Position numbers and translations under genes: made by a program
Notes under the pieces: model-generated
What the model was told of the DNA's origin: nothing
Seen by the model: only the letters and a program-made list of their open reading frames with translations
Databases searched by the model: none
Shown: piece by piece, positions 1 through 45,482 of the stretch
Layout: each line of letters opens with the position of its first letter
Position numbering within the stretch: position 1 is the stretch's first letter
Assembly: GCA_041497495.1 (NCBI GenBank)
Contig: JBGQGR010000001.1
Coordinates: 1-45,482 of the forward strand
Direction of reading: 5' to 3'
Length of the DNA: 45,482 bases
DNA from: Anaerolineae bacterium
Lineage (GTDB): Bacteria; Chloroflexota; Anaerolineae; Fen-1058

Positions 1-2435
1 GCAGTATTCGATCAGTTTTCATCTGGGGGATCAGCGCCACCGTTATCTTCATCGCGCTGACACCTTCAATGTGGACCGCTCCGATCGAAACATTGCAATA
101 TATCGCAGCGACGGCGCAGACTTTCGCCGCGACCCCCCACCACGTCAATTTCTTGCTGGGTAGTAATGATCTTGATCCCGGTCCGCTGTTTTATCCCACC
201 GTCATCGCGTTCCGCTCTACACCGGCTATGTGGCTGGGGCTTATCTCAGCGATATGGCTTATCACGCGGGCACAGTCACGGTCTGAACGCCGCTTACGGG
301 CTGCCTCATTCGTATTTTTATTCTTTGCAATTCTTTTCCTGGGATTAATCACGATCGGCGCCAAGAAACTTGAACGCTACAGCCTGCCGACCCTGGAAGG
401 GTTGAATATCACTGCGGCACTGGGTATCGAATACTCGATGACACGAATTCTTCAGCGCGCCACACGCCGCACGGCCGTTTTGTCCAACGCTCTAACGGGC
501 TTGTGTGTGCTGGCTGTCGCCAGCCAATTCCTGATGGTTTATCCATATACTTTCCGATCATATAATCCAGTCCTTGGCGGCTACCGCAATGCTGATCTGA
601 CTTTACGAGTTGGCGGTGATGAAGGCGGCGAAGTCGGCGCGGCCCTCAGGGCATCGCCCTACAACTCGAACAGCATTGCGCTGTCCGACTTGGTCGGTAT
701 TGCTCCATTTTTTGCGGGGAACCTGTATGCCGTCAATCTAGCCGGCTTCACGCATGCTGATTATTTTCTGTTCTCCACCCAAAATTTCAAACTAACCCCC
801 GACCTCCCTGCCCAATGGATCGGCGATGCAACACCGGTGATGACCATCACGGTGCAGGCGCAACCGTTTGCCTGGCTGTATCCCAATCCATGGCTGGCAG
901 CCGATCGGCAACGGTTGATCGATCAGCGCCAAGCCGGTGATGCACTGATCGTCGACGACACGGTTAATCTGCCACAGAATAGTACTGATCCAACAATTTA
1001 TCTGCCGAGTGATATGAGTGAGGCCGATGCACTGAATTTATTGACCGGCCTGGCCGCAGCCCATAGCCGGATCTTCGTCCTGCACTATACCGTCAGCCCT
1101 TCACACGCCACCAATCGGATCTTTCGATTGTTGGATATTTATGCGATCAGACTGGCTGACTGGTCAACACGCTTGGGCAGCGGCGCCTTATATGAATTGC
1201 CCCAACTATTTTCCTTCAACATCGAGCCTACCGCGCTGAAGGCCAGCGTTACCTTTGGTGATCGGCTGCAGCTCGATCAGGCTGATTTAATTTCAGCACA
1301 CATTCAACCCGGTCAATCCATTGGCGTGAGCACTTCTTGGTCAGCCAGTGGAGAGCCGGCGCAGGCGACCGTTACTCTTTCAGATGAAGCCGGCCATGAT
1401 TGGGGTGCCGGGGATGCTCAGGTGCCAATGAATACCTCGACTGCGCGCCGCATCTTGGTCGCCACGCCTTTGACGATTCCGCCCGGCCAGTATCGATTGA
1501 CACTGAATGTTACTGATGTAGACAGCGGTAATCCGATCGATTCCCGCCGCCCCGATGGATCTTTCGGCGGCTTCGGTTGGCTGCTCGGCATCATCACCAT
1601 CGATCCAGCGCACAAGCCGATCGACCCCGCCAGCCGCCGACCGCCGATTCTCATCAACGCGAATATCGGCGGCCTGCAAGCTATCGGCTCAGACCTGCCG
1701 CCCGATCCAGTGATCAGTGGTGATCCCTGGACGCTGTCGATGGAATGGGCCTCGACCACCGATCATTTGCCCACATTCGATATAAACTGGCTGGTCATGA
1801 AGAATGAGCAGATCGTTTACTCCACAACGATGCCGCTCAACTCATATCCCACCGCGGAATGGTACAACGGTGAAGTGATACAGAGCAAATACGATTTTCG
1901 TCTGCCCATCACACTGACCGCTGGCAAGTATGATCTTGATTTTCAGCTGCTTGATCAAGATCGTCGAGCGCTAATCGGATCCAAGCCAACCCACCTCACA
2001 TTGCTTCACATCCAATCGCGCAATCGCGATTTTGCGCCGCCAGCCGAAACTGAATATCCGATCGACGTAACGTTTGGCGGCTTCGTCCGCCTAGCTGGTG
2101 CAAATCTCGCACAGACCGATCAAGTCTTAACGGTGACATTGTGGTGGCAAGCCCAGCAAACTACCAGAAATAACTACACCACCTTCGTGCAGATCGTCGA
2201 TCCAAATGCTCAAATCGATCAACAGATCGACAGCTGGCAGCTGGGCGGGGACTTACCCACGAGCACATGGCTTCCCGGCCAACTTATTAGAGATCAGTAT
2301 GTATTCAAGCTGCCATCAACTGCTTATCAGATTGGAGTAGGCTTGTATAATGCAGGTAATGGACAACGCTTACCGGCAATCGCTTCAACCGGCACTCGGC
2401 TCGCTCAAGATCGAGTGCTGCTGACCCGACAATGA
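1..2435 (+). CDS. GT-C fold membrane glycosyltransferase-like protein (GT39/PMT_2-like), 5'-truncated by the window edge, with C-terminal repeat modules
   Basis: The frame of ORF 69..2435 stays open back to nt 3. The upstream residues SIRSVFIWGISATVIFIALTPSMW align with IRAFFIWGICASIVFFALYPAMW of the paralog at 5346..8495. The two are collinear throughout (LIDQRQAGDALI, GDPWTLSMEWAS, QSKYDFRLPIT, PTSTW...GLYNA). Confidence 0.85.
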   Translation, partial: SIRSVFIWGISATVIFIALTPSMWTAPIETLQYIAATAQTFAATPHHVNFLLGSNDLDPGPLFYPTVIAFRSTPAMWLGLISAIWLITRAQSRSERRLRAASFVFLFFAILFLGLITIGAKKLERYSLPTLEGLNITAALGIEYSMTRILQRATRRTAVLSNALTGLCVLAVASQFLMVYPYTFRSYNPVLGGYRNADLTLRVGGDEGGEVGAALRASPYNSNSIALSDLVGIAPFFAGNLYAVNLAGFTHADYFLFSTQNFKLTPDLPAQWIGDATPVMTITVQAQPFAWLYPNPWLAADRQRLIDQRQAGDALIVDDTVNLPQNSTDPTIYLPSDMSEADALNLLTGLAAAHSRIFVLHYTVSPSHATNRIFRLLDIYAIRLADWSTRLGSGALYELPQLFSFNIEPTALKASVTFGDRLQLDQADLISAHIQPGQSIGVSTSWSASGEPAQATVTLSDEAGHDWGAGDAQVPMNTSTARRILVATPLTIPPGQYRLTLNVTDVDSGNPIDSRRPDGSFGGFGWLLGIITIDPAHKPIDPASRRPPILINANIGGLQAIGSDLPPDPVISGDPWTLSMEWASTTDHLPTFDINWLVMKNEQIVYSTTMPLNSYPTAEWYNGEVIQSKYDFRLPITLTAGKYDLDFQLLDQDRRALIGSKPTHLTLLHIQSRNRDFAPPAETEYPIDVTFGGFVRLAGANLAQTDQVLTVTLWWQAQQTTRNNYTTFVQIVDPNAQIDQQIDSWQLGGDLPTSTWLPGQLIRDQYVFKLPSTAYQIGVGLYNAGNGQRLPAIASTGTRLAQDRVLLTRQ

Positions 2436-2475
2436 ATAGGCTATCTGCCTGTTCCGCTTGGCCCCGACTACTCTG

Positions 2476-3450
2476 ATGAAACTTGGCCGAATTCTCCGCG
2501 TCCTCATCAGCCTGATCATTCTGGCGATCGTCATTGCCAGCGTCGGCGCCGATCGATTGTTCGATGCGCTGCGCTCGATCAATCTCGGCTGGTTCGCGAT
2601 CGCGCTGTTGTTTCATATGATCGGCCTGATCGTCCGCACGTATCGCTGGTCGATCTTGATCAAAGCCTTAGGCACCCCGGTGTCTTTTGGTCGATTGTTG
2701 TACTTGTACTTAGCGGGCACATTCTTCAACACGTTTTTGCCGACCAACATCGGCGGCGATGTGGTGAAGATCATCGAACTCTCGTCGGATCGAGGCGGGG
2801 CGCAGGCGTTCAGCAGCGTGTTCGCCGATCGGTTGACGGGCATTCTGGGTTCGTCGTTGATCGCACTCGTTGTCGCCATCCTCGATCCGGCGGATGTGCC
2901 GTCGTATGTCGTGTTGACTGTGATTTTGATTTCAGCCGGAATTTTGATCGCTTCGTTCTTGTTGACCCAACGCCGTTTCTTCGAATGGATCGTTGCGCAC
3001 TTAAAATTCTGGCCGAAAGTCCCGGGCGTAAAGAAGATTCAGAAAGTTGCCGAAGCGGTAACTTCATATTCAATTGGCGCAATTGTGAGGGCGATGCTGG
3101 TCTCACTGCCTTTCACGCTAACATTGATCGCCACACAGTATGCCCTGGCGCTCGGTCTGGGCATCGATGCGCCGCTGCGCTACTTTGCGTTATTCGTACC
3201 GATCATTGCACTGGCTCAGCTAATACCCATTTCATTCAACGGCCTCGGCGTGCGCGAAGGAACCTATCAAGTTTTATTCGGCGCAGTTGGTGTCGATCAA
3301 GCTCAAGCGGTAGCCATATCGTTCATGTATTACATCGTGCGCGTCGTCGGCGGATTGTTCGGCGGGCTGCTATATCTGATCGGGAATTTGAAAACGAACA
3401 GCGACGAAAGACGAACGACGAACGAAGATGTGTCAATTGATCATGAGTAG
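2476..3450 (+). CDS. Flippase-like / LPG_synthase_TM (UPF0104) family polytopic membrane protein
   Basis: Multi-TM ORF with the family-typical RTYRWSILIKALG and FFNTFLPTNIGGDVVK motifs. The ORF track starts at TTG 2458, and I prefer the in-frame ATG at 2476 (MKLGRILRV...). The start is uncertain. Confidence 0.7.
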   Translation: MKLGRILRVLISLIILAIVIASVGADRLFDALRSINLGWFAIALLFHMIGLIVRTYRWSILIKALGTPVSFGRLLYLYLAGTFFNTFLPTNIGGDVVKIIELSSDRGGAQAFSSVFADRLTGILGSSLIALVVAILDPADVPSYVVLTVILISAGILIASFLLTQRRFFEWIVAHLKFWPKVPGVKKIQKVAEAVTSYSIGAIVRAMLVSLPFTLTLIATQYALALGLGIDAPLRYFALFVPIIALAQLIPISFNGLGVREGTYQVLFGAVGVDQAQAVAISFMYYIVRVVGGLFGGLLYLIGNLKTNSDERRTTNEDVSIDHE

Positions 3451-3530
3451 TTGGTCATTGGCCGTTCATCCTTGGTCACTCAGCATGTGTCATTGAGCCT
3501 TGTTCATTGTTAATTGATCATTGTTCATTT
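3430..3530. repeat. Tandem heptanucleotide array (about 14 units; TTGGTCA / TTGTTCA / TTGATCA variants)
   Basis: Read directly: GTGTCAA TTGATCA TGAGTAG TTGGTCA TTGGCCG TTCATCC TTGGTCA CTCAGCA TGTGTCA TTGAGCC TTGTTCA TTGTTAA TTGATCA TTGTTCA. It begins inside the last codons of the upstream gene and ends at a TATAAT box. Confidence 0.8.
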
Positions 3531-3535
3531 ATAAT
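3530..3535 (+). promoter_or_regulatory. Candidate -10 box (TATAAT) at the 3' end of the heptamer array
   Basis: Perfect TATAAT 26 nt upstream of ATG 3562. The same array-plus-TATAAT arrangement recurs at 27903..27908. I found no convincing -35. Confidence 0.3.
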
Positions 3536-3561
3536 CTGCTTCTCGCTAGGGAACTTACTGC

Positions 3562-5229
3562 ATGGCATTGAACCACAAAGCATTGATCATCGGTCTTGAC
3601 GGCGCAACGTGGACATTATTACGCCCGTGGATCGATCAAGGTCATTTGCCTAACCTCGCGCGTTTGGTTAACGAAGGCGCGTCTGGCCCATTGACGACCA
3701 CGATCCCGCCGGTGTCCGCCTCGGCCTGGGTGTCGTTTGCCACGGGCTGCAATCCGGGCAAGCATGGCGCGTTCGATTTTGTGTTTCCACAGCCGGGCGG
3801 TTACGATATCGGCGTGATCAATGTGAAGGTGCGCGGCGTGCCGCCGTTCTGGAAATCGATCGAAGAGGCGGGCGGGCAAGTGGGCTTGATGAGTGTGCCG
3901 ATCACGTATCCGCCGCAGCCGATCAACGGTTTCACGGTCAACGGTTTTCTGGTACCGAATGAACAATCGGCTTATACGTACCCACCCGAACTTAAAGAGG
4001 AGTTGAAGCACAATGGTCAGCGTTGGCCGCTGCACGAGTTCGAAGGCAATCGATCGCGTCATCCGGGACGCTTCTTGCAGGACATGCTCGACTTCGACGT
4101 GACGCGCACCGACACGATCGTGTGGTTGATGCAGCACAAACCGTGGGATACCTTGGCCTGTGTATTGAAGACACCGGATACCGTGCAGCATGAACTGTGG
4201 CACATCATCGATCCGACGCATCCGCGTTACGCGGCGGAACTCAATCGACAGTTCGCGCCGGCGGTGCTGGACTACTTCAAGAAGATCGATGAGTGCGTCG
4301 GCCGCATCATCGCCGCCGCGCCGCCTGAGACCTTCGCCGCCATCATGTCCGATCACGGCGGCGGGCCGTTCCACAAATTCTTTCACGTCAACAACTGGCT
4401 CGCTCAGCAGGGTCTATTGAAGTTTAAGCGCGCGCCGTTGAGTATGATCAAGCGCGCATTGTTCAAACTCGGCTTCACGCCGATCACTTCATTGAAGATC
4501 GTCAACTTGCTGCGCTTAGGCCGTTTGCGCAGAAGAGTGAAGCGCGGTCGAGGCCGCGGCATGTTGAAGCGCTTCTTCTTATCATTCGGCGATGTCGACT
4601 GGTCGCGCACCAACGCTTTTGCGGTCGGCAACTTCGGACAGATCTATATCAACTTGAAGGGCCAGCGTTCGCAAGGCATCGTCGAGCCGGGCGTGGAGTA
4701 CGAGGCCGTTCGGGATCAGATCATCCGATCGGCGTTAGCGCTGCGCGATCCGGACGGCGGCGATCAAGTGATCGCGGCAGTGTACAAGAAGGAAGAGTTG
4801 TATCACGGCGATCGAGTTCCGGTCGCGCCCGATCTGATCCTGCACACCGATCGATCCAAGTACGTTTCATTCGGCCACGCCGACTTCGGATCGAACAAAT
4901 TATTGGAGGCGAGCGTCGGCCAAACCGGACATCACACGATGGACGGCATCGTCGTCCTGCACGGCGAAGGCGTGCGGCCGAAGACCGGAATCAAAGGCAA
5001 TATCATCGACATTGCGCCAACGGTGTTGTATGCATTGGGACTGCCGATTCCAGCGATCATGGATGGACAAGTCATGCAATCGGCTTTCAGCGCTGAGTAT
5101 TTAGCCGCTCATCCCATCGTCCGGGCCGCCGCCGATGAGTCCGCTTCAAGCGGATCGACCCATGCGTATTCCGAAGAAGATGAAGCGCAGGTCATGGATC
5201 GCTTGCGCGAGTTAGGCTATGTAGCGTAA
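3562..5229 (+). CDS. Alkaline-phosphatase superfamily protein, type I phosphodiesterase / nucleotide pyrophosphatase (NPP)-like
   Basis: ATG start. The N-terminus ALIIGLDGATW...LPNL..L...G....L.TTIPPVSASAW.SFATG..PGKHG is typical of the Phosphodiest/NPP family, and a later DHGG block also fits. No signal peptide is obvious. Confidence 0.75.
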   Translation: MALNHKALIIGLDGATWTLLRPWIDQGHLPNLARLVNEGASGPLTTTIPPVSASAWVSFATGCNPGKHGAFDFVFPQPGGYDIGVINVKVRGVPPFWKSIEEAGGQVGLMSVPITYPPQPINGFTVNGFLVPNEQSAYTYPPELKEELKHNGQRWPLHEFEGNRSRHPGRFLQDMLDFDVTRTDTIVWLMQHKPWDTLACVLKTPDTVQHELWHIIDPTHPRYAAELNRQFAPAVLDYFKKIDECVGRIIAAAPPETFAAIMSDHGGGPFHKFFHVNNWLAQQGLLKFKRAPLSMIKRALFKLGFTPITSLKIVNLLRLGRLRRRVKRGRGRGMLKRFFLSFGDVDWSRTNAFAVGNFGQIYINLKGQRSQGIVEPGVEYEAVRDQIIRSALALRDPDGGDQVIAAVYKKEELYHGDRVPVAPDLILHTDRSKYVSFGHADFGSNKLLEASVGQTGHHTMDGIVVLHGEGVRPKTGIKGNIIDIAPTVLYALGLPIPAIMDGQVMQSAFSAEYLAAHPIVRAAADESASSGSTHAYSEEDEAQVMDRLRELGYVA

Positions 5230-5236
5230 AGTCCAC

Positions 5237-5319
5237 GTCATTGCGAGGGCGAAGCCCGAAGCAATCTCCCGATCGATCTTGAGATTGCTTCGTCGGCCTT
5301 ACGGCCGCCTCGCAATGAC
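5237..5319. repeat. Nested-palindrome REP/MITE-like element, copy A
   Basis: Outer inverted repeat GTCATTGCGAGG (5237-5248) / CCTCGCAATGAC (5308-5319). Inner inverted repeat CGAAGCAATCTC (5257-5268) / GAGATTGCTTCG (5281-5292). The same cores occur at 8509..8677 and 34590..34696. Confidence 0.85.
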
Positions 5320-5340
5320 ACCTACAAATTTTAGGTGTCA
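5316..5340. other. 9-bp hairpin TGACACCTA-(7 nt)-TAGGTGTCA just upstream of the TTG start at 5346
   Basis: Perfect inverted repeat read directly. It shares the TGACACCT arm with the inverted repeat at 18257..18305. Confidence 0.6.
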
Positions 5341-5345
5341 CCTAT

Positions 5346-8300
5346 TTGCAATCTCCTTCTTCGCCTCAGCGTTCTATCTCTCCAGCGCTCATTCTGCTCA
5401 GCAGTCTGATCTTTCTGCTCGCGCTTCTGGCGCGCCTCGGCGCGATCGATCGCTACGTCACGCCTGACGAGCTGCACTGGGTCGATCGATCGATCCGCTT
5501 CACCGATGCGGTTACGCATGGCAAGTGGGCGGACACGATCCAAAGCGGCCACCCCGGCGCGACGACAATGTGGCTCGGCTCGCTCGGCATCACGCTTCAA
5601 CATCTGAGCAATCCCGCCCTTCCACTGCCAAACACCTCGATCGATTTCTCTCCGCAAAACGCCGACGCGATGCGCGCGCTGGCAAAATTTCTTGACGCGG
5701 CACGACTGCCCGTTATTCTCGTCACTTCATTCAACATCACTTTGTTGTTCGTGCTGCTCAGCCGCAAGATCGATCGACGCGCGGCGTTTCTGGCCGCCGG
5801 ATTGATCGCGCTCGATCCATTTGGCGTCGCGTTGGGCAGCATTTTGCATGTCGATTCGCTTTTAGCGACTTTCAGCCTCGTTTCAATTGCAGCAGTGTTC
5901 ATTGCGATCGATCATCCACGACCGACACGCTGGTTGATCACATCGGGCGTGTTGGCGGGTCTGGCCGCACTGAGCAAATCACCCGCGATCGTTTTGGGGC
6001 CAATGACATTCATCATCCTCGCGATCAATGTTTGGCGGCAGCATCGATCGATCGGTCGCTTCATTCGAGCGTTTTTCATCTGGGGTATCTGCGCCTCGAT
6101 CGTTTTCTTCGCACTGTATCCGGCGATGTGGGTCAACCCGCTCACCGCGCTGGGCCGCATGGCCGCCACGGCTGAAAAGTTCGGTGAGCTCGCGCACGCG
6201 GTCAATTATTTCTTCGGCAGCCTCGATCGTAATCCCGGCCCACTGTTCTATCCCGTCGTCATTGCATTTCGATCGACGCCGATTCTCTGGGTCGGATTGA
6301 TCGCAATAGTCCCGTTGATCTTTCGGATGCGAACAAATATTGAGAAGAGTCTGCGCTCAAATGCCCTGCTCTATTTTCTGTTTGTAATCTTGTTCATTGG
6401 GCTGATCACGATCGGCGCGAAGAAACTCGATCGCTACTTGTTTCCGGCTTTGTTGGCACTAGATATCATCGGTGCGATGGGGCTGGCTTACGCGATCGGG
6501 TCGATCACCGATCGGTTAAAGAATCGATCGAGAGTTGCAACATTGATCGCAATTGGAGCCTGCTTCGCCATCGCCTCGATCCAATTCATGGACGTGTGGC
6601 CGCTGACCCTTCGAGCATACAATCCGTTATTGGGCGGATATAACGGTGCGAGCCGCGCACTGCCCGTCGGTGGCGGCGAAAGCGCAGAAGTAGGTGAAGC
6701 ATTAGCTGCATCAGCCTTCGCGTCAAAAGTAATTGCAGTCAGCGACATCGTCGGCACCGCACCATTCTTTCCGGGCAAGTTAGTGCCGAACGACGAAGCG
6801 GGTCTTGCGCGCGCCGATTATTTGTTGTTCAACGCATCAGATTTTCAACTCACGCCCAGTGTGCCGAAACAATGGATCGGATCAGCGTCGCCCGTGATGA
6901 CGTTCACCGTGCAGAATCAAAATTTCGCGTGGTTGTATCCAAATCAATGGCTGGCTGTCGATCGACAGCGTTTGATCGATCAACGCCAGGCAGGCGATGC
7001 ACTCATCACCGATTATGCGGCGGCGCTGCCCACTCAATCGGATGATCCGACGATTGTGTTGGCGGAAGACATCAGCGAAGCGGCTGCGATCGATCGCTTG
7101 AATCGCGTGGCTCAATCGCATTCGCGCATCTTCTTCATTCATTACGCGACCAGCCGCGATCCGACGAGCATTGTGGTGACCCGCCTGCTCGACACATTTG
7201 CGATCAAAGTGAATGACTGGTCATCGCCATTGAGCAGCGGCGCGTTGTATGTGCTGCTGAAAAATATTTCGTTCAAGGCTGAACCGACAGAATTGAACGC
7301 CAACGCGACATTTGGCGATCGAGCGCAATTGGCGCAAGCGCAACTTGTTTTGTCGCACGTGCAGCCCGGCCAATCGATCGGCTTGAACACCCAATGGATT
7401 GCCTCACTACCTGAATCACAATTGTTCGTGTCGCTGATCGATGATCGAGGTCACACGTGGAACCAGATCGATGATCGCGTGCCCGCCAGCGACAGCGGCA
7501 ACACGCAGCGCGCCAAGCGCCTCAGCCTGCCCGTGCCGCCTGTCACGCCGCCAGGCATTTATCAATTGAAGCTAAACGCCATCGATCTGGCGAGCGGCGG
7601 TCCGCTCAGCATTCAATCTGCGGACAATCATTTCGCCGGATTCGATTGGCTGCTGGGCTCGATCACAATCGATCCGGCACAGGTACAGATCGATCCCGCC
7701 ACACGCCAGCCCGCGATCGAGATCGATACCGATCTCGGCGGTCTGCATGCGATCGGATCGGATGCGCCGCCCGATCCGATCATAAGCGGTGATCCGTGGA
7801 CGTTGTCGATGGAATGGGCGTCAGGTGTAGAACACTTGTCGAACTTAGATGTTGCGTGGCTGTTGGTTTCAAACAATCAGATCGTTTACTCGACCACGCT
7901 GTCGCTTAACTCTTATTCGACCGATCATTGGCGCAGAGGTGATGTGCTGCAAAGCAAATATGATTTCCGTTTGCCGATCACGATCACTGCTGGCAAATAC
8001 GATCTCAAATTTAAGTTAGTCGATCATCTAACTAACCAGGCCTGGCATGCACAAGCCGTGCAACTGACATCCGTGAATCTGTCATCACGCCCGCGAGATT
8101 TTACTGCCCCAACGGTTCAATATCCAAGCGACGTTCAATTTGGCTCGATGGCAACTCTGCTCGGCGCGAACGTGCTTCAGTCCGATCAAGTATTGACCGT
8201 CACTTTGATCTGGCAGGTGAATCAGATCACGACGACGAATTACAGCACCTTCGTGCAAATCATCAACGGCGAACAAGTCGTCAAGCAGATCGATAACTGG

Positions 8301-8495
8301 CAGATCGGCGGTGATGCACCGACCAGCACGTGGGCCACTGGGCAAGTCATTCTCGATCAATATGTGTTTGAAGTATCATCGGGCCAGTATCAAGTCGGCG
8401 TTGGCCTGTACAATGCGGCTGATGGTCAGCGCTTGCCTGCGCTCGATCCGACGGGGAATCATTTGCCGCAAGATCGTGCGATTGTGATAAAGTAA
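5346..8495 (+). CDS. GT-C fold membrane glycosyltransferase-like protein (GT39/PMT_2-like) with C-terminal repeat modules
   Basis: 1049-aa ORF with a TTG start. N-terminal polytopic region with the first-loop motif YVTPDE...GHPGATTMWLG, then LDPF and KSPA. The C-terminal soluble half has repeated W-x-W / PTSTW / GxY modules. It is a close paralog of 1..2435. Confidence 0.8.
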   Translation: MQSPSSPQRSISPALILLSSLIFLLALLARLGAIDRYVTPDELHWVDRSIRFTDAVTHGKWADTIQSGHPGATTMWLGSLGITLQHLSNPALPLPNTSIDFSPQNADAMRALAKFLDAARLPVILVTSFNITLLFVLLSRKIDRRAAFLAAGLIALDPFGVALGSILHVDSLLATFSLVSIAAVFIAIDHPRPTRWLITSGVLAGLAALSKSPAIVLGPMTFIILAINVWRQHRSIGRFIRAFFIWGICASIVFFALYPAMWVNPLTALGRMAATAEKFGELAHAVNYFFGSLDRNPGPLFYPVVIAFRSTPILWVGLIAIVPLIFRMRTNIEKSLRSNALLYFLFVILFIGLITIGAKKLDRYLFPALLALDIIGAMGLAYAIGSITDRLKNRSRVATLIAIGACFAIASIQFMDVWPLTLRAYNPLLGGYNGASRALPVGGGESAEVGEALAASAFASKVIAVSDIVGTAPFFPGKLVPNDEAGLARADYLLFNASDFQLTPSVPKQWIGSASPVMTFTVQNQNFAWLYPNQWLAVDRQRLIDQRQAGDALITDYAAALPTQSDDPTIVLAEDISEAAAIDRLNRVAQSHSRIFFIHYATSRDPTSIVVTRLLDTFAIKVNDWSSPLSSGALYVLLKNISFKAEPTELNANATFGDRAQLAQAQLVLSHVQPGQSIGLNTQWIASLPESQLFVSLIDDRGHTWNQIDDRVPASDSGNTQRAKRLSLPVPPVTPPGIYQLKLNAIDLASGGPLSIQSADNHFAGFDWLLGSITIDPAQVQIDPATRQPAIEIDTDLGGLHAIGSDAPPDPIISGDPWTLSMEWASGVEHLSNLDVAWLLVSNNQIVYSTTLSLNSYSTDHWRRGDVLQSKYDFRLPITITAGKYDLKFKLVDHLTNQAWHAQAVQLTSVNLSSRPRDFTAPTVQYPSDVQFGSMATLLGANVLQSDQVLTVTLIWQVNQITTTNYSTFVQIINGEQVVKQIDNWQIGGDAPTSTWATGQVILDQYVFEVSSGQYQVGVGLYNAADGQRLPALDPTGNHLPQDRAIVIK

Positions 8496-8508
8496 AATCA
8501 ATTCCCTT

Positions 8509-8677
8509 CGTCATTGCGCGCGCAGTCCCTAGATGGCCCAGCCCCTAGGGATGTGCCACGAAGCAATCTCCACGACAATTAATTGAGATTGCTTCGTCGC
8601 GTCCTTCGGCTCCGCGCTACGCGCTCCGCTCAGGATGCTCACCTGCCCTGCGCGCCTTATGCAGGGTCGCAATGACG
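8509..8677. repeat. Nested-palindrome REP/MITE-like element, copy B (long variant)
   Basis: Outer CGTCATTGCG (8509-8518) / CGCAATGACG (8668-8677). Inner CGAAGCAATCTC (8559-8570) / GAGATTGCTTCG (8585-8596). The right arm GATGCTCACCTGCCCTGC...GCAGGGTCGCAATGACG is the reverse complement of the left arm of copy C. Confidence 0.85.
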
Positions 8678-8688
8678 GTTTAGGCTTT

Positions 8689-11600
8689 ATGATCCCATTC
8701 ATCCGCCGCCATTCGATCGTTTTTTCCGCGCTGATCATTTTCGGCCTCGCGCTCATCACGCGTACGGGCGCGATCAAACAATACGTCACGCCCGATGAGC
8801 CGATCTGGGTTCTGCGTTCGCTTAACTTCGCGACGGCGTTGAGCCGCGGCGATTGGGCGGGCACCGCGCAGATCGGTCATCCCGGCGTCACGACAATGTG
8901 GCTGGGATCGATCGGCATCGTGTTGAAACGTTTGGCCGATCCAGCCTCGTCCGCACAGGCGATCGATTGGTTGCAGCATGTCCCGGCGCTCGCGCCTGAC
9001 AATGCTGAAGCCTTCAAGCGACTCGGCGTGTTCCTCACTTTCGCTCGACTGTCGGTGATTTTGATTAACACTCTGGGCGTCGTCGGAATTTTCTTGCTCG
9101 CCCGAAAATTGTTGGGCCATTCGATTGCGCTGCTGGCCGCGCTGTTGATGGCGCTCGATCCGTTTATGGCCGGACTCGGCGGCTTGCTGCATGTCGATGG
9201 CTTGTTGACCACTTTTTCAACACTCTCAGTTTTGTCGTTGTTGATAGCAGTCAATCGACCCTCACCCCCAACCCCTCTCCCTAAAAAGGAGAGGGGAACA
9301 TGGTGGTTCGCATTATCCGGTTTCTTTGCCGCACTCGCCTTTCTCAGCAAGTCGCCCGCATTATTCTTAACCCCTTTTATTTTCTTAGTTGTCATCATTG
9401 CAATCTTGTTCAAAAAGATTCCGCTTCGATCAGCGCTCATCGGTCTTGTTACATTTGTCCTTTGTCATTTGTCATTTGTCATTGTGTTTTATCCCGCCAT
9501 GTGGCTCGATCCGATCGGCACGCTGCAGGGCATCATCGGCCTGGCTTCTTTCTACAGCGGCAATGCCGTGCGACCAACATTCTTCGATGGGCAGTTTGTC
9601 CTGAATCACGGTTTCGGCTTTTATCCGATAGCGTTGCTGTATCGCCTCTCACCGATCGAACTACTTGGCTTGATCATCGCTATCGTTTTCAGCGTGCGCG
9701 CAATCCGCCGGCGCCGAGCCAACTTCCAACCCCCAACTTCCAATTTCTATTCCATTGCCGCCTTTTTCGCTTACGCGATCCTGTTCATCATTTTCATTAC
9801 GCCCGTCGCCAAGAAATACGATCGATACATGCTGCCTGCACTGCCGATGTTAATCTTTATTGGCGCGTGGGCTTTCGATCAACTCAGCGCAGCTTTCACG
9901 CGGCACTTGCCACTTCTTACTCGTTACTCGTTACTCATGATCATCGCGCTGCAATCGATCATCACGCTGAACGCATGGCCTTATCTGCTCATGAGTTACA
10001 ACTTGGCACTTGGCGGCGCGACCGAAGCGCAGAAACATTTTGCGGTGGGCTGGGGCGAAGGCTTAGGAGCCGCCGCAAATTGGATCAATGCCCAGCCGGA
10101 TGGCTTGCAATCGACGGTGGCGACGGCGGCGATTCCATCCTTTGCGCCGATTTTCAGCGGCCGATCAGCCGGGATCGACGATCGGGCTATGGAGTTGGCC
10201 GATTACTATGTGCTCACTCTGAGCGAGCGGCAGTTGAACCCGAATGCCTTCGCCCAACTGCAGGCGCGCGCATCGATCGCGCAGACGCTGCATCTCGGCA
10301 GCCTGGAAGGCGCCTGGGTCTTCACCAACAATTTCGCGCAGCAGCAAGCGGAGTACTTGAATCAAGCGGATGTGCAGACTGATGCGGTTATCACCTTGAT
10401 CGATCTGCCCGTCTCGCGCGCCTACCACGGCGCAGCCAAGTTGGTGGTGCTGCCCGCTGATGTCACACCCCAACAGATCGAATTGATTCTGAACGATTTG
10501 AGCACGCATTATCGGCGGTTGTGGTTTACCTGGTCGACCGCGTCGATGCCCGTGGTCCAAAATCAAATTCAACACTGGCTGTCCCAGACGGCCGATCTGG
10601 TTTCGCAGCAAAGTGTCGGCGCGGTTCAGATTGCGGCTTATGATCTGCGGCCCGGAAAGATCGGACACCTTGATCCGTTCATTGCGCAATTTAATGGCAA
10701 CTTCTTGTTATTGGGTATCACGCCCTCTCCCGCCACGGTGCAGGCAGGCCAATCCAGTAATGTCGTCATGCGCTGGCAAGCCACTGCGTCCATCACAAGC
10801 CTATATACCGCCACGCTGGAATTAGTCGATGGGCAGGGTGAAGTATGGAGCGCCGGGGGGGACCCGATTAGCGATCAAGCTCAATTCTTAACGTCAGCGT
10901 GGCCGATCGGGCATATTGCCGAACAATTTTTTGGTCTCAGCCTGCCGCGTGAAATACCGCCGGGCCAGTATGCAGTAAGAGTCAGCATTGAACAATCGAA
11001 TCAAAGTGTCGGCTTATTCAGCCCGTCGGGCACATTCTCTGGCACTGCGCCGACACTGACTTCGCTGCAAGTCGATCGCAGCGCCAAGCCGCTGAATTCG
11101 ATCGGACGAACGATCGAGTATCCATTCAGCCACACCTGGCAAAACAAAATCACGTTAATCGGTTTTGATAACGGGCCGGGAGTCGTCGTCAACGGCGATC
11201 CATGGACGGTGAATGTGGTGTGGCGGGCAGTGACGGGCAATCTGCCCAAATTAAAAGTCTTGTGGCAGGTGCGCGATCCAAATAATGCGCTGGTTTATGA
11301 AAGCCGTCTGCCGTTCAGTCCATACGCAACGACCAATTGGCGCGCAGGTGAAATCATCGGCGCACGCTACACGCTGCGTTTTCCGGTCGAGCTGCTCAAT
11401 GCCGATTATCATGTCTCGCTGGGCGTGATCGATCCCGACGGCCAATTGTTAGACGGCGGCATGTTCACCCCATTTGATGTGCGGTTGTTGCACCGCGATC
11501 GATCGTTCGATCTGCCCCAAGCGCGCTATCCGATCTCGATCCCGTTCAGCGATCCGGCGATCACGTTGTTCGGCGCGGATTACACTCCGTCGACTGTTCA

Positions 11601-11931
11601 GGCTGGCGATCAACTACCGATCACTTTATATTGGCGGGCCGCAGCCACAACCGAGACGCGGTATAACGTTTTCGTCCATTTCGAAACGCTGGATGGTCGC
11701 GTCATCACCCAAATCGATTCGCAGCCGCAGGGCAGCGGCATGCCCACCACTTCGTGGGCGCCCGGACAATCCATTTCAGATGTTTATCCGTTCAGCATTC
11801 CGGCCGACACGCCGCCCGGCGCATATCAAATCGTCGTGGGCCTGTATAATCCGCTCAATGGCGAGCATTTGATCGATACGGCCACCGGCCTCGATCACGT
11901 CGTGCTGAGTCCGCCGATCATTATCCGCTAA
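8689..11931 (+). CDS. GT-C fold membrane glycosyltransferase-like protein (GT39/PMT_2-like), divergent paralog with C-terminal repeat modules
   Basis: The ORF track starts at 8635, inside repeat copy B. The in-frame ATG at 8689 (MIPFIRRHS...) aligns with the N-terminus of the 5346 paralog (YVTPDE, GHPGVTTMWLG, LDPF, KSPA, KKYDRY). Confidence 0.8.
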   Translation: MIPFIRRHSIVFSALIIFGLALITRTGAIKQYVTPDEPIWVLRSLNFATALSRGDWAGTAQIGHPGVTTMWLGSIGIVLKRLADPASSAQAIDWLQHVPALAPDNAEAFKRLGVFLTFARLSVILINTLGVVGIFLLARKLLGHSIALLAALLMALDPFMAGLGGLLHVDGLLTTFSTLSVLSLLIAVNRPSPPTPLPKKERGTWWFALSGFFAALAFLSKSPALFLTPFIFLVVIIAILFKKIPLRSALIGLVTFVLCHLSFVIVFYPAMWLDPIGTLQGIIGLASFYSGNAVRPTFFDGQFVLNHGFGFYPIALLYRLSPIELLGLIIAIVFSVRAIRRRRANFQPPTSNFYSIAAFFAYAILFIIFITPVAKKYDRYMLPALPMLIFIGAWAFDQLSAAFTRHLPLLTRYSLLMIIALQSIITLNAWPYLLMSYNLALGGATEAQKHFAVGWGEGLGAAANWINAQPDGLQSTVATAAIPSFAPIFSGRSAGIDDRAMELADYYVLTLSERQLNPNAFAQLQARASIAQTLHLGSLEGAWVFTNNFAQQQAEYLNQADVQTDAVITLIDLPVSRAYHGAAKLVVLPADVTPQQIELILNDLSTHYRRLWFTWSTASMPVVQNQIQHWLSQTADLVSQQSVGAVQIAAYDLRPGKIGHLDPFIAQFNGNFLLLGITPSPATVQAGQSSNVVMRWQATASITSLYTATLELVDGQGEVWSAGGDPISDQAQFLTSAWPIGHIAEQFFGLSLPREIPPGQYAVRVSIEQSNQSVGLFSPSGTFSGTAPTLTSLQVDRSAKPLNSIGRTIEYPFSHTWQNKITLIGFDNGPGVVVNGDPWTVNVVWRAVTGNLPKLKVLWQVRDPNNALVYESRLPFSPYATTNWRAGEIIGARYTLRFPVELLNADYHVSLGVIDPDGQLLDGGMFTPFDVRLLHRDRSFDLPQARYPISIPFSDPAITLFGADYTPSTVQAGDQLPITLYWRAAATTETRYNVFVHFETLDGRVITQIDSQPQGSGMPTTSWAPGQSISDVYPFSIPADTPPGAYQIVVGLYNPLNGEHLIDTATGLDHVVLSPPIIIR
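9272..9296. repeat. Perfect 9-bp hairpin CCCCTCTCC-CTAAAAA-GGAGAGGGG lying in-frame inside the 8689..11931 CDS
   Basis: Read directly and preceded by CTCACCCCCAACCCC. A related element (CCTCACCCCATCCCC...GGGGAAGGGG...GGGTGAGG) sits in the intergenic region at 33198..33301. It encodes SPPTPLPKKERGT, about 10 residues absent from the 5346 paralog. Confidence 0.75.
9448..9489. repeat. Heptanucleotide array inside a CDS (GTTACAT TTGTCCT TTGTCAT TTGTCAT TTGTCAT TGTGTTT)
   Basis: Three perfect TTGTCAT units read directly. They are translated in-frame as VTFVLCHLSFVIVF within a TM segment. Confidence 0.8.
9916..9943. repeat. Heptanucleotide array inside a CDS (CTTACTC GTTACTC GTTACTC ATGATCA)
   Basis: The 16-mer GTTACTCGTTACTCAT is shared with the intergenic array at 27806..27821. 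Confidence 0.75.
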
Positions 11932-11951
11932 GCCTCTTTACTGATGATTCA

Positions 11952-14900
11952 ATGACCGCCTCTACTCTTCGCTCTTCAGCGCTCATCACTCGTCACTCAT
12001 CACTTATCATTCGTCATTTATCATTGATATTGATCGGCCTGATCCTCGTCGCGCCGTTACTTCAATCAGCGCCGCTGCAAACCGATGACGGCGCGCTGCA
12101 TATCTATCGCACCGTCGCGCTCGATCGAGCGATCCATGACGGCTTGATCTATCCGCGCTGGTTTCCCGATCTGACTTTTGGATACGGCTTTCCCTTCTTT
12201 AATTATCGCGAACCGCTGGGCTACTATCTGATCGAACTGCTGCATCTTGTTGGTTTGACCCTTCCATTGAGCCTGAATCTTGTTTTGGCCGGAAGCGTCA
12301 TCCTGAGCGGCTTGGCGATGATGTGGTGGGCCAGCGACATCTTCGATCAACGCGCGGGCTTTGTTGCGGGTGTCCTGTACATGGCCTCGCCCTATACCTT
12401 GATCGGCCCGATCGAGCGCGGGAATATGCCGGAAGTGATCGCGCTGGCCTTGATCCCATTGGCATTGTGGGCTTTCCGCCGATTGATCGCCATCGGCGGA
12501 AGAAAATATTTTGTTGCGTCAGTCGTAGTCTATTCGGCCTTATTGCTCACGCATAACATTTCGAGCTTGATTTTTACGCCGATGCTTATTGCGTACTGCG
12601 TGTTGCGTATTGCTAACCCATCATTACCCATTACGCAGTACGCCGTACGTAATGCTTTGTTCGCAATAATCATATCGCTCGCGCTGACATCGTTCTTCTG
12701 GCTGCCCGCGCTGGCCGAGGGCAACTATGTGCAGTTGTATCTCACTCATTCGAACCGCAACAACGATTATCATTTCAACTTTCTGTCGCCGGGCGAACTT
12801 TTCAGCGGGCCCGGTCCATCCGATCCCAATCTCTTAAATCCGCCTTTGCGTTTCACGCTCGGCTGGCCGCAGATCGCCGCCGCGATCTTGGGACTGATCG
12901 CTTACCGTCGCAAGCCAACACGCCATCAACACGCACACCTCATCGCCGCCAGCGTTACCGCACTGATCTTCATCTGCATGACGCTCCCGATCTCACTCCC
13001 CCTTTGGGACAACTTACCGTTGATTCGATTCATCCAATTTCCGTGGCGCTTCGTCGGACGGGCTATGCTGCCGATCGCACTGCTCGGCGGCGCAGCCAGC
13101 TACACCCTTGCAGCACGCCTGTCTCGCATGCTTGCCAACACGCTGTCGTTCGTTCTCGTCATCGCCGTTCTCGTCTTCGCCACTCCGTTACTCTATCCGC
13201 GTGTCAGTTCGATCAAAGACACGCTCAACATCACTGACGTGTTTGCTTACGAACACGCGACCGGCAACATCGGCATCGATCCGGTCGGCGCGTATTTGCC
13301 GATCAGCGTTCAACAGCGGCCGGACGGATCACCGCTTGAAGAAGATTATGCAAGCGGTCGATCGATCCGGCGTTTCGATCGATCGGCTCTACCAAATGGA
13401 GCAGTGATCAGCAGCGAAATCTATCGGCCCAACTCTGCCTCGATCGATCTCTCTAGCCCAATCGATTTCCGCGCAACTTATTTGACGTTCGATTTTCCGG
13501 GCTGGCAAGTCTCGATCGATCAACAGCCAATCTCGATCGTTCCGTCTGATCCGATCGGCTTGATCACCTTCGACGTTCCGGCGGGCCAACATCACATTGA
13601 AGTATCATTCGGCTCAACCCCGATTCGATCGATAGCAGAGATAGTATCGTTATTTGGATTAATCGCACTGGTAATCAGTCTCTTTTACATGCAATCAAGC
13701 AGCAACCACGAAAGCACAACGGCACACAGTAATCTTGGTATCTTCGCTTCTTGGTGGTTCATCCTAATCCCAATCACTTTTCTGCTCGTCAAATTGCTGC
13801 TCATCGATACACAGCTCACGCCATTTCGAACAACTCGTCTGGCTAATGATCGGATAACAAGCGTGTCCCATCCGCTGCAGATCGACTTCGGCGGTCAAAT
13901 GCGCTTGTTAGGCTACGACATCTCGTCAACCACTGCGCCATCCGGCGAAAGCGTCCGCGTCGATCTGTATTGGCGCGCGCTCACGCCGATGACCACCGAG
14001 TATCAAACCACCGTCGGCGTGATTGATGCTCGCGGCGAAATCTGGAGCCCCAAATCGCTCGATCGACCGCGTGACTTTCAAGACTCTCCGCCGACGACGC
14101 AGTGGTCAACAGCTTCATACGCGATCGATAGTTTTGAATTGCCGATCAGGCCTGGTACACCGCCTGAGACTTATTCAATTTATGCAGAAGTGTTTAATCG
14201 CAGCACGCTGATTCCGCTTTCGGCACAAGCGACTGTACCGCATCCGAGCCAGCGACCGGCTGATGCGGTTATCGGCCCGATCTCGGTCAGCCATTCTTCG
14301 CAAGTTTTTTCCAGCGACCAACTCGGTATCTATAACCTGAAACTCGATCAAGCGCTTACGCCTGATCTTAAGCTCTTGGGCGTGAATCGCGATCGGGATG
14401 ATGTCCTGTCCGGCGACACGGTGCTACTGACGCTGTTCTGGCAGGCCGCACAAAAACCGGCTCAAGATTACGCGCTCAAGATCGAATTGATTGATGCGCG
14501 GAATCAACCCGTCGCCACTCGCGGTTTCCCGATCGGGAGTGTGTACTACCCCACCTCCAACTGGAACAATGGCGAACAGATTATCGATCTCGATCGCGTG
14601 CGCGTACCAGCCAGCACATCGACTGGCTCTTACCACTGGCGCATGACCGTCTTGAATCAATTCACAGCGGATTTGGGCGAAGTGCGCGTCACTGCGCCCG
14701 ATCGATCTTTTCAAATTCCAACGATCCCGCATCGTCTCGATCAAACATTTGACGACAAGATTACATTGTTGGGCTACCAGCTTGAAGGACAACCGCAACG
14801 AGGACACGACCTGCAGGTCACTCTATTCTGGCGCGCCGACGCCGACATGGCTTCATCGTATAAAGTCTTCGTGCATTTACTCGACACGAATGGTCAACCA

Positions 14901-15125
14901 CGCGCGCAGATTGATTCAATCCCGCTGAGCGGCTCGCGTCCGACGACGAGTTGGCTGCCCGGTGAAATTCTTACCGACACCTACACACTGACTTTGCCAA
15001 GTGACTTACCGACAGGAGAATATCATCTTGCCACAGGCTTCTATAACGAGGATGATTTAGCCCGGTTGAAGTTGGCGAACGGCGATGATTCGATCGTATT
15101 ACAGTCGATCGATCTTGCGCCTTAG
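11952..15125 (+). CDS. GT-C fold membrane protein, YfhO / PTPS-related-like, with three C-terminal repeat modules
   Basis: 1057-aa ORF. N-terminal D..H.YR........G..YPRWFPD...GYGFPFFNY..PLGYY, many TM helices, then FPGWQVSIDQQPISIV...VPAGQHHIEVSF followed by a late TM, as in YfhO-type proteins. Three modules of about 110 aa follow from about nt 13869. The first ~25 codons are a heptamer array, so the true start may be TTG 12024 or 12030. Confidence 0.75.
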   Translation: MTASTLRSSALITRHSSLIIRHLSLILIGLILVAPLLQSAPLQTDDGALHIYRTVALDRAIHDGLIYPRWFPDLTFGYGFPFFNYREPLGYYLIELLHLVGLTLPLSLNLVLAGSVILSGLAMMWWASDIFDQRAGFVAGVLYMASPYTLIGPIERGNMPEVIALALIPLALWAFRRLIAIGGRKYFVASVVVYSALLLTHNISSLIFTPMLIAYCVLRIANPSLPITQYAVRNALFAIIISLALTSFFWLPALAEGNYVQLYLTHSNRNNDYHFNFLSPGELFSGPGPSDPNLLNPPLRFTLGWPQIAAAILGLIAYRRKPTRHQHAHLIAASVTALIFICMTLPISLPLWDNLPLIRFIQFPWRFVGRAMLPIALLGGAASYTLAARLSRMLANTLSFVLVIAVLVFATPLLYPRVSSIKDTLNITDVFAYEHATGNIGIDPVGAYLPISVQQRPDGSPLEEDYASGRSIRRFDRSALPNGAVISSEIYRPNSASIDLSSPIDFRATYLTFDFPGWQVSIDQQPISIVPSDPIGLITFDVPAGQHHIEVSFGSTPIRSIAEIVSLFGLIALVISLFYMQSSSNHESTTAHSNLGIFASWWFILIPITFLLVKLLLIDTQLTPFRTTRLANDRITSVSHPLQIDFGGQMRLLGYDISSTTAPSGESVRVDLYWRALTPMTTEYQTTVGVIDARGEIWSPKSLDRPRDFQDSPPTTQWSTASYAIDSFELPIRPGTPPETYSIYAEVFNRSTLIPLSAQATVPHPSQRPADAVIGPISVSHSSQVFSSDQLGIYNLKLDQALTPDLKLLGVNRDRDDVLSGDTVLLTLFWQAAQKPAQDYALKIELIDARNQPVATRGFPIGSVYYPTSNWNNGEQIIDLDRVRVPASTSTGSYHWRMTVLNQFTADLGEVRVTAPDRSFQIPTIPHRLDQTFDDKITLLGYQLEGQPQRGHDLQVTLFWRADADMASSYKVFVHLLDTNGQPRAQIDSIPLSGSRPTTSWLPGEILTDTYTLTLPSDLPTGEYHLATGFYNEDDLARLKLANGDDSIVLQSIDLAP
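11961..12036. repeat. Heptanucleotide array (…GCTCATC ACTCGTC ACTCATC ACTTATC ATTCGTC ATTTATC ATTGATA TTGATCG)
   Basis: 7-nt periodicity read directly. It overlaps the annotated 5' end of the 11952 ORF. Confidence 0.75.
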
Positions 15126-15128
15126 CTA

Positions 15129-18100
15129 TTATTGAGATACGTTGATCACATCGTCAAGAATCACACGTCGATTCACCGCGTCGATGTTTCGACCACCGCC
15201 GATTGGCAATCGATCATTTGACGGCAGATACAACCCGATCGCGATTCGATACGAACCCGAGGGCAGATCGAGCAACGGCAGAGCGATCGTGTCGTTTACC
15301 ACTTCACCCCGCAGCCAGCGCGAAGTGGGATAAGCATTATTGCGCGGCATCGCATCCGACTGCGCCACAATTTTCTCCGTCGTCGGATCGAACACATGCA
15401 CGAAGACCTTGTAATTCGCATCGACATTCGTGACTGCCTTCCAGGTCGGCTTGAAGATCAGCGTTTGTCCATCCCGCGCTAAATCATAACCTAGCAATTC
15501 GATCTGATTGCCAAAAATCGCATCGATGCGATTCGGCACGGACGGCTCGGTGAAATCGCGTGAAGGCGGCTCGATCGATGTCCACGCATAAGTTGAATCG
15601 AGACGAATACCATCGATTGTCGCCCGGCCCACTTCTTCCTTCGAAGCCACATGATAAAGAATCACATCCAGTGCATACACTCCGGTACGCGGCAGGTCAC
15701 TTGGCAGTGATAACGTGTAAGCCTCATTTAGCGCACCAATTTGCCACGCGCTTGTTGGTTGAAAGCCGTAACCCGGCTGCGTATCCAGCGTCGCTGAACG
15801 TTCGCCGGTTGAATCGTGCAGCCGCAATGAAATCCCGTAATTCGCAGCGGTCGATCCACTAACCGACCAGCTCAACAACACATCCAACTGATCCGAATCG
15901 AGATGCTGCACTTGGACCGCCGCCAGTCCGATCGATGGCGTGAGATTACCAAACAGATGTGCGCCAGCAAATGTTCGATCGCTCTTAATCCAAATTGGCT
16001 TGAGATATTGATCGATCGATCCGACTTGCACGCGCACGTAATACAAGCCGGTCGCTAATCGATACGGCGAAGTCAAGCGGACAGTGCTGGTGCCCGATTG
16101 GATCATCACGCTTTCTTGATTGATTGGACTTGGGCCGTTGAACAAGTGGGTCGAGGGCGTGACCAGCGCAATGGTCGCGCTTACAGCTTGTGTTGTTGCT
16201 ACCTCCCAATTCAGCGATAGATTGATTGATTGATCACTTATCTCACTAAGCTCATATCCGATTAGCTTTGCCGCGCTCCCGAAATCCACTCCGCCCGGAT
16301 TGTGATGCAGCCACGGCTTGCTGTCAAAATCCATCGTCAAATCACTTCCGTTGGCTGCGACTACATTGCTCGCTTGGACTAAGCTGCCTAATACAATAAT
16401 GATAATCGTTACCACTAGCCCATATATCAGACGAAGAGCAAACAGTCTTAATCCGTGCGGATACGCGCGGATACGCATCCACAACAAGATCGCCAAAACA
16501 ATCAGGGCAACAATCGAAACCAGCTCACCAATTACGCGAATCGTTGTATGCCCCAAGCTAAATTCGACGCGATGCTCGCCCCGCGGCACATCGATCTGAA
16601 TATAGCCCAGATCGGGCGCGGGCATTGCTTCAACATTTTGTCCATCAATCGATGCGAGCCAGCCCGGCCAATAGAGCAGCGGAAAGTCCAGCGTCGCCGA
16701 ATTCGAAGTCACCGCGACTTGCCAAACTTGATCAATCGCTCCGCGCGAGAGTTGGGTTGAGGCAGCAACACCGTTCGCCACGATCGCCTGCGGAGGCAAT
16801 GCTGGATCGATCAACACTGAACTAGTATACAGTCGCGGAATCACAGTGCGCGGCAAATATTCAGCGCGGATTGTCGTGCCGATATTGGACGTGAACGCTT
16901 CGTAGAGCTGCAATCGATCCGGCGTGATCTCATCGGCGCGAATCGGAAGGTAGTCGGGACGCAATGGGATCAGAATTGAGGCAACAAGTGCGAGACCAAT
17001 TAAACCGCTGAGGGTACGGAGAACATTGAGGTTTTTGTGTAATTTCCCCCCGTTTTCCGCACGCCCGGCGGTAAATAGAATTCCTATATAGCCAATCGCC
17101 ATCGAAGTAAACAGCGCTTGTATCGATAAGAAACGCCACGGAAATTGCGTGAACGGCAGCAGCGGCAGATGATCCCACAGCACGCGCGATAACGGCGTAA
17201 TCATAAAGGTGGATAAACCGAGACCGATCAGCGCGAAGACGCGCAGTGACTTATTTTGATCGCGCCGCCAGGTAACGGCTAGAGCGATCAAGCCCAGCGC
17301 AGTGCCAAGCGTTTGAATCAGTCCCATGGCAAACGGTGTGTTCGAGCCGGGCGCAGTTGCGATCGAGTAATCGAAACCGATCGAGCCTTGCACCAGATCG
17401 ACCGAGCGGAAATGTTCGGCGTAATTGAAATAGCCGGTCGTCTGTACATCCAGCTGTGCCAAGTTCGATTCGCCCAAAGCCGGCAGCCAGAACCACGCGG
17501 ACAAAGCGAACGCCAAGCCCAAACCCGCCATCAGAGAAAGCAGGCTTTGTTTTTTAGGCCGCAGTTTGGACTGCAAAATCTGGATGAGGGCGTATATCAA
17601 CGCAAACGGTGAAAAGATCAGGGCAGAGGCGTTATGCGTCAGAATCAAGCCGCCGTAGGCTAGGGCCAGCCCATAAAACAATCGGGGCGCAGCCAGCGCC
17701 CGCTCGATCGCCAGCAAACTGAGCGGGTAAAAAATGAAGGCATAAAACTCAGACAGCGAATCGCCGCGCACGTAAACATTGACGAAGTGAAACGGCGCGT
17801 ACAGGTAAGCGATTGCGATCAGCCAGCTGATCGATCGGGTGCTGAAGTGCCAATCGGCCCAGCGAAACATCGCGAAAGCGGCGAACGCGAAGCCCAACGT
17901 TTGAACGATCTTAATCGAGATCAGCAGATCGAAACCAAGGAAATTGAAAATCGCGCCGAAGTAATAGGGCAGTGAAGCGTAATAGTTGAAGAATGGATAA
18001 CCGAGGCCATAGGCGGCATCCGGCATCCAGCGCGCGGGGAACACACCGTCATGCAGATTGGTGACGAGCTGCTGTAATCGGAAGAACAAGAACGGACTGT

Positions 18101-18356
18101 CACCGCCGCCGCGCGTGTTGACCAGGCCGGGTCCGGTCCACAAGGGCAGCGCGGCCAGCAGCGACAATAACAGAAGCGTCAGGCCGATCCAGTTGATCGA
18201 TCTGACGCTTCGAGATTGTGGAGAGGCTATCACGGATTCATTCGCCAAAGTGACGCGTGACACCTGCACCGCACTGTCCGAAGGACGTTGCAGTGCAGGT
18301 GTCACGGCAGACGTGTTGCGACGTGCGTGAGCGATCTGCGATACGCGATAAGCCAT
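15129..18356 (-). CDS. GT-C fold membrane protein, YfhO / PTPS-related-like, with three C-terminal repeat modules (paralog of 11952..15125)
   Basis: 1075-aa ORF with an ATG start. Motifs FPARWMPDAAYGLGYPFFNYYASLPYYF and YWPGWLASIDGQNVEA...VPRGEHRVEFSL, with a C-terminal module ANYKVFVHVFDP...AYPTSRWLRGE...PSGSYRIAIGLY. A 13-bp inverted repeat lies in codons 18-34, so an alternative TTG start at 18248 is possible. Confidence 0.8.
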   Translation of the reverse strand: MAYRVSQIAHARRNTSAVTPALQRPSDSAVQVSRVTLANESVIASPQSRSVRSINWIGLTLLLLSLLAALPLWTGPGLVNTRGGGDSPFLFFRLQQLVTNLHDGVFPARWMPDAAYGLGYPFFNYYASLPYYFGAIFNFLGFDLLISIKIVQTLGFAFAAFAMFRWADWHFSTRSISWLIAIAYLYAPFHFVNVYVRGDSLSEFYAFIFYPLSLLAIERALAAPRLFYGLALAYGGLILTHNASALIFSPFALIYALIQILQSKLRPKKQSLLSLMAGLGLAFALSAWFWLPALGESNLAQLDVQTTGYFNYAEHFRSVDLVQGSIGFDYSIATAPGSNTPFAMGLIQTLGTALGLIALAVTWRRDQNKSLRVFALIGLGLSTFMITPLSRVLWDHLPLLPFTQFPWRFLSIQALFTSMAIGYIGILFTAGRAENGGKLHKNLNVLRTLSGLIGLALVASILIPLRPDYLPIRADEITPDRLQLYEAFTSNIGTTIRAEYLPRTVIPRLYTSSVLIDPALPPQAIVANGVAASTQLSRGAIDQVWQVAVTSNSATLDFPLLYWPGWLASIDGQNVEAMPAPDLGYIQIDVPRGEHRVEFSLGHTTIRVIGELVSIVALIVLAILLWMRIRAYPHGLRLFALRLIYGLVVTIIIIVLGSLVQASNVVAANGSDLTMDFDSKPWLHHNPGGVDFGSAAKLIGYELSEISDQSINLSLNWEVATTQAVSATIALVTPSTHLFNGPSPINQESVMIQSGTSTVRLTSPYRLATGLYYVRVQVGSIDQYLKPIWIKSDRTFAGAHLFGNLTPSIGLAAVQVQHLDSDQLDVLLSWSVSGSTAANYGISLRLHDSTGERSATLDTQPGYGFQPTSAWQIGALNEAYTLSLPSDLPRTGVYALDVILYHVASKEEVGRATIDGIRLDSTYAWTSIEPPSRDFTEPSVPNRIDAIFGNQIELLGYDLARDGQTLIFKPTWKAVTNVDANYKVFVHVFDPTTEKIVAQSDAMPRNNAYPTSRWLRGEVVNDTIALPLLDLPSGSYRIAIGLYLPSNDRLPIGGGRNIDAVNRRVILDDVINVSQ
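18257..18305. repeat. 13-bp perfect inverted repeat GTGACACCTGCAC-(23 nt)-GTGCAGGTGTCAC
   Basis: Read directly. A related imperfect hairpin, CACCTGCACTG-(9 nt)-CAGTGCGGTG, lies at 27771..27800. Confidence 0.7.
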
Positions 18357-18366
18357 CGGCCATTTG

Positions 18367-18948
18367 CTATTTGGCGCGCGATCGCTGCACGAACATGCCC
18401 GCCATGAACCCGGCGACCAGCAAAATAATCACGCCCAAACCACCCAGCGCAATTCGACCTAACGTCGACGGGCCACCACTACCGCCAGCCGCTGAGCTCG
18501 ACGGCGCGCCGGTGTTGCCGCTGGCGGGCTCGCTCGGCGCGGACGAATCACCGCCAATCTTCTGCGCGCCGTACTTCGCATCGAACTGCGCGCCGCTCGC
18601 CAAGCTGATGGCCCATTGGCCTTCTGTCGTAGATTCATAACCGATCGGCGCTTTCGCCCGAACCGTATATGAACCCGCCGCTAACTTTCCAAAACAGTAC
18701 GGCTCACTCACGCCATCAGTCGAGTACGAGCCCATCACCCCGCTGTCATCCGATAACGTAAAGCCCACACCCGCTAATGATTTTTCATCGGCATCACGTG
18801 CCGCGTTGCCGTTCGTATCATCAAAGGCCTGTACACACACTTGGCCGTTCGTTTGTTGCAGCTGCGGCGCCGCTGAGGCGACTCCGGCCAGACTGCTCAA
18901 CAGCAACAGCATCATGATCGCTGCGCCGATCCGTCGGATAAGCTGCAT
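18367..18948 (-). CDS. Secreted, membrane-anchored SdrD-B-like (Cna-B-type) domain protein
   Basis: Signal peptide MQLIRRIGAAIMMLLLLSSLAGVASA. Domain CVQAFDDTNGNAARDADEKSLAGVGFTL...TDGVSEPYCF..L..GSYTV. Gly/Ser-rich spacer, C-terminal TM helix and basic tail (QRSRAK). Confidence 0.75.
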   Translation of the reverse strand: MQLIRRIGAAIMMLLLLSSLAGVASAAPQLQQTNGQVCVQAFDDTNGNAARDADEKSLAGVGFTLSDDSGVMGSYSTDGVSEPYCFGKLAAGSYTVRAKAPIGYESTTEGQWAISLASGAQFDAKYGAQKIGGDSSAPSEPASGNTGAPSSSAAGGSGGPSTLGRIALGGLGVIILLVAGFMAGMFVQRSRAK

Positions 18949-18971
18949 TATCTGCTCCTTTGCAAAATTAT

Positions 18972-20465
18972 TTAGGCGCGGCGTCGGGCGATGATGAATG
19001 CGCCCAACACTCCGGCCACCAGCAAGACGGTCAGACCGATGCCGCCCAACAACAATCCCGATAGGTTCGATCCGCCTGACCCAGCGGCCGGCGTCGGCGA
19101 CGCATCCACTCGGCTGCCAAAGCGAATGTTCACCGTCGAGCCGCCGGTCAACGACACACTCCAGCGTTTATCGGACGTTGCGACTGTATTCGGCGCGGGC
19201 TGGACCGCCACTGAATATGTGCCGGGCACCAAGTTATCGAAGCAGTGCGGAGTCGAGCTGCCATCCGCCGTATAAGTTGAAACTTGCTCGCCACTTTGTG
19301 AGTTCGATACGGTGAACTGCACACCGGCCACCGCTTGTTCACCGGACGTCAACAAGCCATCTGCATTCGTGTCGTCGAAGGCTTGCACGCACAACTTGGC
19401 CGTGACGACTTCCGGCGTCGCAGTCGGCGCGGCCGTCGGCGGAGCCTCGGGGGTTGTCGAGGTGGGCGCGGCGGTGGGTGCCGCCGGACCGGTCGGGCCA
19501 CGAATGATGATCTTTTGTCCGATCGACAACAGCGCATCTTTAGTAAGATTATTCAACGCCAGAATTTGATCGAGCGAAACATCATACGCGATCGATAAGG
19601 CGAACAATGTGTCACCCGATTGGATCGTATGCACGATCGAACCATCCGGATTCGGCGTACTGATCACCGAGGGCAGCGGCGCGACAGGTGGTGCTGCTGG
19701 CGCACTGGTCGCTTGTGCAGGTGGTGCGCCGGGCGCTGCAGTTGATGCGGTTGAAGCACCGACTATCGTCAACGCAGCATCATCCCACCAGGCATCCAGG
19801 TGCGTGGCTGCACTCCCACGATAATCGTTGGAGGTGAAGACCGTCACTTTGCCACCAGAGCCCACTGTGGCTTGAACACAAAGTTGCTGCCAGGTATCAT
19901 GTGGGTTAGCCGTACCAGACCACGTGACGCCGGAAGCCCAATTGTCGCCGCCGTTTGGATCAATACCGACACGCGCATTGCCACTCATGGATGAAATGGA
20001 ACCTTCCTTACCATATGCTGCGTTATTGGCAAACAACCGCGCATAAGCGCAGAACTGCACAACACTGCCTGCCGGAATGTTCGGCACTGTCTGCTTGATG
20101 CCGGCCATCCACGGATCTTGTTGATAGCCGATGTGCTGCGAAGCGGCACCAGCATGGATCAACTCCGGATAACTTCCAGATAGATTCTCCTCAGCGCTAA
20201 AATTTGCCTTAGCGGTGTAGGTCAAGGCAGTAGCATCATCCGGTTTGGGAACCACATAATACCAACAGCTCCAGCCACTGGCCACCTTGCCGGCGCCGCA
20301 GCCCGAATACGGCTGTTCCATCCCCGGACTTTGCAGCAAATTACCAGATTGTGAAAGGCGTGCAGCTTGGGCTGAATTAGGCATTAGGCTGAACAGCATC
20401 ATTAACGCCAGTGCGAACACTCCGACCAGGGCAAGCCCCTTGCGCGGGGTCAATTTGAACTCCAT
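18972..20465 (-). CDS. Secreted surface protein: CBM-like jelly-roll + LysM + SdrD-B-like domain + C-terminal anchor
   Basis: Signal peptide. N-terminal module opening NLLQSPGMEQ and ending VGIDPNGG...VTVFT...WWDDAALTIV. Pro/Ala/Thr linkers. LysM (HTIQSGDTLFALSIAYDVSLDQILALNNL). A CVQAFDDTNADG... domain. Tail GGSNLSGLLLGGIGLTVLLVAGVLGAFIIARRRA. AAGGAG Shine-Dalgarno upstream. Confidence 0.8.
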   Translation of the reverse strand: MEFKLTPRKGLALVGVFALALMMLFSLMPNSAQAARLSQSGNLLQSPGMEQPYSGCGAGKVASGWSCWYYVVPKPDDATALTYTAKANFSAEENLSGSYPELIHAGAASQHIGYQQDPWMAGIKQTVPNIPAGSVVQFCAYARLFANNAAYGKEGSISSMSGNARVGIDPNGGDNWASGVTWSGTANPHDTWQQLCVQATVGSGGKVTVFTSNDYRGSAATHLDAWWDDAALTIVGASTASTAAPGAPPAQATSAPAAPPVAPLPSVISTPNPDGSIVHTIQSGDTLFALSIAYDVSLDQILALNNLTKDALLSIGQKIIIRGPTGPAAPTAAPTSTTPEAPPTAAPTATPEVVTAKLCVQAFDDTNADGLLTSGEQAVAGVQFTVSNSQSGEQVSTYTADGSSTPHCFDNLVPGTYSVAVQPAPNTVATSDKRWSVSLTGGSTVNIRFGSRVDASPTPAAGSGGSNLSGLLLGGIGLTVLLVAGVLGAFIIARRRA

Positions 20466-20545
20466 CTTCTTCTTCTCCTTATTGTAAATCGTGTCGATGC
20501 GATGATTTGATCATAAATGATCTGCTTTTGATAATTGCTACTGAA

Positions 20546-22075
20546 TCAGAAATACTTGACTGTCTGTGATTGTTTGCGCCGCCACATGAAAATTCCCAAG
20601 GCGGCGATGATGATCAATGCACTTGCCCCGATCAGCAGCTCAGGCGGAATGACCCCACTGGCCGGATCGATCTGCAGCCCCAGCGCAATATCGACCGTGG
20701 CATCGCTAGTCAAGGCCACCGCCCAACTCCGCGATCCGCTGATCGAATAACCGCTCGGCGTTTGCGCGGCTACCCGATAGACCGTGGCCGGCAAATGATC
20801 GAAGCAGGCTTGATCGGCAGAACCGTCGAGCGTGCGATCAACGATCGGGCTGCCGTTGCTATCGGTGACATCGATCTGCAGGCCGGCCACGGTCAACGCT
20901 TGATCGCTGTCCGATCGCAGGCCGTCCCGATCGACATCATTAAACGTGCGCACGCAAATGCTGCCCTGGCCTGAACCCGATCCGCCGATGGCTGTGAGCG
21001 GCCGCGCTGCCGTGTTGATGGGCGGCAGTGAGATGACCAGCTCGCGCCCAAGCTCCAGCTGCGATTCGGCGGATAGGCCGTTCAACTGCATGATCTGATC
21101 GACCGGGACGCCATATTGCAAGGCAATGGCGAACAATGTGTCGCCGCTTCTAACGATGTGCGTGATCTTGCCACTGCGGCCCGGCTCGGCAGTAGGCTGT
21201 GCCCCCACTGCCACAACTACCGGCGGCGGATTGACGACGATCGGCACGCTTGCCCCGCCGCCGATCAGCGTCAACTCGGCGTCGTCCACGTACACGTCGT
21301 TGTGTTCCATGGGAAATTCCGGGCGGCTGTGCGTGAACACCGTGACTTTGCTGGATCGGGCAACCGCTTCAACTTCAAAGCGTGTGAATTGATCATACGC
21401 TTCATGCTCAGTCGACCAGACAATATCTTTGCTCCATGGATCGTTGCCGCCTGTTGGATCGATCCCCACCCGCAGGTGCATGCTGCTCTGCCCAAAAGAG
21501 AAATGCGGGTTCGGTTCACCCTCGCCTGCTTTTGATGCAGACCAGACTTCCATGTAAATGCTGAAGCGCAGCAAACTGCCGGGGCGAACACCGGTTACCG
21601 TTTGATACACGCCCGCTTCGTGCACGCTCCAAAAGGTAAAATATTTTTGCGAGTTCTCGCCGGATCGAATGCGCGGCGGATCTTGCGGCGCATTGCGCGT
21701 GTCGCGATATTCCGGGTTATGCCAGGCGACGCAGCCATCCGGCGCACTGCGCCCGCAGTAATTCGGATATTGGTAATAATCGGGCGCCTGGCGATCGCTG
21801 CTGGGTATTTGCCACCAGCCCTGCCAGCCCTCTGCCACTTGAACCGTCTGCCACGGCACCGTCGGCAGCGATCCATCGCAGGGCAAGGTCATCCACGGAC
21901 GCCCGCCGGGAAAGCTGCATTGAATATGATAATCGCCTTCAAAACCCGGGTTCGCCAACAAATTTTTGGAACTTTGATCTGATCGCGCCGACAACGTCTC
22001 AGCCACCACGATCGTCGATGACATCAGCGCCAAGCCCACCATCGCGATCGCGATCGAAATCCGCTGCGGCTTCAT
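20546..22075 (-). CDS. Secreted surface protein: Cys-rich CBM-like jelly-roll + LysM + SdrD-B-like domain + C-terminal anchor
   Basis: Signal peptide. NLLANPGFEGDYHIQCS...CVAWHNPEYRD...RVGIDPTGGNDPWSKDIVWS...VYVDDAEL. LysM (HIVRSGDTLFAIALQYGVPVDQIMQLNGL). A CVRTFNDVDRDG... domain. C-terminal TM plus WRRKQ. Confidence 0.8.
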   Translation of the reverse strand: MKPQRISIAIAMVGLALMSSTIVVAETLSARSDQSSKNLLANPGFEGDYHIQCSFPGGRPWMTLPCDGSLPTVPWQTVQVAEGWQGWWQIPSSDRQAPDYYQYPNYCGRSAPDGCVAWHNPEYRDTRNAPQDPPRIRSGENSQKYFTFWSVHEAGVYQTVTGVRPGSLLRFSIYMEVWSASKAGEGEPNPHFSFGQSSMHLRVGIDPTGGNDPWSKDIVWSTEHEAYDQFTRFEVEAVARSSKVTVFTHSRPEFPMEHNDVYVDDAELTLIGGGASVPIVVNPPPVVVAVGAQPTAEPGRSGKITHIVRSGDTLFAIALQYGVPVDQIMQLNGLSAESQLELGRELVISLPPINTAARPLTAIGGSGSGQGSICVRTFNDVDRDGLRSDSDQALTVAGLQIDVTDSNGSPIVDRTLDGSADQACFDHLPATVYRVAAQTPSGYSISGSRSWAVALTSDATVDIALGLQIDPASGVIPPELLIGASALIIIAALGIFMWRRKQSQTVKYF

Positions 22076-22088
22076 TCAACCACTCACT

Positions 22089-24353
22089 TTAAGCGATCGC
22101 CCGGCGGCGCTGCAGGATGATCCAGCCGCCGATGCCGAGTACTGCGCCGATGATCAATAACCCGATCGTTCCGGTGGCGTCTGCTGGGGCAGCCGGCTTC
22201 GCTTCGCTTGCGCGGCTGCCGAAATTTACATTGACGGTCGCGCCGCTGTCCAGCGTCACACTCCAGCGTCGATCGGATGTAGCGATCATGCCGGCTGGTG
22301 TTTGAATCGCGACGGAATAGTTGCCCGGCGCGAGTTTATTGAAGCAATGCGGCTCGCTGATGCCGTCGGTCGAATAAGATGTGAGCTGTTTACCCTGCGC
22401 ATCATATAACATGAACATCGCTCCGCTGAGCAGCACTTCGCTCGATGTGTAGACACCGTTCGCGTCCACGTCGTTGAAAGCGCGCACACACAACTGCGTC
22501 GCCTCCGGCGCGGCCGCCACTTGTTCCGGTGTAGGCGTAGCCGCGATCGTCGGCGCGGGCGTGGCCTCGGGCGTCGCCGTTGCGATCGACGCGGAGATGA
22601 CCAACTCGCGGCCGATGACGATAAAGGAATCTTTGGTCAAACCGTTCAATTGCAGAATCTGATCCATCGGCACATTATACTGCAAAGACAACCCGAACAG
22701 AGAATCGCCGGGTTTGACCGTGTGGACGACTGAACCATCAGGATACGGCGTGGCCGTGGGGCCGGGCGCGTAGTTGATGATGGCCGGCGGCGCGGGATTA
22801 TTGTTCGACACGGGCGGCGCGCCGATCGGCTGATCCGGAACTTGAATCGCCACCAGTTCGGCATCGTCCACATACACATCGTTGTGCTTCAAGCCTTTTT
22901 CCGGCATGCTGTGCGTAAACACCGTCACGTGATCCGATTGGGCAGTCGCGCGCACTTCGTAATAGCCGAAGATATCGTAGCTGTCATGTTCGGCCGACCA
23001 GACGATGTTCGGACTCCACGGATCATCGCCGCCGGTCGGATCAATACCGACCCGCATGTGCATGCTGGTCTGCCCGGATGAGTTGAAAGAGGCAGGATCG
23101 AGATCGCTGCCGTCTTGGTTGGACGACCACGCGTGCATATACACGCCGAAGCGCAGCACACTGCCCGGCGGAACATTGACCGTTTGGAATACACCGGCTT
23201 CATGCACGCTGTAGAAGGTGAAATATTTTTGCGAGTTCTTGCCGGAATGAATCCGCGCTGGGCCTGAGATCGTGCCCTTCGTGTCGCGGAATTCAGGATT
23301 GTGCCAGGCAATGCAGCCTTCGGGCGCATCCGAATAACAATTGTTGGGATGATTGGAATAGAACTTTGGATCCGTGCCGTGTTTGGTATTGGGCTCCAAC
23401 CACCACGCCGTCCAGCCAATGGGCACCTGCACCGTGTTCCAGATGAAATTAATGTGCCGACCTTTCTCGTCTTTCGCATCCAAATCCAGGCCGTCACATG
23501 AAACATGCCGCCACGGCACATCCGCAATGGTGCTGCATGGAATATAGAGCTTGCCTTCAAAGCCGCCATCGGTCAGTAAATTCGTGCCCACTTGCACACT
23601 GGCCGGCGTGGGCGTCAGAACAATTGGCACAGGCGTGGCCGTAGGATAGGATGCTTGAGCCGTTGCGGCCAGATCGCCGCTGAGCACCGTCAACGCAGCA
23701 TCATCCCAATACACTTCATTGTTGCGCCGTGAATCGAACGGGTTCGCATACGTGAAAACCGTGACGGTGGTATTTTGCGATCGGGCAAAGACGGAGAACT
23801 GATACCACGAATCGAGTATATTGAGTGGCTGCGTCCAGACAACATTCGGGCTTTTCGGATTTGTGCCGCCGGTCGGATCGATGCCAATCTTCATCTGCAT
23901 ATTGGTGCCGCCGACCGAGATATTGATCGGATCGTTGCTTTGCGATGACCAGCCTTGACCGTAAATCGAAAACTGTAGATCGACATTCAACGGAACGGTC
24001 ACTTGTTGATAGATGCCCGCTTCGTACGCGCCGAAGAAGTGGAACATGCGCTGCGCATTGCCGCCGCCGTGAATGCGATGATCACAGCCTTTGGTGCAAG
24101 TATTACTCGGACTGTAATTCGGCTGCAAGTAGGCCCATTCCGGCGCATTGGCCGGATGCGGCGTCCACCACGCCGACCAACTAGTCGCCACCTGCGCATC
24201 CGCATTGATCTGTGTGAAGCCCGCCTCAAAATTTGGATTCTTTAAGAGGTTCGAGCCCGCGGCAGAACTCGGCGAGGCTTGAACGTTCAACGGAAGTAAC
24301 GCCACCGCGAACGAGAATATTAAGCTAAGAATCAAGAAACGTTTCAGTTGCAT
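22089..24353 (-). CDS. Secreted surface protein: two CBM-like jelly-roll modules + LysM + SdrD-B-like domain + C-terminal anchor
   Basis: Signal peptide. Two modules opening NLLKNPNFEAG and NLLTDGGFEG, each ending ...GIDPTGG...VTVFT...DDA.L. LysM (HTVKPGDSLFGLSLQYNVPMDQILQLNGL). A CVRAFNDVDANG... domain. Tail IGLLIIGAVLGIGGWIILQRRRAIA. Confidence 0.8.
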   Translation of the reverse strand: MQLKRFLILSLIFSFAVALLPLNVQASPSSAAGSNLLKNPNFEAGFTQINADAQVATSWSAWWTPHPANAPEWAYLQPNYSPSNTCTKGCDHRIHGGGNAQRMFHFFGAYEAGIYQQVTVPLNVDLQFSIYGQGWSSQSNDPINISVGGTNMQMKIGIDPTGGTNPKSPNVVWTQPLNILDSWYQFSVFARSQNTTVTVFTYANPFDSRRNNEVYWDDAALTVLSGDLAATAQASYPTATPVPIVLTPTPASVQVGTNLLTDGGFEGKLYIPCSTIADVPWRHVSCDGLDLDAKDEKGRHINFIWNTVQVPIGWTAWWLEPNTKHGTDPKFYSNHPNNCYSDAPEGCIAWHNPEFRDTKGTISGPARIHSGKNSQKYFTFYSVHEAGVFQTVNVPPGSVLRFGVYMHAWSSNQDGSDLDPASFNSSGQTSMHMRVGIDPTGGDDPWSPNIVWSAEHDSYDIFGYYEVRATAQSDHVTVFTHSMPEKGLKHNDVYVDDAELVAIQVPDQPIGAPPVSNNNPAPPAIINYAPGPTATPYPDGSVVHTVKPGDSLFGLSLQYNVPMDQILQLNGLTKDSFIVIGRELVISASIATATPEATPAPTIAATPTPEQVAAAPEATQLCVRAFNDVDANGVYTSSEVLLSGAMFMLYDAQGKQLTSYSTDGISEPHCFNKLAPGNYSVAIQTPAGMIATSDRRWSVTLDSGATVNVNFGSRASEAKPAAPADATGTIGLLIIGAVLGIGGWIILQRRRAIA

Positions 24354-24447
24354 TCAAACACCTTCAAAGTCGATATGACATCCGAAGTATACAGGATCTC
24401 ATTTTTCGGCACGCTAACTTTGCGCGGGTCAACGTAATGTCAACTCA

Positions 24448-26439
24448 CTATGGCCCCACCGCATTCGGGCCGCCCAACAAAATCGCTCGATCGATCACGG
24501 CCTGCGCGGATTCGATCACTTTCACTCGCTGGCCGGTCGATCGATTGTATACGCCCATTTCGATCAGCAGCTGAACCCGATCGGCTTGAGCTGGCAACTC
24601 GATCGTTCGCTGATCGATGACAACATCCCCTACCCGCCACAAGCTCGCCGGATAAAAGCCAGCGCCGCTATCACCATCGACCGAAACAACCAACTGATTA
24701 TTCAACAACAAATGAACAAAGAAAGTTTCATCACTGCTTTGCGATTGATCTGCCATCCACAACGTTCTCAACCGCCAATGCCCCTCGTCAAGCACTTCGA
24801 TCGAATGGCCGAGCAGCCGCAGGCCATTCGCAAACTGCGCCTCAGTGAGACTCGACGTTGATTGCTTCGGATCGATCTGCACGCGCAAGTAACCCACATG
24901 CGGCTGCGGATCGAGATCGCCTTGTGCCATCGGCCCCGCCGAGACTTGCAGCGTGAGCGGCCCCGGCAGAGTGGCGAATGATTTTGAAAAATCTTCGTAC
25001 GGCCAGACGAATAATATTGCCGACCGCGCCGGATCGATCGATGCTTGGCCGCCATCGGGAATCGTTTGATAGTCGCCGCTCAGCAAAAACGAAACGCTCG
25101 CCCAATCACGAATGAATCGATCGGCGATGAAGACTTGCCTGTTGGACAAGAGGTCATCTTGCGCGACTCTGGCTAATTCTGTGCCTGCCACTTCAAACGC
25201 ATTCGCCGTTTCAGGATCGATCGCATATTGACTGTAATCGCGCACGGTCAACACGCCTGCCATGATGATCACCGCACTCATCATACCGAGGCCGATCAGT
25301 CTCGATCGCGTTTCGATCCATCTGCCGACCAGATCGAGTCCAATCGCCGGAATGATCATCACTACCGGCAAGATGCCAACGACGCGCAAGAAGTGCGGCG
25401 AGTCTTCGGCTAAGATCGTGGGCAGCAGCATCACCGCGACCCATAAGAGCGTGAAGAGTGATGATAGCTTATTTACCGCTGAGGGCGCGGAGAAAATTTT
25501 CTTAGAACTCAGCGAACTCCGCGTGCTTTGCGGTAGGATGGCTACAACTAAGCAAATCAATCCGACTACAAAAAAGATCGCCGAGATCGGATCGAAGACC
25601 GGCCGATAAGGCACGTTGTGGCGCGGGATGCGATCGCCCTGCCAGAAGAACATGCCCAACGCTTTGAGCGTGCTGCTCACTGCCGTGCCGACAAAATCGC
25701 CGTGATTGATGCCGCTGCTGAAGATCGATATTTCGCCGGGGCGGCCCATGACCACGTCCCACTCATTTGCCGCCGTGATCGCCAACGGCGCAATCACCAA
25801 GGCCGCCGCCGCGATAAAGAGCAGCACGTTCGGCCATAAGCGGCGGGAACGTTGAGCCGCGATCAAAACCATCGAGAAAGCAAGCAAAGCCGCGGGCGTA
25901 AATCGAGCAGCCAGATAGGTGTAAAATGAAGCGCCGTACACCAGGCCGGCGATAATCCAAGCGCGCCGCCGGTTCGATCGATACGCGCGCATGCCCAGCG
26001 CGATGAACAGTGCAATGAACAGCGGCAGACTGACGGCGCGCAAACCGATGTGGCTGAGATGAATCGGCCAGAGCGTCACCGTCATGATCGCCGCGCTCAG
26101 AAAGCCGACGCGTCGATTGAAAAGTTCGCGCGCCAGCCAATAAGTGGCCGGGATTGTTAAAGTGCCAATCAGCGCCGCAGGCAAGCGCAGCGCGATCACG
26201 CTGCGACCAAACAAGCTGACGCTCAACGAAACCAAATAAATGAAAAACGGTTCGCGCCCGTTGTTGGCCGCAAAGTACCACGGATGATCGCCGCCCAGCA
26301 CGCGCAGCGCGTCCAAGCCGTTGAAGGCTTCATCGTGATATAAGCCGGGCGGCCACGCGCCGAGCTGATACAAACGTAAAGCCCCAGCCAAGAGCATCAA
26401 CCCAATGACCGGGGCCCATTCCTTAAAGATGCGTTGCAT
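24448..26439 (-). CDS. GT39 / ArnT-PMT_2-like GT-C membrane glycosyltransferase with one C-terminal repeat module
   Basis: The ORF track extends to 26679, overlapping the divergent gene. The in-frame ATG at 26439 gives MQRIFKEWAPVIGLMLLAG...LYHDEAFNGLDA, the first-loop DE motif typical of ArnT/PMT-like GT-C enzymes. Many TM helices. The C-terminal module is ETFFVHLL...YPASLWRVGDVV...MGVYN..TGQRV. Confidence 0.8.
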   Translation of the reverse strand: MQRIFKEWAPVIGLMLLAGALRLYQLGAWPPGLYHDEAFNGLDALRVLGGDHPWYFAANNGREPFFIYLVSLSVSLFGRSVIALRLPAALIGTLTIPATYWLARELFNRRVGFLSAAIMTVTLWPIHLSHIGLRAVSLPLFIALFIALGMRAYRSNRRRAWIIAGLVYGASFYTYLAARFTPAALLAFSMVLIAAQRSRRLWPNVLLFIAAAALVIAPLAITAANEWDVVMGRPGEISIFSSGINHGDFVGTAVSSTLKALGMFFWQGDRIPRHNVPYRPVFDPISAIFFVVGLICLVVAILPQSTRSSLSSKKIFSAPSAVNKLSSLFTLLWVAVMLLPTILAEDSPHFLRVVGILPVVMIIPAIGLDLVGRWIETRSRLIGLGMMSAVIIMAGVLTVRDYSQYAIDPETANAFEVAGTELARVAQDDLLSNRQVFIADRFIRDWASVSFLLSGDYQTIPDGGQASIDPARSAILFVWPYEDFSKSFATLPGPLTLQVSAGPMAQGDLDPQPHVGYLRVQIDPKQSTSSLTEAQFANGLRLLGHSIEVLDEGHWRLRTLWMADQSQSSDETFFVHLLLNNQLVVSVDGDSGAGFYPASLWRVGDVVIDQRTIELPAQADRVQLLIEMGVYNRSTGQRVKVIESAQAVIDRAILLGGPNAVGP

Positions 26440-26535
26440 ATTTCGATTTTCGATTAATGTAGGGGCGAGCTGATCACTCCATTTGCCAAAGCGGGAAAAG
26501 TATAACACAATAGGCGCGCGCGGCAAAGCCGCGCT

Positions 26536-26618
26536 GACTACGGACGACCGACCATAGACCGCAGTTCGTTCAATTACACTCATGATCAACCGTGGTCCGT
26601 GGTCCCCGGTCTGCGGTC
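26536..26618. repeat. Two inverted heptamer arrays (GACNNNN units) flanking a 27-nt spacer in the divergent promoter region
   Basis: Left: GACTACG GACGACC GACCATA GACCGCA (26536-26563). Right: CGTGGTC CGTGGTC CCCGGTC TGCGGTC (26591-26618), which is the reverse complement of GACCGCA GACCGGG GACCACG GACCACG. Confidence 0.7.
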
Positions 26619-26626
26619 GGAATACT

Positions 26627-27724
26627 ATGAAAGTTGCCATCCTCTCCAAAGCCTTAATCGTCAGCGCGTATCGCAGCAAACTCGATCAACTGGCCGCGCT
26701 GCCGGATATTGAAGTGATCGCCATCGTGCCGCCGGAGTGGCGCGATGAGCGCGGCGTCATGCGCTTGGAACATTCGCTCGACAACGCGTATGAATTGATC
26801 GTCACGCCGATCGCGTTCAACGGCAGTTTTCATCTGCATTTTTATCCGCAGATCGATCGGCTGCTCCGGCGAATTCGGCCCGACATCCTGCACATCGACG
26901 AAGAGCCTTATAACCTTGCGACTTTCCTCGCGCTGCGATCAGCCCGGCGGGTTCGGGCGCGCACGTTATTCTTTAGCTGGCAGAACCTCAATCGATCTTA
27001 TCCGTTTCCGTTCAATCGCATCGAACGCTACGTGCTGAACCACATCGATGCCTGCATCGCAGGCAATCATGACGCGCAGACGGTGTGGCGCGCCAAAGGC
27101 TATCGCGGCCCGATCGAGATTATTCCGCAGTTCGGCGTCGATCCGGAGATGTTCGCACCTGCCTCGCGCAGCAGCGCTGGAACATTCGTCATCGGCTATG
27201 TGGGCCGCTTCGTTCAAGAAAAAGGGATCGATATTTTATTGCAGGCTCTTTCAACGTTGACGGGCAACTGGCGTGCCGATCTATTAGGCAGCGGCCCGGA
27301 TCAAACCCGGTTGATCGATCTGGCCGAACGCCTGCACATCGACGATCGTGTTCGATGCCTGCCCTGGATTCCATCCACCCACCTGCCGGCTTACTATCAT
27401 TCACTTGATTGCTTAGTCTTGCCCTCGCGCACCAAATCAAACTGGAAGGAACAATTCGGTCGAGCGTTAGTGGAAGCGATGGCCTGCGGTGTGCCGGTGA
27501 TCGGATCGAATTGCGGCGAGATTCCGAATGTCATCGGCCACGCAGGGCTGATCTTTCCCGAAGGGAATGTCGATGCGTTGCGCCAGCAGTTGATCGACTT
27601 GCAAGAGAATCCGTCGATGCGTGCTGATCTTTCGAAGCGCGGTCGGCAGCGAGCGCTGGATCAATTTACGCAGGCAGAGATTGCGCGTCGAACGTACGGC
27701 GTGTATCAAAGGATGAGAGGATGA
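26627..27724 (+). CDS. GT4-family (Glycos_transf_1) glycosyltransferase
   Basis: I prefer ATG 26627 (MKVAILSK...) to the track start at 26582. The C-terminal signature is PSR...EQFGRALVEAMACGVPVIGSNCGEIPNVI. Confidence 0.85.
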   Translation: MKVAILSKALIVSAYRSKLDQLAALPDIEVIAIVPPEWRDERGVMRLEHSLDNAYELIVTPIAFNGSFHLHFYPQIDRLLRRIRPDILHIDEEPYNLATFLALRSARRVRARTLFFSWQNLNRSYPFPFNRIERYVLNHIDACIAGNHDAQTVWRAKGYRGPIEIIPQFGVDPEMFAPASRSSAGTFVIGYVGRFVQEKGIDILLQALSTLTGNWRADLLGSGPDQTRLIDLAERLHIDDRVRCLPWIPSTHLPAYYHSLDCLVLPSRTKSNWKEQFGRALVEAMACGVPVIGSNCGEIPNVIGHAGLIFPEGNVDALRQQLIDLQENPSMRADLSKRGRQRALDQFTQAEIARRTYGVYQRMRG

Positions 27725-27805
27725 AGCAGGCTGCAGGCTGCAAGTTGCATAACACATGATGCGTTACTCACACCTGCACTGTAACGCACGCAGTGCGGTG
27801 CAAGT

Positions 27806-27903
27806 GTTACTCGTTACTCATCACATTTCATTCACCACTTATCACTTGTCACTCATCATTTGTCATTGTTCATTGTTCATTGCTCATTGCTGATTGTCCA
27901 ATT
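27806..27903. repeat. Tandem heptanucleotide array (about 14 units: GTTACTC x2 ... GTCACTC ATCATTT GTCATTG TTCATTG x2 CTCATTG CTGATTG)
   Basis: 7-nt periodicity read directly. Like the array at 3430..3530, it ends in ...ATTATAATCG. Confidence 0.8.
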
Positions 27904-27908
27904 ATAAT
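27903..27908 (+). promoter_or_regulatory. Candidate -10 box (TATAAT) at the 3' end of the heptamer array, 6 nt before ATG 27915
   Basis: Perfect TATAAT. The short distance to the ATG would imply a leaderless or near-leaderless mRNA if this box is used. I saw no -35. Confidence 0.3.
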
Positions 27909-27914
27909 CGCCGC

Positions 27915-29054
27915 ATGATTGATCAACCGCCGCGCATTGCGATCAACGCACATCTGCTTCACGGCCACGGCGGCTATCGCAGCGCCGGGATCCACACCTA
28001 TACGGAACAAGTGCTGCGCCATCTACCGCAAGCCGATCCCGATCTGCGTTATACGGTTTTCACCACACACCCGCCCAACGATCTCGATCCGGCGATTGAA
28101 GTACAGGCTTCACGCTGGAACACGGAAAGACCGGCACTACGAATTCTGTGGGAGCAGATCGTTCAGCCCAGAGCAGCCCGTCGAGTCAAAGCGGCTGTGC
28201 TGCACGACACGGCTTTCGTGGGGCCGATCGTTCGACCTTGCCCGATCGTGCTGACAATTTACGATCTGAGTTTTGCGCTGTATCCTCAATTTTTTCGCGG
28301 CGTGAAGCAAACATACTTGCGGCTCGGCACGCGCTATTCGGCAAAGCGCGCCCAGCGCATCATCGCCATTTCAGACAACACACGGCGCGACATCGCGCGG
28401 CTTTACAATGTGCCGATCGATCGGATCGATCTCGCTTATCCGGGTGTCGATGAAACGATCGGACGCCAATCGGCCGTTGAGGTCGAACGCTTTCGTAGTG
28501 AAAAGAGTTTGCCGAATAAGTTTCTGTTGTTTCTGGGAACTTTAGAGCCGCGGAAGAATCTGCCCACGTTGATCCGCGCCTTCGCGCACATGAAGATCGA
28601 GTGCCCCGATGCCAAATTAGTTTTGGCCGGCGGCCTTGGTTGGCTGACGGCTGAAATTTTTGACACAGTAAAATTAGCGGGCGTCGAAGATCGAGTCATC
28701 TTGCCGGGGTTCGTCGCCTCGGCAGAAAAAACGTTGTGGTATTCCGCCGCGACGGCGTTTGTGTATCCATCGATCTACGAAGGCTTTGGCCTGCCGCCGC
28801 TTGAAGCCATGGCTTGCGGCACTCCGATCATTGTTTCAAATGCAGCTTCGTTGCCGGAAGTCGTGGGGGACGCAGGCATCTCGATCGATCCGCAAGACGT
28901 GAATAGTTGGGCCGCGGCGATGACACGCGTGTGGGGTGATGAAGCCTATCGGACCGAGTTGGCCAATCGGGGTTTAGCTCAAGCCCAAAAATTTAGATGG
29001 ATCGAAACGGCGCGCGCCACGACATCAAGTTATCGTCGAGCGCTGGAAAAGTAA
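27915..29054 (+). CDS. GT4-family (Glycos_transf_1) glycosyltransferase
   Basis: I prefer ATG 27915 ([15 protein letters not shown]...) to TTG 27894, which lies inside the repeat array. Signature [37 protein letters not shown]. Confidence 0.85.
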
Positions 29055-29055
29055 C

Positions 29056-29367
29056 GTGGATGGCGGCAATCGCAAACGTATAGTGCTACTGCTGATACTG
29101 GCGCTGCCCGCTGTTATTTATATCATCATCGCCCAACGGCAGATCGAAATCACGGGTGAGAATCGCATCGATGGTATCATCGGTGTGATGCTGGGCTTGT
29201 ATATTTGTTCGCTGGCCGCCGCCGATTTGCTGGATATGCTGTTCGCACGCTGGCCGCGTCTGTCAAAACTAACACAGCTTCAATGGCTGGCGTTGAATGC
29301 GGCGTTCTTGCTGCTGGGCATCGCGGTGATTATTATGGGCACGACGCGTTTCACGGCGACAAGCTGA
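29056..29367 (+). CDS. Small (103-aa) three-TM membrane protein of unknown function
   Basis: The GTG start lies 1 nt after the upstream stop, suggesting translational coupling. Three hydrophobic helices. I recognised no motif. Confidence 0.55.
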   Translation: MDGGNRKRIVLLLILALPAVIYIIIAQRQIEITGENRIDGIIGVMLGLYICSLAAADLLDMLFARWPRLSKLTQLQWLALNAAFLLLGIAVIIMGTTRFTATS

Positions 29368-29402
29368 ATTGCTCATGGCTGATGGTCAATGGCTAATTGC
29401 TT
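29368..29402. repeat. Short heptanucleotide array (ATTGCTC ATGGCTG ATGGTCA ATGGCTA ATTGCTT)
   Basis: Five 7-nt units read directly, ending at ATG 29403. Confidence 0.65.
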
Positions 29403-30830
29403 ATGAAACCTAAGTATCCGCGCTGGCTCATGTGGAGTGTGGTGATCGGCGACAGTGTGCTGATCAACGTGGCGTTTCTGCTGGCTTATACGCTGCGCTA
29501 TGACGTGCAGCTACTTCGCCCGGTAGAACCGATCTTTGATAATCCGCCGACGGTGTACATTCCATTTGCTATTCTGCTAACCGGTTTGTTGTTGATCACA
29601 TTCAAGATCGACGGCGTGTATCAATCGCACCGACTGGGTTTGTGGCTGGAGCAGATGTATGCGATTGTGCGCGGGACGACGTTGGGCATTCTGCTGATGG
29701 TCGGCATCACGTTCTTTTATCAGCCCACTTTTTATTCCCGATTGATCTTCGTGTACGACAGCGTGCTGATCGTCGTGCTGCTGGGCGTCGGTCGATTGGT
29801 CTGGGGCTTCATCCTCGCTCAGCTGCGGCGGCGCGGCATCGGCGTGGTGCGCGTGCTGATCGTTGGCGCAGACGAAGTAGGCCGCACGGTGATTCGCACC
29901 GTGATGGCTCAGCCGGAGTTAGGTTATCGTATTGTGGGCTTAATCAGCGATCAATTCGATACGAATACGTTGAACATCGGGCCGATTCCCATGTTGGGCG
30001 GCTTGGAAAAAATACCGCAAGCGATCAGCGATCAACATATCGACGAAGTGGTGATTGCACTGCCGTGGACTGATCAACAGCGCGTGCTGGAAGTGTTTCA
30101 AACGTGTGATCGCTTGGGTGTGCGCGCCCGCACGGTGCCGGATATTTTTCAATTGAGTTTGAACCGCGTCGATGTGGAAGATTTGGGTGGCGTGCCGCTG
30201 TTGGGCTTGAAGTCGGCCTCGTTTCGCGGCACGAATCTGCTGGTGAAACGCCTGATAGATTTGATCGTCGGCGGCCTCATCTCATTGATCGCGCTGCCGT
30301 TCGTGCTAATCCTGGCGATCGCGATTCGGATCAATTCACCCGGTTCGATCATCTTCAAACAAAAGCGCGTGGGCATGCGCAGCAAAGAATTCACTATTTA
30401 TAAATTTCGCACCATGCGCGCGGGTGCGGAAGAAGAACAGGAACGCCTCTTGGTCTACAATGAATTTACCGGCCCGCTGTTCAAGATGAAAGACGATCCG
30501 CGCATCACGCGCGTCGGACGCTTCCTGCGCAAGACCAGTTTGGACGAGCTGCCACAGTTGTTCAACGTCTTGAAAGGCGACATGAGTCTGGTCGGGCCGC
30601 GCCCCCACATCGCTTCGGAAGTTGCGCAATATCAGGACTGGCAGAAGCAAGTGCTCGAAGCGCCGCCGGGCATGGCCGGACTTTCGCAAGTCTCCGGCCG
30701 CAGTCAACTCAGTTTCGATGAGCAGTGTCTGCTCGACATCTACTACATCGAGAATTGGTCGCCCGCGTTGGATATCAAGATTTTGCTGCGGACGATTCCG
30801 AAGGTGTTATCGGGTGAAGGGGCGTATTGA
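29403..30830 (+). CDS. Polyprenyl-phosphate sugar-phosphate transferase (WbaP / bacterial sugar transferase family), initiating enzyme
   Basis: N-terminal TM helices, a central nucleotide-binding-like domain ([12 protein letters not shown]) and a C-terminal Bac_transf signature KRLIDL......L.....[21 protein letters not shown]...F.IYKFRTM...[38 protein letters not shown]. An alternative TTG start lies at 29397. Confidence 0.9.
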
Positions 30831-30882
30831 AAAGGATGAAGTCAGAATCCCACTCCGCTGCGCTACGGGGGCGCTTCGCGGG

Positions 30883-31926
30883 ATGAAGGCTGAATTAGAC
30901 GAATGGGCGATTGCGCGTGCGCTGGGCCGCGTGGCGAAGTATTTGCCGGATCGATCGAAAGACAAAGCTTTGGTGTTGGCTCGCAACTCGATCGATCCTT
31001 CGGCGCGAATACGAGCGTTGAGCGGCTTGATCAATGTTCTGCCTCCGATACACCAAGCAGCCGCCATACAAGAAGCGCGAACCGCTATACACAGTTTATC
31101 AAACCCGTGGCTGCGCGTGCGCGCGATGCTGATATTAGCCATACGCTTATCGCCCGAAGCGAAAGATCGGATCGTGCGTGAAGCATTCGACACAACACTG
31201 AACATTCCTATCGATTGGGTGCGCGGTCGCGCGCTCAATTTGATCTACGGACATTTGCCTGCCAATCTGCTCGATCGCGCAATCGAGGCCGCCAGCAGGT
31301 TGCAGAATCTGGATATGCGCACTGTGGCTTTGAGCTCGATGTCCAATCGACTAGCCGATCAATTAGTAAGCGAAGTCCTGCGCGATATACCATCGATCGG
31401 TGATGAGAGTCTGCGCGCCGATGCGCTGAAAGACGTGCTGCCGCGTCTGTCGTTCGACCAATTGAAGCCGGCGCGATCGATCGTGGATAATATTCAAGAC
31501 ACTGCTGCGCGCGTCAACGCGTTAAGCGTATTAGCCGGACAGCTGTCCGGCACCGAGCGATCGGCAGCGATCGATGAGGCGTTCAATCTTGCGCGTCACG
31601 CCGACGACGATGCTCGCCGCGCCGATTTATTGATATTGATCGCAGCTCGTCTGCTGACAGGCCTACCGGTTGAACTCGTGAACGAGATCGCCGACGCGAT
31701 CCGCCGGACGATCGAGCCTGAGATTCGTGCTGACTTGTTTGATAAGTTGATCGCAGCGCTGCCGGCCGATCAACAAACGATCGTTTTGCCGGAAGCGTTG
31801 GGCGCCGCGCGATCGATCGAGAAGGCCGCTTCACGCGCTGAAGCGTTGAGCGGCCTGATCGGCTATATATCGATCGATCAGCGCGAAGCTATCGTTCATG
31901 AAGTATTGGCGATGCTTCAGATTTAA
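30883..31926 (+). CDS. Helical repeat (HEAT/ARM-like) protein, about 10 repeats of 31-38 aa
   Basis: The track ORF 30622.. overlaps the upstream gene, and ATG 30883 (MKAELDEW...) is the first non-overlapping start. The recurring unit is x-x-R-x-x-A-L-x-x-L-x-x-x-L (ARIRALSGLINVLP, LRVRAMLILAIRLS, VRGRALNLIYGHLP, LRADALKDVLPRLS, ARVNALSVLAGQLS, SRAEALSGLIGYIS ...). No signal peptide or TM helix. Confidence 0.6.
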   Translation: MKAELDEWAIARALGRVAKYLPDRSKDKALVLARNSIDPSARIRALSGLINVLPPIHQAAAIQEARTAIHSLSNPWLRVRAMLILAIRLSPEAKDRIVREAFDTTLNIPIDWVRGRALNLIYGHLPANLLDRAIEAASRLQNLDMRTVALSSMSNRLADQLVSEVLRDIPSIGDESLRADALKDVLPRLSFDQLKPARSIVDNIQDTAARVNALSVLAGQLSGTERSAAIDEAFNLARHADDDARRADLLILIAARLLTGLPVELVNEIADAIRRTIEPEIRADLFDKLIAALPADQQTIVLPEALGAARSIEKAASRAEALSGLIGYISIDQREAIVHEVLAMLQI

Positions 31927-31946
31927 CTACGTGTATCGACCCAAAC

Positions 31947-31978
31947 AAAAAGCCTCCTCATGATGAGGAGGCTTTTTG
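31947..31978. terminator. Bidirectional rho-independent terminator
   Basis: AAAA-AGCCTCCTCA-TGA-TGAGGAGGCT-TTTTT: a perfect 10-bp GC-rich stem flanked by an A-tract and a T-tract. It lies between the convergent ends of 30883..31926 (+) and rplL (-). Confidence 0.85.
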
Positions 31979-31994
31979 AATGAACAAGTGATTA

Positions 31995-32381
31995 CTACTT
32001 GACTTCGACAGATGCGCCGGCAGCTTCGAGCTTGGCCTTGGCATCGGCAGCGGCTTCCTTGCTGACCGCGGTCAACACTGGATGCGGGGCCGTATCGACC
32101 AATTCCTTGGCTTCCTTCAGGCCCAAGGTGTTGATGAGCTGGCGCACGACTTTGATCGTATCGATCTTCTTCACGCCGCCGTCCTTCAGAATGACATCGA
32201 ATTCAGTCTGCTCTTCGGCGGGCGCGGCCGCGGCCGCGCCACCGGCGGGCATTGCGCCCATCATCATCGGGGCTGCGGCACTGACGCCCCACTTCTCTTG
32301 CAGCTGCTTCGACAGTTCAGCCGCTTCCATTAACGTCAACGCATCCAACTGCGCAACGATTTGATCCAATTTTTCAGACAT
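31995..32381 (-). CDS. rplL: 50S ribosomal protein L7/L12
   Basis: [23 protein letters not shown]...Ala-rich hinge...[25 protein letters not shown]....SKEEA...K..LE.AGA.VEVK. Confidence 0.97.
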
Positions 32382-32462
32382 CTTGATATTCCTCCATGGA
32401 ATTTCTAATTGATTGATTGATTTTTAAAGAGCGATCGATGAACGCCTCGCTCAGACATTCAC

Positions 32463-32993
32463 TCAAGCCGCAGCTTGAGCTTGCTCCGATCGCGCAGTCA
32501 GCACCTGCACGAGCTCGCGCATCGGCGCGTTCAGCACATTGACCAACTGCGTCATTGGGCCTTGGATCGTCGCGACCAAGCCGCCCAACAAAATCGGACG
32601 TGGCGGCAGATCCGCCAGGGCTTTCACGCCGGCGACATCGATCAACCGCTTGTCCAGCAAGCCGCCTTTCACTTTAAAGGCCTGCATCTCGTTGGAAAAG
32701 TTGACCATCGCTTTAGCGATGACAGCCGGGTCTTGGAAGCAGAAACCCATGATGACGGAACCGGTCAATAACTCTGCCGGCACCGGCAGGCTGGCTGCTT
32801 TGAGCGCGCGCGCCGCCAAAGTATTCTTGACGACATGCAGCTCGCCGTTCGCTTCGTGGATCTTCAATCGCAGCTGGTACAAATCCTTGGTCAACACGCC
32901 CTGATAACTGGCGATGATCACCGCCTGGCTGTGCTTCAACCATTCGGTGTATTCGTTGATCAATTCACTGCGACGTTGTTTAGATACGGGCAC
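32463..32993 (-). CDS. rplJ: 50S ribosomal protein L10
   Basis: L10-like sequence (SKQRRSELINEY...IIASYQG.....L..LR......GELHVVKNTLA). I place the start at GTG 32993 because GGAAGGAGGTGA sits 5 nt upstream. The track start at 33038 has no Shine-Dalgarno. Confidence 0.9.
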   Translation of the reverse strand: MPVSKQRRSELINEYTEWLKHSQAVIIASYQGVLTKDLYQLRLKIHEANGELHVVKNTLAARALKAASLPVPAELLTGSVIMGFCFQDPAVIAKAMVNFSNEMQAFKVKGGLLDKRLIDVAGVKALADLPPRPILLGGLVATIQGPMTQLVNVLNAPMRELVQVLTARSEQAQAAA

Positions 32994-33033
32994 TTGTCTC
33001 ACCTCCTTCCGTCTGATTGTTCCTGAACTATGG

Positions 33034-33071
33034 AACAAAAAAGTCTTTGCCGCAAAACCAAGGCAAAGACT
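33034..33071 (-). terminator. Intrinsic-terminator-like hairpin plus U-tract in the rplJ leader (candidate attenuator)
   Basis: On the minus strand: AGTCTTTGCC-(10 nt)-GGCAAAGACT followed by TTTTTGTT. It lies about 30 nt upstream of the rplJ Shine-Dalgarno. Confidence 0.55.
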
Positions 33072-33197
33072 CAGACGCTGCGGGACACAGTGCCCGTTCA
33101 GATCATCTTGTGGCTTTCACCTCGGCAGGTTCGGATTAAGTCGATCGAATCGATCGACGCCTGCGGTCATTGGCTGCGGCAAGTATTCAGTTGTTCG

Positions 33198-33301
33198 CCT
33201 CACCCCATCCCCGCGCTTCGCGCTCCCCTTCCTCTCTCCCGATATAAAACTTTCGATTCAAAATCGGAAGAAGGGGGAAGGGGTTGGAGCTTAGGGTGAG
33301 G
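33198..33301. repeat. Long imperfect palindromic element (CCTCACCC ... CCCCTTCCTCTCTCCCGAT ... ATCGGAAGAAGGGGGAAGGGG ... GGGTGAGG)
   Basis: The outer arms at 33198-33205 and 33294-33301 are perfect complements. The inner C-rich and G-rich arms pair imperfectly. It abuts the rplA stop codon (33303-33305) and is related to the hairpin at 9261..9296. Confidence 0.7.
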
Positions 33302-33302
33302 A

Positions 33303-34025
33303 TTAAGCTACAGCTTCCATCGATTGAGCCAGATTCGGATCGACGCGCACGCCGGGGCCCATCGTGGCCGCGACGGAAACTTTCTTGATGTAAATACCTT
33401 TAACGCCGGTGGGTTTGGCTTTCTTCATCGCATCCATCAACGCTTCGAAGTTGGCGACGAGATCGTTGAGTGGGAATGACGCCTTACCGATCGGCACGTG
33501 GATGCCCGCCGTCTTATCGACCCGGAATTCCACGCGACCCGCTTTCGCCTCTTTGATCATGCGCGGCAGATCGCCGGCATTCTGCGTGATCGTTCCGGCT
33601 TTGGGGCTGGGCATCAAGCCGCGCGTGCCAAGCACTTTACCCAAGCGGCCAATCTTGCCCATCATATCGGCCATGGCGATCGAGATGTCCCAATCGGTCC
33701 AGCCGTCTTGAATCTTCTTCAATTCTTCATCGGTGCTGTACACGTAATCGGCGCCGGATTCCTGCGCCAAGCGCGCACCATCGCCCTGCGCGAAGACCAT
33801 CACGCGCACGACCTTGCCGAGTCCGGCCGGCAGCACGACGACGCCGCGCACGAGTTGATCGGCCTGTCGGGGATCGACGCCCAATCGGAAGTGCACTACG
33901 ATCGTCGCATTGAACTTGGCGTACGATGTTTCTTTCGCCAGCTGCAAAGCTTCGGTCGGCGCATACATTTTTTCGATATCGACTTTTTTCGCTTGTTCGA
34001 CGTACTTCTTACCGTGCTGAGCCAT
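33303..34025 (-). CDS. rplA: 50S ribosomal protein L1
   Basis: [16 protein letters not shown]....Y...EA..L.KE...AKF..T......LGVDPR.ADQ.VRG.VVLP.G.GK..RV.VFA.G. AGGAG Shine-Dalgarno upstream. Confidence 0.97.
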
Positions 34026-34105
34026 GTTATTCTCCTGGTGGTGTAAGTGGTAGCACGCCCAGGCGAGACTACCATAGCGGATCGATCGATCCTCCCACTG
34101 AATGA

Positions 34106-34531
34106 TTAGCCTGTAATATCGATGCCCATGCTGCGGGCAGTGCCGGCGATCTGTTCCATCGCGCTCTCGATCGTGAACGAGTTCAAATCTTTCATCTTGA
34201 TCTCGGCGATCTCGCGCAGCTGCTTGCGGGTGATCTTCGCCACCTTCTGCTTGTTCGGCGTCGACGATCCTTTTTCGATCCCGGCGGCTTTGCGCAAGAG
34301 ATCAGGCGCGGGCGGCGTGCGCAGCACAAACGTGAACGAGTTGTCCGTGTAGATGCTGATTTCCGCCGGAATCACTTGCCCGGCCATGCTGGCCGTGCGT
34401 GCGTTGTATTCCTTGCAGAAGCCCATCAAGTTGATGCCGTGCTGGGCCAGCGCGGGGCCGATGGGCGGCGCCGGATTTGCTTTGCCCGCGGCGATGTTCA
34501 GTTTAACCACGATCTTCAGTTTCTTAGCCAT
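34106..34531 (-). CDS. rplK: 50S ribosomal protein L11
   Basis: I place the start at ATG 34531 ([44 protein letters not shown]...) with AGGAG upstream. The track start at 34576 adds 15 non-homologous residues. Confidence 0.95.
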
Positions 34532-34589
34532 GCTTTTCTCCTGGTGGTAATAACGGATCGATCGATCCTCCCACAAATTTGATGCTCAG

Positions 34590-34696
34590 CGTTATTGCGA
34601 CCCTGTATAAAACAGACAGGGCAGGTGAGCATCTTTTCGCGACGAAGCAATCTCAGCATCGATATTAGGATTGCTTCGCTTTGCTCGCAATGACGT
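34590..34696. repeat. Nested-palindrome REP/MITE-like element, copy C (inverted relative to copy B)
   Basis: CGTTATTGCGACCCTGTATAAAACAGACAGGGCAGGTGAGCATC matches the reverse complement of 8634..8677. Inner CGAAGCAATCTC (34643-34654) / GGATTGCTTCG (34669-34679). Outer partner TCGCAATGACG (34686-34696). Confidence 0.85.
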
Positions 34697-34704
34697 CGAG
34701 CCAC

Positions 34705-35466
34705 TTACATTTTTTCGACTTGCAAGAAATCCAACTCGACGGGCGTCTCGCGTCCAAAGAACGACACCAAGATCCGCACCTTTGCTTTGTCCATGTTGAT
34801 ATCGTCGACCGTGCCCATGAAATCGTTGAACGGCCCATCGACGATGCGAACTTTTTGGCCGGGCTTGAAAGTGACTTTGACTTTCGGCGCTTCGGCTTCC
34901 ATGCGCTTGAGAATACCGGACACTTCTTCCGTGCGCAGCGGAGTGGGCTTGTTGCCCATGCCGACGAAACCGGTGACGCCCGGCGTGTTGCGCACCACGT
35001 ACCAGGAATCGTCGTTCATCACCATCTGCACCAGAATGTAGCCGGGGAACACGCGCTTCTCAACCGTGCGGCGCTTGCCTTCTTTAACTTCGATCTCTTC
35101 TTCGGTCGGCACCACGATCTGGAAAATCTGGTGAGCCATGCCCATCGATTCGATGCGCTGCTCCAGATTGTGTTTTACTTTGTTTTCATAGCCGGAATAG
35201 CAGTGCACGACGAACCACGCGCGCTCATCGGGCGCTTCGCTGAGATCGGGTGCGCCTTCCGACGAGACGGCTCGCATAGCCGACGTGCGCAGCTCGCGCA
35301 GTGTCGCTTTGACGTCCTCGGCATCAGACGGCAGATCGATCACCGGCTCTTCGATGGGTTCATCGGCCGGAAGCTGATCTTCGATCGGTTCTAGCTCGAT
35401 CGGCTTTGCGGGCTGATCGGATTCGATCGACATCATTTCTTCCGGCAGGGTTGCTTCATCCATCAT
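34705..35466 (-). CDS. nusG: Transcription termination/antitermination factor NusG with an ~85-aa acidic N-terminal extension
   Basis: NGN domain WFVVHCYSGYENKV....E.......... and KOW domain FKPGQKVRIVDGPFNDFMGTVDDIN.DK.KV.V.V..FGR.TPVEL.F.QVEK. Confidence 0.95.
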   Translation of the reverse strand: MMDEATLPEEMMSIESDQPAKPIELEPIEDQLPADEPIEEPVIDLPSDAEDVKATLRELRTSAMRAVSSEGAPDLSEAPDERAWFVVHCYSGYENKVKHNLEQRIESMGMAHQIFQIVVPTEEEIEVKEGKRRTVEKRVFPGYILVQMVMNDDSWYVVRNTPGVTGFVGMGNKPTPLRTEEVSGILKRMEAEAPKVKVTFKPGQKVRIVDGPFNDFMGTVDDINMDKAKVRILVSFFGRETPVELDFLQVEKM

Positions 35467-35476
35467 CCAAACTCAC

Positions 35477-35761
35477 TTATTGTCGGCGCAGGTTGATGAC
35501 CAATACAACCAAGCCGATCACTGAGGCAACCAGTGCGATGACAATGCTCACCGTATCGCGATCGACCAGCACACCTTTCAATAAGGTGGAGGCAATCTGA
35601 TCGAACACGAACAGAATAATAGCCATGGCCACCGTCACAGCCAACACAACTGTCGTCAGGTTCTTCGCCTCGGTGCGATTGGGCCAATTGACTTTCTTCA
35701 ATTCGGCGCGTGTTTCTTTGAAGTAATGAACTACGCGATTATCTTGTTTGACGTCCGCCAC
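35477..35761 (-). CDS. secE: Preprotein translocase subunit SecE (94 aa, with an extra C-terminal hydrophobic helix)
   Basis: GTG start with GAGGAG upstream. Motif YFKETRAELKKVNWPNRTEAKNLTTVVLAVTVAMAIILFVFD. Conserved position between tRNA-Trp and nusG. Confidence 0.9.
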   Translation of the reverse strand: MADVKQDNRVVHYFKETRAELKKVNWPNRTEAKNLTTVVLAVTVAMAIILFVFDQIASTLLKGVLVDRDTVSIVIALVASVIGLVVLVINLRRQ

Positions 35762-35856
35762 GATTGAGTGACTCCTCTTAACTCGTCAGGCTGCGCCGCT
35801 GCGCTTTCAAAACTATTGGCCGCGCCCGATCGATCTCGCGCGGCTCAATCATCAGG

Positions 35857-35929
35857 CAGGCCAGGCAGGACTTGAACCCGCAACCCCGCGTTTTGGAGAC
35901 GCGTGCGCTACCAATTGCGCCACTGGCCT
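35857..35929 (-). tRNA. tRNA-Trp (anticodon CCA), 73 nt, 3'-CCA not encoded
   Basis: Minus-strand read: AGGCCAG TG GCGC AATTGGTA GCGC A CGCGT CTCCAAA ACGCG GGGTT GCGGG TTCAAGT CCTGC CTGGCCT G. It folds as a cloverleaf (7/4/5/5-bp stems, one G-U pair) with the anticodon loop CT-CCA-AA. Confidence 0.93.
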
Positions 35930-36539
35930 ATAACTTACCATCAAGTAAATCATTTATCCAAGACATCATCAGCGACTTGAGCCTTGAATCGTGAAACCTG
36001 ATATGCACAGTGCCATACAAACTACGCTGCCCTCGTTGATCTCCCCATGCCGTTCTGCCTTTTTTCAAGGTGGGGTGTTCAAAATTCTCCGAAGGCACTC
36101 CTAACTCACCTGACCAGAAATTCAACAGCGTTGAGTATTCCATATCTTCGTAATAGTCAATGTGCGCTTTAAGTTTTTTAGACGACACACTGCATACTAT
36201 TTCAAGAAACCGAACCCACAACTTCAGGGTACGAGGATCGCTGTTGGTAAGAATCAATGATGGATTTGTTTTGTCGCCCTCGCCTAAATATAGAGCCACT
36301 CCCGCTATGAATAGATCGCGGTTGCTTAAATCGATTTTGAATTTCTCGCCGTCAGGATTGTGCTTCAGATAACCTGCTTCGCTTTGACGGCGACGCTGCA
36401 AACCATATCGATCCATCCAATACGAGACTTTGTGGTAAGAAACGTCTAAACGATCAGCGATCTGTTGGGCCGACTGGCCTTGCTCAAAGTAAAGCTGTTG
36501 TAACAGCTCATGGCTGATCGGCTCGCCCCGCTTGAGCAT
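35928..36539 (-). CDS. HTH + LAGLIDADG-like (putative homing-endonuclease-like) protein inserted between rpmG and tRNA-Trp
   Basis: 203-aa ORF. N-terminal HTH-like LLQQLYFEQGQSAQQIADRLDVSYHKVSYWMDRYGL. One LAGLIDADG-type motif, DLFIAGVALYLGEGDK. Sampled 60-nt blocks run about 33-52% GC, against about 55% in the flanks. No CGATCG in 612 nt. The stop codon overlaps the tRNA 5' end by 2 nt. Confidence 0.6.
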   Translation of the reverse strand: MLKRGEPISHELLQQLYFEQGQSAQQIADRLDVSYHKVSYWMDRYGLQRRRQSEAGYLKHNPDGEKFKIDLSNRDLFIAGVALYLGEGDKTNPSLILTNSDPRTLKLWVRFLEIVCSVSSKKLKAHIDYYEDMEYSTLLNFWSGELGVPSENFEHPTLKKGRTAWGDQRGQRSLYGTVHIRFHDSRLKSLMMSWINDLLDGKL

Positions 36540-36560
36540 GGAAATGCTTCACGCTATCCG

Positions 36561-36725
36561 CTACTTCGTTTCCTTGTGCAGCGTATGCTTGCGGCAATGT
36601 CGGCAAAACTTGTTGAATTCCACGCGGCCCGGATCATTGCGCCGATTCTTCTGCGTTGTATAGTTTCGATTCTTGCATTCGGGACACGCCAGTGTCACGA
36701 CATCACGCACATCTTTCTTAGCCAT
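36561..36725 (-). CDS. rpmG: 50S ribosomal protein L33 (zinc-ribbon form)
   Basis: Absent from the ORF track because it is under 60 aa. My own translation is [54 protein letters not shown], with the CxxC...CxxC pattern and GAGAGAGG upstream. Confidence 0.9.
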
Positions 36726-36781
36726 TGTCCTCTCTCTTTTCCAACTGTGCGAAAGTTCTAAACCTTCGCATCATTAACTTG

Positions 36782-37984
36782 TTAATCCGCGACCTTGGTA
36801 ATGACGCCCGCGCCGACGGTCAAGCCGCCCTCGCGAATCGCAAAGTGGCCGCCCGCTTCCAGTGCCACCGGCGTGATCAACTCCACACTCATCTTGATGT
36901 TGTCGCCCGGCATCACCATCTCCACGCCCGCCGGTAAGGTGATCGTGCCCGTCACGTCCAACGTCCGAATATAGAACTGCGGCCGGTAACCACTCACGAA
37001 CGCTTTGTGCCGTCCGCCTTCTTCCTTCTTCAACACGTACACTTCCGCTTCAAACTTCCGGTGCGGCTTGATCGAGCCCGGCTTGGCTAACACCATGCCG
37101 CGCTCCACATCCGTGCGCTCGATGCCGCGCAGCAGCAGACCCGCATTGTCGCCGGCTTCGGCATCGTCCAACGTCTTGTGGAACATTTCCATCGAGGTCA
37201 CGACCGTGTCGCGCACTTCATCGCGCAAGCCGACGATCGAAACGGGATCGCCCGGTTTGATTACGCCCCGATCGACGCGGCCGGTCACAACCGTGCCACG
37301 GCCTTTGATCGAGAACACGTCTTCAACCGACATCATGAACGGCTTGTCGGTCTCGCGCTTCGGCGTCGGGATGTATTTGTCGACGACGCGCATCAAATCC
37401 CAGATCGGCTTGTAGGCCGGAGCATTCGGATCGGTGCTCGGTTCGTTCAACGCTGCCAGCGCGCTGCCCCGCACGATCGGCGTCTCATCGCCCGGAAAGC
37501 CGTAGCCGTTCAGCAGTTCGCGCAGTTCCAACTCCACCAGTTCGAGCAGTTCCGGATCGTCCATCATGTCGACTTTGTTCAAGAAAACGACAATGGCCGG
37601 CACTTCCACCTGACGCGCCAGCAGCACGTGCTCGCGGGTCTGCGGCATCGGGCCATCAGGCGCGGCCACAACCAGAATCGCGCCATCGACCTGCGCGGCG
37701 CCGGTGATCATATTTTTAATGTAGTCGCGGTGACCGGGCATGTCGACGTGGGCATAGTGCCGCTTCTCGGTCTCGTATTCGACGTGGGCAATGTTGATCG
37801 TGATGCCGCGCTCTTTTTCTTCCGGCGCATTGTCGATCGAGTCGAACGAGCGGAACGTGGCCAGTTTCTTCAGGCCCAACGTTTTGGTGATGGCCGCCGT
37901 CAAGGTGGTCTTGCCGTGGTCGATGTGACCCATAGTGCCGACGTTCACGTGCGGTTTGCTGCGATCATAGTGCTGCTTCGACAT
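36782..37984 (-). CDS. tuf: Elongation factor Tu
   Basis: [62 protein letters not shown] Shine-Dalgarno. Confidence 0.97.
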
Positions 37985-38006
37985 GCTGTTGTCCTCCTAT
38001 CGTCTA

Positions 38007-40106
38007 TCAGCGTGTAGCCCGAATGGGTTCACGCTTGCCATTTTTCAATATTTCTTCGGCGACACTTTGCGAAACTTCAGCGTAGTGTTCAAATTCCATC
38101 GTGAAGGTGCCGCGACCTTGAGTGCTCGATCGCAAATCGGTGGCGTAACCAAACATATTGCCCAACGGCACGTGCGACTTGATCGCTTGAGCATTACCGG
38201 GCCGTGGTTCCATGCCTTCGATCTGGCCCCGGCGGGCAGAGAGGTTGCCAATCACATCGCCGGTGTACTCATCCGGGACAACCACTTCGACCTTCATAAT
38301 CGGCTCAAGCAAGACCGGTTTTGCCTTTTGTGCACCGTCTTTCAGTGCCATCGAAGCCGCGATCTTGAAGGCCATTTCGTTTGAGTCCACTTCGTGGTAT
38401 GAACCATCGATCAACGTCGCTTTGATATCGACCATCGGGTAACCAGCGACCACGCCCGATTCCATCGCTTCTTTAATACCCTTCTCAACAGCCGGCACAT
38501 ATTCGCGCGGAACTGTGCCGCCAATAATTCCATTCTCGAATTCAAAGCCTTTGCCTTTTTCGAGCGGCTCGAGTTGAAGCCAGACGTGTCCGTACTGACC
38601 ACGCCCGCCGGACTGTCGAATAAAGCGGCCTTCGATCTTAACGGGCCGAGTGATCGTTTCTCGATACGCGACCTTAGGCCGGCCGACATTCGCTTGAACT
38701 TTAAATTCGCGCATCATCCGATCGACCAGAATCTCCAAATGAAGTTCGCCCATTCCAGCGATCAACGTCTGAGCGGTATTCTCGTCCGTGCGGACGCGAA
38801 ACGTCGGGTCCTCTTCAGCTAATCGGCGCAGCGCTTCACCCATCTTGTCTTGATCGGCAGCCGTCTTCGGCTCGATCGCAATTTCGATCACCGGATCGGG
38901 GAAAGAAATCGATTCCAGCACAACCGGTTTATCAATATCACACAATGTGTCGCCAGTGAAAGAATCTTTCAAGGCTAAGGTCGCGCCAATATCACCTGCA
39001 TAGACTACCGTTTGCTCGACGCGGCGATCGGCATACATGCGCAGCACGCGACCCAGACGTTCCTTGCGGCGCTTGCTGGAATTCAGAACCGTCTCACCGA
39101 CATCGACCTTGCCGGAATAAACGCGGAAGTAGGCCAAGCGACCGACAAACGGATCGGCGACAATCTTAAAGACCAAGGCGCAGAACGGCTGGCCATCATC
39201 CGTGGTGCGAACAACGGATTCGCCGGTGTCCGGATCAACACCCGTCACCGAGGGAACATCAATCGGCGCGGGGAGATAATCAATGACAGCATCCAGCATC
39301 GGCTGCACGCCCTTGTTTTTCAGGCTGGAACCGCAGAACACTGGAACAATTTTGCCTTCGAGGGTTGCCTTACGCAGAGCTTTCTTGAGTTCGGCAACGG
39401 AGAGAGTTTCACCTTCAAGGAAACGATGAGTCAAATCATCGTCTGTTTCGGCGATACGCTCTAAGAGGGTTTCATGCGCTGCCTTTGCCTCAGCCTGCAT
39501 GTCCGCCGGGATGTCGCGCGTTTCCATTTTCAAGCCAAGGTCATCGGTCCAATAGATCGCTTTCATTTCCATCAGATCGACCACCGCTTGAAAATCGGAC
39601 TCATGCCCGATCGGCAGTTGCAGCGGCAGCGGATTTGCGCCGAGGCGATCTTTGATCGAAGTCACCGCCTGATAGAAGTCGGCACCGGTACGATCGAGCT
39701 TATTGATGAAGCAAATACGCGGAACCTTGTAGCGATCAGCCTGACGCCAAACGGTTTCTGACTGCGGCTCAACGCCCTGCACACCATCAAAAACAACAAC
39801 ACCGCCATCCAGGACGCGCAGCGATCGCTGGACCTCGGCGGTGAAGTCAATGTGGCCAGGAGTGTCGATGATGTTGATCTGGTAATCGCGCCATTCGCAG
39901 GTGATCGCCGCGGCCGTGATCGTAATACCGCGCTCGCGTTCCTGCTCCATCCAGTCGGTGACGGTCGTGCCGTCATCCACGCTGCCAATCCGATGGGTCT
40001 TACCGGTATAAAACAAAACCCGCTCGGTAGTTGTGGTGTTACCGGCGTCAATGTGGGCAATGATGCCGATATTGCGCATGAGTTCGAGCGGGAATTCCCG
40101 TGTCAT
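38007..40106 (-). CDS. fusA: Elongation factor G (P-loop reads [12 protein letters not shown])
   Basis: [60 protein letters not shown], and domains II-V collinear with EF-G. Conserved position in the str operon. Confidence 0.95.
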
Positions 40107-40216
40107 TTCAACAACACTCTCTACGGTTCTTGAGGCGCCAGGTCTCGGTCAACCTGAGTCGATCGGCTGAGCCGACTCACTGGACACCAAGTGAGAACAA
40201 GGTACGCTTTACAAAT

Positions 40217-40687
40217 TTACCATCGGAAGTGAGCAAAGGCCCGATTGGCTTCGGCCATCTTATGCGTTTCGTCTTTCTTCTTGATCGCCGCACCGTTGCC
40301 TTGCGCGGCGTCGATCAATTCACCCGCTAACTTTTCCATCATGGACTTGCCGCCACGCGAATTCGCGGCCGCCAGCAGCCAGCGCATCGCCAATGTATTG
40401 CGGCGATCGGTGGGCACTTCGACCGGCACTTGATACGTCGCGCCGCCAACCCGTCGAGGCTTTACCTCGATCTGCGGTGTCGCATTTTTCATCGCCTGCT
40501 CAAAAACTTCCAGCGGCGCGCGCTTGGCACGTTCTTCGATTAAAGCAAAAGATCCGTAGAGGACGCGCTGCGCGGTACTCTTCTTTCCGCCGCGCATCAT
40601 CCGTTGGATGAATTGCTGAACAAGAATACTGTTGTAGCGTAAATCCGGCGCTAGAGGCCGCTTAACCGCACGAGCCCGTCGTGACAT
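40217..40687 (-). CDS. rpsG: 30S ribosomal protein S7
   Basis: MSRRARAVKR...PD..YNS.LV..FI...M..GKKS.A..V.Y.....I........PLEVF..A..N..P..EVK.RRVGGATYQVP.EV. Confidence 0.97.
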   Translation of the reverse strand: MSRRARAVKRPLAPDLRYNSILVQQFIQRMMRGGKKSTAQRVLYGSFALIEERAKRAPLEVFEQAMKNATPQIEVKPRRVGGATYQVPVEVPTDRRNTLAMRWLLAAANSRGGKSMMEKLAGELIDAAQGNGAAIKKKDETHKMAEANRAFAHFRW

Positions 40688-40709
40688 ATGCTTCTTTACT
40701 CCTGATAGC

Positions 40710-41141
40710 CTAAGCCGCGGGTTTTACTTTAGGCCGCTTGGCGCCATACTTCGATCGGCCTTGTGAGCGTTTTTCAACGCCAGCCGTATCCAAGCTGCCG
40801 CGCACAATGTGATAGCGTACACCGGGCAAGTCCTTCACCTTACCCCCTCGCACTAACACCACCGAATGCTCCTGCAGATTATGGCCTTCACCCGGAATAT
40901 ATGCCGAGACTTCAATGCCATTCGATAAACGCACACGCGCAACTTTGCGCAGCGCCGAGTTCGGTTTCTTGGGTGTTTGCGTCCGCACGATGGTGCACAC
41001 TCCGCGTTTCTGCGGCGCGCCTTTGGCGCGGCGCATCCGCCGCTGGGCAAATGAGTTCCACGTGAACTGCAATGCAGGCGACTTGCCCTTGCGGCGCTTT
41101 ACCTTGCGGCCTTTTCTAATCAGTTGATTGATCGTCGGCAC
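40710..41141 (-). CDS. rpsL: 30S ribosomal protein S12 (with an internal insertion of about 15 aa)
   Basis: GTG start with GGAGG upstream. [12 protein letters not shown]...[67 protein letters not shown]. Confidence 0.97.
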
Positions 41142-41264
41142 TTGACTTCAACCTCCGTGAAAAAAGACCACCTCGAAAGCACGATGGCCTTTCCTCGGAA
41201 AACAAATCGTTCCTAATTGTCAGGCAGCGGGAGTAAGCCGCGCCATTCTGTCCAGCGACGTGCG

Positions 41265-41293
41265 ATAGTACCATACTGCACGGAGTCTGTCAA
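41265..41293 (-). promoter_or_regulatory. Sigma-70-type promoter candidate for rpsL-...: TTGACA-17 nt-TACTAT
   Basis: On the minus strand, TTGACA is at 41293..41288 and TACTAT at 41270..41265, with a 17-nt spacer. It lies between the rpoB stop and the rpsL start. Confidence 0.55.
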
Positions 41294-41329
41294 CCCAGCG
41301 ATCAGAAAATTTCGGTGTGATGGCGTCGA

Positions 41330-44300
41330 TTAAGCGTCATTATCTTCGCCGGCAAGACTGCCCAGCAGACCCATACTTAGTTTCGGCACACGCTGACGCT
41401 CTTCATCTTTTCCAAAGCGCATCACTTCACCTGTATCCGTGATCGCTTCAACCGCGAGCCCCAGCGATTGCATTTCTTTCACCAACACTCGGAAGGATGC
41501 AGGAATCCCCGGCTCTTCAATCTTCTCACCCTTCACGATCGATTCGTAAGTCTTGACGCGGCCTTGCACATCATCCGACTTAACGGTGAGCATTTCTTGC
41601 AAGGTATGAGCCGCACCATAGGCTTCGAGCGCCCACACTTCCATTTCACCGAAGCGTTGACCACCGAATTGAGCCTTGCCACCTAATGGCTGCTGAGTAA
41701 CCAATGAGTATGGGCCAGTCGATCGGGCGTGCACCTTATCCTCAACCAAGTGGGCGAGTTTCATCATGGTGATAATGCCCACCGTTACAGGTTGATCGAA
41801 TTGATCGCCCGTCTTGCCATCGAACAGCGCCATCTTGCCCAACGTTGGAATCGGCTCATTGATCTCGGCACTGACTTGCTGCGCGCGTTGCATCACTTCG
41901 GCAGCCGGGGCTTTCATCATATCCACTTCATGTACTTGCAACCACAGTCGTAAACAAGCATCGATCACATCGAGATCGGCCTGCTTCTTCACGCCATGCA
42001 CGCGGCCATCATCTTCGAACGCCAGCAGGTAATCCGGATCGAAGCCTTTCTCTCGCAACCATTCGCGCAAGATCGTTCGCCGGATATACGTTTCATCGGT
42101 CGCCAGTAAATCTTCATCATAATCTTTGCCAGCCAACCAATCAGCCAAATACAAGCGGCGAACTTCATCATCATCATCCAATTCTTCGGCTTGATCCTCA
42201 ACGCCCTGCTCTTTTAACCAGGCCCAGGCATGCGCAGTGACATCCAGCCACGCCGCATCGATCAGCCAGGCGCGCGCCAGTTCGGCCTCGATCTCTTCTT
42301 CGTCCGCGCCGTCGAAGACCGGCGTAATCGCGCGGAAGCCCAACCGATCGGCCGCCCAGCCTAAATGGGTTTCAAGAATCTGCCCAATGTTCATTCGGCC
42401 TGGTACACCCAGTGGGTTCAGAATAATGTCAACCGGCGTGCCGTCTTCTAAGAATGGCATGTCTTCAATCGGCACGACCTTGGAGATAACACCTTTGTTG
42501 CCATGACGACCGGCCATCTTGTCGCCTTCGGTCAGCTTGCGCTTCTGCGCCACTGAGACGCGCACCATCTTATCCACACCCGCAGGCAGATCGCGATATT
42601 CATCGCGCGTAAAGATCTTGACATCGACAACCTTGCCGTGCTCGCCATGCGGCAAGCGCAGCGAAGAGTCCTTCACTTCACGCGCCTTCTCGCCGAAGAT
42701 CGCGCGCAGCAATTTCTCTTCTGGGGATAATTCTTTCTCGCCCTTCGGCGTAATCTTGCCGACGAGAATATCATTCGGGCCAACTTCGGCACCAACGCGG
42801 ATGATGCCGTCCTCATCCAAATCCTTGAGCGCCTCTTCACCGACGTTGGGAATATCATGCGTGATCTCTTCCGGCCCCAGCTTGGTATCGCGCGCTTCAA
42901 CTTCATGCTTCTCAATGTGAATCGACGTGAACTTGTCTTCACGCACTAAGCGCTCACTGATCAAGATCGCGTCTTCGTAGTTGCCGCCTTCCCAAGAAAT
43001 GAAAGCACACAGCACATTTTGGCCCAATGCCAGTTGGCCGTTCTGCGTACTCGATGAATCGGCCAACACATCGCCCTTCTTAACACGTTGGCCCTTGCGC
43101 ACGATCGGGCGCTGATCAATACAAGTGCTTTGATTGCTGCGGTTAAACTTCCGCAGCTTGTAGATCTTCTTGCCCTTCTTGGTCTGCACTTCGACCTGCT
43201 TGCCGGTCACGCTGATCACTTCACCGTCTTCTTCGGCGGTGACGACTTGGCCGGAGTCAACCGCAGCCTGCCACTCCATACCAGTCGCAACCAGCGGCAC
43301 TTCCGGCATCAACAACGGGACAGCTTGAGCTTGCATGTTCGAGCCCATCAACGCGCGGTTCGCATCGTCGTGTTCAAGGAACGGAATCAACGCCGCCGAG
43401 ATACCGACGATCTGGCGCGGCGCAATATCCATATAGTCAATTCGCTCCGGCGCTTCAAAGACAAACTTCTCTGAATAGCGCGCCGAGATGCGCTGATCGA
43501 TGAAGCGCTGCTTGTCGTCAAGCGGCGCATTGGCTTGCGCGATGACGTAGCGGTCTTCAACATCCGCCGACATATATTCGATCTCATCGCCGACGTAAGG
43601 GATGATCTTGATCTCAGGCATACCGGCGGCGGCGATCTTCTTGATCAAATCGTTCGTAACTTCAACGCCCGCTAGCCCAACCGTTGCGCCTGTGCTCGAA
43701 TCGATCACATCCTGACGCAACGTCTGCCCTAGCAATTTTTCGGAGTGGCCCGGTAAAGTGCGGACCACCTTACGATAAGGCGTTTCGATAAAGCCGTATT
43801 CATTCACACGGCCATAGGTGGCCAGACGCCCGATCAATCCAATGTTCGGTCCTTCCGGTGTCTCGATCGGGCAGATGCGGCCATAGTGCGAGTGATGCAC
43901 GTCGCGGACATCGAAGCCGGCGCGTTCACGGCGCAAACCACCCGGCCCCAACGCCGATAGTGTTCGCTTGTGGCGCAATTCCGCTAACGGATTGGTTTGA
44001 TCCATAAATTGCGACAACTGCGACGATCCAAAGAACTCGCGAATCGCCGCGACAACCGGCCGGATGTTCACGAGCGCGATCGGCGTCATAGCGCCCGCCT
44101 CGCGAATGCTCATGCGCTCCTTGACGACACGCTCCATGCGGCGTAAGCCAATGCGCAGCTTATTCTGAATTAACTCGCCCACCGTCTTCACACGGCGATT
44201 GCCTAAGTGATCGATATCGTCGACGGATTCCAAGCCGTTATTAATTCGGATAATATGCTCAACGACTTTAATCAAGTCGGCTTTGGTGATCGTGCGGATT

Positions 44301-45241
44301 TGCTGATTCACACCCAAGCGCTGATTCAACTTGTAACGGCCGACGCGCTCCAAATCATAGCGGCGCCGATCGAATAACTGATCGCGCAAATAACTGCGCG
44401 CGTTATCCAATGTAGGCGGATCGCCCGGGCGCATCTTGCGATAGAATTCCAGCAAGGCCTCTTCCGCAATCGTTCGCTTATCGCGTGGTTCAAGATTGCC
44501 TTCCTGCCGGATCGTCGTCAGGATGTATTGATGATCAGGGTTGTTGTCGATATGCTCAAATAGCTGCAGGATTTCATCGTCCTGCCCGGTCTTCAATAGA
44601 TCGCTAGAAGATCCGTCATCGATAGCTGCCAATGCGCGCAGTAAGATGGTGACCGGAATGGTGCGCTTGCGATTAAACTTTAAAGTAATATAATCACTCT
44701 TGCGCGTTTCGAATTCCATCCACGCGCCGCGATCAGGAATGACCTTGGCCTGGGCCAGCACGCGGCCAGAGGAGAGATCCGGGTCGGCATCGAAATACAC
44801 GCCGGGCGATCGAATCAACTGCGATACAACGACACGCTCCGTACCGTTATAGATGAAAGTGCCATTCTCGGTCATCCATGGGAATTCGCCGAGGAAGATA
44901 TCGTTGACCACGTGCTCGTTGGTTTCTTTGTTAACCAACGCCACTTTAATGTAGAGACCGCGGGCAAAAGTGAGATCGCGCTCTAAGCATTCCTTTTGAT
45001 TGAACTTGGGCTCTTCAAACCAAAAACTCAGTCCGAACTGTTTGGCTTCAGGGCTGTCGCCGGGGAAATACAGTTTCAATGAGCCATTGAAACTATCGAT
45101 CGGTGATACTTCATCGAAGAGTTCGCGCAGGCCTTGATTAATGAACCAGTTAAAGGAGTTGAGCTGAATTTCGATGAGGTTGGGCAGTTGATGTAAATCG
45201 GGAATGCGGGCATAAGTCTTGGCGGCAAGAGTTCGAGTCAT
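41330..45241 (-). CDS. rpoB: DNA-directed RNA polymerase subunit beta (1303 aa) with a lineage-specific insertion
   Basis: Canonical blocks: RSPGVYF, GNRRV...[24 protein letters not shown]-like [85 protein letters not shown]. Confidence 0.98.
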
Positions 45242-45280
45242 TCAGTAGCTCCTATAAGGTAATGAAGGTAGCAAACGCAA

Positions 45281-45304
45281 CTAAGGGGATAGCAATCCCC
45301 TTAG
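45281..45304 (-). other. 9-bp hairpin in the rpoB 5' leader (CTAAGGGGA-TAGCAA-TCCCCTTAG)
   Basis: Perfect inverted repeat about 40 nt upstream of the rpoB ATG and downstream of the predicted promoter. Confidence 0.5.
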
Positions 45305-45347
45305 TGAATAGCGTTACTTTACAGTTTTTCGCAGACAGCAAAAGAAC

Positions 45348-45376
45348 ATTCTACAACGTAATGAGGATTCTGTCAA
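45348..45376 (-). promoter_or_regulatory. Sigma-70-type promoter candidate for rpoB: TTGACA-17 nt-TAGAAT
   Basis: On the minus strand, TTGACA is at 45376..45371 and TAGAAT at 45353..45348, with a 17-nt spacer, in an AT-rich region about 105 nt upstream of the rpoB ATG. Confidence 0.6.
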
Positions 45377-45482
45377 CAAGCAAAATCGAGGTTTTTTCAA
45401 TTCGCGTTAAGTTCCGATTTACTCTGTAGTTCAAAACTATCAGACAAATTCACCCATCGCCACTTCACTTCAACAAGAGCGA

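Follow-up and report, generated by a model that had tools for sequence, protein, structure and literature searches.

Gene content and layout of the locus

The window, that is, the whole 45,482-nt stretch of DNA from an Anaerolineae bacterium that was analysed, carries six genes for membrane glycosyltransferases of the GT-C type. On the plus strand, G1 (1..2435, open reading frame 3..2435) is cut by the window edge and encodes the C-terminal 810 aa of a PMT_2-type GT-C. It is followed on the same strand by G2 (2458..3450), a polytopic membrane protein bearing a flippase-like domain of the MprF type, G3 (3562..5229), an enzyme of the alkaline phosphatase (AlkP) superfamily (Phosphodiest), G4 (5346..8495), an ArnT/PMT_2-like GT-C of 1,049 aa, G5 (8635..11931), a PMT_2-type GT-C of ~1,090 aa, and G6 (11952..15125), a PTPS_related-type GT-C of 1,057 aa. 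The G6 paralog G7 (15129..18356, minus strand, 1,075 aa) is convergent with G6, and gene-gap calculation places their stop codons 3 nt apart. G7 is the last gene of a minus-strand unit, G12-G11-G10-G9-G8-G7, whose intergenic gaps measure 94, 13, 80, 23 and 10 nt; its first gene, G12 (24448..26439), encodes a PMT_2-type GT-C of ~663 aa. Gaps of 3-163 nt throughout G1 to G12 are compatible with co-transcription. Divergently from G12, the plus strand continues with G13 (26582..27724), a cytoplasmic GT4 glycosyltransferase, G14 (27894..29054), a second GT4 enzyme, and G15 (29397..30830), a WcaJ/WbaP-type polyprenyl glycosylphosphotransferase, which is a priming enzyme. An earlier note on this DNA had placed the six GT-C genes at essentially these coordinates and strands, and the ORF check bore it out; G2, G3 and the four wall proteins described below, all within 1..26439, had gone unmentioned in it. 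Alternative starts exist for two genes. That of G5 may also be set at 8659, the window equivalent of the public call on a sibling contig, or at 8689, likewise in frame. The longest G12 frame reaches 26679, and the start at 26439 (663 aa) is favoured because the ortholog at the same position in the closest relative (L084) has 666 aa.

G12 and G7 flank four minus-strand genes for LysM/SdrD_B wall proteins (18367..24353). The small exported protein G8 (18367..18948), conserved in L084, consists of a signal peptide, an SdrD_B domain (41.3 bits), a Ser/Gly/Ala-rich linker and a C-terminal TM anchor. In G9 (18972..20465), also exported, a signal peptide precedes an N-terminal domain, Pro/Thr/Ala-rich linkers, LysM (45.9 bits), SdrD_B (38.1 bits), a C-terminal TM segment and a basic tail. 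Its paralog G10 (20546..22075) combines LysM (52.1 bits) with a weak SdrD_B match and a C-terminal TM anchor, and is 44% identical to G11 (22089..24353), a 754-aa member of the same group with an N-terminal domain duplicated internally, as visible by BLASTP, followed by LysM (48.5 bits), SdrD_B (36.5 bits) and a C-terminal anchor that scores marginally above the LPXTG_anchor model (17.7 bits vs 15.9). The linkers are exemplified by APTAAPTSTTPEAPPTAAPTATPE, where Ala and Pro are as abundant as Ser and Thr.

Two GT-C subfamilies with a common C-terminal repeat

All six proteins are of the GT-C type and form two subfamilies, G1, G4, G5 and G12 being PMT_2/ArnT-like and G6 and G7 PTPS_related/YfhO-like, a division already drawn in the earlier note and on which Pfam, BLASTP, profile-profile comparison and Foldseek searches with the G4 and G6 models agree. 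In the profile searches that had been proposed, the PMT_2 cut-off (26.1 bits) is passed by G4 (55.8), G5 (51.9) and G12 (57.9), and the Pfam PMT model gives 26.3 bits with G4, above its cut-off, and 33.8 bits with G5. PTPS_related (PF10131, cut-off 26.4 bits) is passed by G6 (49 bits), through model positions 1-307, the N-terminal half of the model alone, while G7 stays slightly under it (22.1 bits). PTPS_related belongs to the Pfam GT-C clan CL0111 and has no assigned function; no characterised member of the family was found (PMC7801869). The assignment of G6 and G7 to the YfhO type did not survive, since neither reaches the YfhO cut-off in Pfam (19.2 bits for G7); some G6-family homologs carry PF09586, and the family borders YfhO. 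Membership of the array GT-Cs in the Emb, YfhO and STT3 families was rejected. Pairwise BLASTP gives 31% identity between G4 and G5 over ~1,060 aa and 28% between G6 and G7 over ~1,040 aa, and the G6 and G4 families match each other in profile-profile comparison with a probability of 100 at full length and an E of 5.9e-5 for the TM part alone. On sequence grounds, G1 is a lineage-restricted extra paralog, a recent duplicate, of G4: the two are 54% identical over 812 aa, and among 240 homologs only P0037 and P0045 match G1 best. P0037, on the sibling contig, is the full-length G1 (1,062 aa) and carries PF13231.

The motifs quoted in the earlier note are present: YVTPDE at residue 37 of G4 and 50 of G5, YHDEA at residue 114 of G12 (numbering of the long ORF), YPRWFPD at residue 67 of G6, and PFFNY at residue 81 of G6 and 121 of G7. 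D41 and E42 of the G4 YVTPDE motif are nearly invariant among 62 homologs, and the first-loop acidic residue of the G6 family, D46, is invariant or nearly so.

In the AF2 model of G4 (pLDDT 92.8), ~11 TM helices are combined with three beta-sandwich repeats and an alpha/beta domain. The G6 model (pLDDT 90.5) again shows ~11 TM helices and three such repeats, together with a beta domain and two more TM helices. In the Foldseek comparison the best structural match of G4 is ArnT (5f15, E 1.8e-7), accompanied by Pmt4 (9i5k, target TM-score 0.62), AglB, ALG9/12, STT3 and AftA. The sole GT-C match of G6 is AftD (6wbx and 6w98, E ~2e-6, low TM-score), a weak match to solved GT-C structures since the beta-sandwich domains dominated the search. 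One C-terminal beta-sandwich repeat of ~110 aa is common to all six proteins across both subfamilies, with three copies in each of the five large GT-Cs (684-789, 833-935 and 974-1080 in G5) and one in G12 (614-721 of the long ORF). Large C-terminal beta-sandwich domains are thus present, in line with the lectin-like C-terminal domains of the earlier note, and helix counts predict them to be extracytoplasmic. Faint matches of the module point to two glycan-binding folds, Wzt_C and RbmA (for G5 and Wzt_C, E 2.4e-4, under the Pfam cut-off), and the triple repeat of G6 lies outside the PTPS_related family model.

Partner genes and conservation of the array

G2 has ~9 hydrophobic segments and matches Pfam LPG_synthase_TM (148 bits, E 5.5e-43) and the NCBIfam flippase-like domain TIGR00374 (90.7 bits vs a cut-off of 43.2). 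Its domain family makes it a candidate translocase for a lipid-linked sugar; a GtrA-type identity was rejected, the domain being of the MprF type. G3 (PF01663, 132.6 bits; source name 'predicted AlkP superfamily phosphohydrolase/phosphomutase') is, as its sequence indicates, a cytoplasmic AlkP-superfamily enzyme, with a conserved basic insertion and with neither signal peptide, TM segment nor N-terminal hydrophobic segment; profile matches in the PDB are confined to the N-terminal metal/nucleophile region of PhnA and NPP. A second AlkP-superfamily enzyme is found upstream of the array in the sibling contig. In that contig the operon is headed, just upstream of the window, by a GT2 enzyme (L083, 948-2042) that matches ArnC (2e-63) and PgfS (3e-45) over the full length, and a seventh GT-C also lies just upstream; both are outside the window and known from the sibling assembly L083 and from L002 only, the GT2 likewise standing at the array head in L002. 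On the other side, G13 (Glycos_transf_1, 125 bits) is HpsO-like at 284 bits, under the cut-off of that model, G14 reaches 117.7 bits with Glycos_transf_1, and G15 matches Bac_transf (223 bits), CoA_binding_3 and TIGR03025 (443 bits vs a cut-off of 295.55). No priming transferase/GT4 module was seen adjoining the array in L004, so this module may be part of another pathway. The window showed no Wzx, Wzy, ABC exporter or LCP ligase.

The array is conserved yet uncharacterised in Anaerolineae (Chloroflexota). Its layout is identical in L084, the order G4-G5-G6-G7 is stable down to ~55% protein identity (L002-L004), and G2 is syntenic in L002-L004, L006, L007 and L084. The position of G12 and G7 around the wall-protein genes is identical in L084 and partly kept in L004 and L002; in L004, a G9 ortholog with a P/A/Q-rich linker comes after G7. 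The proteins diverge at very different rates, G3 being 84-94% identical in relatives where the GT-Cs are 54-76% identical, so that the GT-Cs evolve much faster. G6-related loci number at least 489 in species genomes, and the clusters of the G6-like family at 50% identity run into the thousands. In Chloroflexota, arrays of several GT-Cs built around G6-like genes are common and partial versions widespread; related genomes differ in which GT-Cs a locus combines and in their number, which ranges from 1 to 5. Arrays of such density, which the earlier note could match to no described cluster, are therefore not exceptional in this lineage. Its view of the array as undescribed fared better: the array proved to be common, but the literature search found no paper describing it. 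Among 45 long loci carrying G6-like genes, 21 place a G3-like gene no more than 10 kb away, and BLAST detects LysM/SdrD_B neighbours in 2.

Possible roles in extracytoplasmic glycan assembly

The mycobacterial and corynebacterial GT-C set (AftA-EmbC-EmbA-EmbB, AftB, AftC and AftD) builds arabinan and mannan and employs a decaprenyl-phosphate arabinose donor. The array resembles it in clustering several large GT-Cs with carbohydrate-binding-type beta-sandwich domains, predicted to be extracytoplasmic, in having one lipid-phosphate sugar donor that apparently serves many transferases, in the proximity of a priming transferase and cytoplasmic glycosyltransferases, and in counting AftA and AftD among its Foldseek matches. 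The Emb-like layout put forward in the earlier note holds as an architectural analogy but not as family membership, since none of the Emb-family Pfam models gives a match at E<=0.01. Further differences are the ArnC/PgfS-like GT2 donor synthase, where mycobacteria use another donor pathway, the C-terminal module built from a distinct ~110-aa repeat in triplicate, the presence of AlkP-superfamily enzymes, an MprF-type flippase-like protein and LysM/SdrD_B proteins, and the Chloroflexota host. The logic of GT-A enzyme, flippase and GT-C is that of the three-component systems, and the succession of GT2, flippase and GT-C likens the array to CsbB/GtcA/YfhO, GtlA/GtcA/GtlB, GtrABC and ArnC/ArnEF/ArnT (PMC8035078). 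G4, G5 and G12 share the PMT_2 type with GtlB and ArnT; the array GT-Cs are about twice the size of these owing to added domains. The multi-component systems have one GT-C whereas the array has six to seven, and its MprF-type flippase candidate differs from GtrA and ArnE/F.

Outside the membrane, the array probably builds or decorates a glycan or glycoprotein of the cell envelope, and the extracytoplasmic use of a polyprenyl-phosphate sugar envisaged in the earlier note fits the context of an ArnC/PgfS-like GT2, the flippase-like G2, and a priming transferase with two GT4s. In the reading that we favour, with a probability of about 0.45, the GT-Cs would add sugars to an envelope glycan from a shared lipid-linked donor and the wall proteins would anchor the product. 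On the inner membrane face the GT2 would charge polyprenyl phosphate with a monosaccharide, G2 would carry the lipid-linked sugar outward, and each GT-C would add sugars with its own linkage or position. The cytoplasmic AlkP enzymes may, as a guess, process a lipid-linked intermediate or its precursor and may join the membrane via the conserved basic insertion. The priming transferase and the GT4s would prime the glycan on polyprenyl diphosphate, and the shared triple beta-sandwich would grip the growing polymer. At the peptidoglycan, the finished product would be anchored or organised by the four LysM/SdrD_B proteins. The idea that carbohydrate-binding domains on large GT-Cs serve to bind the acceptor is owed to PMC8035078. 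The rarity of LysM neighbours next to the frequency of the AlkP partner favours a general envelope acceptor. The complex envelope glycan named as target in the earlier note stands as a candidate, but the co-operonic wall proteins could be the acceptors instead.

Protein O-glycosylation, in which some or all GT-Cs would modify the Pro/Thr/Ala/Ser-rich linkers of the four wall proteins from a polyprenyl-phosphate donor, is conceivable though doubtful. Comparable known systems are Pgf of Streptococcus mutans (PgfS, PgfM1, PgfE and PgfM2), GtrB/PgtC2 of other streptococci and actinobacterial Pmt. The array shares with Pgf and GtrB/PgtC2 a PgfS-like GT2, more than one GT-C and a genetic link to wall-associated surface proteins whose linkers are of low complexity. 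The bracketing of the wall-protein genes by G12 and G7 in one tight unit, kept wholly or partly in relatives, speaks for such a role, as do the signal peptides, C-terminal anchors and linkers of these proteins, the PMT-type first-loop DE motif of G4, G5 and G12, and the PgfM1 match of G7. This match is, however, weak and limited to the C-terminus (E 2.5e-5, 22.5 bits vs a cut-off of 1400); no epimerase gene was seen at the array, the GT-Cs are far more numerous, and the candidate substrates are LysM/SdrD_B proteins instead of collagen-binding adhesins. To our knowledge, no protein O-glycosylation system uses anywhere near seven GT-Cs. The adjoining priming transferase and GT4s indicate a lipid-linked oligo- or polysaccharide, Ala and Pro match Ser and Thr in the linkers, and the scarcity of LysM/SdrD_B neighbours argues that the general function of the family is independent of wall proteins.

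In a further model, paralleled by the multiple GT-A/GT-C pairs found in Lactococcus or Listeria, the GT-Cs would act independently, each adding one side-chain sugar to a different envelope polymer that already exists, be it a peptidoglycan-linked polysaccharide, a glycolipid or a protein, and clustering would reflect a shared donor instead of stepwise assembly. This is unlikely, even though bacterial PMT_2- and YfhO-type GT-Cs mostly act as single-sugar decorators (PMC8035078), the variable GT-C count and the recent duplication of G1 recall the modular turnover typical of surface-variation genes, and the GT-Cs evolve fast relative to the AlkP enzyme. The common C-terminal repeat suggests one acceptor class, the G4-G5-G6-G7 order is maintained, and against seven transferases a single donor synthase was observed. 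Very improbable is the inactivity of some paralogs, which would serve as GT-C-fold scaffolds that bind glycans or lipids, or as factors associated with a translocase, comparable to the 'flippase activity-associated protein Agl23'. G7 lacks D46 at the exact G6-family position in a three-sequence alignment and its Pfam scores are under cut-off, and G4 and G12 match TIGR03663 (Agl23), but at 35 bits, far under the cut-off of 126; the acidic positions of the first loop vary little or not at all in either subfamily, and the confidently modelled fold matches that of active enzymes.

The GT-C set and its family membership

The six membrane glycosyltransferase genes of the GT-C type proposed in the earlier note are all present among the ORF calls in the window. 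G1 (3..2435, plus strand) is cut by the window edge and reaches 1,062 aa in the sibling assembly. It is followed on the same strand by G4 (5346..8495), G5 (8635..11931) and G6 (11952..15125), and G7 (15129..18356) and G12 (24448..26439) lie on the minus strand. The shorter start given to G12 on first inspection is favored by a 666-aa ortholog in the closest relative. The paralogy of the set is manifested in BLASTP alignments over approximately the full length of the proteins, with identities of 54% between G1 and G4, 31% between G4 and G5, and 28% between G6 and G7.

The two hallmarks of the GT-C fold superfamily, a polytopic transmembrane (TM) module of about 8-13 helices and an acidic first-loop motif (DxD, ExD or DE), are found in this set. 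Hydropathy gives 8-11 TM segments in the five full-length proteins, and 3 are left in truncated G1. The motifs quoted in the earlier note were located in the paralogs. In an alignment of 62 G4/G5-type sequences, conservation of residues D41/E42 (YVTPDE motif) is at least 90%. All 62 sequences of the G6-type alignment have D46, and the first-loop motif of G12 reads YHDEA; the G7 counterpart of D46 is uncertain.

At the level of family models, G4, G5 and G12 score above the Pfam gathering cut-off of PMT_2 (55.8, 51.9 and 57.9 versus 26.1). The PMT model (cut-off 22.7) is also passed by G4 (26.3) and G5 (33.8), with G12 below it at 20.9. The fragment of G1 in the window carries no PMT_2 domain, and full-length G1 has PF13231. 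In the second subfamily, G6 passes the cut-off of PTPS_related (PF10131; 49.0 versus 26.4). G7 stays slightly under it at 22.1, yet its 28% identity to G6 extends over about 1,040 aa. Pfam lists PTPS_related in its GT-C clan as a family without known function (PMC7801869). The assignment of this subfamily to YfhO (PF09586), also put forward at first sight, did not hold: G7 reaches 19.2 versus a cut-off of 28.5 over model positions 770-822 only, and G6 gives no match at E<=0.01. PF09586 is carried by some more distant G6 homologs. As for the Emb-like character initially attributed to the locus, none of the six proteins gives a match at E<=0.01 to an Emb-family Pfam model (arabinosyltransferases, GT53). 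An oligosaccharyltransferase reading (STT3/PglB/AglB) was discarded as well, because the WWDxG motif is missing, WWD being absent from every paralog. Matches to archaeo_STT3 (NCBIfam) amount to 17-20 bits versus a cut-off of 450.

Profile searches of PDB sequences returned ArnT only for the G4 family (E 0.002), with no Emb protein, and gave no meaningful match for the G6 family. Since these searches were nearly empty, structure prediction was needed, and AlphaFold models of G4 (pLDDT 92.8) and G6 (pLDDT 90.5) were built from alignments of 62 homologs. The G4 model consists of about 11 TM helices, an alpha/beta domain at approximately 460-640 and three beta-sandwiches. Foldseek matches its membrane part with the solved structures of ArnT (5f15, E 1.8e-7) and Pmt4 (9i5k, target TM-score 0.62), and further with ALG9, ALG12, STT3, AftA and AglB, the last as a general fold match only. 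The G6 model also begins with about 11 TM helices; next come a beta domain, a further pair of TM helices and, at the C-terminal end, three beta-sandwiches. The whole-protein Foldseek list of G6 is made up mostly of beta-sandwiches, among them RbmA and the MG domains of complement C3, and its sole GT-C match is AftD (E about 2e-6, low TM-score). Profile-profile comparison aligns the G4 and G6 families with a probability of 100 over the full length, and the TM part alone with E 5.9e-5 over 294 columns; the two GT-C subfamilies are homologous.

According to the helix counts from hydropathy and from the G4 and G6 models, the C-terminal domains are predicted to lie outside the membrane. A local HMM detects in this part of the proteins one repeat of about 110 aa that had escaped the earlier note, in three copies each in G1, G4, G5, G6 and G7 and in one copy in G12. 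The presence of this repeat in all six proteins means that the same module is carried by both GT-C subfamilies. Its database matches are faint, comprising Wzt_C below the cut-off, RbmA and MG-type folds.

Partner genes and distribution of the array

The GT-C genes are accompanied by several other gene types. Domain matches identify G2 (2458..3450) as an MprF-type flippase-like membrane protein and G3 (3562..5229) as a member of the alkaline-phosphatase (AlkP) superfamily without signal peptide. The same relatives share 84-94% identity with G3 but only 54-76% with the GT-Cs. In profile searches of the PDB, its N-terminal catalytic core alone aligns with PhnA and NPP. A very basic insertion, also conserved, occupies approximately residues 290-345 of G3 (RLGRLRRRVKRGRGRG...).

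The sibling assembly's contig L083, which extends upstream of the window, adds in order a GT2, a seventh GT-C, a DUF3800 gene, a second AlkP enzyme (5560-7221 on that contig) and full-length G1. The GT2 aligns end to end with ArnC (2e-63) and PgfS (3e-45). The seventh GT-C (2100-4631) is called as ORFs of 126 and 716 aa; it is intact, with 859 aa, in the relative L002, and about 30 residues of the L002 protein are missing where the two ORFs join. This split is either a frameshift/pseudogene or an assembly error. L002 has no DUF3800 gene at the place where L083 carries one (4669-5241, after the seventh GT-C and before the second AlkP gene), pointing to a small insertion in L083.

Downstream, G8-G11 (18367..24353, minus strand) encode four paralogous exported proteins ordered as a signal peptide, one or more N-terminal domains, Pro/Thr/Ala-rich linkers, LysM, SdrD_B and a C-terminal TM anchor. 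These genes sit between G12 and G7, and the gaps of 10-94 nt from G12 through G7 make a single transcription unit likely. In all four proteins the C-terminus resembles a sorting signal, with a Gly/Ser-rich stretch followed by a TM helix and then a basic tail. The tail of G11 (sequence PADATG) is marginally over the LPXTG_anchor model (17.7 versus 15.9 bits), and the C-termini of G8, G9 and G10 match none of the known sorting-signal models. Divergent from G12 run two GT4 glycosyltransferases and a WcaJ/WbaP-type polyprenyl glycosylphosphotransferase, a priming enzyme above the TIGR03025 cut-off. The interval that separates the second GT4 gene from the priming-transferase gene holds a short hydrophobic ORF (29056-29367, 103 aa) with only sub-threshold Pfam matches, which could be a small membrane partner or no gene.

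Various comparisons demonstrate that the array is a common lineage trait and no singular oddity. In the closest relative, with GT-Cs 71-76% identical, gene order is unchanged between the AlkP gene and G12; G1 is missing there. Three genomes at about 55% identity (L002-L004) retain a GT-C, an AlkP gene, the flippase-like gene, a further AlkP gene, G4, G5 and G6; the GT2 is seen in L002, and G7 and the LysM/SdrD_B genes are retained in L002 and L004. G1 is a recent extra copy, being the best scorer for only 2 of 240 homologs. When genomes were scanned at one per species, at least 489 loci proved to carry a G6 relative. The best 80 of these loci all belong to Chloroflexota, with labels that include Thermoflexales, Anaerolineales, Ardenticatenaceae, Promineifilaceae and Thermoflexus. 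MAGs labeled Anaerolinea also occur among the matches, and cultured members exist for Thermoflexus, Anaerolinea and Ardenticatenaceae alike. Large GT-Cs were counted in 45 such loci, each 20 kb or longer: 22 have at least two within 10 kb, 10 at least three and 4 at least four. In the same loci, an AlkP gene within 10 kb is the commonest neighbor of the G6-like gene (21/45), followed by the flippase-like gene (10/45) and LysM/SdrD_B genes (2/45). Searched with a profile, 1.84 billion cluster representatives gave 8,963 proteins at E<=1e-30; this total is an upper bound for the family, put at no more than about 9,000 clusters at 50% identity, because partial matches are counted. The best 150 of the 8,963 all exceed 669 bits, and most of them span the full profile.

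Possible roles of the array

The reading preferred here, with a probability of roughly 45%, is that the array performs the stepwise assembly or elaboration of an envelope glycan outside the membrane from one polyprenyl-phosphate sugar. The donor would be supplied by the ArnC/PgfS-like GT2 that heads the L083 operon, a GT2 being found at the same place in L002. This reading is favored by the single donor synthase seen for seven transferases, by the acceptor-binding-type module common to all GT-Cs, and by the priming transferase and two GT4s that adjoin the array. Known glycosylation logic runs from a GT-A enzyme through a flippase to a GT-C (PMC8035078). The parts of the array fit this scheme, from which it departs in the number of GT-Cs, the type of flippase and the AlkP partners.

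The main rival, O-glycosylation of the co-operonic LysM/SdrD_B proteins, is possible and somewhat less probable. It draws on the conserved operon structure, the PT-rich linkers of these proteins, the PgfS/PgfM1-like matches and the streptococcal precedent. The widespread occurrence of the family without LysM genes, on the other side, favors the assembly of an envelope glycan. Both activities are compatible with each other. Facing the same single donor synthase and shared module, a set of independent decoration enzymes ranks lower and appears doubtful, and the idea that some of the paralogs are non-catalytic is very improbable.

It is also conceivable, though a rather unlikely proposal taken as a whole, that the array is the biosynthetic machinery for one of the chemically undefined non-membrane layers of the multilayered Chloroflexota envelope (Anaerolineae type). 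The seven GT-Cs would then build a polymer outside the membrane from a single polyprenyl-phosphate sugar, as an independently arisen functional analogue of mycobacterial arabinan/mannan; the AlkP enzymes would process the lipid-linked donor, an undescribed step, and attachment of the polymer to peptidoglycan would fall to the LysM/SdrD_B proteins. The outer envelope layers of Chloroflexota are reported to consist of polysaccharide or protein of undefined composition, and whether these bacteria have one or two membranes is still debated (PMC13319060).

Regarding known systems, the array is nearest to the mycobacterial Aft/Emb set in working logic, whereas in sequence and fold it is nearest to the ArnT/PMT_2 enzymes. 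In mycobacteria, the aftA-embCAB region and the nearby aftB together account for about five GT-Cs, so the six or seven found here are dense, yet of no different order. Literature searches on Chloroflexi with GT-C, GT39, GT83 or ArnT, and on PTPS_related, retrieved no description of the array or of the G6-type family. Its components are of known kinds; their combination and the family architecture are undescribed. The locus offers a conserved, testable gene set that brings together a GT-C family of about 1,050 aa found throughout the lineage, a constant AlkP-superfamily partner and wall-binding proteins. If a wall polymer is built, it would represent a second, independent case of arabinan-style assembly outside the membrane; if the LysM/SdrD_B proteins are glycosylated, GT-C-dependent protein O-glycosylation would reach another phylum. 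PTPS_related would also gain its first function.

Other features of the window

In scans for promoters and terminators, counts do not exceed chance in 1..20000 and lie only about 2 sd over it in 18000..33000 (15 versus 8.9 +/- 3.3). The one feature retained from these scans is the presence of promoter-like sites in the divergent gap between G12 and the first GT4 gene (G13). The window is a chromosomal contig from an Anaerolineae-type Chloroflexota MAG, and its GC content is even (about 0.52-0.60). Beyond the priming-transferase gene, an Ala/Leu/Arg-rich ORF (30622-31926) is matched by neither Pfam nor NCBIfam. Because the TTG codon listed as its start falls within the 3' end of that gene, translation probably begins near 30883.

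The 32-45 kb region contains the housekeeping genes rplL, rplJ, rplA, rplK, nusG, tRNA-Trp, tuf, fusA, rpsG, rpsL and rpoB; Rfam and tRNA scans of the window returned tRNA-Trp only, outside the glycosyltransferase locus. On the minus strand at 40710-45241, rpsL, rpsG, fusA and tuf come immediately after rpoB; the usual arrangement is rpoB-rpoC, and here no rpoC separates rpoB from rpsL. Between tuf and tRNA-Trp lies an ORF of 203 aa (35928-36539) with weak HTH_23 and MerR matches, the stop end of which overlaps tRNA-Trp by 2 nt.

Follow-up and report, generated by a model that had tools for sequence, protein, structure and literature searches.

The window, which here means the whole analysed stretch of 45,482 nucleotides, holds a glycan locus and a ribosomal half. 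The glycan locus contains tandem arrays with a 7-nucleotide unit. An earlier note on this DNA listed four of these, and all four are real. The fraction of bases identical to the base seven positions away (the lag-7 self-match) is 0.53 for 3430-3530, 0.62 for 11961-12036, 0.69 for 27806-27903 and 0.68 for 29368-29402, against a background of 0.25. When periods 2 to 15 are scanned, only period 7 reaches at least 28 matches in any 35-nucleotide stretch of the window. First-order Markov simulations yield 0 arrays where the window has 7 to 11. With the enrichment confined to period 7 and no arrays in the simulations, a chance or low-complexity artefact is ruled out. Taken singly, 29368-29402 scores 19/28 and the simulations reach a maximum of 20. 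This array is accepted only because ATTGNNN arrays adjoin the same ATG in orthologous loci. A period-7 scan of the window finds no array beyond about 29.4 kb, which agrees with the earlier observation that the ribosomal half has none.

Such arrays are also common in relatives. Across 17 loci, picked by protein homology, there are 71 arrays, many at orthologous positions; relatives with 55-89% protein identity have 7-nt arrays at matching positions. Besides TTGNTCA, unit sequences without relation to it (TTACGCA, GCAGGAT, GGGATCA) are found in many arrays. Counting the g2-g7 region only, roughly 80% of arrays in the window and its relatives lie within ORFs. An Rfam search finds no RNA family at the arrays; its sole match is a tRNA at 35857-35929.

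The closest genomes are Thermoflexales/Anaerolineae/Chloroflexia MAGs, and the gene after rpoB is rpsL, not rpoC. The host is a Thermoflexales/Anaerolineae-like member of the Chloroflexota from soil or sediment. A cyanobacterial origin, already doubted in the earlier note, is ruled out by these closest genomes. There are also low-GC matches in metagenomes, and reading these as cyanobacterial is likewise unsupported, as HIP1 sites are absent and the proteins are Bacteroidetes-like. A full-text literature search returned no paper on Chloroflexi and heptanucleotide repeats together.

Array A (3437..3529, + strand) has about 14 TTGNTCA units in a single register and spans the TAG that ends g2 (3448-3450). 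Its distal units are degenerate, while the final four read TTGTTCA, TTGTTAA, TTGATCA and TTGTTCA. Starting at 3437, the TTG phase is kept through all of these roughly 14 units as far as the TATAAT -10 box at 3530..3535 (+). In the third unit upstream, the initial hexamer TTGTTA (3507..3512, +) is -35-like and lies 17 nt before the box. This assignment follows from a promoter scan and the register; the match to the -35 consensus is weak, at 4/6. The phosphodiesterase gene g3 has its ATG at 3562, and for its transcript a leader of roughly 20 nt is predicted. Three species (the window, L005 and L007) share a 25-nt block, CATTGATCATTGTTCATTTATAATC, upstream of g3 without a single difference, although the intergenic DNA flanking it has diverged among them.

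Array B (27806..27902, +, about 13 units) drifts along its length from CTCGTTA/CTCATCA to TTTGTCA, TTGTTCA, TTGCTCA, TTGCTGA and TTGTCCA. Its -35-like hexamer, TTGCTC (27880..27885, +), is again 17 nt before a TATAAT -10 box (27903..27908, +) and again a weak match (3/6). The box is followed by CGCCGC and then by the ATG of g14, a GT4 glycosyltransferase gene (27915..29054, +). The start is this ATG at 27915, and not the TTG at 27894 picked by the ORF tool. As had been claimed, arrays A and B end almost identically, in TTGTTCATTTATAATC at 3521 and TTGTCCAATTATAATC at 27894, each of which occurs once.

In bacterial leaderless genes, the first T of the -10 box is most often 12 nt before the start codon, and in Chloroflexi the box takes the form TAtaaT (PMC3160421). 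For g14 this distance is also 12 nt, and there is no Shine-Dalgarno sequence. The geometry is that of a leaderless mRNA, which would start at the A of ATG 27915.

Counted from the first T of TATAAT, both window promoters and all orthologs with an array have TTG at -23, -16 and -9. The exact TATAAT at 3530 and 27903 is conserved in orthologs, and both boxes have TTGNNN with a 17-nt spacer, within the 16-18 nt of sigma-70-type promoters. Eight of 9 g14 orthologs retain TATAAT-N6-ATG, even at a protein identity as low as 54%. In four of these, some 3 to 14 TTGNTCA units precede the box as an array. In the other four the array is absent, and an extended -10, TGGTATAAT, is present instead. An extended -10 does not need a -35 element. 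A single evolutionary event may lie behind this mutual exclusion.

Array-plus-TATAAT also occurs in 11 high-GC metagenome contigs, the lineage of which may not be that of the host. A long ORF begins 6-9 nt past TATAAT in 7 of the 11, and the products of these ORFs are HAD, Peptidase_M19 (dipeptidase), MoaC, GatC and one unnamed family. The search pattern fixed two units and TATAAT, so only the -23 unit, which the pattern left free, and the distance to the ATG count as independent evidence. The -23 unit is TTGNNNA in 8/11. SBP also occurs among the genes after array-plus-TATAAT. As the downstream genes include housekeeping genes, the suggestion that the arrays mark envelope genes has to be given up, and with it an envelope-specific regulon.

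Judged by sequence and comparison, a sigma-70-type promoter is the best reading of either array ending in TATAAT, with the units in fixed register. The earlier note had pointed out the TATAAT boxes and named promoter spacing as a speculative role, and the boxes do behave like real -10 elements. The unit at -23 would be the -35 element, and the two further units would occupy the 17-nt spacer. Because every unit contains TTG, gain or loss of units upstream should leave the geometry of the promoter unchanged.

Only two of the four arrays listed earlier have a -10 box. The third, 29368..29402 (+), fills the g15-g16 spacer with five ATTGNNN/ATGGNNN units and adjoins the ATG of g16 (Bac_transf) at 29403. 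It has neither a Shine-Dalgarno sequence nor a -10 box, and thus places heptamer repeats within a few nucleotides of an SD-less start codon. It makes up an A/U-rich, SD-less spacer within the operon, running up to the start codon of g16. An array abutting the same start is found in L059, L060, L064 and L065, and is absent from L061 and L063.

Two further intergenic arrays had been missed. One lies right after the stop codon of g8 (18328..18375, - strand) and has a hairpin element after it at 18265-18301. It counts as intergenic because the real start of g7 is probably the ATG at 18230. The other, a (GCAGGCT)n array, is at the stop codon of g13 (27721..27749, +), also with a hairpin element after it (27771-27802). 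At another site, L059 (89% protein identity) has an array of 130 nt where the window has none. A practical consequence of stop-free arrays is that gene callers extend N-termini through them. This has happened with a gene call of 423 aa in L060 and, in the window, with the ORF starts placed at 27894 and 18356.

The earlier note placed every array upstream of a start codon. This does not hold, as most arrays in the relatives are within ORFs and the fourth listed array, 11961..12036 (+), is translated inside g6 (PTPS_related). It begins 9 nt past the ATG of g6 (11952) and encodes, in frame, an N-terminal tail and the first membrane helix, the N-terminal membrane anchor of g6. In all 8 g6 orthologs the upstream ATG is present together with an Arg-rich tail, the array is free of stops and gives SLIIDHW/SLIIVNC, and TGA is avoided in the reading frame only. 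The alternative, that this array is upstream of a later start codon, is ruled out, since just 3 of the 8 orthologs have a downstream ATG.

At least five further arrays are in ORFs, and the following five had been overlooked. A (CGACGAA)n array (3395..3428, +) encodes the C-terminal tail of g2 (LPG_synthase_TM). In g5 (PMT_2) there are three arrays, all in frame: TTTGTCA/TTGNTCA at 9437..9496 (+), which encodes a membrane helix before the YPAMW motif; (CCAACTT)n at 9719..9747 (+); and (TTACTCG)n at 9894..9943 (+), with the peptide LLTRYSLL. The first of these is found at fixed length in 9/9 orthologs, and the paralog g4 lacks it. The same minor codons recur in it across the 9 orthologs, with a synonymous identity of 0.74 versus 0.54 for the gene as a whole and a codon typicality within the lowest 3% of windows. 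Other coding arrays, such as the N-terminal one of g6, vary in length between orthologs.

Further into g6, (TTGCGTA)n is directly followed by (TACGCAG)n, an inverted pair (12583..12649, +) which folds as an RNA hairpin with z = -3.5. Another inverted pair, at 6070-6150 of L003, folds with z = -5.7. A conserved RNA hairpin in g6 is rejected, because the orthologous segments do not fold strongly (z = +1.4 to -1.6).

Periodicity in ORFs might be a mere by-product of repetitive peptides. Resampling synonymous codons gives far lower lag-7 scores (z 2-9), so this is rejected as well. Since the coding arrays were ascertained by their periodicity, the comparison of orthologs is the cleaner test.

Taken together, the arrays are heptanucleotide repeats of the STRR/LSSR kind. 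This is a previously known type, in a new lineage and with two unusual uses: one probably as the 5' half of ordinary promoters, the other as translated segments of membrane-protein genes. As for LSSRs, units fall within 5-11 nt and arrays are longer than chance allows. The label STRR-like from the earlier note fits the tandem 7-nt unit and the several unit families. It does not fit the mainly intergenic placement of STRRs, as most of the sampled arrays are in ORFs. We hold it to be quite probable that such heptamers pervade a Thermoflexales/Anaerolineae-like Chloroflexota lineage, with the arrays that end in TATAAT forming part of sigma-70-type promoters.

Among long SSRs in bacteria, heptamers are the most frequent class, with polymerase slippage as the proposed cause, according to the account of Mrazek 2007 given in PMC4679880 and PMC4692102. 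Here too, arrays probably arise and vary in length through slipped-strand events, and be retained where they are tolerated or useful. Orthologous promoters have 0, 3, 4, 6-7, 13 or 14 units, which is as expected of an SSR. The earlier note proposed comparing array lengths between strains. Four near-identical pairs of contigs, a small sample, have no difference in unit number: the window and L001 (99.99% identity), L061/L062 (100%), L023/L051 and L005/L042. This means that we infer ongoing slippage solely from differences between species.

It could be that the arrays are nothing but neutral by-products of slippage, which spacers, loops and membrane helices tolerate, with TATAAT alone being functional, aided by read-through transcription or, where present, by TGn. 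The wide variation in unit number would fit this, as would the promoters that retain the -10 box without an array (L009, L063-L066) and the 130-nt array of L059 at a site that is empty in the window despite 89% protein identity. What speaks against it is the 25-nt block that is identical in three species, the TGn extension that appears where the array is missing, and the retention of minor codons in the g5 array across 9 orthologs. The unit itself is a further problem. Position 4 of TTGNTCA is wholly degenerate (0.08 bits) amid six conserved positions (0.8-1.7 bits), and the profile is alike in coding and non-coding arrays. In both settings TTG-N-TCA behaves like a constrained motif. Slippage with neutral decay does not explain this pattern of positions, nor the retained codons in g5. 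We regard the wholly neutral account as unlikely.

The constrained motif invites a bolder idea, which is that TTG-N-TCA is not a passive microsatellite but a selected seven-base word, with tandem sense-strand copies read by a factor that has a 7-nt footprint. We put this forward tentatively, and think it rather doubtful. The reader may be a single-strand binder of the cold-shock/Y-box type, or sigma region 4, which would sample the arrays as series of -35-like sites. If true, selection at the nucleotide level would keep the word in promoters, in SD-less start regions and in the coding sequence of GT-C glycosyltransferases. Coding arrays would then combine a regulatory signal and a membrane-helix peptide in one sequence.

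A rival reading has the arrays as tandem candidate sites for a factor that reads 7 nt of single-stranded RNA or DNA per monomer, for example a cold-shock-domain (Y-box-type) protein. The period would be the protein footprint, and binding would keep SD-less starts unstructured or modulate transcription. Units with N = G contain ATTGG, which we take to be the Y-box core. Arrays adjoin SD-less start codons, and a single motif profile serves coding and non-coding arrays. The B. subtilis CspB heptamer consensus is GTCTTTG/T, with C preferred at position 3 (PMC1904285), and one CspB monomer binds per heptamer (PMC4679880). The rotation NTCATTG agrees with this consensus at 5/6 fixed positions, including that C. 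Allowing for rotations and strands, however, we estimate p at about 0.06 for such a match. The sense orientation of 20/22 TTGNTCA-class arrays also seems favourable, but it is largely imposed by coding, where the antisense unit TGANCAA yields stop codons, and by the promoter role; there are some 9 independent sites, 7 of them sense. Many arrays moreover have the unrelated units TTACGCA, GCAGGAT and GGGATCA. We consider this reading improbable.

Very improbable, finally, is that these are contingency loci in which slippage changes unit number to switch or grade surface-glycan genes, as in H. influenzae hmwA. The glycan/envelope setting, the differences in unit number between species and the hmwA precedent for an expression-grading heptanucleotide promoter SSR (PMC8262952) made this attractive, and the earlier note raised slipped-strand variation. 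Nothing in the analysis pointed to phase variation, however. Here, gaining or losing 7 nt still leaves a TTG at -23, so a one-unit change preserves the -35 to -10 spacing and makes no on/off switch. Array lengths are also equal in all four near-identical contig pairs, housekeeping genes lie behind the same promoter type, and the g5 array at 9437-9496 has one fixed length in 9/9 orthologs.

The lineage offers a comparative handle on what such repeats do. One repeat word here stands joined to -10 boxes in an unchanging register, precedes putatively leaderless genes, can be exchanged in evolution with the TG of an extended -10, and within coding regions is preserved as a nucleotide sequence. This makes a promoter-building role directly testable. 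It also opens up the idea that some factor may read seven bases. Heptanucleotide repeats have been known for decades from cyanobacteria, Xanthomonas, Beggiatoaceae and Bacteroidetes; we know of no agreed function for them.

STRRs are repetitive heptamers of Calothrix, Anabaena and Nostoc, with the unit TTGGTCA. The arrays described here share with them the 7-nt tandem units, the several families per genome and the many dispersed loci. TTGGTCA is one variant of TTGNTCA, and in both cases arrays also occur inside functional genes. Unlike STRRs, the present arrays are in Chloroflexota and not in a heterocystous cyanobacterium, lie mostly in protein-coding ORFs, and stand in fixed register with a -10 box.

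Among heptanucleotide LSSRs, GGGAATC repeats occur in Xanthomonas and GGGGATT repeats in Nostoc (PMC4692102). As far as Mrazek 2007 is reported there, the likeness extends to the specific over-representation of period 7, to occasional inverted pairs and to related species that differ much in length and sequence at the same intergenic sites; Chloroflexota are outside the lineages given in that account. In contrast to the GGGAATC and GGGGATT repeats, the TTGNTCA units are A/T-rich, cannot form G-quadruplexes, and are translated in many cases.

The TAACTGA direct repeats that MacGregor (2015, PMC4679880) described from marine Beggiatoaceae, cyanobacteria and Bacteroidetes can also lie directly 5' of an SD-less start codon, as 29368-29402 does before g16. 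Their downstream genes are functionally incoherent too, and copies within ORFs are occasional. TAACTGA is mostly intergenic because it has stop codons in all frames, whereas TTGNTCA can be translated in frame and, at conserved positions, is. The units differ as well, being ATTGNNN/TTGNTCA here, and fusion to a -10 box, not described for TAACTGA in PMC4679880, is present in this lineage.

In H. influenzae hmwA, (ATCTTTC)n lies between the P2 and P1 promoters, and the number of units varies within strains and grades expression (PMC8262952). Like it, the arrays described here include a heptanucleotide SSR immediately 5' of the promoter of a surface-related gene. The present arrays differ in that variation within a population was not found, and in that the array itself would supply the -35 element and the spacer.

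Tandem heptanucleotide arrays occur at 3430-3530, 11961-12036, 27806-27903 and 29368-29402, as the earlier note had described. The lag-7 match, which is the share of bases identical to the base 7 nt away, is 0.53, 0.62, 0.69 and 0.68 in these arrays respectively, against a background of 0.25. Self-match was computed at lags 2 to 15 in 35-nt windows across the window (55% G+C), and scores of at least 28/35 arise at lag 7 only. Simulating the window and related loci with a first-order Markov model produced no period-7 arrays, and almost none at the other periods from 5 to 12. The arrays are therefore real. The shortest, 29368-29402, scores 19/28 against a simulation maximum of 20, and being within the simulated range it is convincing solely through ortholog evidence. 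Further arrays had been overlooked, inside ORFs (3395-3428, 9437-9496, 9719-9747, 9894-9943, 12583-12649) and between genes (18328-18375, 27721-27749). The scan found none in the ribosomal half of the window, as had been claimed.

By Pfam, the window encodes an LPG_synthase_TM protein (g2), a phosphodiesterase (g3), two PMT_2 GT-C proteins (g4, g5), two PTPS_related/YfhO-like membrane proteins (g6, g7), four LysM/SdrD_B proteins and one further PMT_2, two GT4 glycosyltransferases (g13, g14) and a Bac_transf priming transferase (g16). The ribosomal and rpoB genes come after these glycan genes. A genome scan with g5 as query gave eight syntenic loci of 55-61% identity, all in MAGs titled Thermoflexales, Anaerolineae or Chloroflexia. 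The host is thus a member of the Chloroflexota and not a cyanobacterium, which agrees with the first reading of the core genes. The window has a 99.99% identical counterpart in a JGI metagenome contig (L001), with equal array lengths.

Two arrays end in TATAAT. The junction sequences given for them are exact, and each occurs once: TTGTTCATTTATAATC at 3521, TTGTCCAATTATAATC at 27894. Stepping back 7 nt at a time from the box, the TTG phase continues for ~14 units before g3 and ~13 before g14. Counted from the first T of TATAAT, TTG stands at -23, -16 and -9 at both sites, so the unit at -23 is a TTGNNN that resembles a -35 element at a spacing of 17 nt (TTGTTA at 3507, TTGCTC at 27880).

The spacer before g3 has diverged around a block, CATTGATCATTGTTCATTTATAATC, that the window shares without change with two related loci (L005, L007); L002 has a decayed form of it and L009 lacks it. 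At g14, 8 of 9 orthologs, with identities as low as 54%, retain TATAAT followed by 6 nt and ATG. Four of these eight carry TTGNTCA arrays (the window ~13 units, L059 ~3, L060 ~14, L061 4), and the other four (L063, L064, L065, L066) have no array and an extended -10, TGGTATAAT; the two never coexist. The first T of the box lies 12 nt upstream of the ATG. Bacterial leaderless genes most often have their -10 signal at this distance, and in medium-GC groups such as Chloroflexi that signal has the form TAtaaT (PMC3160421).

Judging from sequence, both TATAAT-ended arrays behave as promoters. It is fairly probable that these are STRR/LSSR-type repeats, that TTGNTCA arrays would supply the -35 element and spacer to sigma-70-type promoters, and that the g14 transcript would be leaderless.

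Metagenomes were scanned for two units plus TATAAT, with the -23 unit left free. Of the 49 contigs matched, 11 have a G+C content of 50-61%. In 7 of these 11 a long ORF begins 6-9 nt past the box, and in 8 the -23 unit is TTGNNNA. The ORFs encode a HAD hydrolase, an M19 dipeptidase, MoaC, GatC and one unnamed family. Since housekeeping genes lie downstream, this promoter type is not envelope-specific. Four low-GC contigs (L012, L030, L043, L056; 34-43% G+C) also have TCATTGN arrays ending in TATAAT; they hold no HIP1 sites, and the proteins of L012 are Bacteroidetes-like. The array-promoter word may thus occur outside Chloroflexota.

Slipped-strand variation of surface genes had been proposed as a role. 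TTG is in register in every unit, so gain or loss of units leaves the -35 to -10 spacing unchanged. Unit number ranges from 0 to 14 between species and is the same within each of four near-identical contig pairs. Phase variation through array slippage is therefore unlikely.

The arrays had all been placed just before start codons. This holds for 29368-29402 and both TATAAT arrays; 11961-12036 is instead translated within g6. It starts 9 nt past an ATG at 11952. In all 8 g6 orthologs an upstream ATG is followed by a tail rich in Ser/Thr/Arg and by a stop-free array, which translates to SLIIDHW/SLIIVNC and runs into a conserved VGLILAAPLLQ. With TTGATCA as the unit, a TGA would recur every 21 nt; copies in the reading frame invariably have TGG or TGT there, and those out of frame are often TGA. 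A start codon after the array was considered and rejected, such an ATG being present in just 3 of 8 orthologs. Ortholog layout, TGA avoidance and the scarcity of later ATGs together show the array to be coding. Overall, the original observation is confirmed in part, and its interpretation is supported in part.

The array at 29368-29402 spans the whole spacer from the g15 stop codon to the g16 ATG at 29403, a spacer with neither SD nor -10 box. ATTGNNN arrays adjoin the equivalent ATG in L059, L060, L064 and L065, and not in L061 and L063. The TAACTGA repeats of Beggiatoaceae are similar in this respect (PMC4679880).

Stop-free arrays make gene callers and ORF lists lengthen N-termini through the promoter. 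Examples are L060 10001-11272 (a 423-aa call vs ~380 aa) and g14 (TTG start at 27894 vs ATG at 27915). The g7 ORF start at 18356 (minus strand; region 18228-18366) is probably also over-extended: homology to L059 and its 1030-aa product point to an ATG at 18230, which makes array 18328-18375 intergenic. The real starts of g12 and g13 are 26439 and 26627, so their overlap in the ORF list is an artefact.

Strong period-7 arrays number 32 in ~128 kb of eight relatives, and 71 across 17 unbiased loci, a set that extends the earlier relatives with loci picked by g14 homology. Heptamer arrays are a property of the lineage. In the g2-g7 region most sit within ORFs of large membrane proteins. Orthologs have arrays at matching places in the gene, and the units there often differ in sequence. 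Intergenic arrays turn over rapidly: L059 has a 130-nt array in the g12/g13 spacer and the window has none there, at 89% identity of the GT4 protein.

Inverted array pairs lie in orthologous unannotated ~858-aa proteins (L002 1658-1692, L003 6079-6144, L007 942-1033) at a common codon position, ~125-145, e.g. (GGGATCA)n...(TGATCCC)n, with units varying by species; the L003 segment has a fold z of -5.7. A second phosphodiesterase paralog has an in-frame array at codon ~241 in L007 (3902-3939) and L009 (2879-2917), with unrelated units, ATTCCGC in one species and CAATCAG in the other. A two-copy dispersed hairpin, CACCTGCACTGnAACG...CAGTGCGGTGCA, is found at 18265-18301 (-) and 27771-27802 (+), and also at L059 9927-9938. 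Each copy sits after a stop codon and heptamer array and before the next gene, and shuffled sequence gave 0 matches. The element could belong to the terminator-like or REP-like repeats.

Three further observations concern single genes. An extended -10-like box, TGTTATACT, lies upstream of the PMT_2 gene g12 (~26505-26513, minus strand) and is conserved in L059 (8590-8600). In three species (window, L059, L060) the LysM gene g11 contains a conserved TATAAT-GTGCCG-ATG (~22662-22679 in the window, minus strand), from which a C-terminal product of 192 aa can be read in frame. This could mark a leaderless start within the gene, or mere coding conservation. The g4 (PMT_2) ortholog in L005 is interrupted by ~1.7 kb (6190-7892) relative to the otherwise 99.98% identical L042; a mobile element or a difference in assembly could account for this.

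The 22 TTGNTCA-class arrays were cut into 120 units. Information content is 1.42, 1.58, 0.80, 0.08, 1.10, 0.98 and 1.67 bits for T1, T2, G3, N4, T5, C6 and A7, with equal profiles for intergenic (63 units) and coding (45 units) arrays. Sense orientation is seen in 20 of 22 arrays, of which only ~9 sites are independent, and within ORFs it is imposed by coding constraints. The g5 membrane helix preceding YPAMW is array-encoded in 9 of 9 orthologs (lag-7 22-32 of 47), at invariant length; the equivalent helix of paralog g4 has no periodicity (12-14 of 47). Minor codons recur in the g5 array (TTT GTC ATT GTN CAT TNG TCA TTG NTC ATT). Synonymous codon identity is 0.74 vs 0.54 gene-wide, in the top 1% of windows, and codon typicality is in the bottom 3%.

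Slippage with neutral decay does not predict this profile, nor the g5 conservation. Selection acting on the nucleotide word is one explanation that both suggest; templated homogenisation is another. A CspB-type factor is a hypothetical reader: the rotation NTCATTG agrees with the CspB consensus GTCTTTG/T (PMC1904285) at 5 of 6 fixed positions, and one CspB monomer binds per heptamer (PMC4679880). Allowing for rotations and strands, p is only ~0.06, which is why the link is kept as a hypothesis.

Cyanobacterial STRRs are a described case of heptamer repeats. Others are GGGAATC in Xanthomonas and GGGGATT in Nostoc (PMC4692102), TAACTGA in Beggiatoaceae, cyanobacteria and Bacteroidetes (PMC4679880), and the hmwA promoter repeats (PMC8262952). 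As cited by others, heptamers are the most abundant long SSR class in many bacteria, with polymerase slippage as the proposed cause (Mrazek 2007, via PMC4679880, PMC4692102). A full-text literature search found no report of heptanucleotide repeats in Chloroflexota. Compared with these systems, the lineage carrying the arrays is new, as are the fusion of arrays to -10 boxes in fixed register, exchanging with TGn, and the translated arrays conserved among orthologs.

Follow-up and report, generated by a model that had tools for sequence, protein, structure and literature searches.

A low-GC open reading frame abutting tRNA-Trp in an Anaerolineae translation operon: a candidate homing-endonuclease-like gene from an unannotated, tRNA-linked family

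The 203-aa ORF that lies between rpmG and tRNA-Trp in an Anaerolineae bacterium is, in the reading that we consider somewhat better than evenly probable, a free-standing homing-endonuclease-like selfish gene; it would belong to an unannotated family that specialises on tRNA genes and combine an HTH module with a probably much-modified LAGLIDADG-type nuclease. The proteins of this family are DNA-binding and putatively DNA-cutting, and probably behave like a movable cassette made of a gene plus a tRNA. The window analysed here is the whole 45,482-nt stretch of contig JBGQGR010000001.1 that carries the ORF. The original prediction was of a selfish or domesticated endonuclease. It is supported by a real foreign gene, its presence or absence among relatives, an HTH of the type found in HNH endonucleases and relatives in viral tRNA arrays, but its LAGLIDADG assignment and its intergenic target are not supported in the form given.

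The ORF had been placed in the rpmG/tRNA-Trp gap, 21 nt past rpmG and with a stop codon sharing 2 nt with the tRNA, and the coordinates confirm this layout (Table 1): nucleotides 1–2 of tRNA-Trp are the A and the G of the ORF's TAG stop. The ORF is co-oriented with its neighbours and both of its sides are too tight for a promoter or a terminator; a promoter scan found a consensus promoter neither within the ORF nor in the spacers of ORF-less relatives. A six-frame HMM search of the window detected one copy of the ORF family and no other. The sole match of an Rfam scan of the whole window was tRNA-Trp, therefore no intron context surrounds the ORF; the tRNAs also have normal length, in agreement with the claim that neither an intron nor an intein is involved. 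Neither terminal inverted repeats nor a target-site duplication were found flanking the ORF.

Table 1. Features of the rpmG/tRNA-Trp region in the window (positions are those of the whole stretch).
Feature	Position	Strand	Remark
203-aa ORF	35928..36539	minus	N-terminal HTH plus C-terminal alpha/beta domain; ORF call, ATG start, TAG stop 35930-35928
rpmG (L33)	36561..36725	minus	host-like flank of the ORF
Gap between rpmG stop and ORF start, 21 nt	36540..36560	minus	left edge of the cassette
tRNA-Trp(CCA)	35855-35929 (ARAGORN); 35857-35929 (Rfam)	minus	
secE	35477-35761	minus	downstream of tRNA-Trp
nusG	34705-35466	minus	downstream of tRNA-Trp
tuf	36782-37984	minus	upstream of rpmG; fusA also upstream, minus
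HTH DNA-binding module	36363..36512	minus	ORF aa 10-59; three or four helices
C-terminal domain	35931..36362	minus	ORF aa 60-203; AF2 domain model
LYLGEGDK motif	36270..36293	minus	ORF aa 83-90; C-terminal end of helix 74-87
GC-rich inverted repeat I2	35819..35844		just 3' of tRNA-Trp; host-like right flank of the cassette

The ORF has a GC content of 45.6% and the window one of 55.0%; only 0.3% of 612-nt windows have a GC as low, the sole other trough being the 5' end of rpoB. The predicted low GC was thus recovered, but not the range given for its 60-nt blocks (33–52%), which was measured at 37–57%. Similarly, CGATCG is indeed absent from the ORF (0 observed versus 2.4 expected, with 179 copies in the window), but, taken alone, this absence does not reach significance (Poisson P about 0.09) and cannot be read as avoidance. 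The ORF lies 4–14 GC points under its locus in seven of seven ORF-bearing genomes. These data show that it is compositionally foreign.

The dN/dS ratio (omega) of the ORF is 0.04–0.09 when lineages are compared and 0.20 for the comparison with a 96%-identical relative; it is as low as that of NusG, L1 and L11. The ORF is a real gene under purifying selection and resembles an expressed gene; a spurious ORF is ruled out by an omega of 0.04–0.20 together with thousands of homologues. Decayed copies were also observed (L010 copy 1, L104 and L105). Among ORF-bearing genomes, ORF divergence follows that of the host (ORF/host identities of 72/71, 76/73, 89/78 and 99/97) and the tree of the seven ORFs is roughly host-like, a result that long vertical descent with losses fits equally well as homing. 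Between the window and L118, dN was 0.157 for the ORF versus 0.274 for L1 and 0.194 for L11, the window ORF being somewhat nearer to those of the other genomes than its L1 and L11 are to theirs. Such strong purifying selection, at the level seen for ribosomal proteins, is uncommon in genes that are selfish and nothing else, and counts against a selfish-only reading.

Comparison of the rpmG–tRNA-Trp spacer in related genomes, which had been proposed as a check, confirmed a present/absent polymorphism. In the five closest host relatives the ORF is absent, and rpmG is followed by a spacer of 85–118 nt and then by tRNA-Trp (six loci from five genomes: L110, L111, L112/L114, L115 and L117). The ORF-less genomes are 70–90% identical to the window host in L1 and 81–93% in L11, and the ORF-bearing ones 61–68% in L1. 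In the host tree, ORF-less L111 is the sister of the window (200/200), and the window is nested among ORF-less genomes (200/200); monophyly of the ORF-bearers was recovered in 0 of 200 bootstrap replicates. The ORF is not a lineage-wide gene of host-like GC, its presence being sporadic and its composition atypical, and its presence or absence at one homologous site in close relatives is the pattern of a free-standing homing endonuclease. The spacers of two ORF-less relatives (L110 and L112) hold, as read from the alignment, a TGTATAAT-like element.

The tRNA-Trp allele of the window is discordant with the host phylogeny. It differs from that of sister L111 at 14 of 73 positions, in compensated stem pairs, at 90% host identity, and shows 7–9 differences from the alleles of ORF-bearing L007, L030 and L001, its nearest counterparts being tRNAs of ORF-bearing genomes. 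The ORF-less genomes, including L111, form a near-invariant set with 0–3 nt differences at 80–94% host identity; 11 differences separate ORF-linked tRNAs at 82–89% host identity. Conservation of tRNA-Trp (81%) is lower than that of tuf, rpmG, nusG, rplK and rplA (84–89%). The rpmG genes of the window and ORF-less L111 are 98% identical in amino acids and 89% in nucleotides, and both sequences remain near identical through the rpmG stop, where divergence begins and the window comes to resemble ORF-bearing L003 (GC[G/A]GATAGC...). On the other side, the inverted repeat 3' of the tRNA is common to the window and to ORF-less L110, L111 and L112 and is not present in ORF-bearing L001 and L003. The segment made of the 21 nt, the ORF and tRNA-Trp appears to have, in the window genome, a history unlike that of the flanking rpmG and secE. 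A discordant tRNA-Trp between a host-like rpmG and a host-like tRNA 3' region is the pattern of co-conversion, although fast divergence of the tRNA in place would look alike, and the window tRNA could have diverged in this way rather than been imported.

A profile of the C-terminal domain collects 4,917 clusters at 50% identity, and the ORF itself has 25 close homologues of about 203 aa. Members of the family occur in Chloroflexota, in CPR, in Elusimicrobia and, on viral contigs, in tRNA arrays. It has no Pfam or NCBIfam model, its members are labelled only 'hypothetical protein', and a literature search found no paper on the family or on its tRNA arrangement. A family of this size (about 4,900 clusters) might be present in almost every member of some CPR lineages, and this would argue for a host function.

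The conserved rpmG/tRNA-Trp intergenic site had been proposed as the target, a claim that these homologues contradict: the partner is a tRNA gene (Trp or Thr-GGU) in any neighbourhood. Chloroflexota copies lie 5' of tRNA-Trp, and those of CPR, Elusimicrobia and others 5' of tRNA-Thr(GGU) or tRNA-Trp in unrelated neighbourhoods. A tRNA was located −30 to +60 nt from the ORF end at 56 of 80 metagenome loci, and the stop codon fell within the tRNA at 41 of 56 distinct junctions; because of this position, gene callers are expected to mis-end many ORFs of the family. Eight ORFs reach 37–105 nt into the tRNA, five of which cross it entirely, and about 20 of the 80 loci have tRNAs upstream only and none downstream. 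Same-strand, head-to-tail order dominates in cellular genomes. The viral-contig relatives, which score 33.7–93 bits against the domain profile, with at least 51.7 bits for nine of the eleven, sit in tRNA arrays and overlap tRNAs on either strand, the ORF 3' end overlapping opposite-strand tRNAs on contigs L018, L022, L024 and L026. GenBank phages gave matches to the HTH only, and the C-terminal domain was not found in isolated phages. Together, these results show that the conserved unit is the ORF plus the tRNA and not the rpmG context; the tRNA seems to travel or to co-evolve with the ORF.

The N-terminal HTH-like segment is real, as predicted. AF2 places helices at residues 10–19, 24–31, 35–44 and 52–59. 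The match is weak in Pfam (HTH_23, E 6.7e-5, under the gathering score) and clearer in PHROGs, where aa 10–57 match phrog_7545 'HNH endonuclease' (E 1.8e-10) and a second match is to phrog_8446, likewise 'HNH endonuclease' (E 1.3e-7); tblastn aligned the HTH with halovirus HNH endonucleases (E 2e-3). An HTH in common with HNH endonucleases fits the module shuffling that is typical of homing endonucleases. Most HTH matches are of the transposase/resolvase type (HTH_23, HTH_7, HTH_Tnp_IS630 and HTH_SB), the IS630 match being restricted to the HTH and reaching 17.9 bits for a cut-off of 100. A transposon or insertion sequence was rejected because terminal repeats and target duplications are lacking and transposase families matched at the HTH only. 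An anti-phage defence gene was rejected as well, the window protein having no PADLOC match.

The LAGLIDADG assignment failed both the HMM check and the predicted-structure check, which left sub-threshold hints; LAGLIDADG identity of the C-terminal domain is not established. No Pfam LAGLIDADG family matched the window protein and five distant relatives at E ≤ 10, none was among the 25 families, out of 118 with E ≤ 1, that 109 members matched most often, and none matched ten long two-copy members at E ≤ 0.01. HTH families were the only ones returned for these long members, as for the distant relatives and, among the families listed, for the 109 members. The viral relative L023 scored 20.1 bits against LAGLIDADG_3 (cut-off 22.5), and no curated profile (LAGLIDADG_1/2/3 or LAGLIDADG_WhiA) was matched at its gathering score. 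Over the C-terminal domain, Pfam, NCBIfam and PADLOC gave no match, and a direct sequence search of solved structures gave a chance match to glutathione transferase (GST, E 1) and nothing else. The AF2 model of this domain (pLDDT 89.5, pTM 0.83) has the predicted topology a-b-a-b-a-b-b-a, which is not the a-b-b-a-b-b-a of LAGLIDADG. Full-length and domain-only AF2 models gave no significant fold match in PDB or BFVD. For two models (pLDDT 82.6 and 89.5), Foldseek against PDB returned nothing at E ≤ 0.001; LAGLIDADG structures were absent from the 50 matches listed, of which the top ones were the unrelated folds of YfiB and IspF (TM about 0.3–0.4). The best BFVD matches include intein and LAGLIDADG proteins (E 0.04–0.9, TM about 0.4).

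The hints come from conserved residues and profile comparisons. The C-terminal domain conserves E87, G88, K90, N99, S100, D101, W142, F153, K159, G176 and D184. E87 does not vary in three of the four family alignments and occurs in at least 90% of the sequences of the other; K90, depending on the alignment, is either invariant or shared by at least 90% of sequences, and both are kept across 109 sequences. In profile-versus-PDB searches, LYLGEGDK aligns to GLYVAEGDKT of I-DmoI, with E87 and K90 opposite E117 and K120 (E 0.02–0.2). I-DmoI was the sole non-HTH protein family matched in the first search, bar one weaker unrelated match, and made up seven of eight matches in the second. By hhalign, the ORF family matched I-DmoI with P 0.0018; the comparison with I-CreI was not significant, with a sensible strand-helix-strand register. 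As the C-terminal domain is single, a homodimer would be expected. In I-DmoI, E117 and K120 have catalytic roles, and WhiA, which is not a nuclease, has lost them (PMC3384342). E87 and K90 are candidates for catalytic residues of the ORF protein.

If the ORF encodes a homing-endonuclease-like enzyme, the protein would cut an ORF-less allele inside or beside the tRNA gene. Repair off an ORF-bearing copy would bring in the ORF along with its own cleavage-resistant tRNA variant, and this co-conversion would displace the resident spacer and tRNA. The ORF would have no promoter of its own and be transcribed by read-through from tuf-rpmG, and RNase P would free the tRNA from the shared transcript, taking off the ORF's stop codon.

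We regard as unlikely that the ORF is a WhiA-like domesticated DNA-binding regulator, inherited vertically with repeated loss, whose HTH would bind near the tRNA/secE-nusG control region and which would control the translation-gene operon. Such a regulator would agree with the parallel divergence of ORF and host, the roughly host-like ORF tree, the low omega, a core-operon position that is fixed over order-level distances and the very large family. In addition, the spacer with the TGTATAAT-like element is gone in ORF-bearing loci, where expression of the tRNA and of secE must therefore be arranged in another way. However, the closest relatives lack the ORF; what accompanies it from phylum to phylum is a tRNA gene, whatever the neighbourhood and also in viral tRNA arrays, and not the translation operon; and its atypical GC persists in every lineage. 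Moreover, vertical descent requires three independent losses, all ending with an identical tRNA sequence. A WhiA-like regulator would be expected throughout its lineage and without its catalytic residues; the ORF is sporadic and keeps the E and K aligned to I-DmoI E117 and K120, which domesticated WhiA lost.

It is very unlikely that the protein acts at the RNA level, by processing, protecting or modifying its own transcript or pre-tRNA, or that the ORF/tRNA overlap couples translation to tRNA maturation. The stop codons within tRNAs, the ORFs that extend deep into or through the tRNA and the dominant head-to-tail order in cellular genomes would all be explained in this way, and some LAGLIDADG proteins are RNA maturases. 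The opposite-strand overlaps on viral contigs, however, fit targeting of DNA and not co-transcription, about a quarter of the metagenome loci have upstream tRNAs only, the HTH is of the DNA-binding kind known from homing endonucleases, and no tRNA intron or odd tRNA feature was found. Least probable of all is another type of mobile-element enzyme that integrates at tRNA genes, either a small site-specific recombinase or a transposase, whose catalytic domain would be novel. tRNA genes are classic integration sites, the HTH matches are mainly to transposase/resolvase-type families and the conserved E, D, D and K could build a metal site. Nevertheless, the ORF is accompanied neither by terminal inverted repeats or direct repeats nor by an att-like duplication of the tRNA, and it brings no cargo, the unit being the ORF plus the tRNA; no recombinase or transposase catalytic domain was matched; and the ORF abuts the 5' end of the tRNA, where integrases normally use 3' ends.

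More broadly, we suggest as a tentative possibility that these ORFs belong to widespread unrecognised selfish elements, in which an endonuclease gene and the essential tRNA gene to which it is physically fused move as one unit. They would spread by swapping the resident tRNA gene for their own resistant variant, and tRNA stems would as a result evolve unusually fast, with compensation, in Chloroflexota, in CPR bacteria, in Elusimicrobia and on viral contigs that carry tRNA arrays. With its stop codon located in the tRNA, the endonuclease mRNA would lose this codon each time RNase P matures the tRNA, and host tRNA processing would thereby throttle the selfish gene's expression. As for the catalytic domain, it would be a LAGLIDADG that has been strongly remodelled, or else a nuclease fold of a new kind. 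The role proposed here for a large unannotated family is that of tRNA-gene-directed endonucleases on viral contigs with tRNA arrays and in bacterial groups difficult to investigate (CPR and Anaerolineae-like Chloroflexota). Some single-copy tRNA genes vary far beyond their genomes, which tRNA-linked selfish genes may explain, and selfish genes could persist stably within core translation operons. The putative enzymes, of ~200 aa and with long tRNA-based recognition sites, are also possible small nuclease scaffolds.

Several known systems resemble the ORF in part. The HNH homing endonucleases of haloarchaeal viruses and phages (phrog_7545 and phrog_8446) have the N-terminal HTH in common with the ORF protein, which differs in lacking an HNH domain, the similarity being confined to aa 10–62. 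With the C-terminal domain of I-DmoI, the best non-HTH PDB match of the family profile, the ORF shares a helix ending in ...LY(L/V)(G/A)EGDKT, next a strand whose last residue is N, and after it another helix, all LAGLIDADG similarities being below significance. Unlike in LAGLIDADG proteins, the first hairpin of its predicted domain is very short and a helix plus a strand, ~45 residues in all, are inserted between the last two strands; the family also has the extra conserved polar residues N99, S100, D101, K159 and D184. Like WhiA/DUF199 (PMC3384342), the ORF combines a domain, here only possibly LAGLIDADG-like, with an HTH in a cellular gene that is neither intronic nor an intein. WhiA is a domesticated regulator of Gram-positive bacteria, universal in its lineage, with two LAGLIDADG domains and a C-terminal HTH (PMC3384342), whereas the ORF family has one domain, an N-terminal HTH and a sporadic presence, and keeps the aligned E and K. 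T4 SegB is a free-standing GIY-YIG homing endonuclease of the T4 tRNA gene cluster that recognises a tRNA TpsiC motif, and its homing drags neighbouring tRNA genes along and erases recipient markers (PMC2330249). The ORF is not of the GIY-YIG type, resides in a core translation operon of a bacterial chromosome and not in a phage, and is physically fused to one tRNA, which holds its stop codon; its nuclease activity is predicted. Like SegB (PMC2330249), it is a free-standing, here putative, endonuclease gene among tRNA genes, and as in the SegB case the ORF and its tRNA appear to have a joint history that differs from that of their flanks.

The ORF fills the gap between rpmG and tRNA-Trp as originally predicted, and its coordinates agree with that description. 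The tRNA gene starts inside the stop codon, whose final two bases are also tRNA nucleotides 1 and 2. The reported GC deficit was also confirmed (45.6% versus 55.0% for the window), such low values occurring in 0.3% of segments of equal length (612 nt); the rpoB 5′ end with its upstream region is the only other GC-poor stretch of this kind. The ORF is GC-poor in every lineage that bears it, and the contrast with highly expressed neighbours may account for part of this. The palindrome CGATCG, an over-represented motif genome-wide (179 copies in the 45.5-kb window, about 1 per 254 nt), is indeed absent from the ORF, but this absence (0 versus 2.4 expected) is not significant alone.

Features of the window and of compared loci
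Feature	Position	Strand	Basis or remark
tuf, fusA	upstream of rpmG	minus	
rpmG	end at 36561	minus	gene call
Gap from rpmG stop to ORF start	21 nt	minus	
203-aa ORF	ATG 36539 to TAG 35930-35928	minus	ORF call
tRNA-Trp(CCA)	start 35929	minus	tRNA search
Inverted repeat	35819-35844		directly 3′ of tRNA-Trp, before secE
secE, nusG, rplK, rplA	downstream of tRNA-Trp	minus	
NusG	34705-35466		
rpoB 5′ end and upstream region	44800-45482		GC-poor
GGTGTATAAT element, L110	about 440-460		rpmG/tRNA-Trp spacer
GGTGTATAAT element, L112	about 300-320		rpmG/tRNA-Trp spacer
ORF reading through tRNA-Thr, L009	4998-5669		
Family paralogues, L010	4944-5432; 6129-6797		
53-aa ORF and GIY-YIG gene, L016	4683-5071		
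53-aa ORF and GIY-YIG gene, L017	795-1183		

Other elements were seen around this locus. A GC-rich inverted repeat (GCCGCGC...GCGCGGC) is kept in the window and in the ORF-less L110, L111 and L112 but not in the ORF-bearing L001 and L003 (alignment A4); it may serve in processing or attenuation of the secE-nusG leader. In two ORF-less relatives an extended -10-like element, GGTGTATAAT, lies about 40-60 nt upstream of tRNA-Trp; it was not called by the consensus promoter scan because it has no -35, and the spacer holding it is missing from ORF-bearing loci. Before its NGN domain, NusG has about 85 extra N-terminal residues, acidic and rich in proline and glutamate; the length of this extension differs widely among close relatives (proteins of 185-345 aa).

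A first homologue search returned 25 proteins of about 203 aa (60-93% identity), none of them with a name or a Pfam domain, and a profile search added 250 more distant relatives. Searched alone against 1.84 billion representatives, the C-terminal domain profile matched 4,917 clusters at E ≤ 1e-3, of which 3,184 remained at E ≤ 1e-10. Between lineages dN/dS was 0.04-0.09, and it was 0.20 against a 96%-identical relative whose locus is arranged in the same way and whose tRNA is identical. Together, these results show that the ORF is a real gene and belongs to a large, unannotated tRNA-adjoining family, on which, or on whose tRNA arrangement, no describing paper was found. Pfam, NCBIfam, PHROGs and PADLOC recognised the N-terminal helix-turn-helix (HTH) and nothing beyond. 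This HTH, also anticipated by the original prediction, is closest to the DNA-binding module of phage and haloarchaeal-virus HNH homing endonucleases (phrog_7545, E 1.8e-10; tblastn, E 2e-3). Some proteins of 400-576 aa (P0245, P0278, P0303, P0310, P0329, P0332 and P0382) carry the C-terminal domain twice, and P0382 at least has several HTH matches; they are either tandem genes joined by gene calling or single-chain double-domain forms.

The conserved partner of the family is the tRNA gene rather than the rpmG context, so that the proposed target, a conserved rpmG/tRNA intergenic site, had to be abandoned. Chloroflexota MAGs (Thermoflexales, Anaerolineales) share the order rpmG-ORF-tRNA-Trp-secE-nusG with the window. 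A subfamily at 33-43% identity lies immediately 5′ of tRNA-Thr(GGU) in Saccharibacteria, Elusimicrobia and other MAGs, and a 220-aa CPR subfamily immediately 5′ of tRNA-Trp, in some neighbourhoods without any rpmG or secE. At 56 of 80 metagenome loci a tRNA on the strand of the ORF (Thr-GGU 54, Trp 2) begins between -30 and +60 nt from where the protein match ends. The stop codon is inside the tRNA at 41 of 56 distinct junctions; eight ORFs reach 37-105 nt into it, five of them passing through all of it. In several genomes (L009, L040, L041, L069 and L070) the ORF meets no stop before or at the tRNA start and reads through the whole tRNA-Thr gene, with a 93-105 nt overlap. Where no tRNA lies downstream (roughly 20 loci), there is mostly a tRNA-Thr(UGU) or tRNA-Tyr immediately upstream. 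IMG/VR relatives (33.7-93 bits to the domain profile, 9/11 at ≥ 51.7 bits) are located within tRNA arrays, where they overlap tRNAs of one strand or the other. Large viral contigs (L018-L029, 84-497 kb) bear dense arrays, with as many as 8 tRNAs in 2.7 kb and family members inserted between the tRNAs, and in L018, L022, L024, L026 and L027 the ORF 3′ end overlaps an opposite-strand tRNA.

Truncated or interrupted copies occur in L010 (copy 1), L104 and L105. The Daviesbacteria MAG L010 has two paralogues, as does L091: a truncated copy after a tRNA, and a full 222-aa copy between rpmG and tRNA-Trp with a 15-nt tRNA overlap, positioned as in the window although in a different phylum. In a CPR genome (L016, L017) a 53-aa ORF and a gene for a 90-aa GIY-YIG domain lie immediately 3′ of the ORF-linked tRNA-Trp; the latter is a second homing-endonuclease-type gene at one tRNA.

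The nearest NusG relatives of the window (78-90% identity) lack the ORF; in them a spacer of 85-118 nt separates rpmG from tRNA-Trp, which is followed by secE. By L11, L1, L33 and NusG, these ORF-less genomes are closer to the window's host than every ORF-bearing genome. Each of 200 bootstrap NJ replicates placed the window as sister to the ORF-less L111 and inside the ORF-less clade, and none recovered the ORF-bearers as monophyletic. The distribution of the ORF is sporadic.

ORF-less tRNA-Trp genes hardly differ (by 0-3 nt between hosts that share 80-94% identity), whereas those of the window and L111 differ at 14/73 positions; among the changes are the acceptor pair 5:68 and two pairs of the anticodon stem, each of them compensated. 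Nearest to the window's tRNA are those of the ORF-bearing L007, L030 and L001 (7-9 differences). Window and L111 share 84-89% DNA identity in tuf, rpmG, nusG, rplK and rplA, 74% in secE and 81% in the tRNA. rpmG is host-like until its stop codon, and so is the hairpin region downstream of the tRNA; the discordant block therefore runs from the 21-nt gap through the ORF to the tRNA. At equal host divergence, ORF-linked tRNAs are in general far more variable than ORF-less ones (11 differences versus 0-3). These data fit a single loss with later regain of an ORF-tRNA cassette in the window's lineage; they also fit retention of the ORF with a fast-changing tRNA, plus three losses all keeping the same tRNA. 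Under either scenario, tRNA evolution is bound to the ORF.

The predicted LAGLIDADG assignment was not borne out by HMM search or structure prediction. No LAGLIDADG Pfam match was obtained for the window protein, for any of five distant relatives or for 10 long members with two copies; for the 109 members, no such family was among the 25 most-matched of 118 families at E ≤ 1. Modelled by AF2 at full length (pLDDT 82.6) and as the domain from the 109-sequence alignment (pLDDT 89.5, pTM 0.83), the protein was predicted to have the topology a-b-a-b-a-b-b-a, and Foldseek returned nothing from the PDB at E ≤ 0.001, unrelated a/b folds leading. Apart from one weaker unrelated match, I-DmoI was the top non-HTH PDB match of the family profile, and it headed the domain-only search (7/8 matches), with E values of 0.02-0.2; hhalign gave P 0.0018. 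L023, a viral protein that clearly belongs to the family (81 bits), matched Pfam LAGLIDADG_3 slightly under the cut-off (20.1 bits, E 7.7e-4), and intein-bearing and LAGLIDADG proteins are among the best matches in BFVD (probability ≤ 0.99, E ≥ 0.04). The family motif LY(L/W)GEGxK...N(S/T)D aligns with LYVAEGDKT...N(K) of I-DmoI. Its catalytic E117 and K120, both lost in the non-nuclease WhiA (PMC3384342), align with E87 and K90, which are kept across the ORF family. Further conserved polar residues (N99, S100, D101, K159 and D184) would be compatible with an enzyme active site. The C-terminal domain is unproven as LAGLIDADG, and membership is not claimed; we nevertheless consider it somewhat more likely than not to be a remodelled form, whose first hairpin would be minimal and whose last strand would follow an insertion of ~45 residues.

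A selfish endonuclease, as originally proposed, is the best-supported reading of the comparative evidence, and we lean slightly towards it. The gene is constrained, fused to its tRNA and sporadic, with a discordant tRNA and a homing-endonuclease-type HTH; no transposon ends were found at the ORF. Against a simple selfish reading, ORF identity follows host identity within ORF-bearing genomes, the ORF tree being about host-like, and the strength of selection on the ORF matches that seen for ribosomal proteins. As a selfish endonuclease, the protein would recognise and cut the ORF-less tRNA region, and repair would then copy in the ORF plus its own resistant tRNA variant. Because the gap is 21 nt and no consensus promoter was called for the ORF, transcription would occur by read-through from tuf-rpmG, and RNase P release of the tRNA would take away the ORF stop codon. 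As one of a large, undescribed tRNA-adjoining family, the ORF is of more interest than a single odd gene. The closest documented analogue of the proposed homing is T4 SegB, which is located in a tRNA cluster, recognises the TpsiC motif of a tRNA and carries neighbouring tRNA genes along (PMC2330249).
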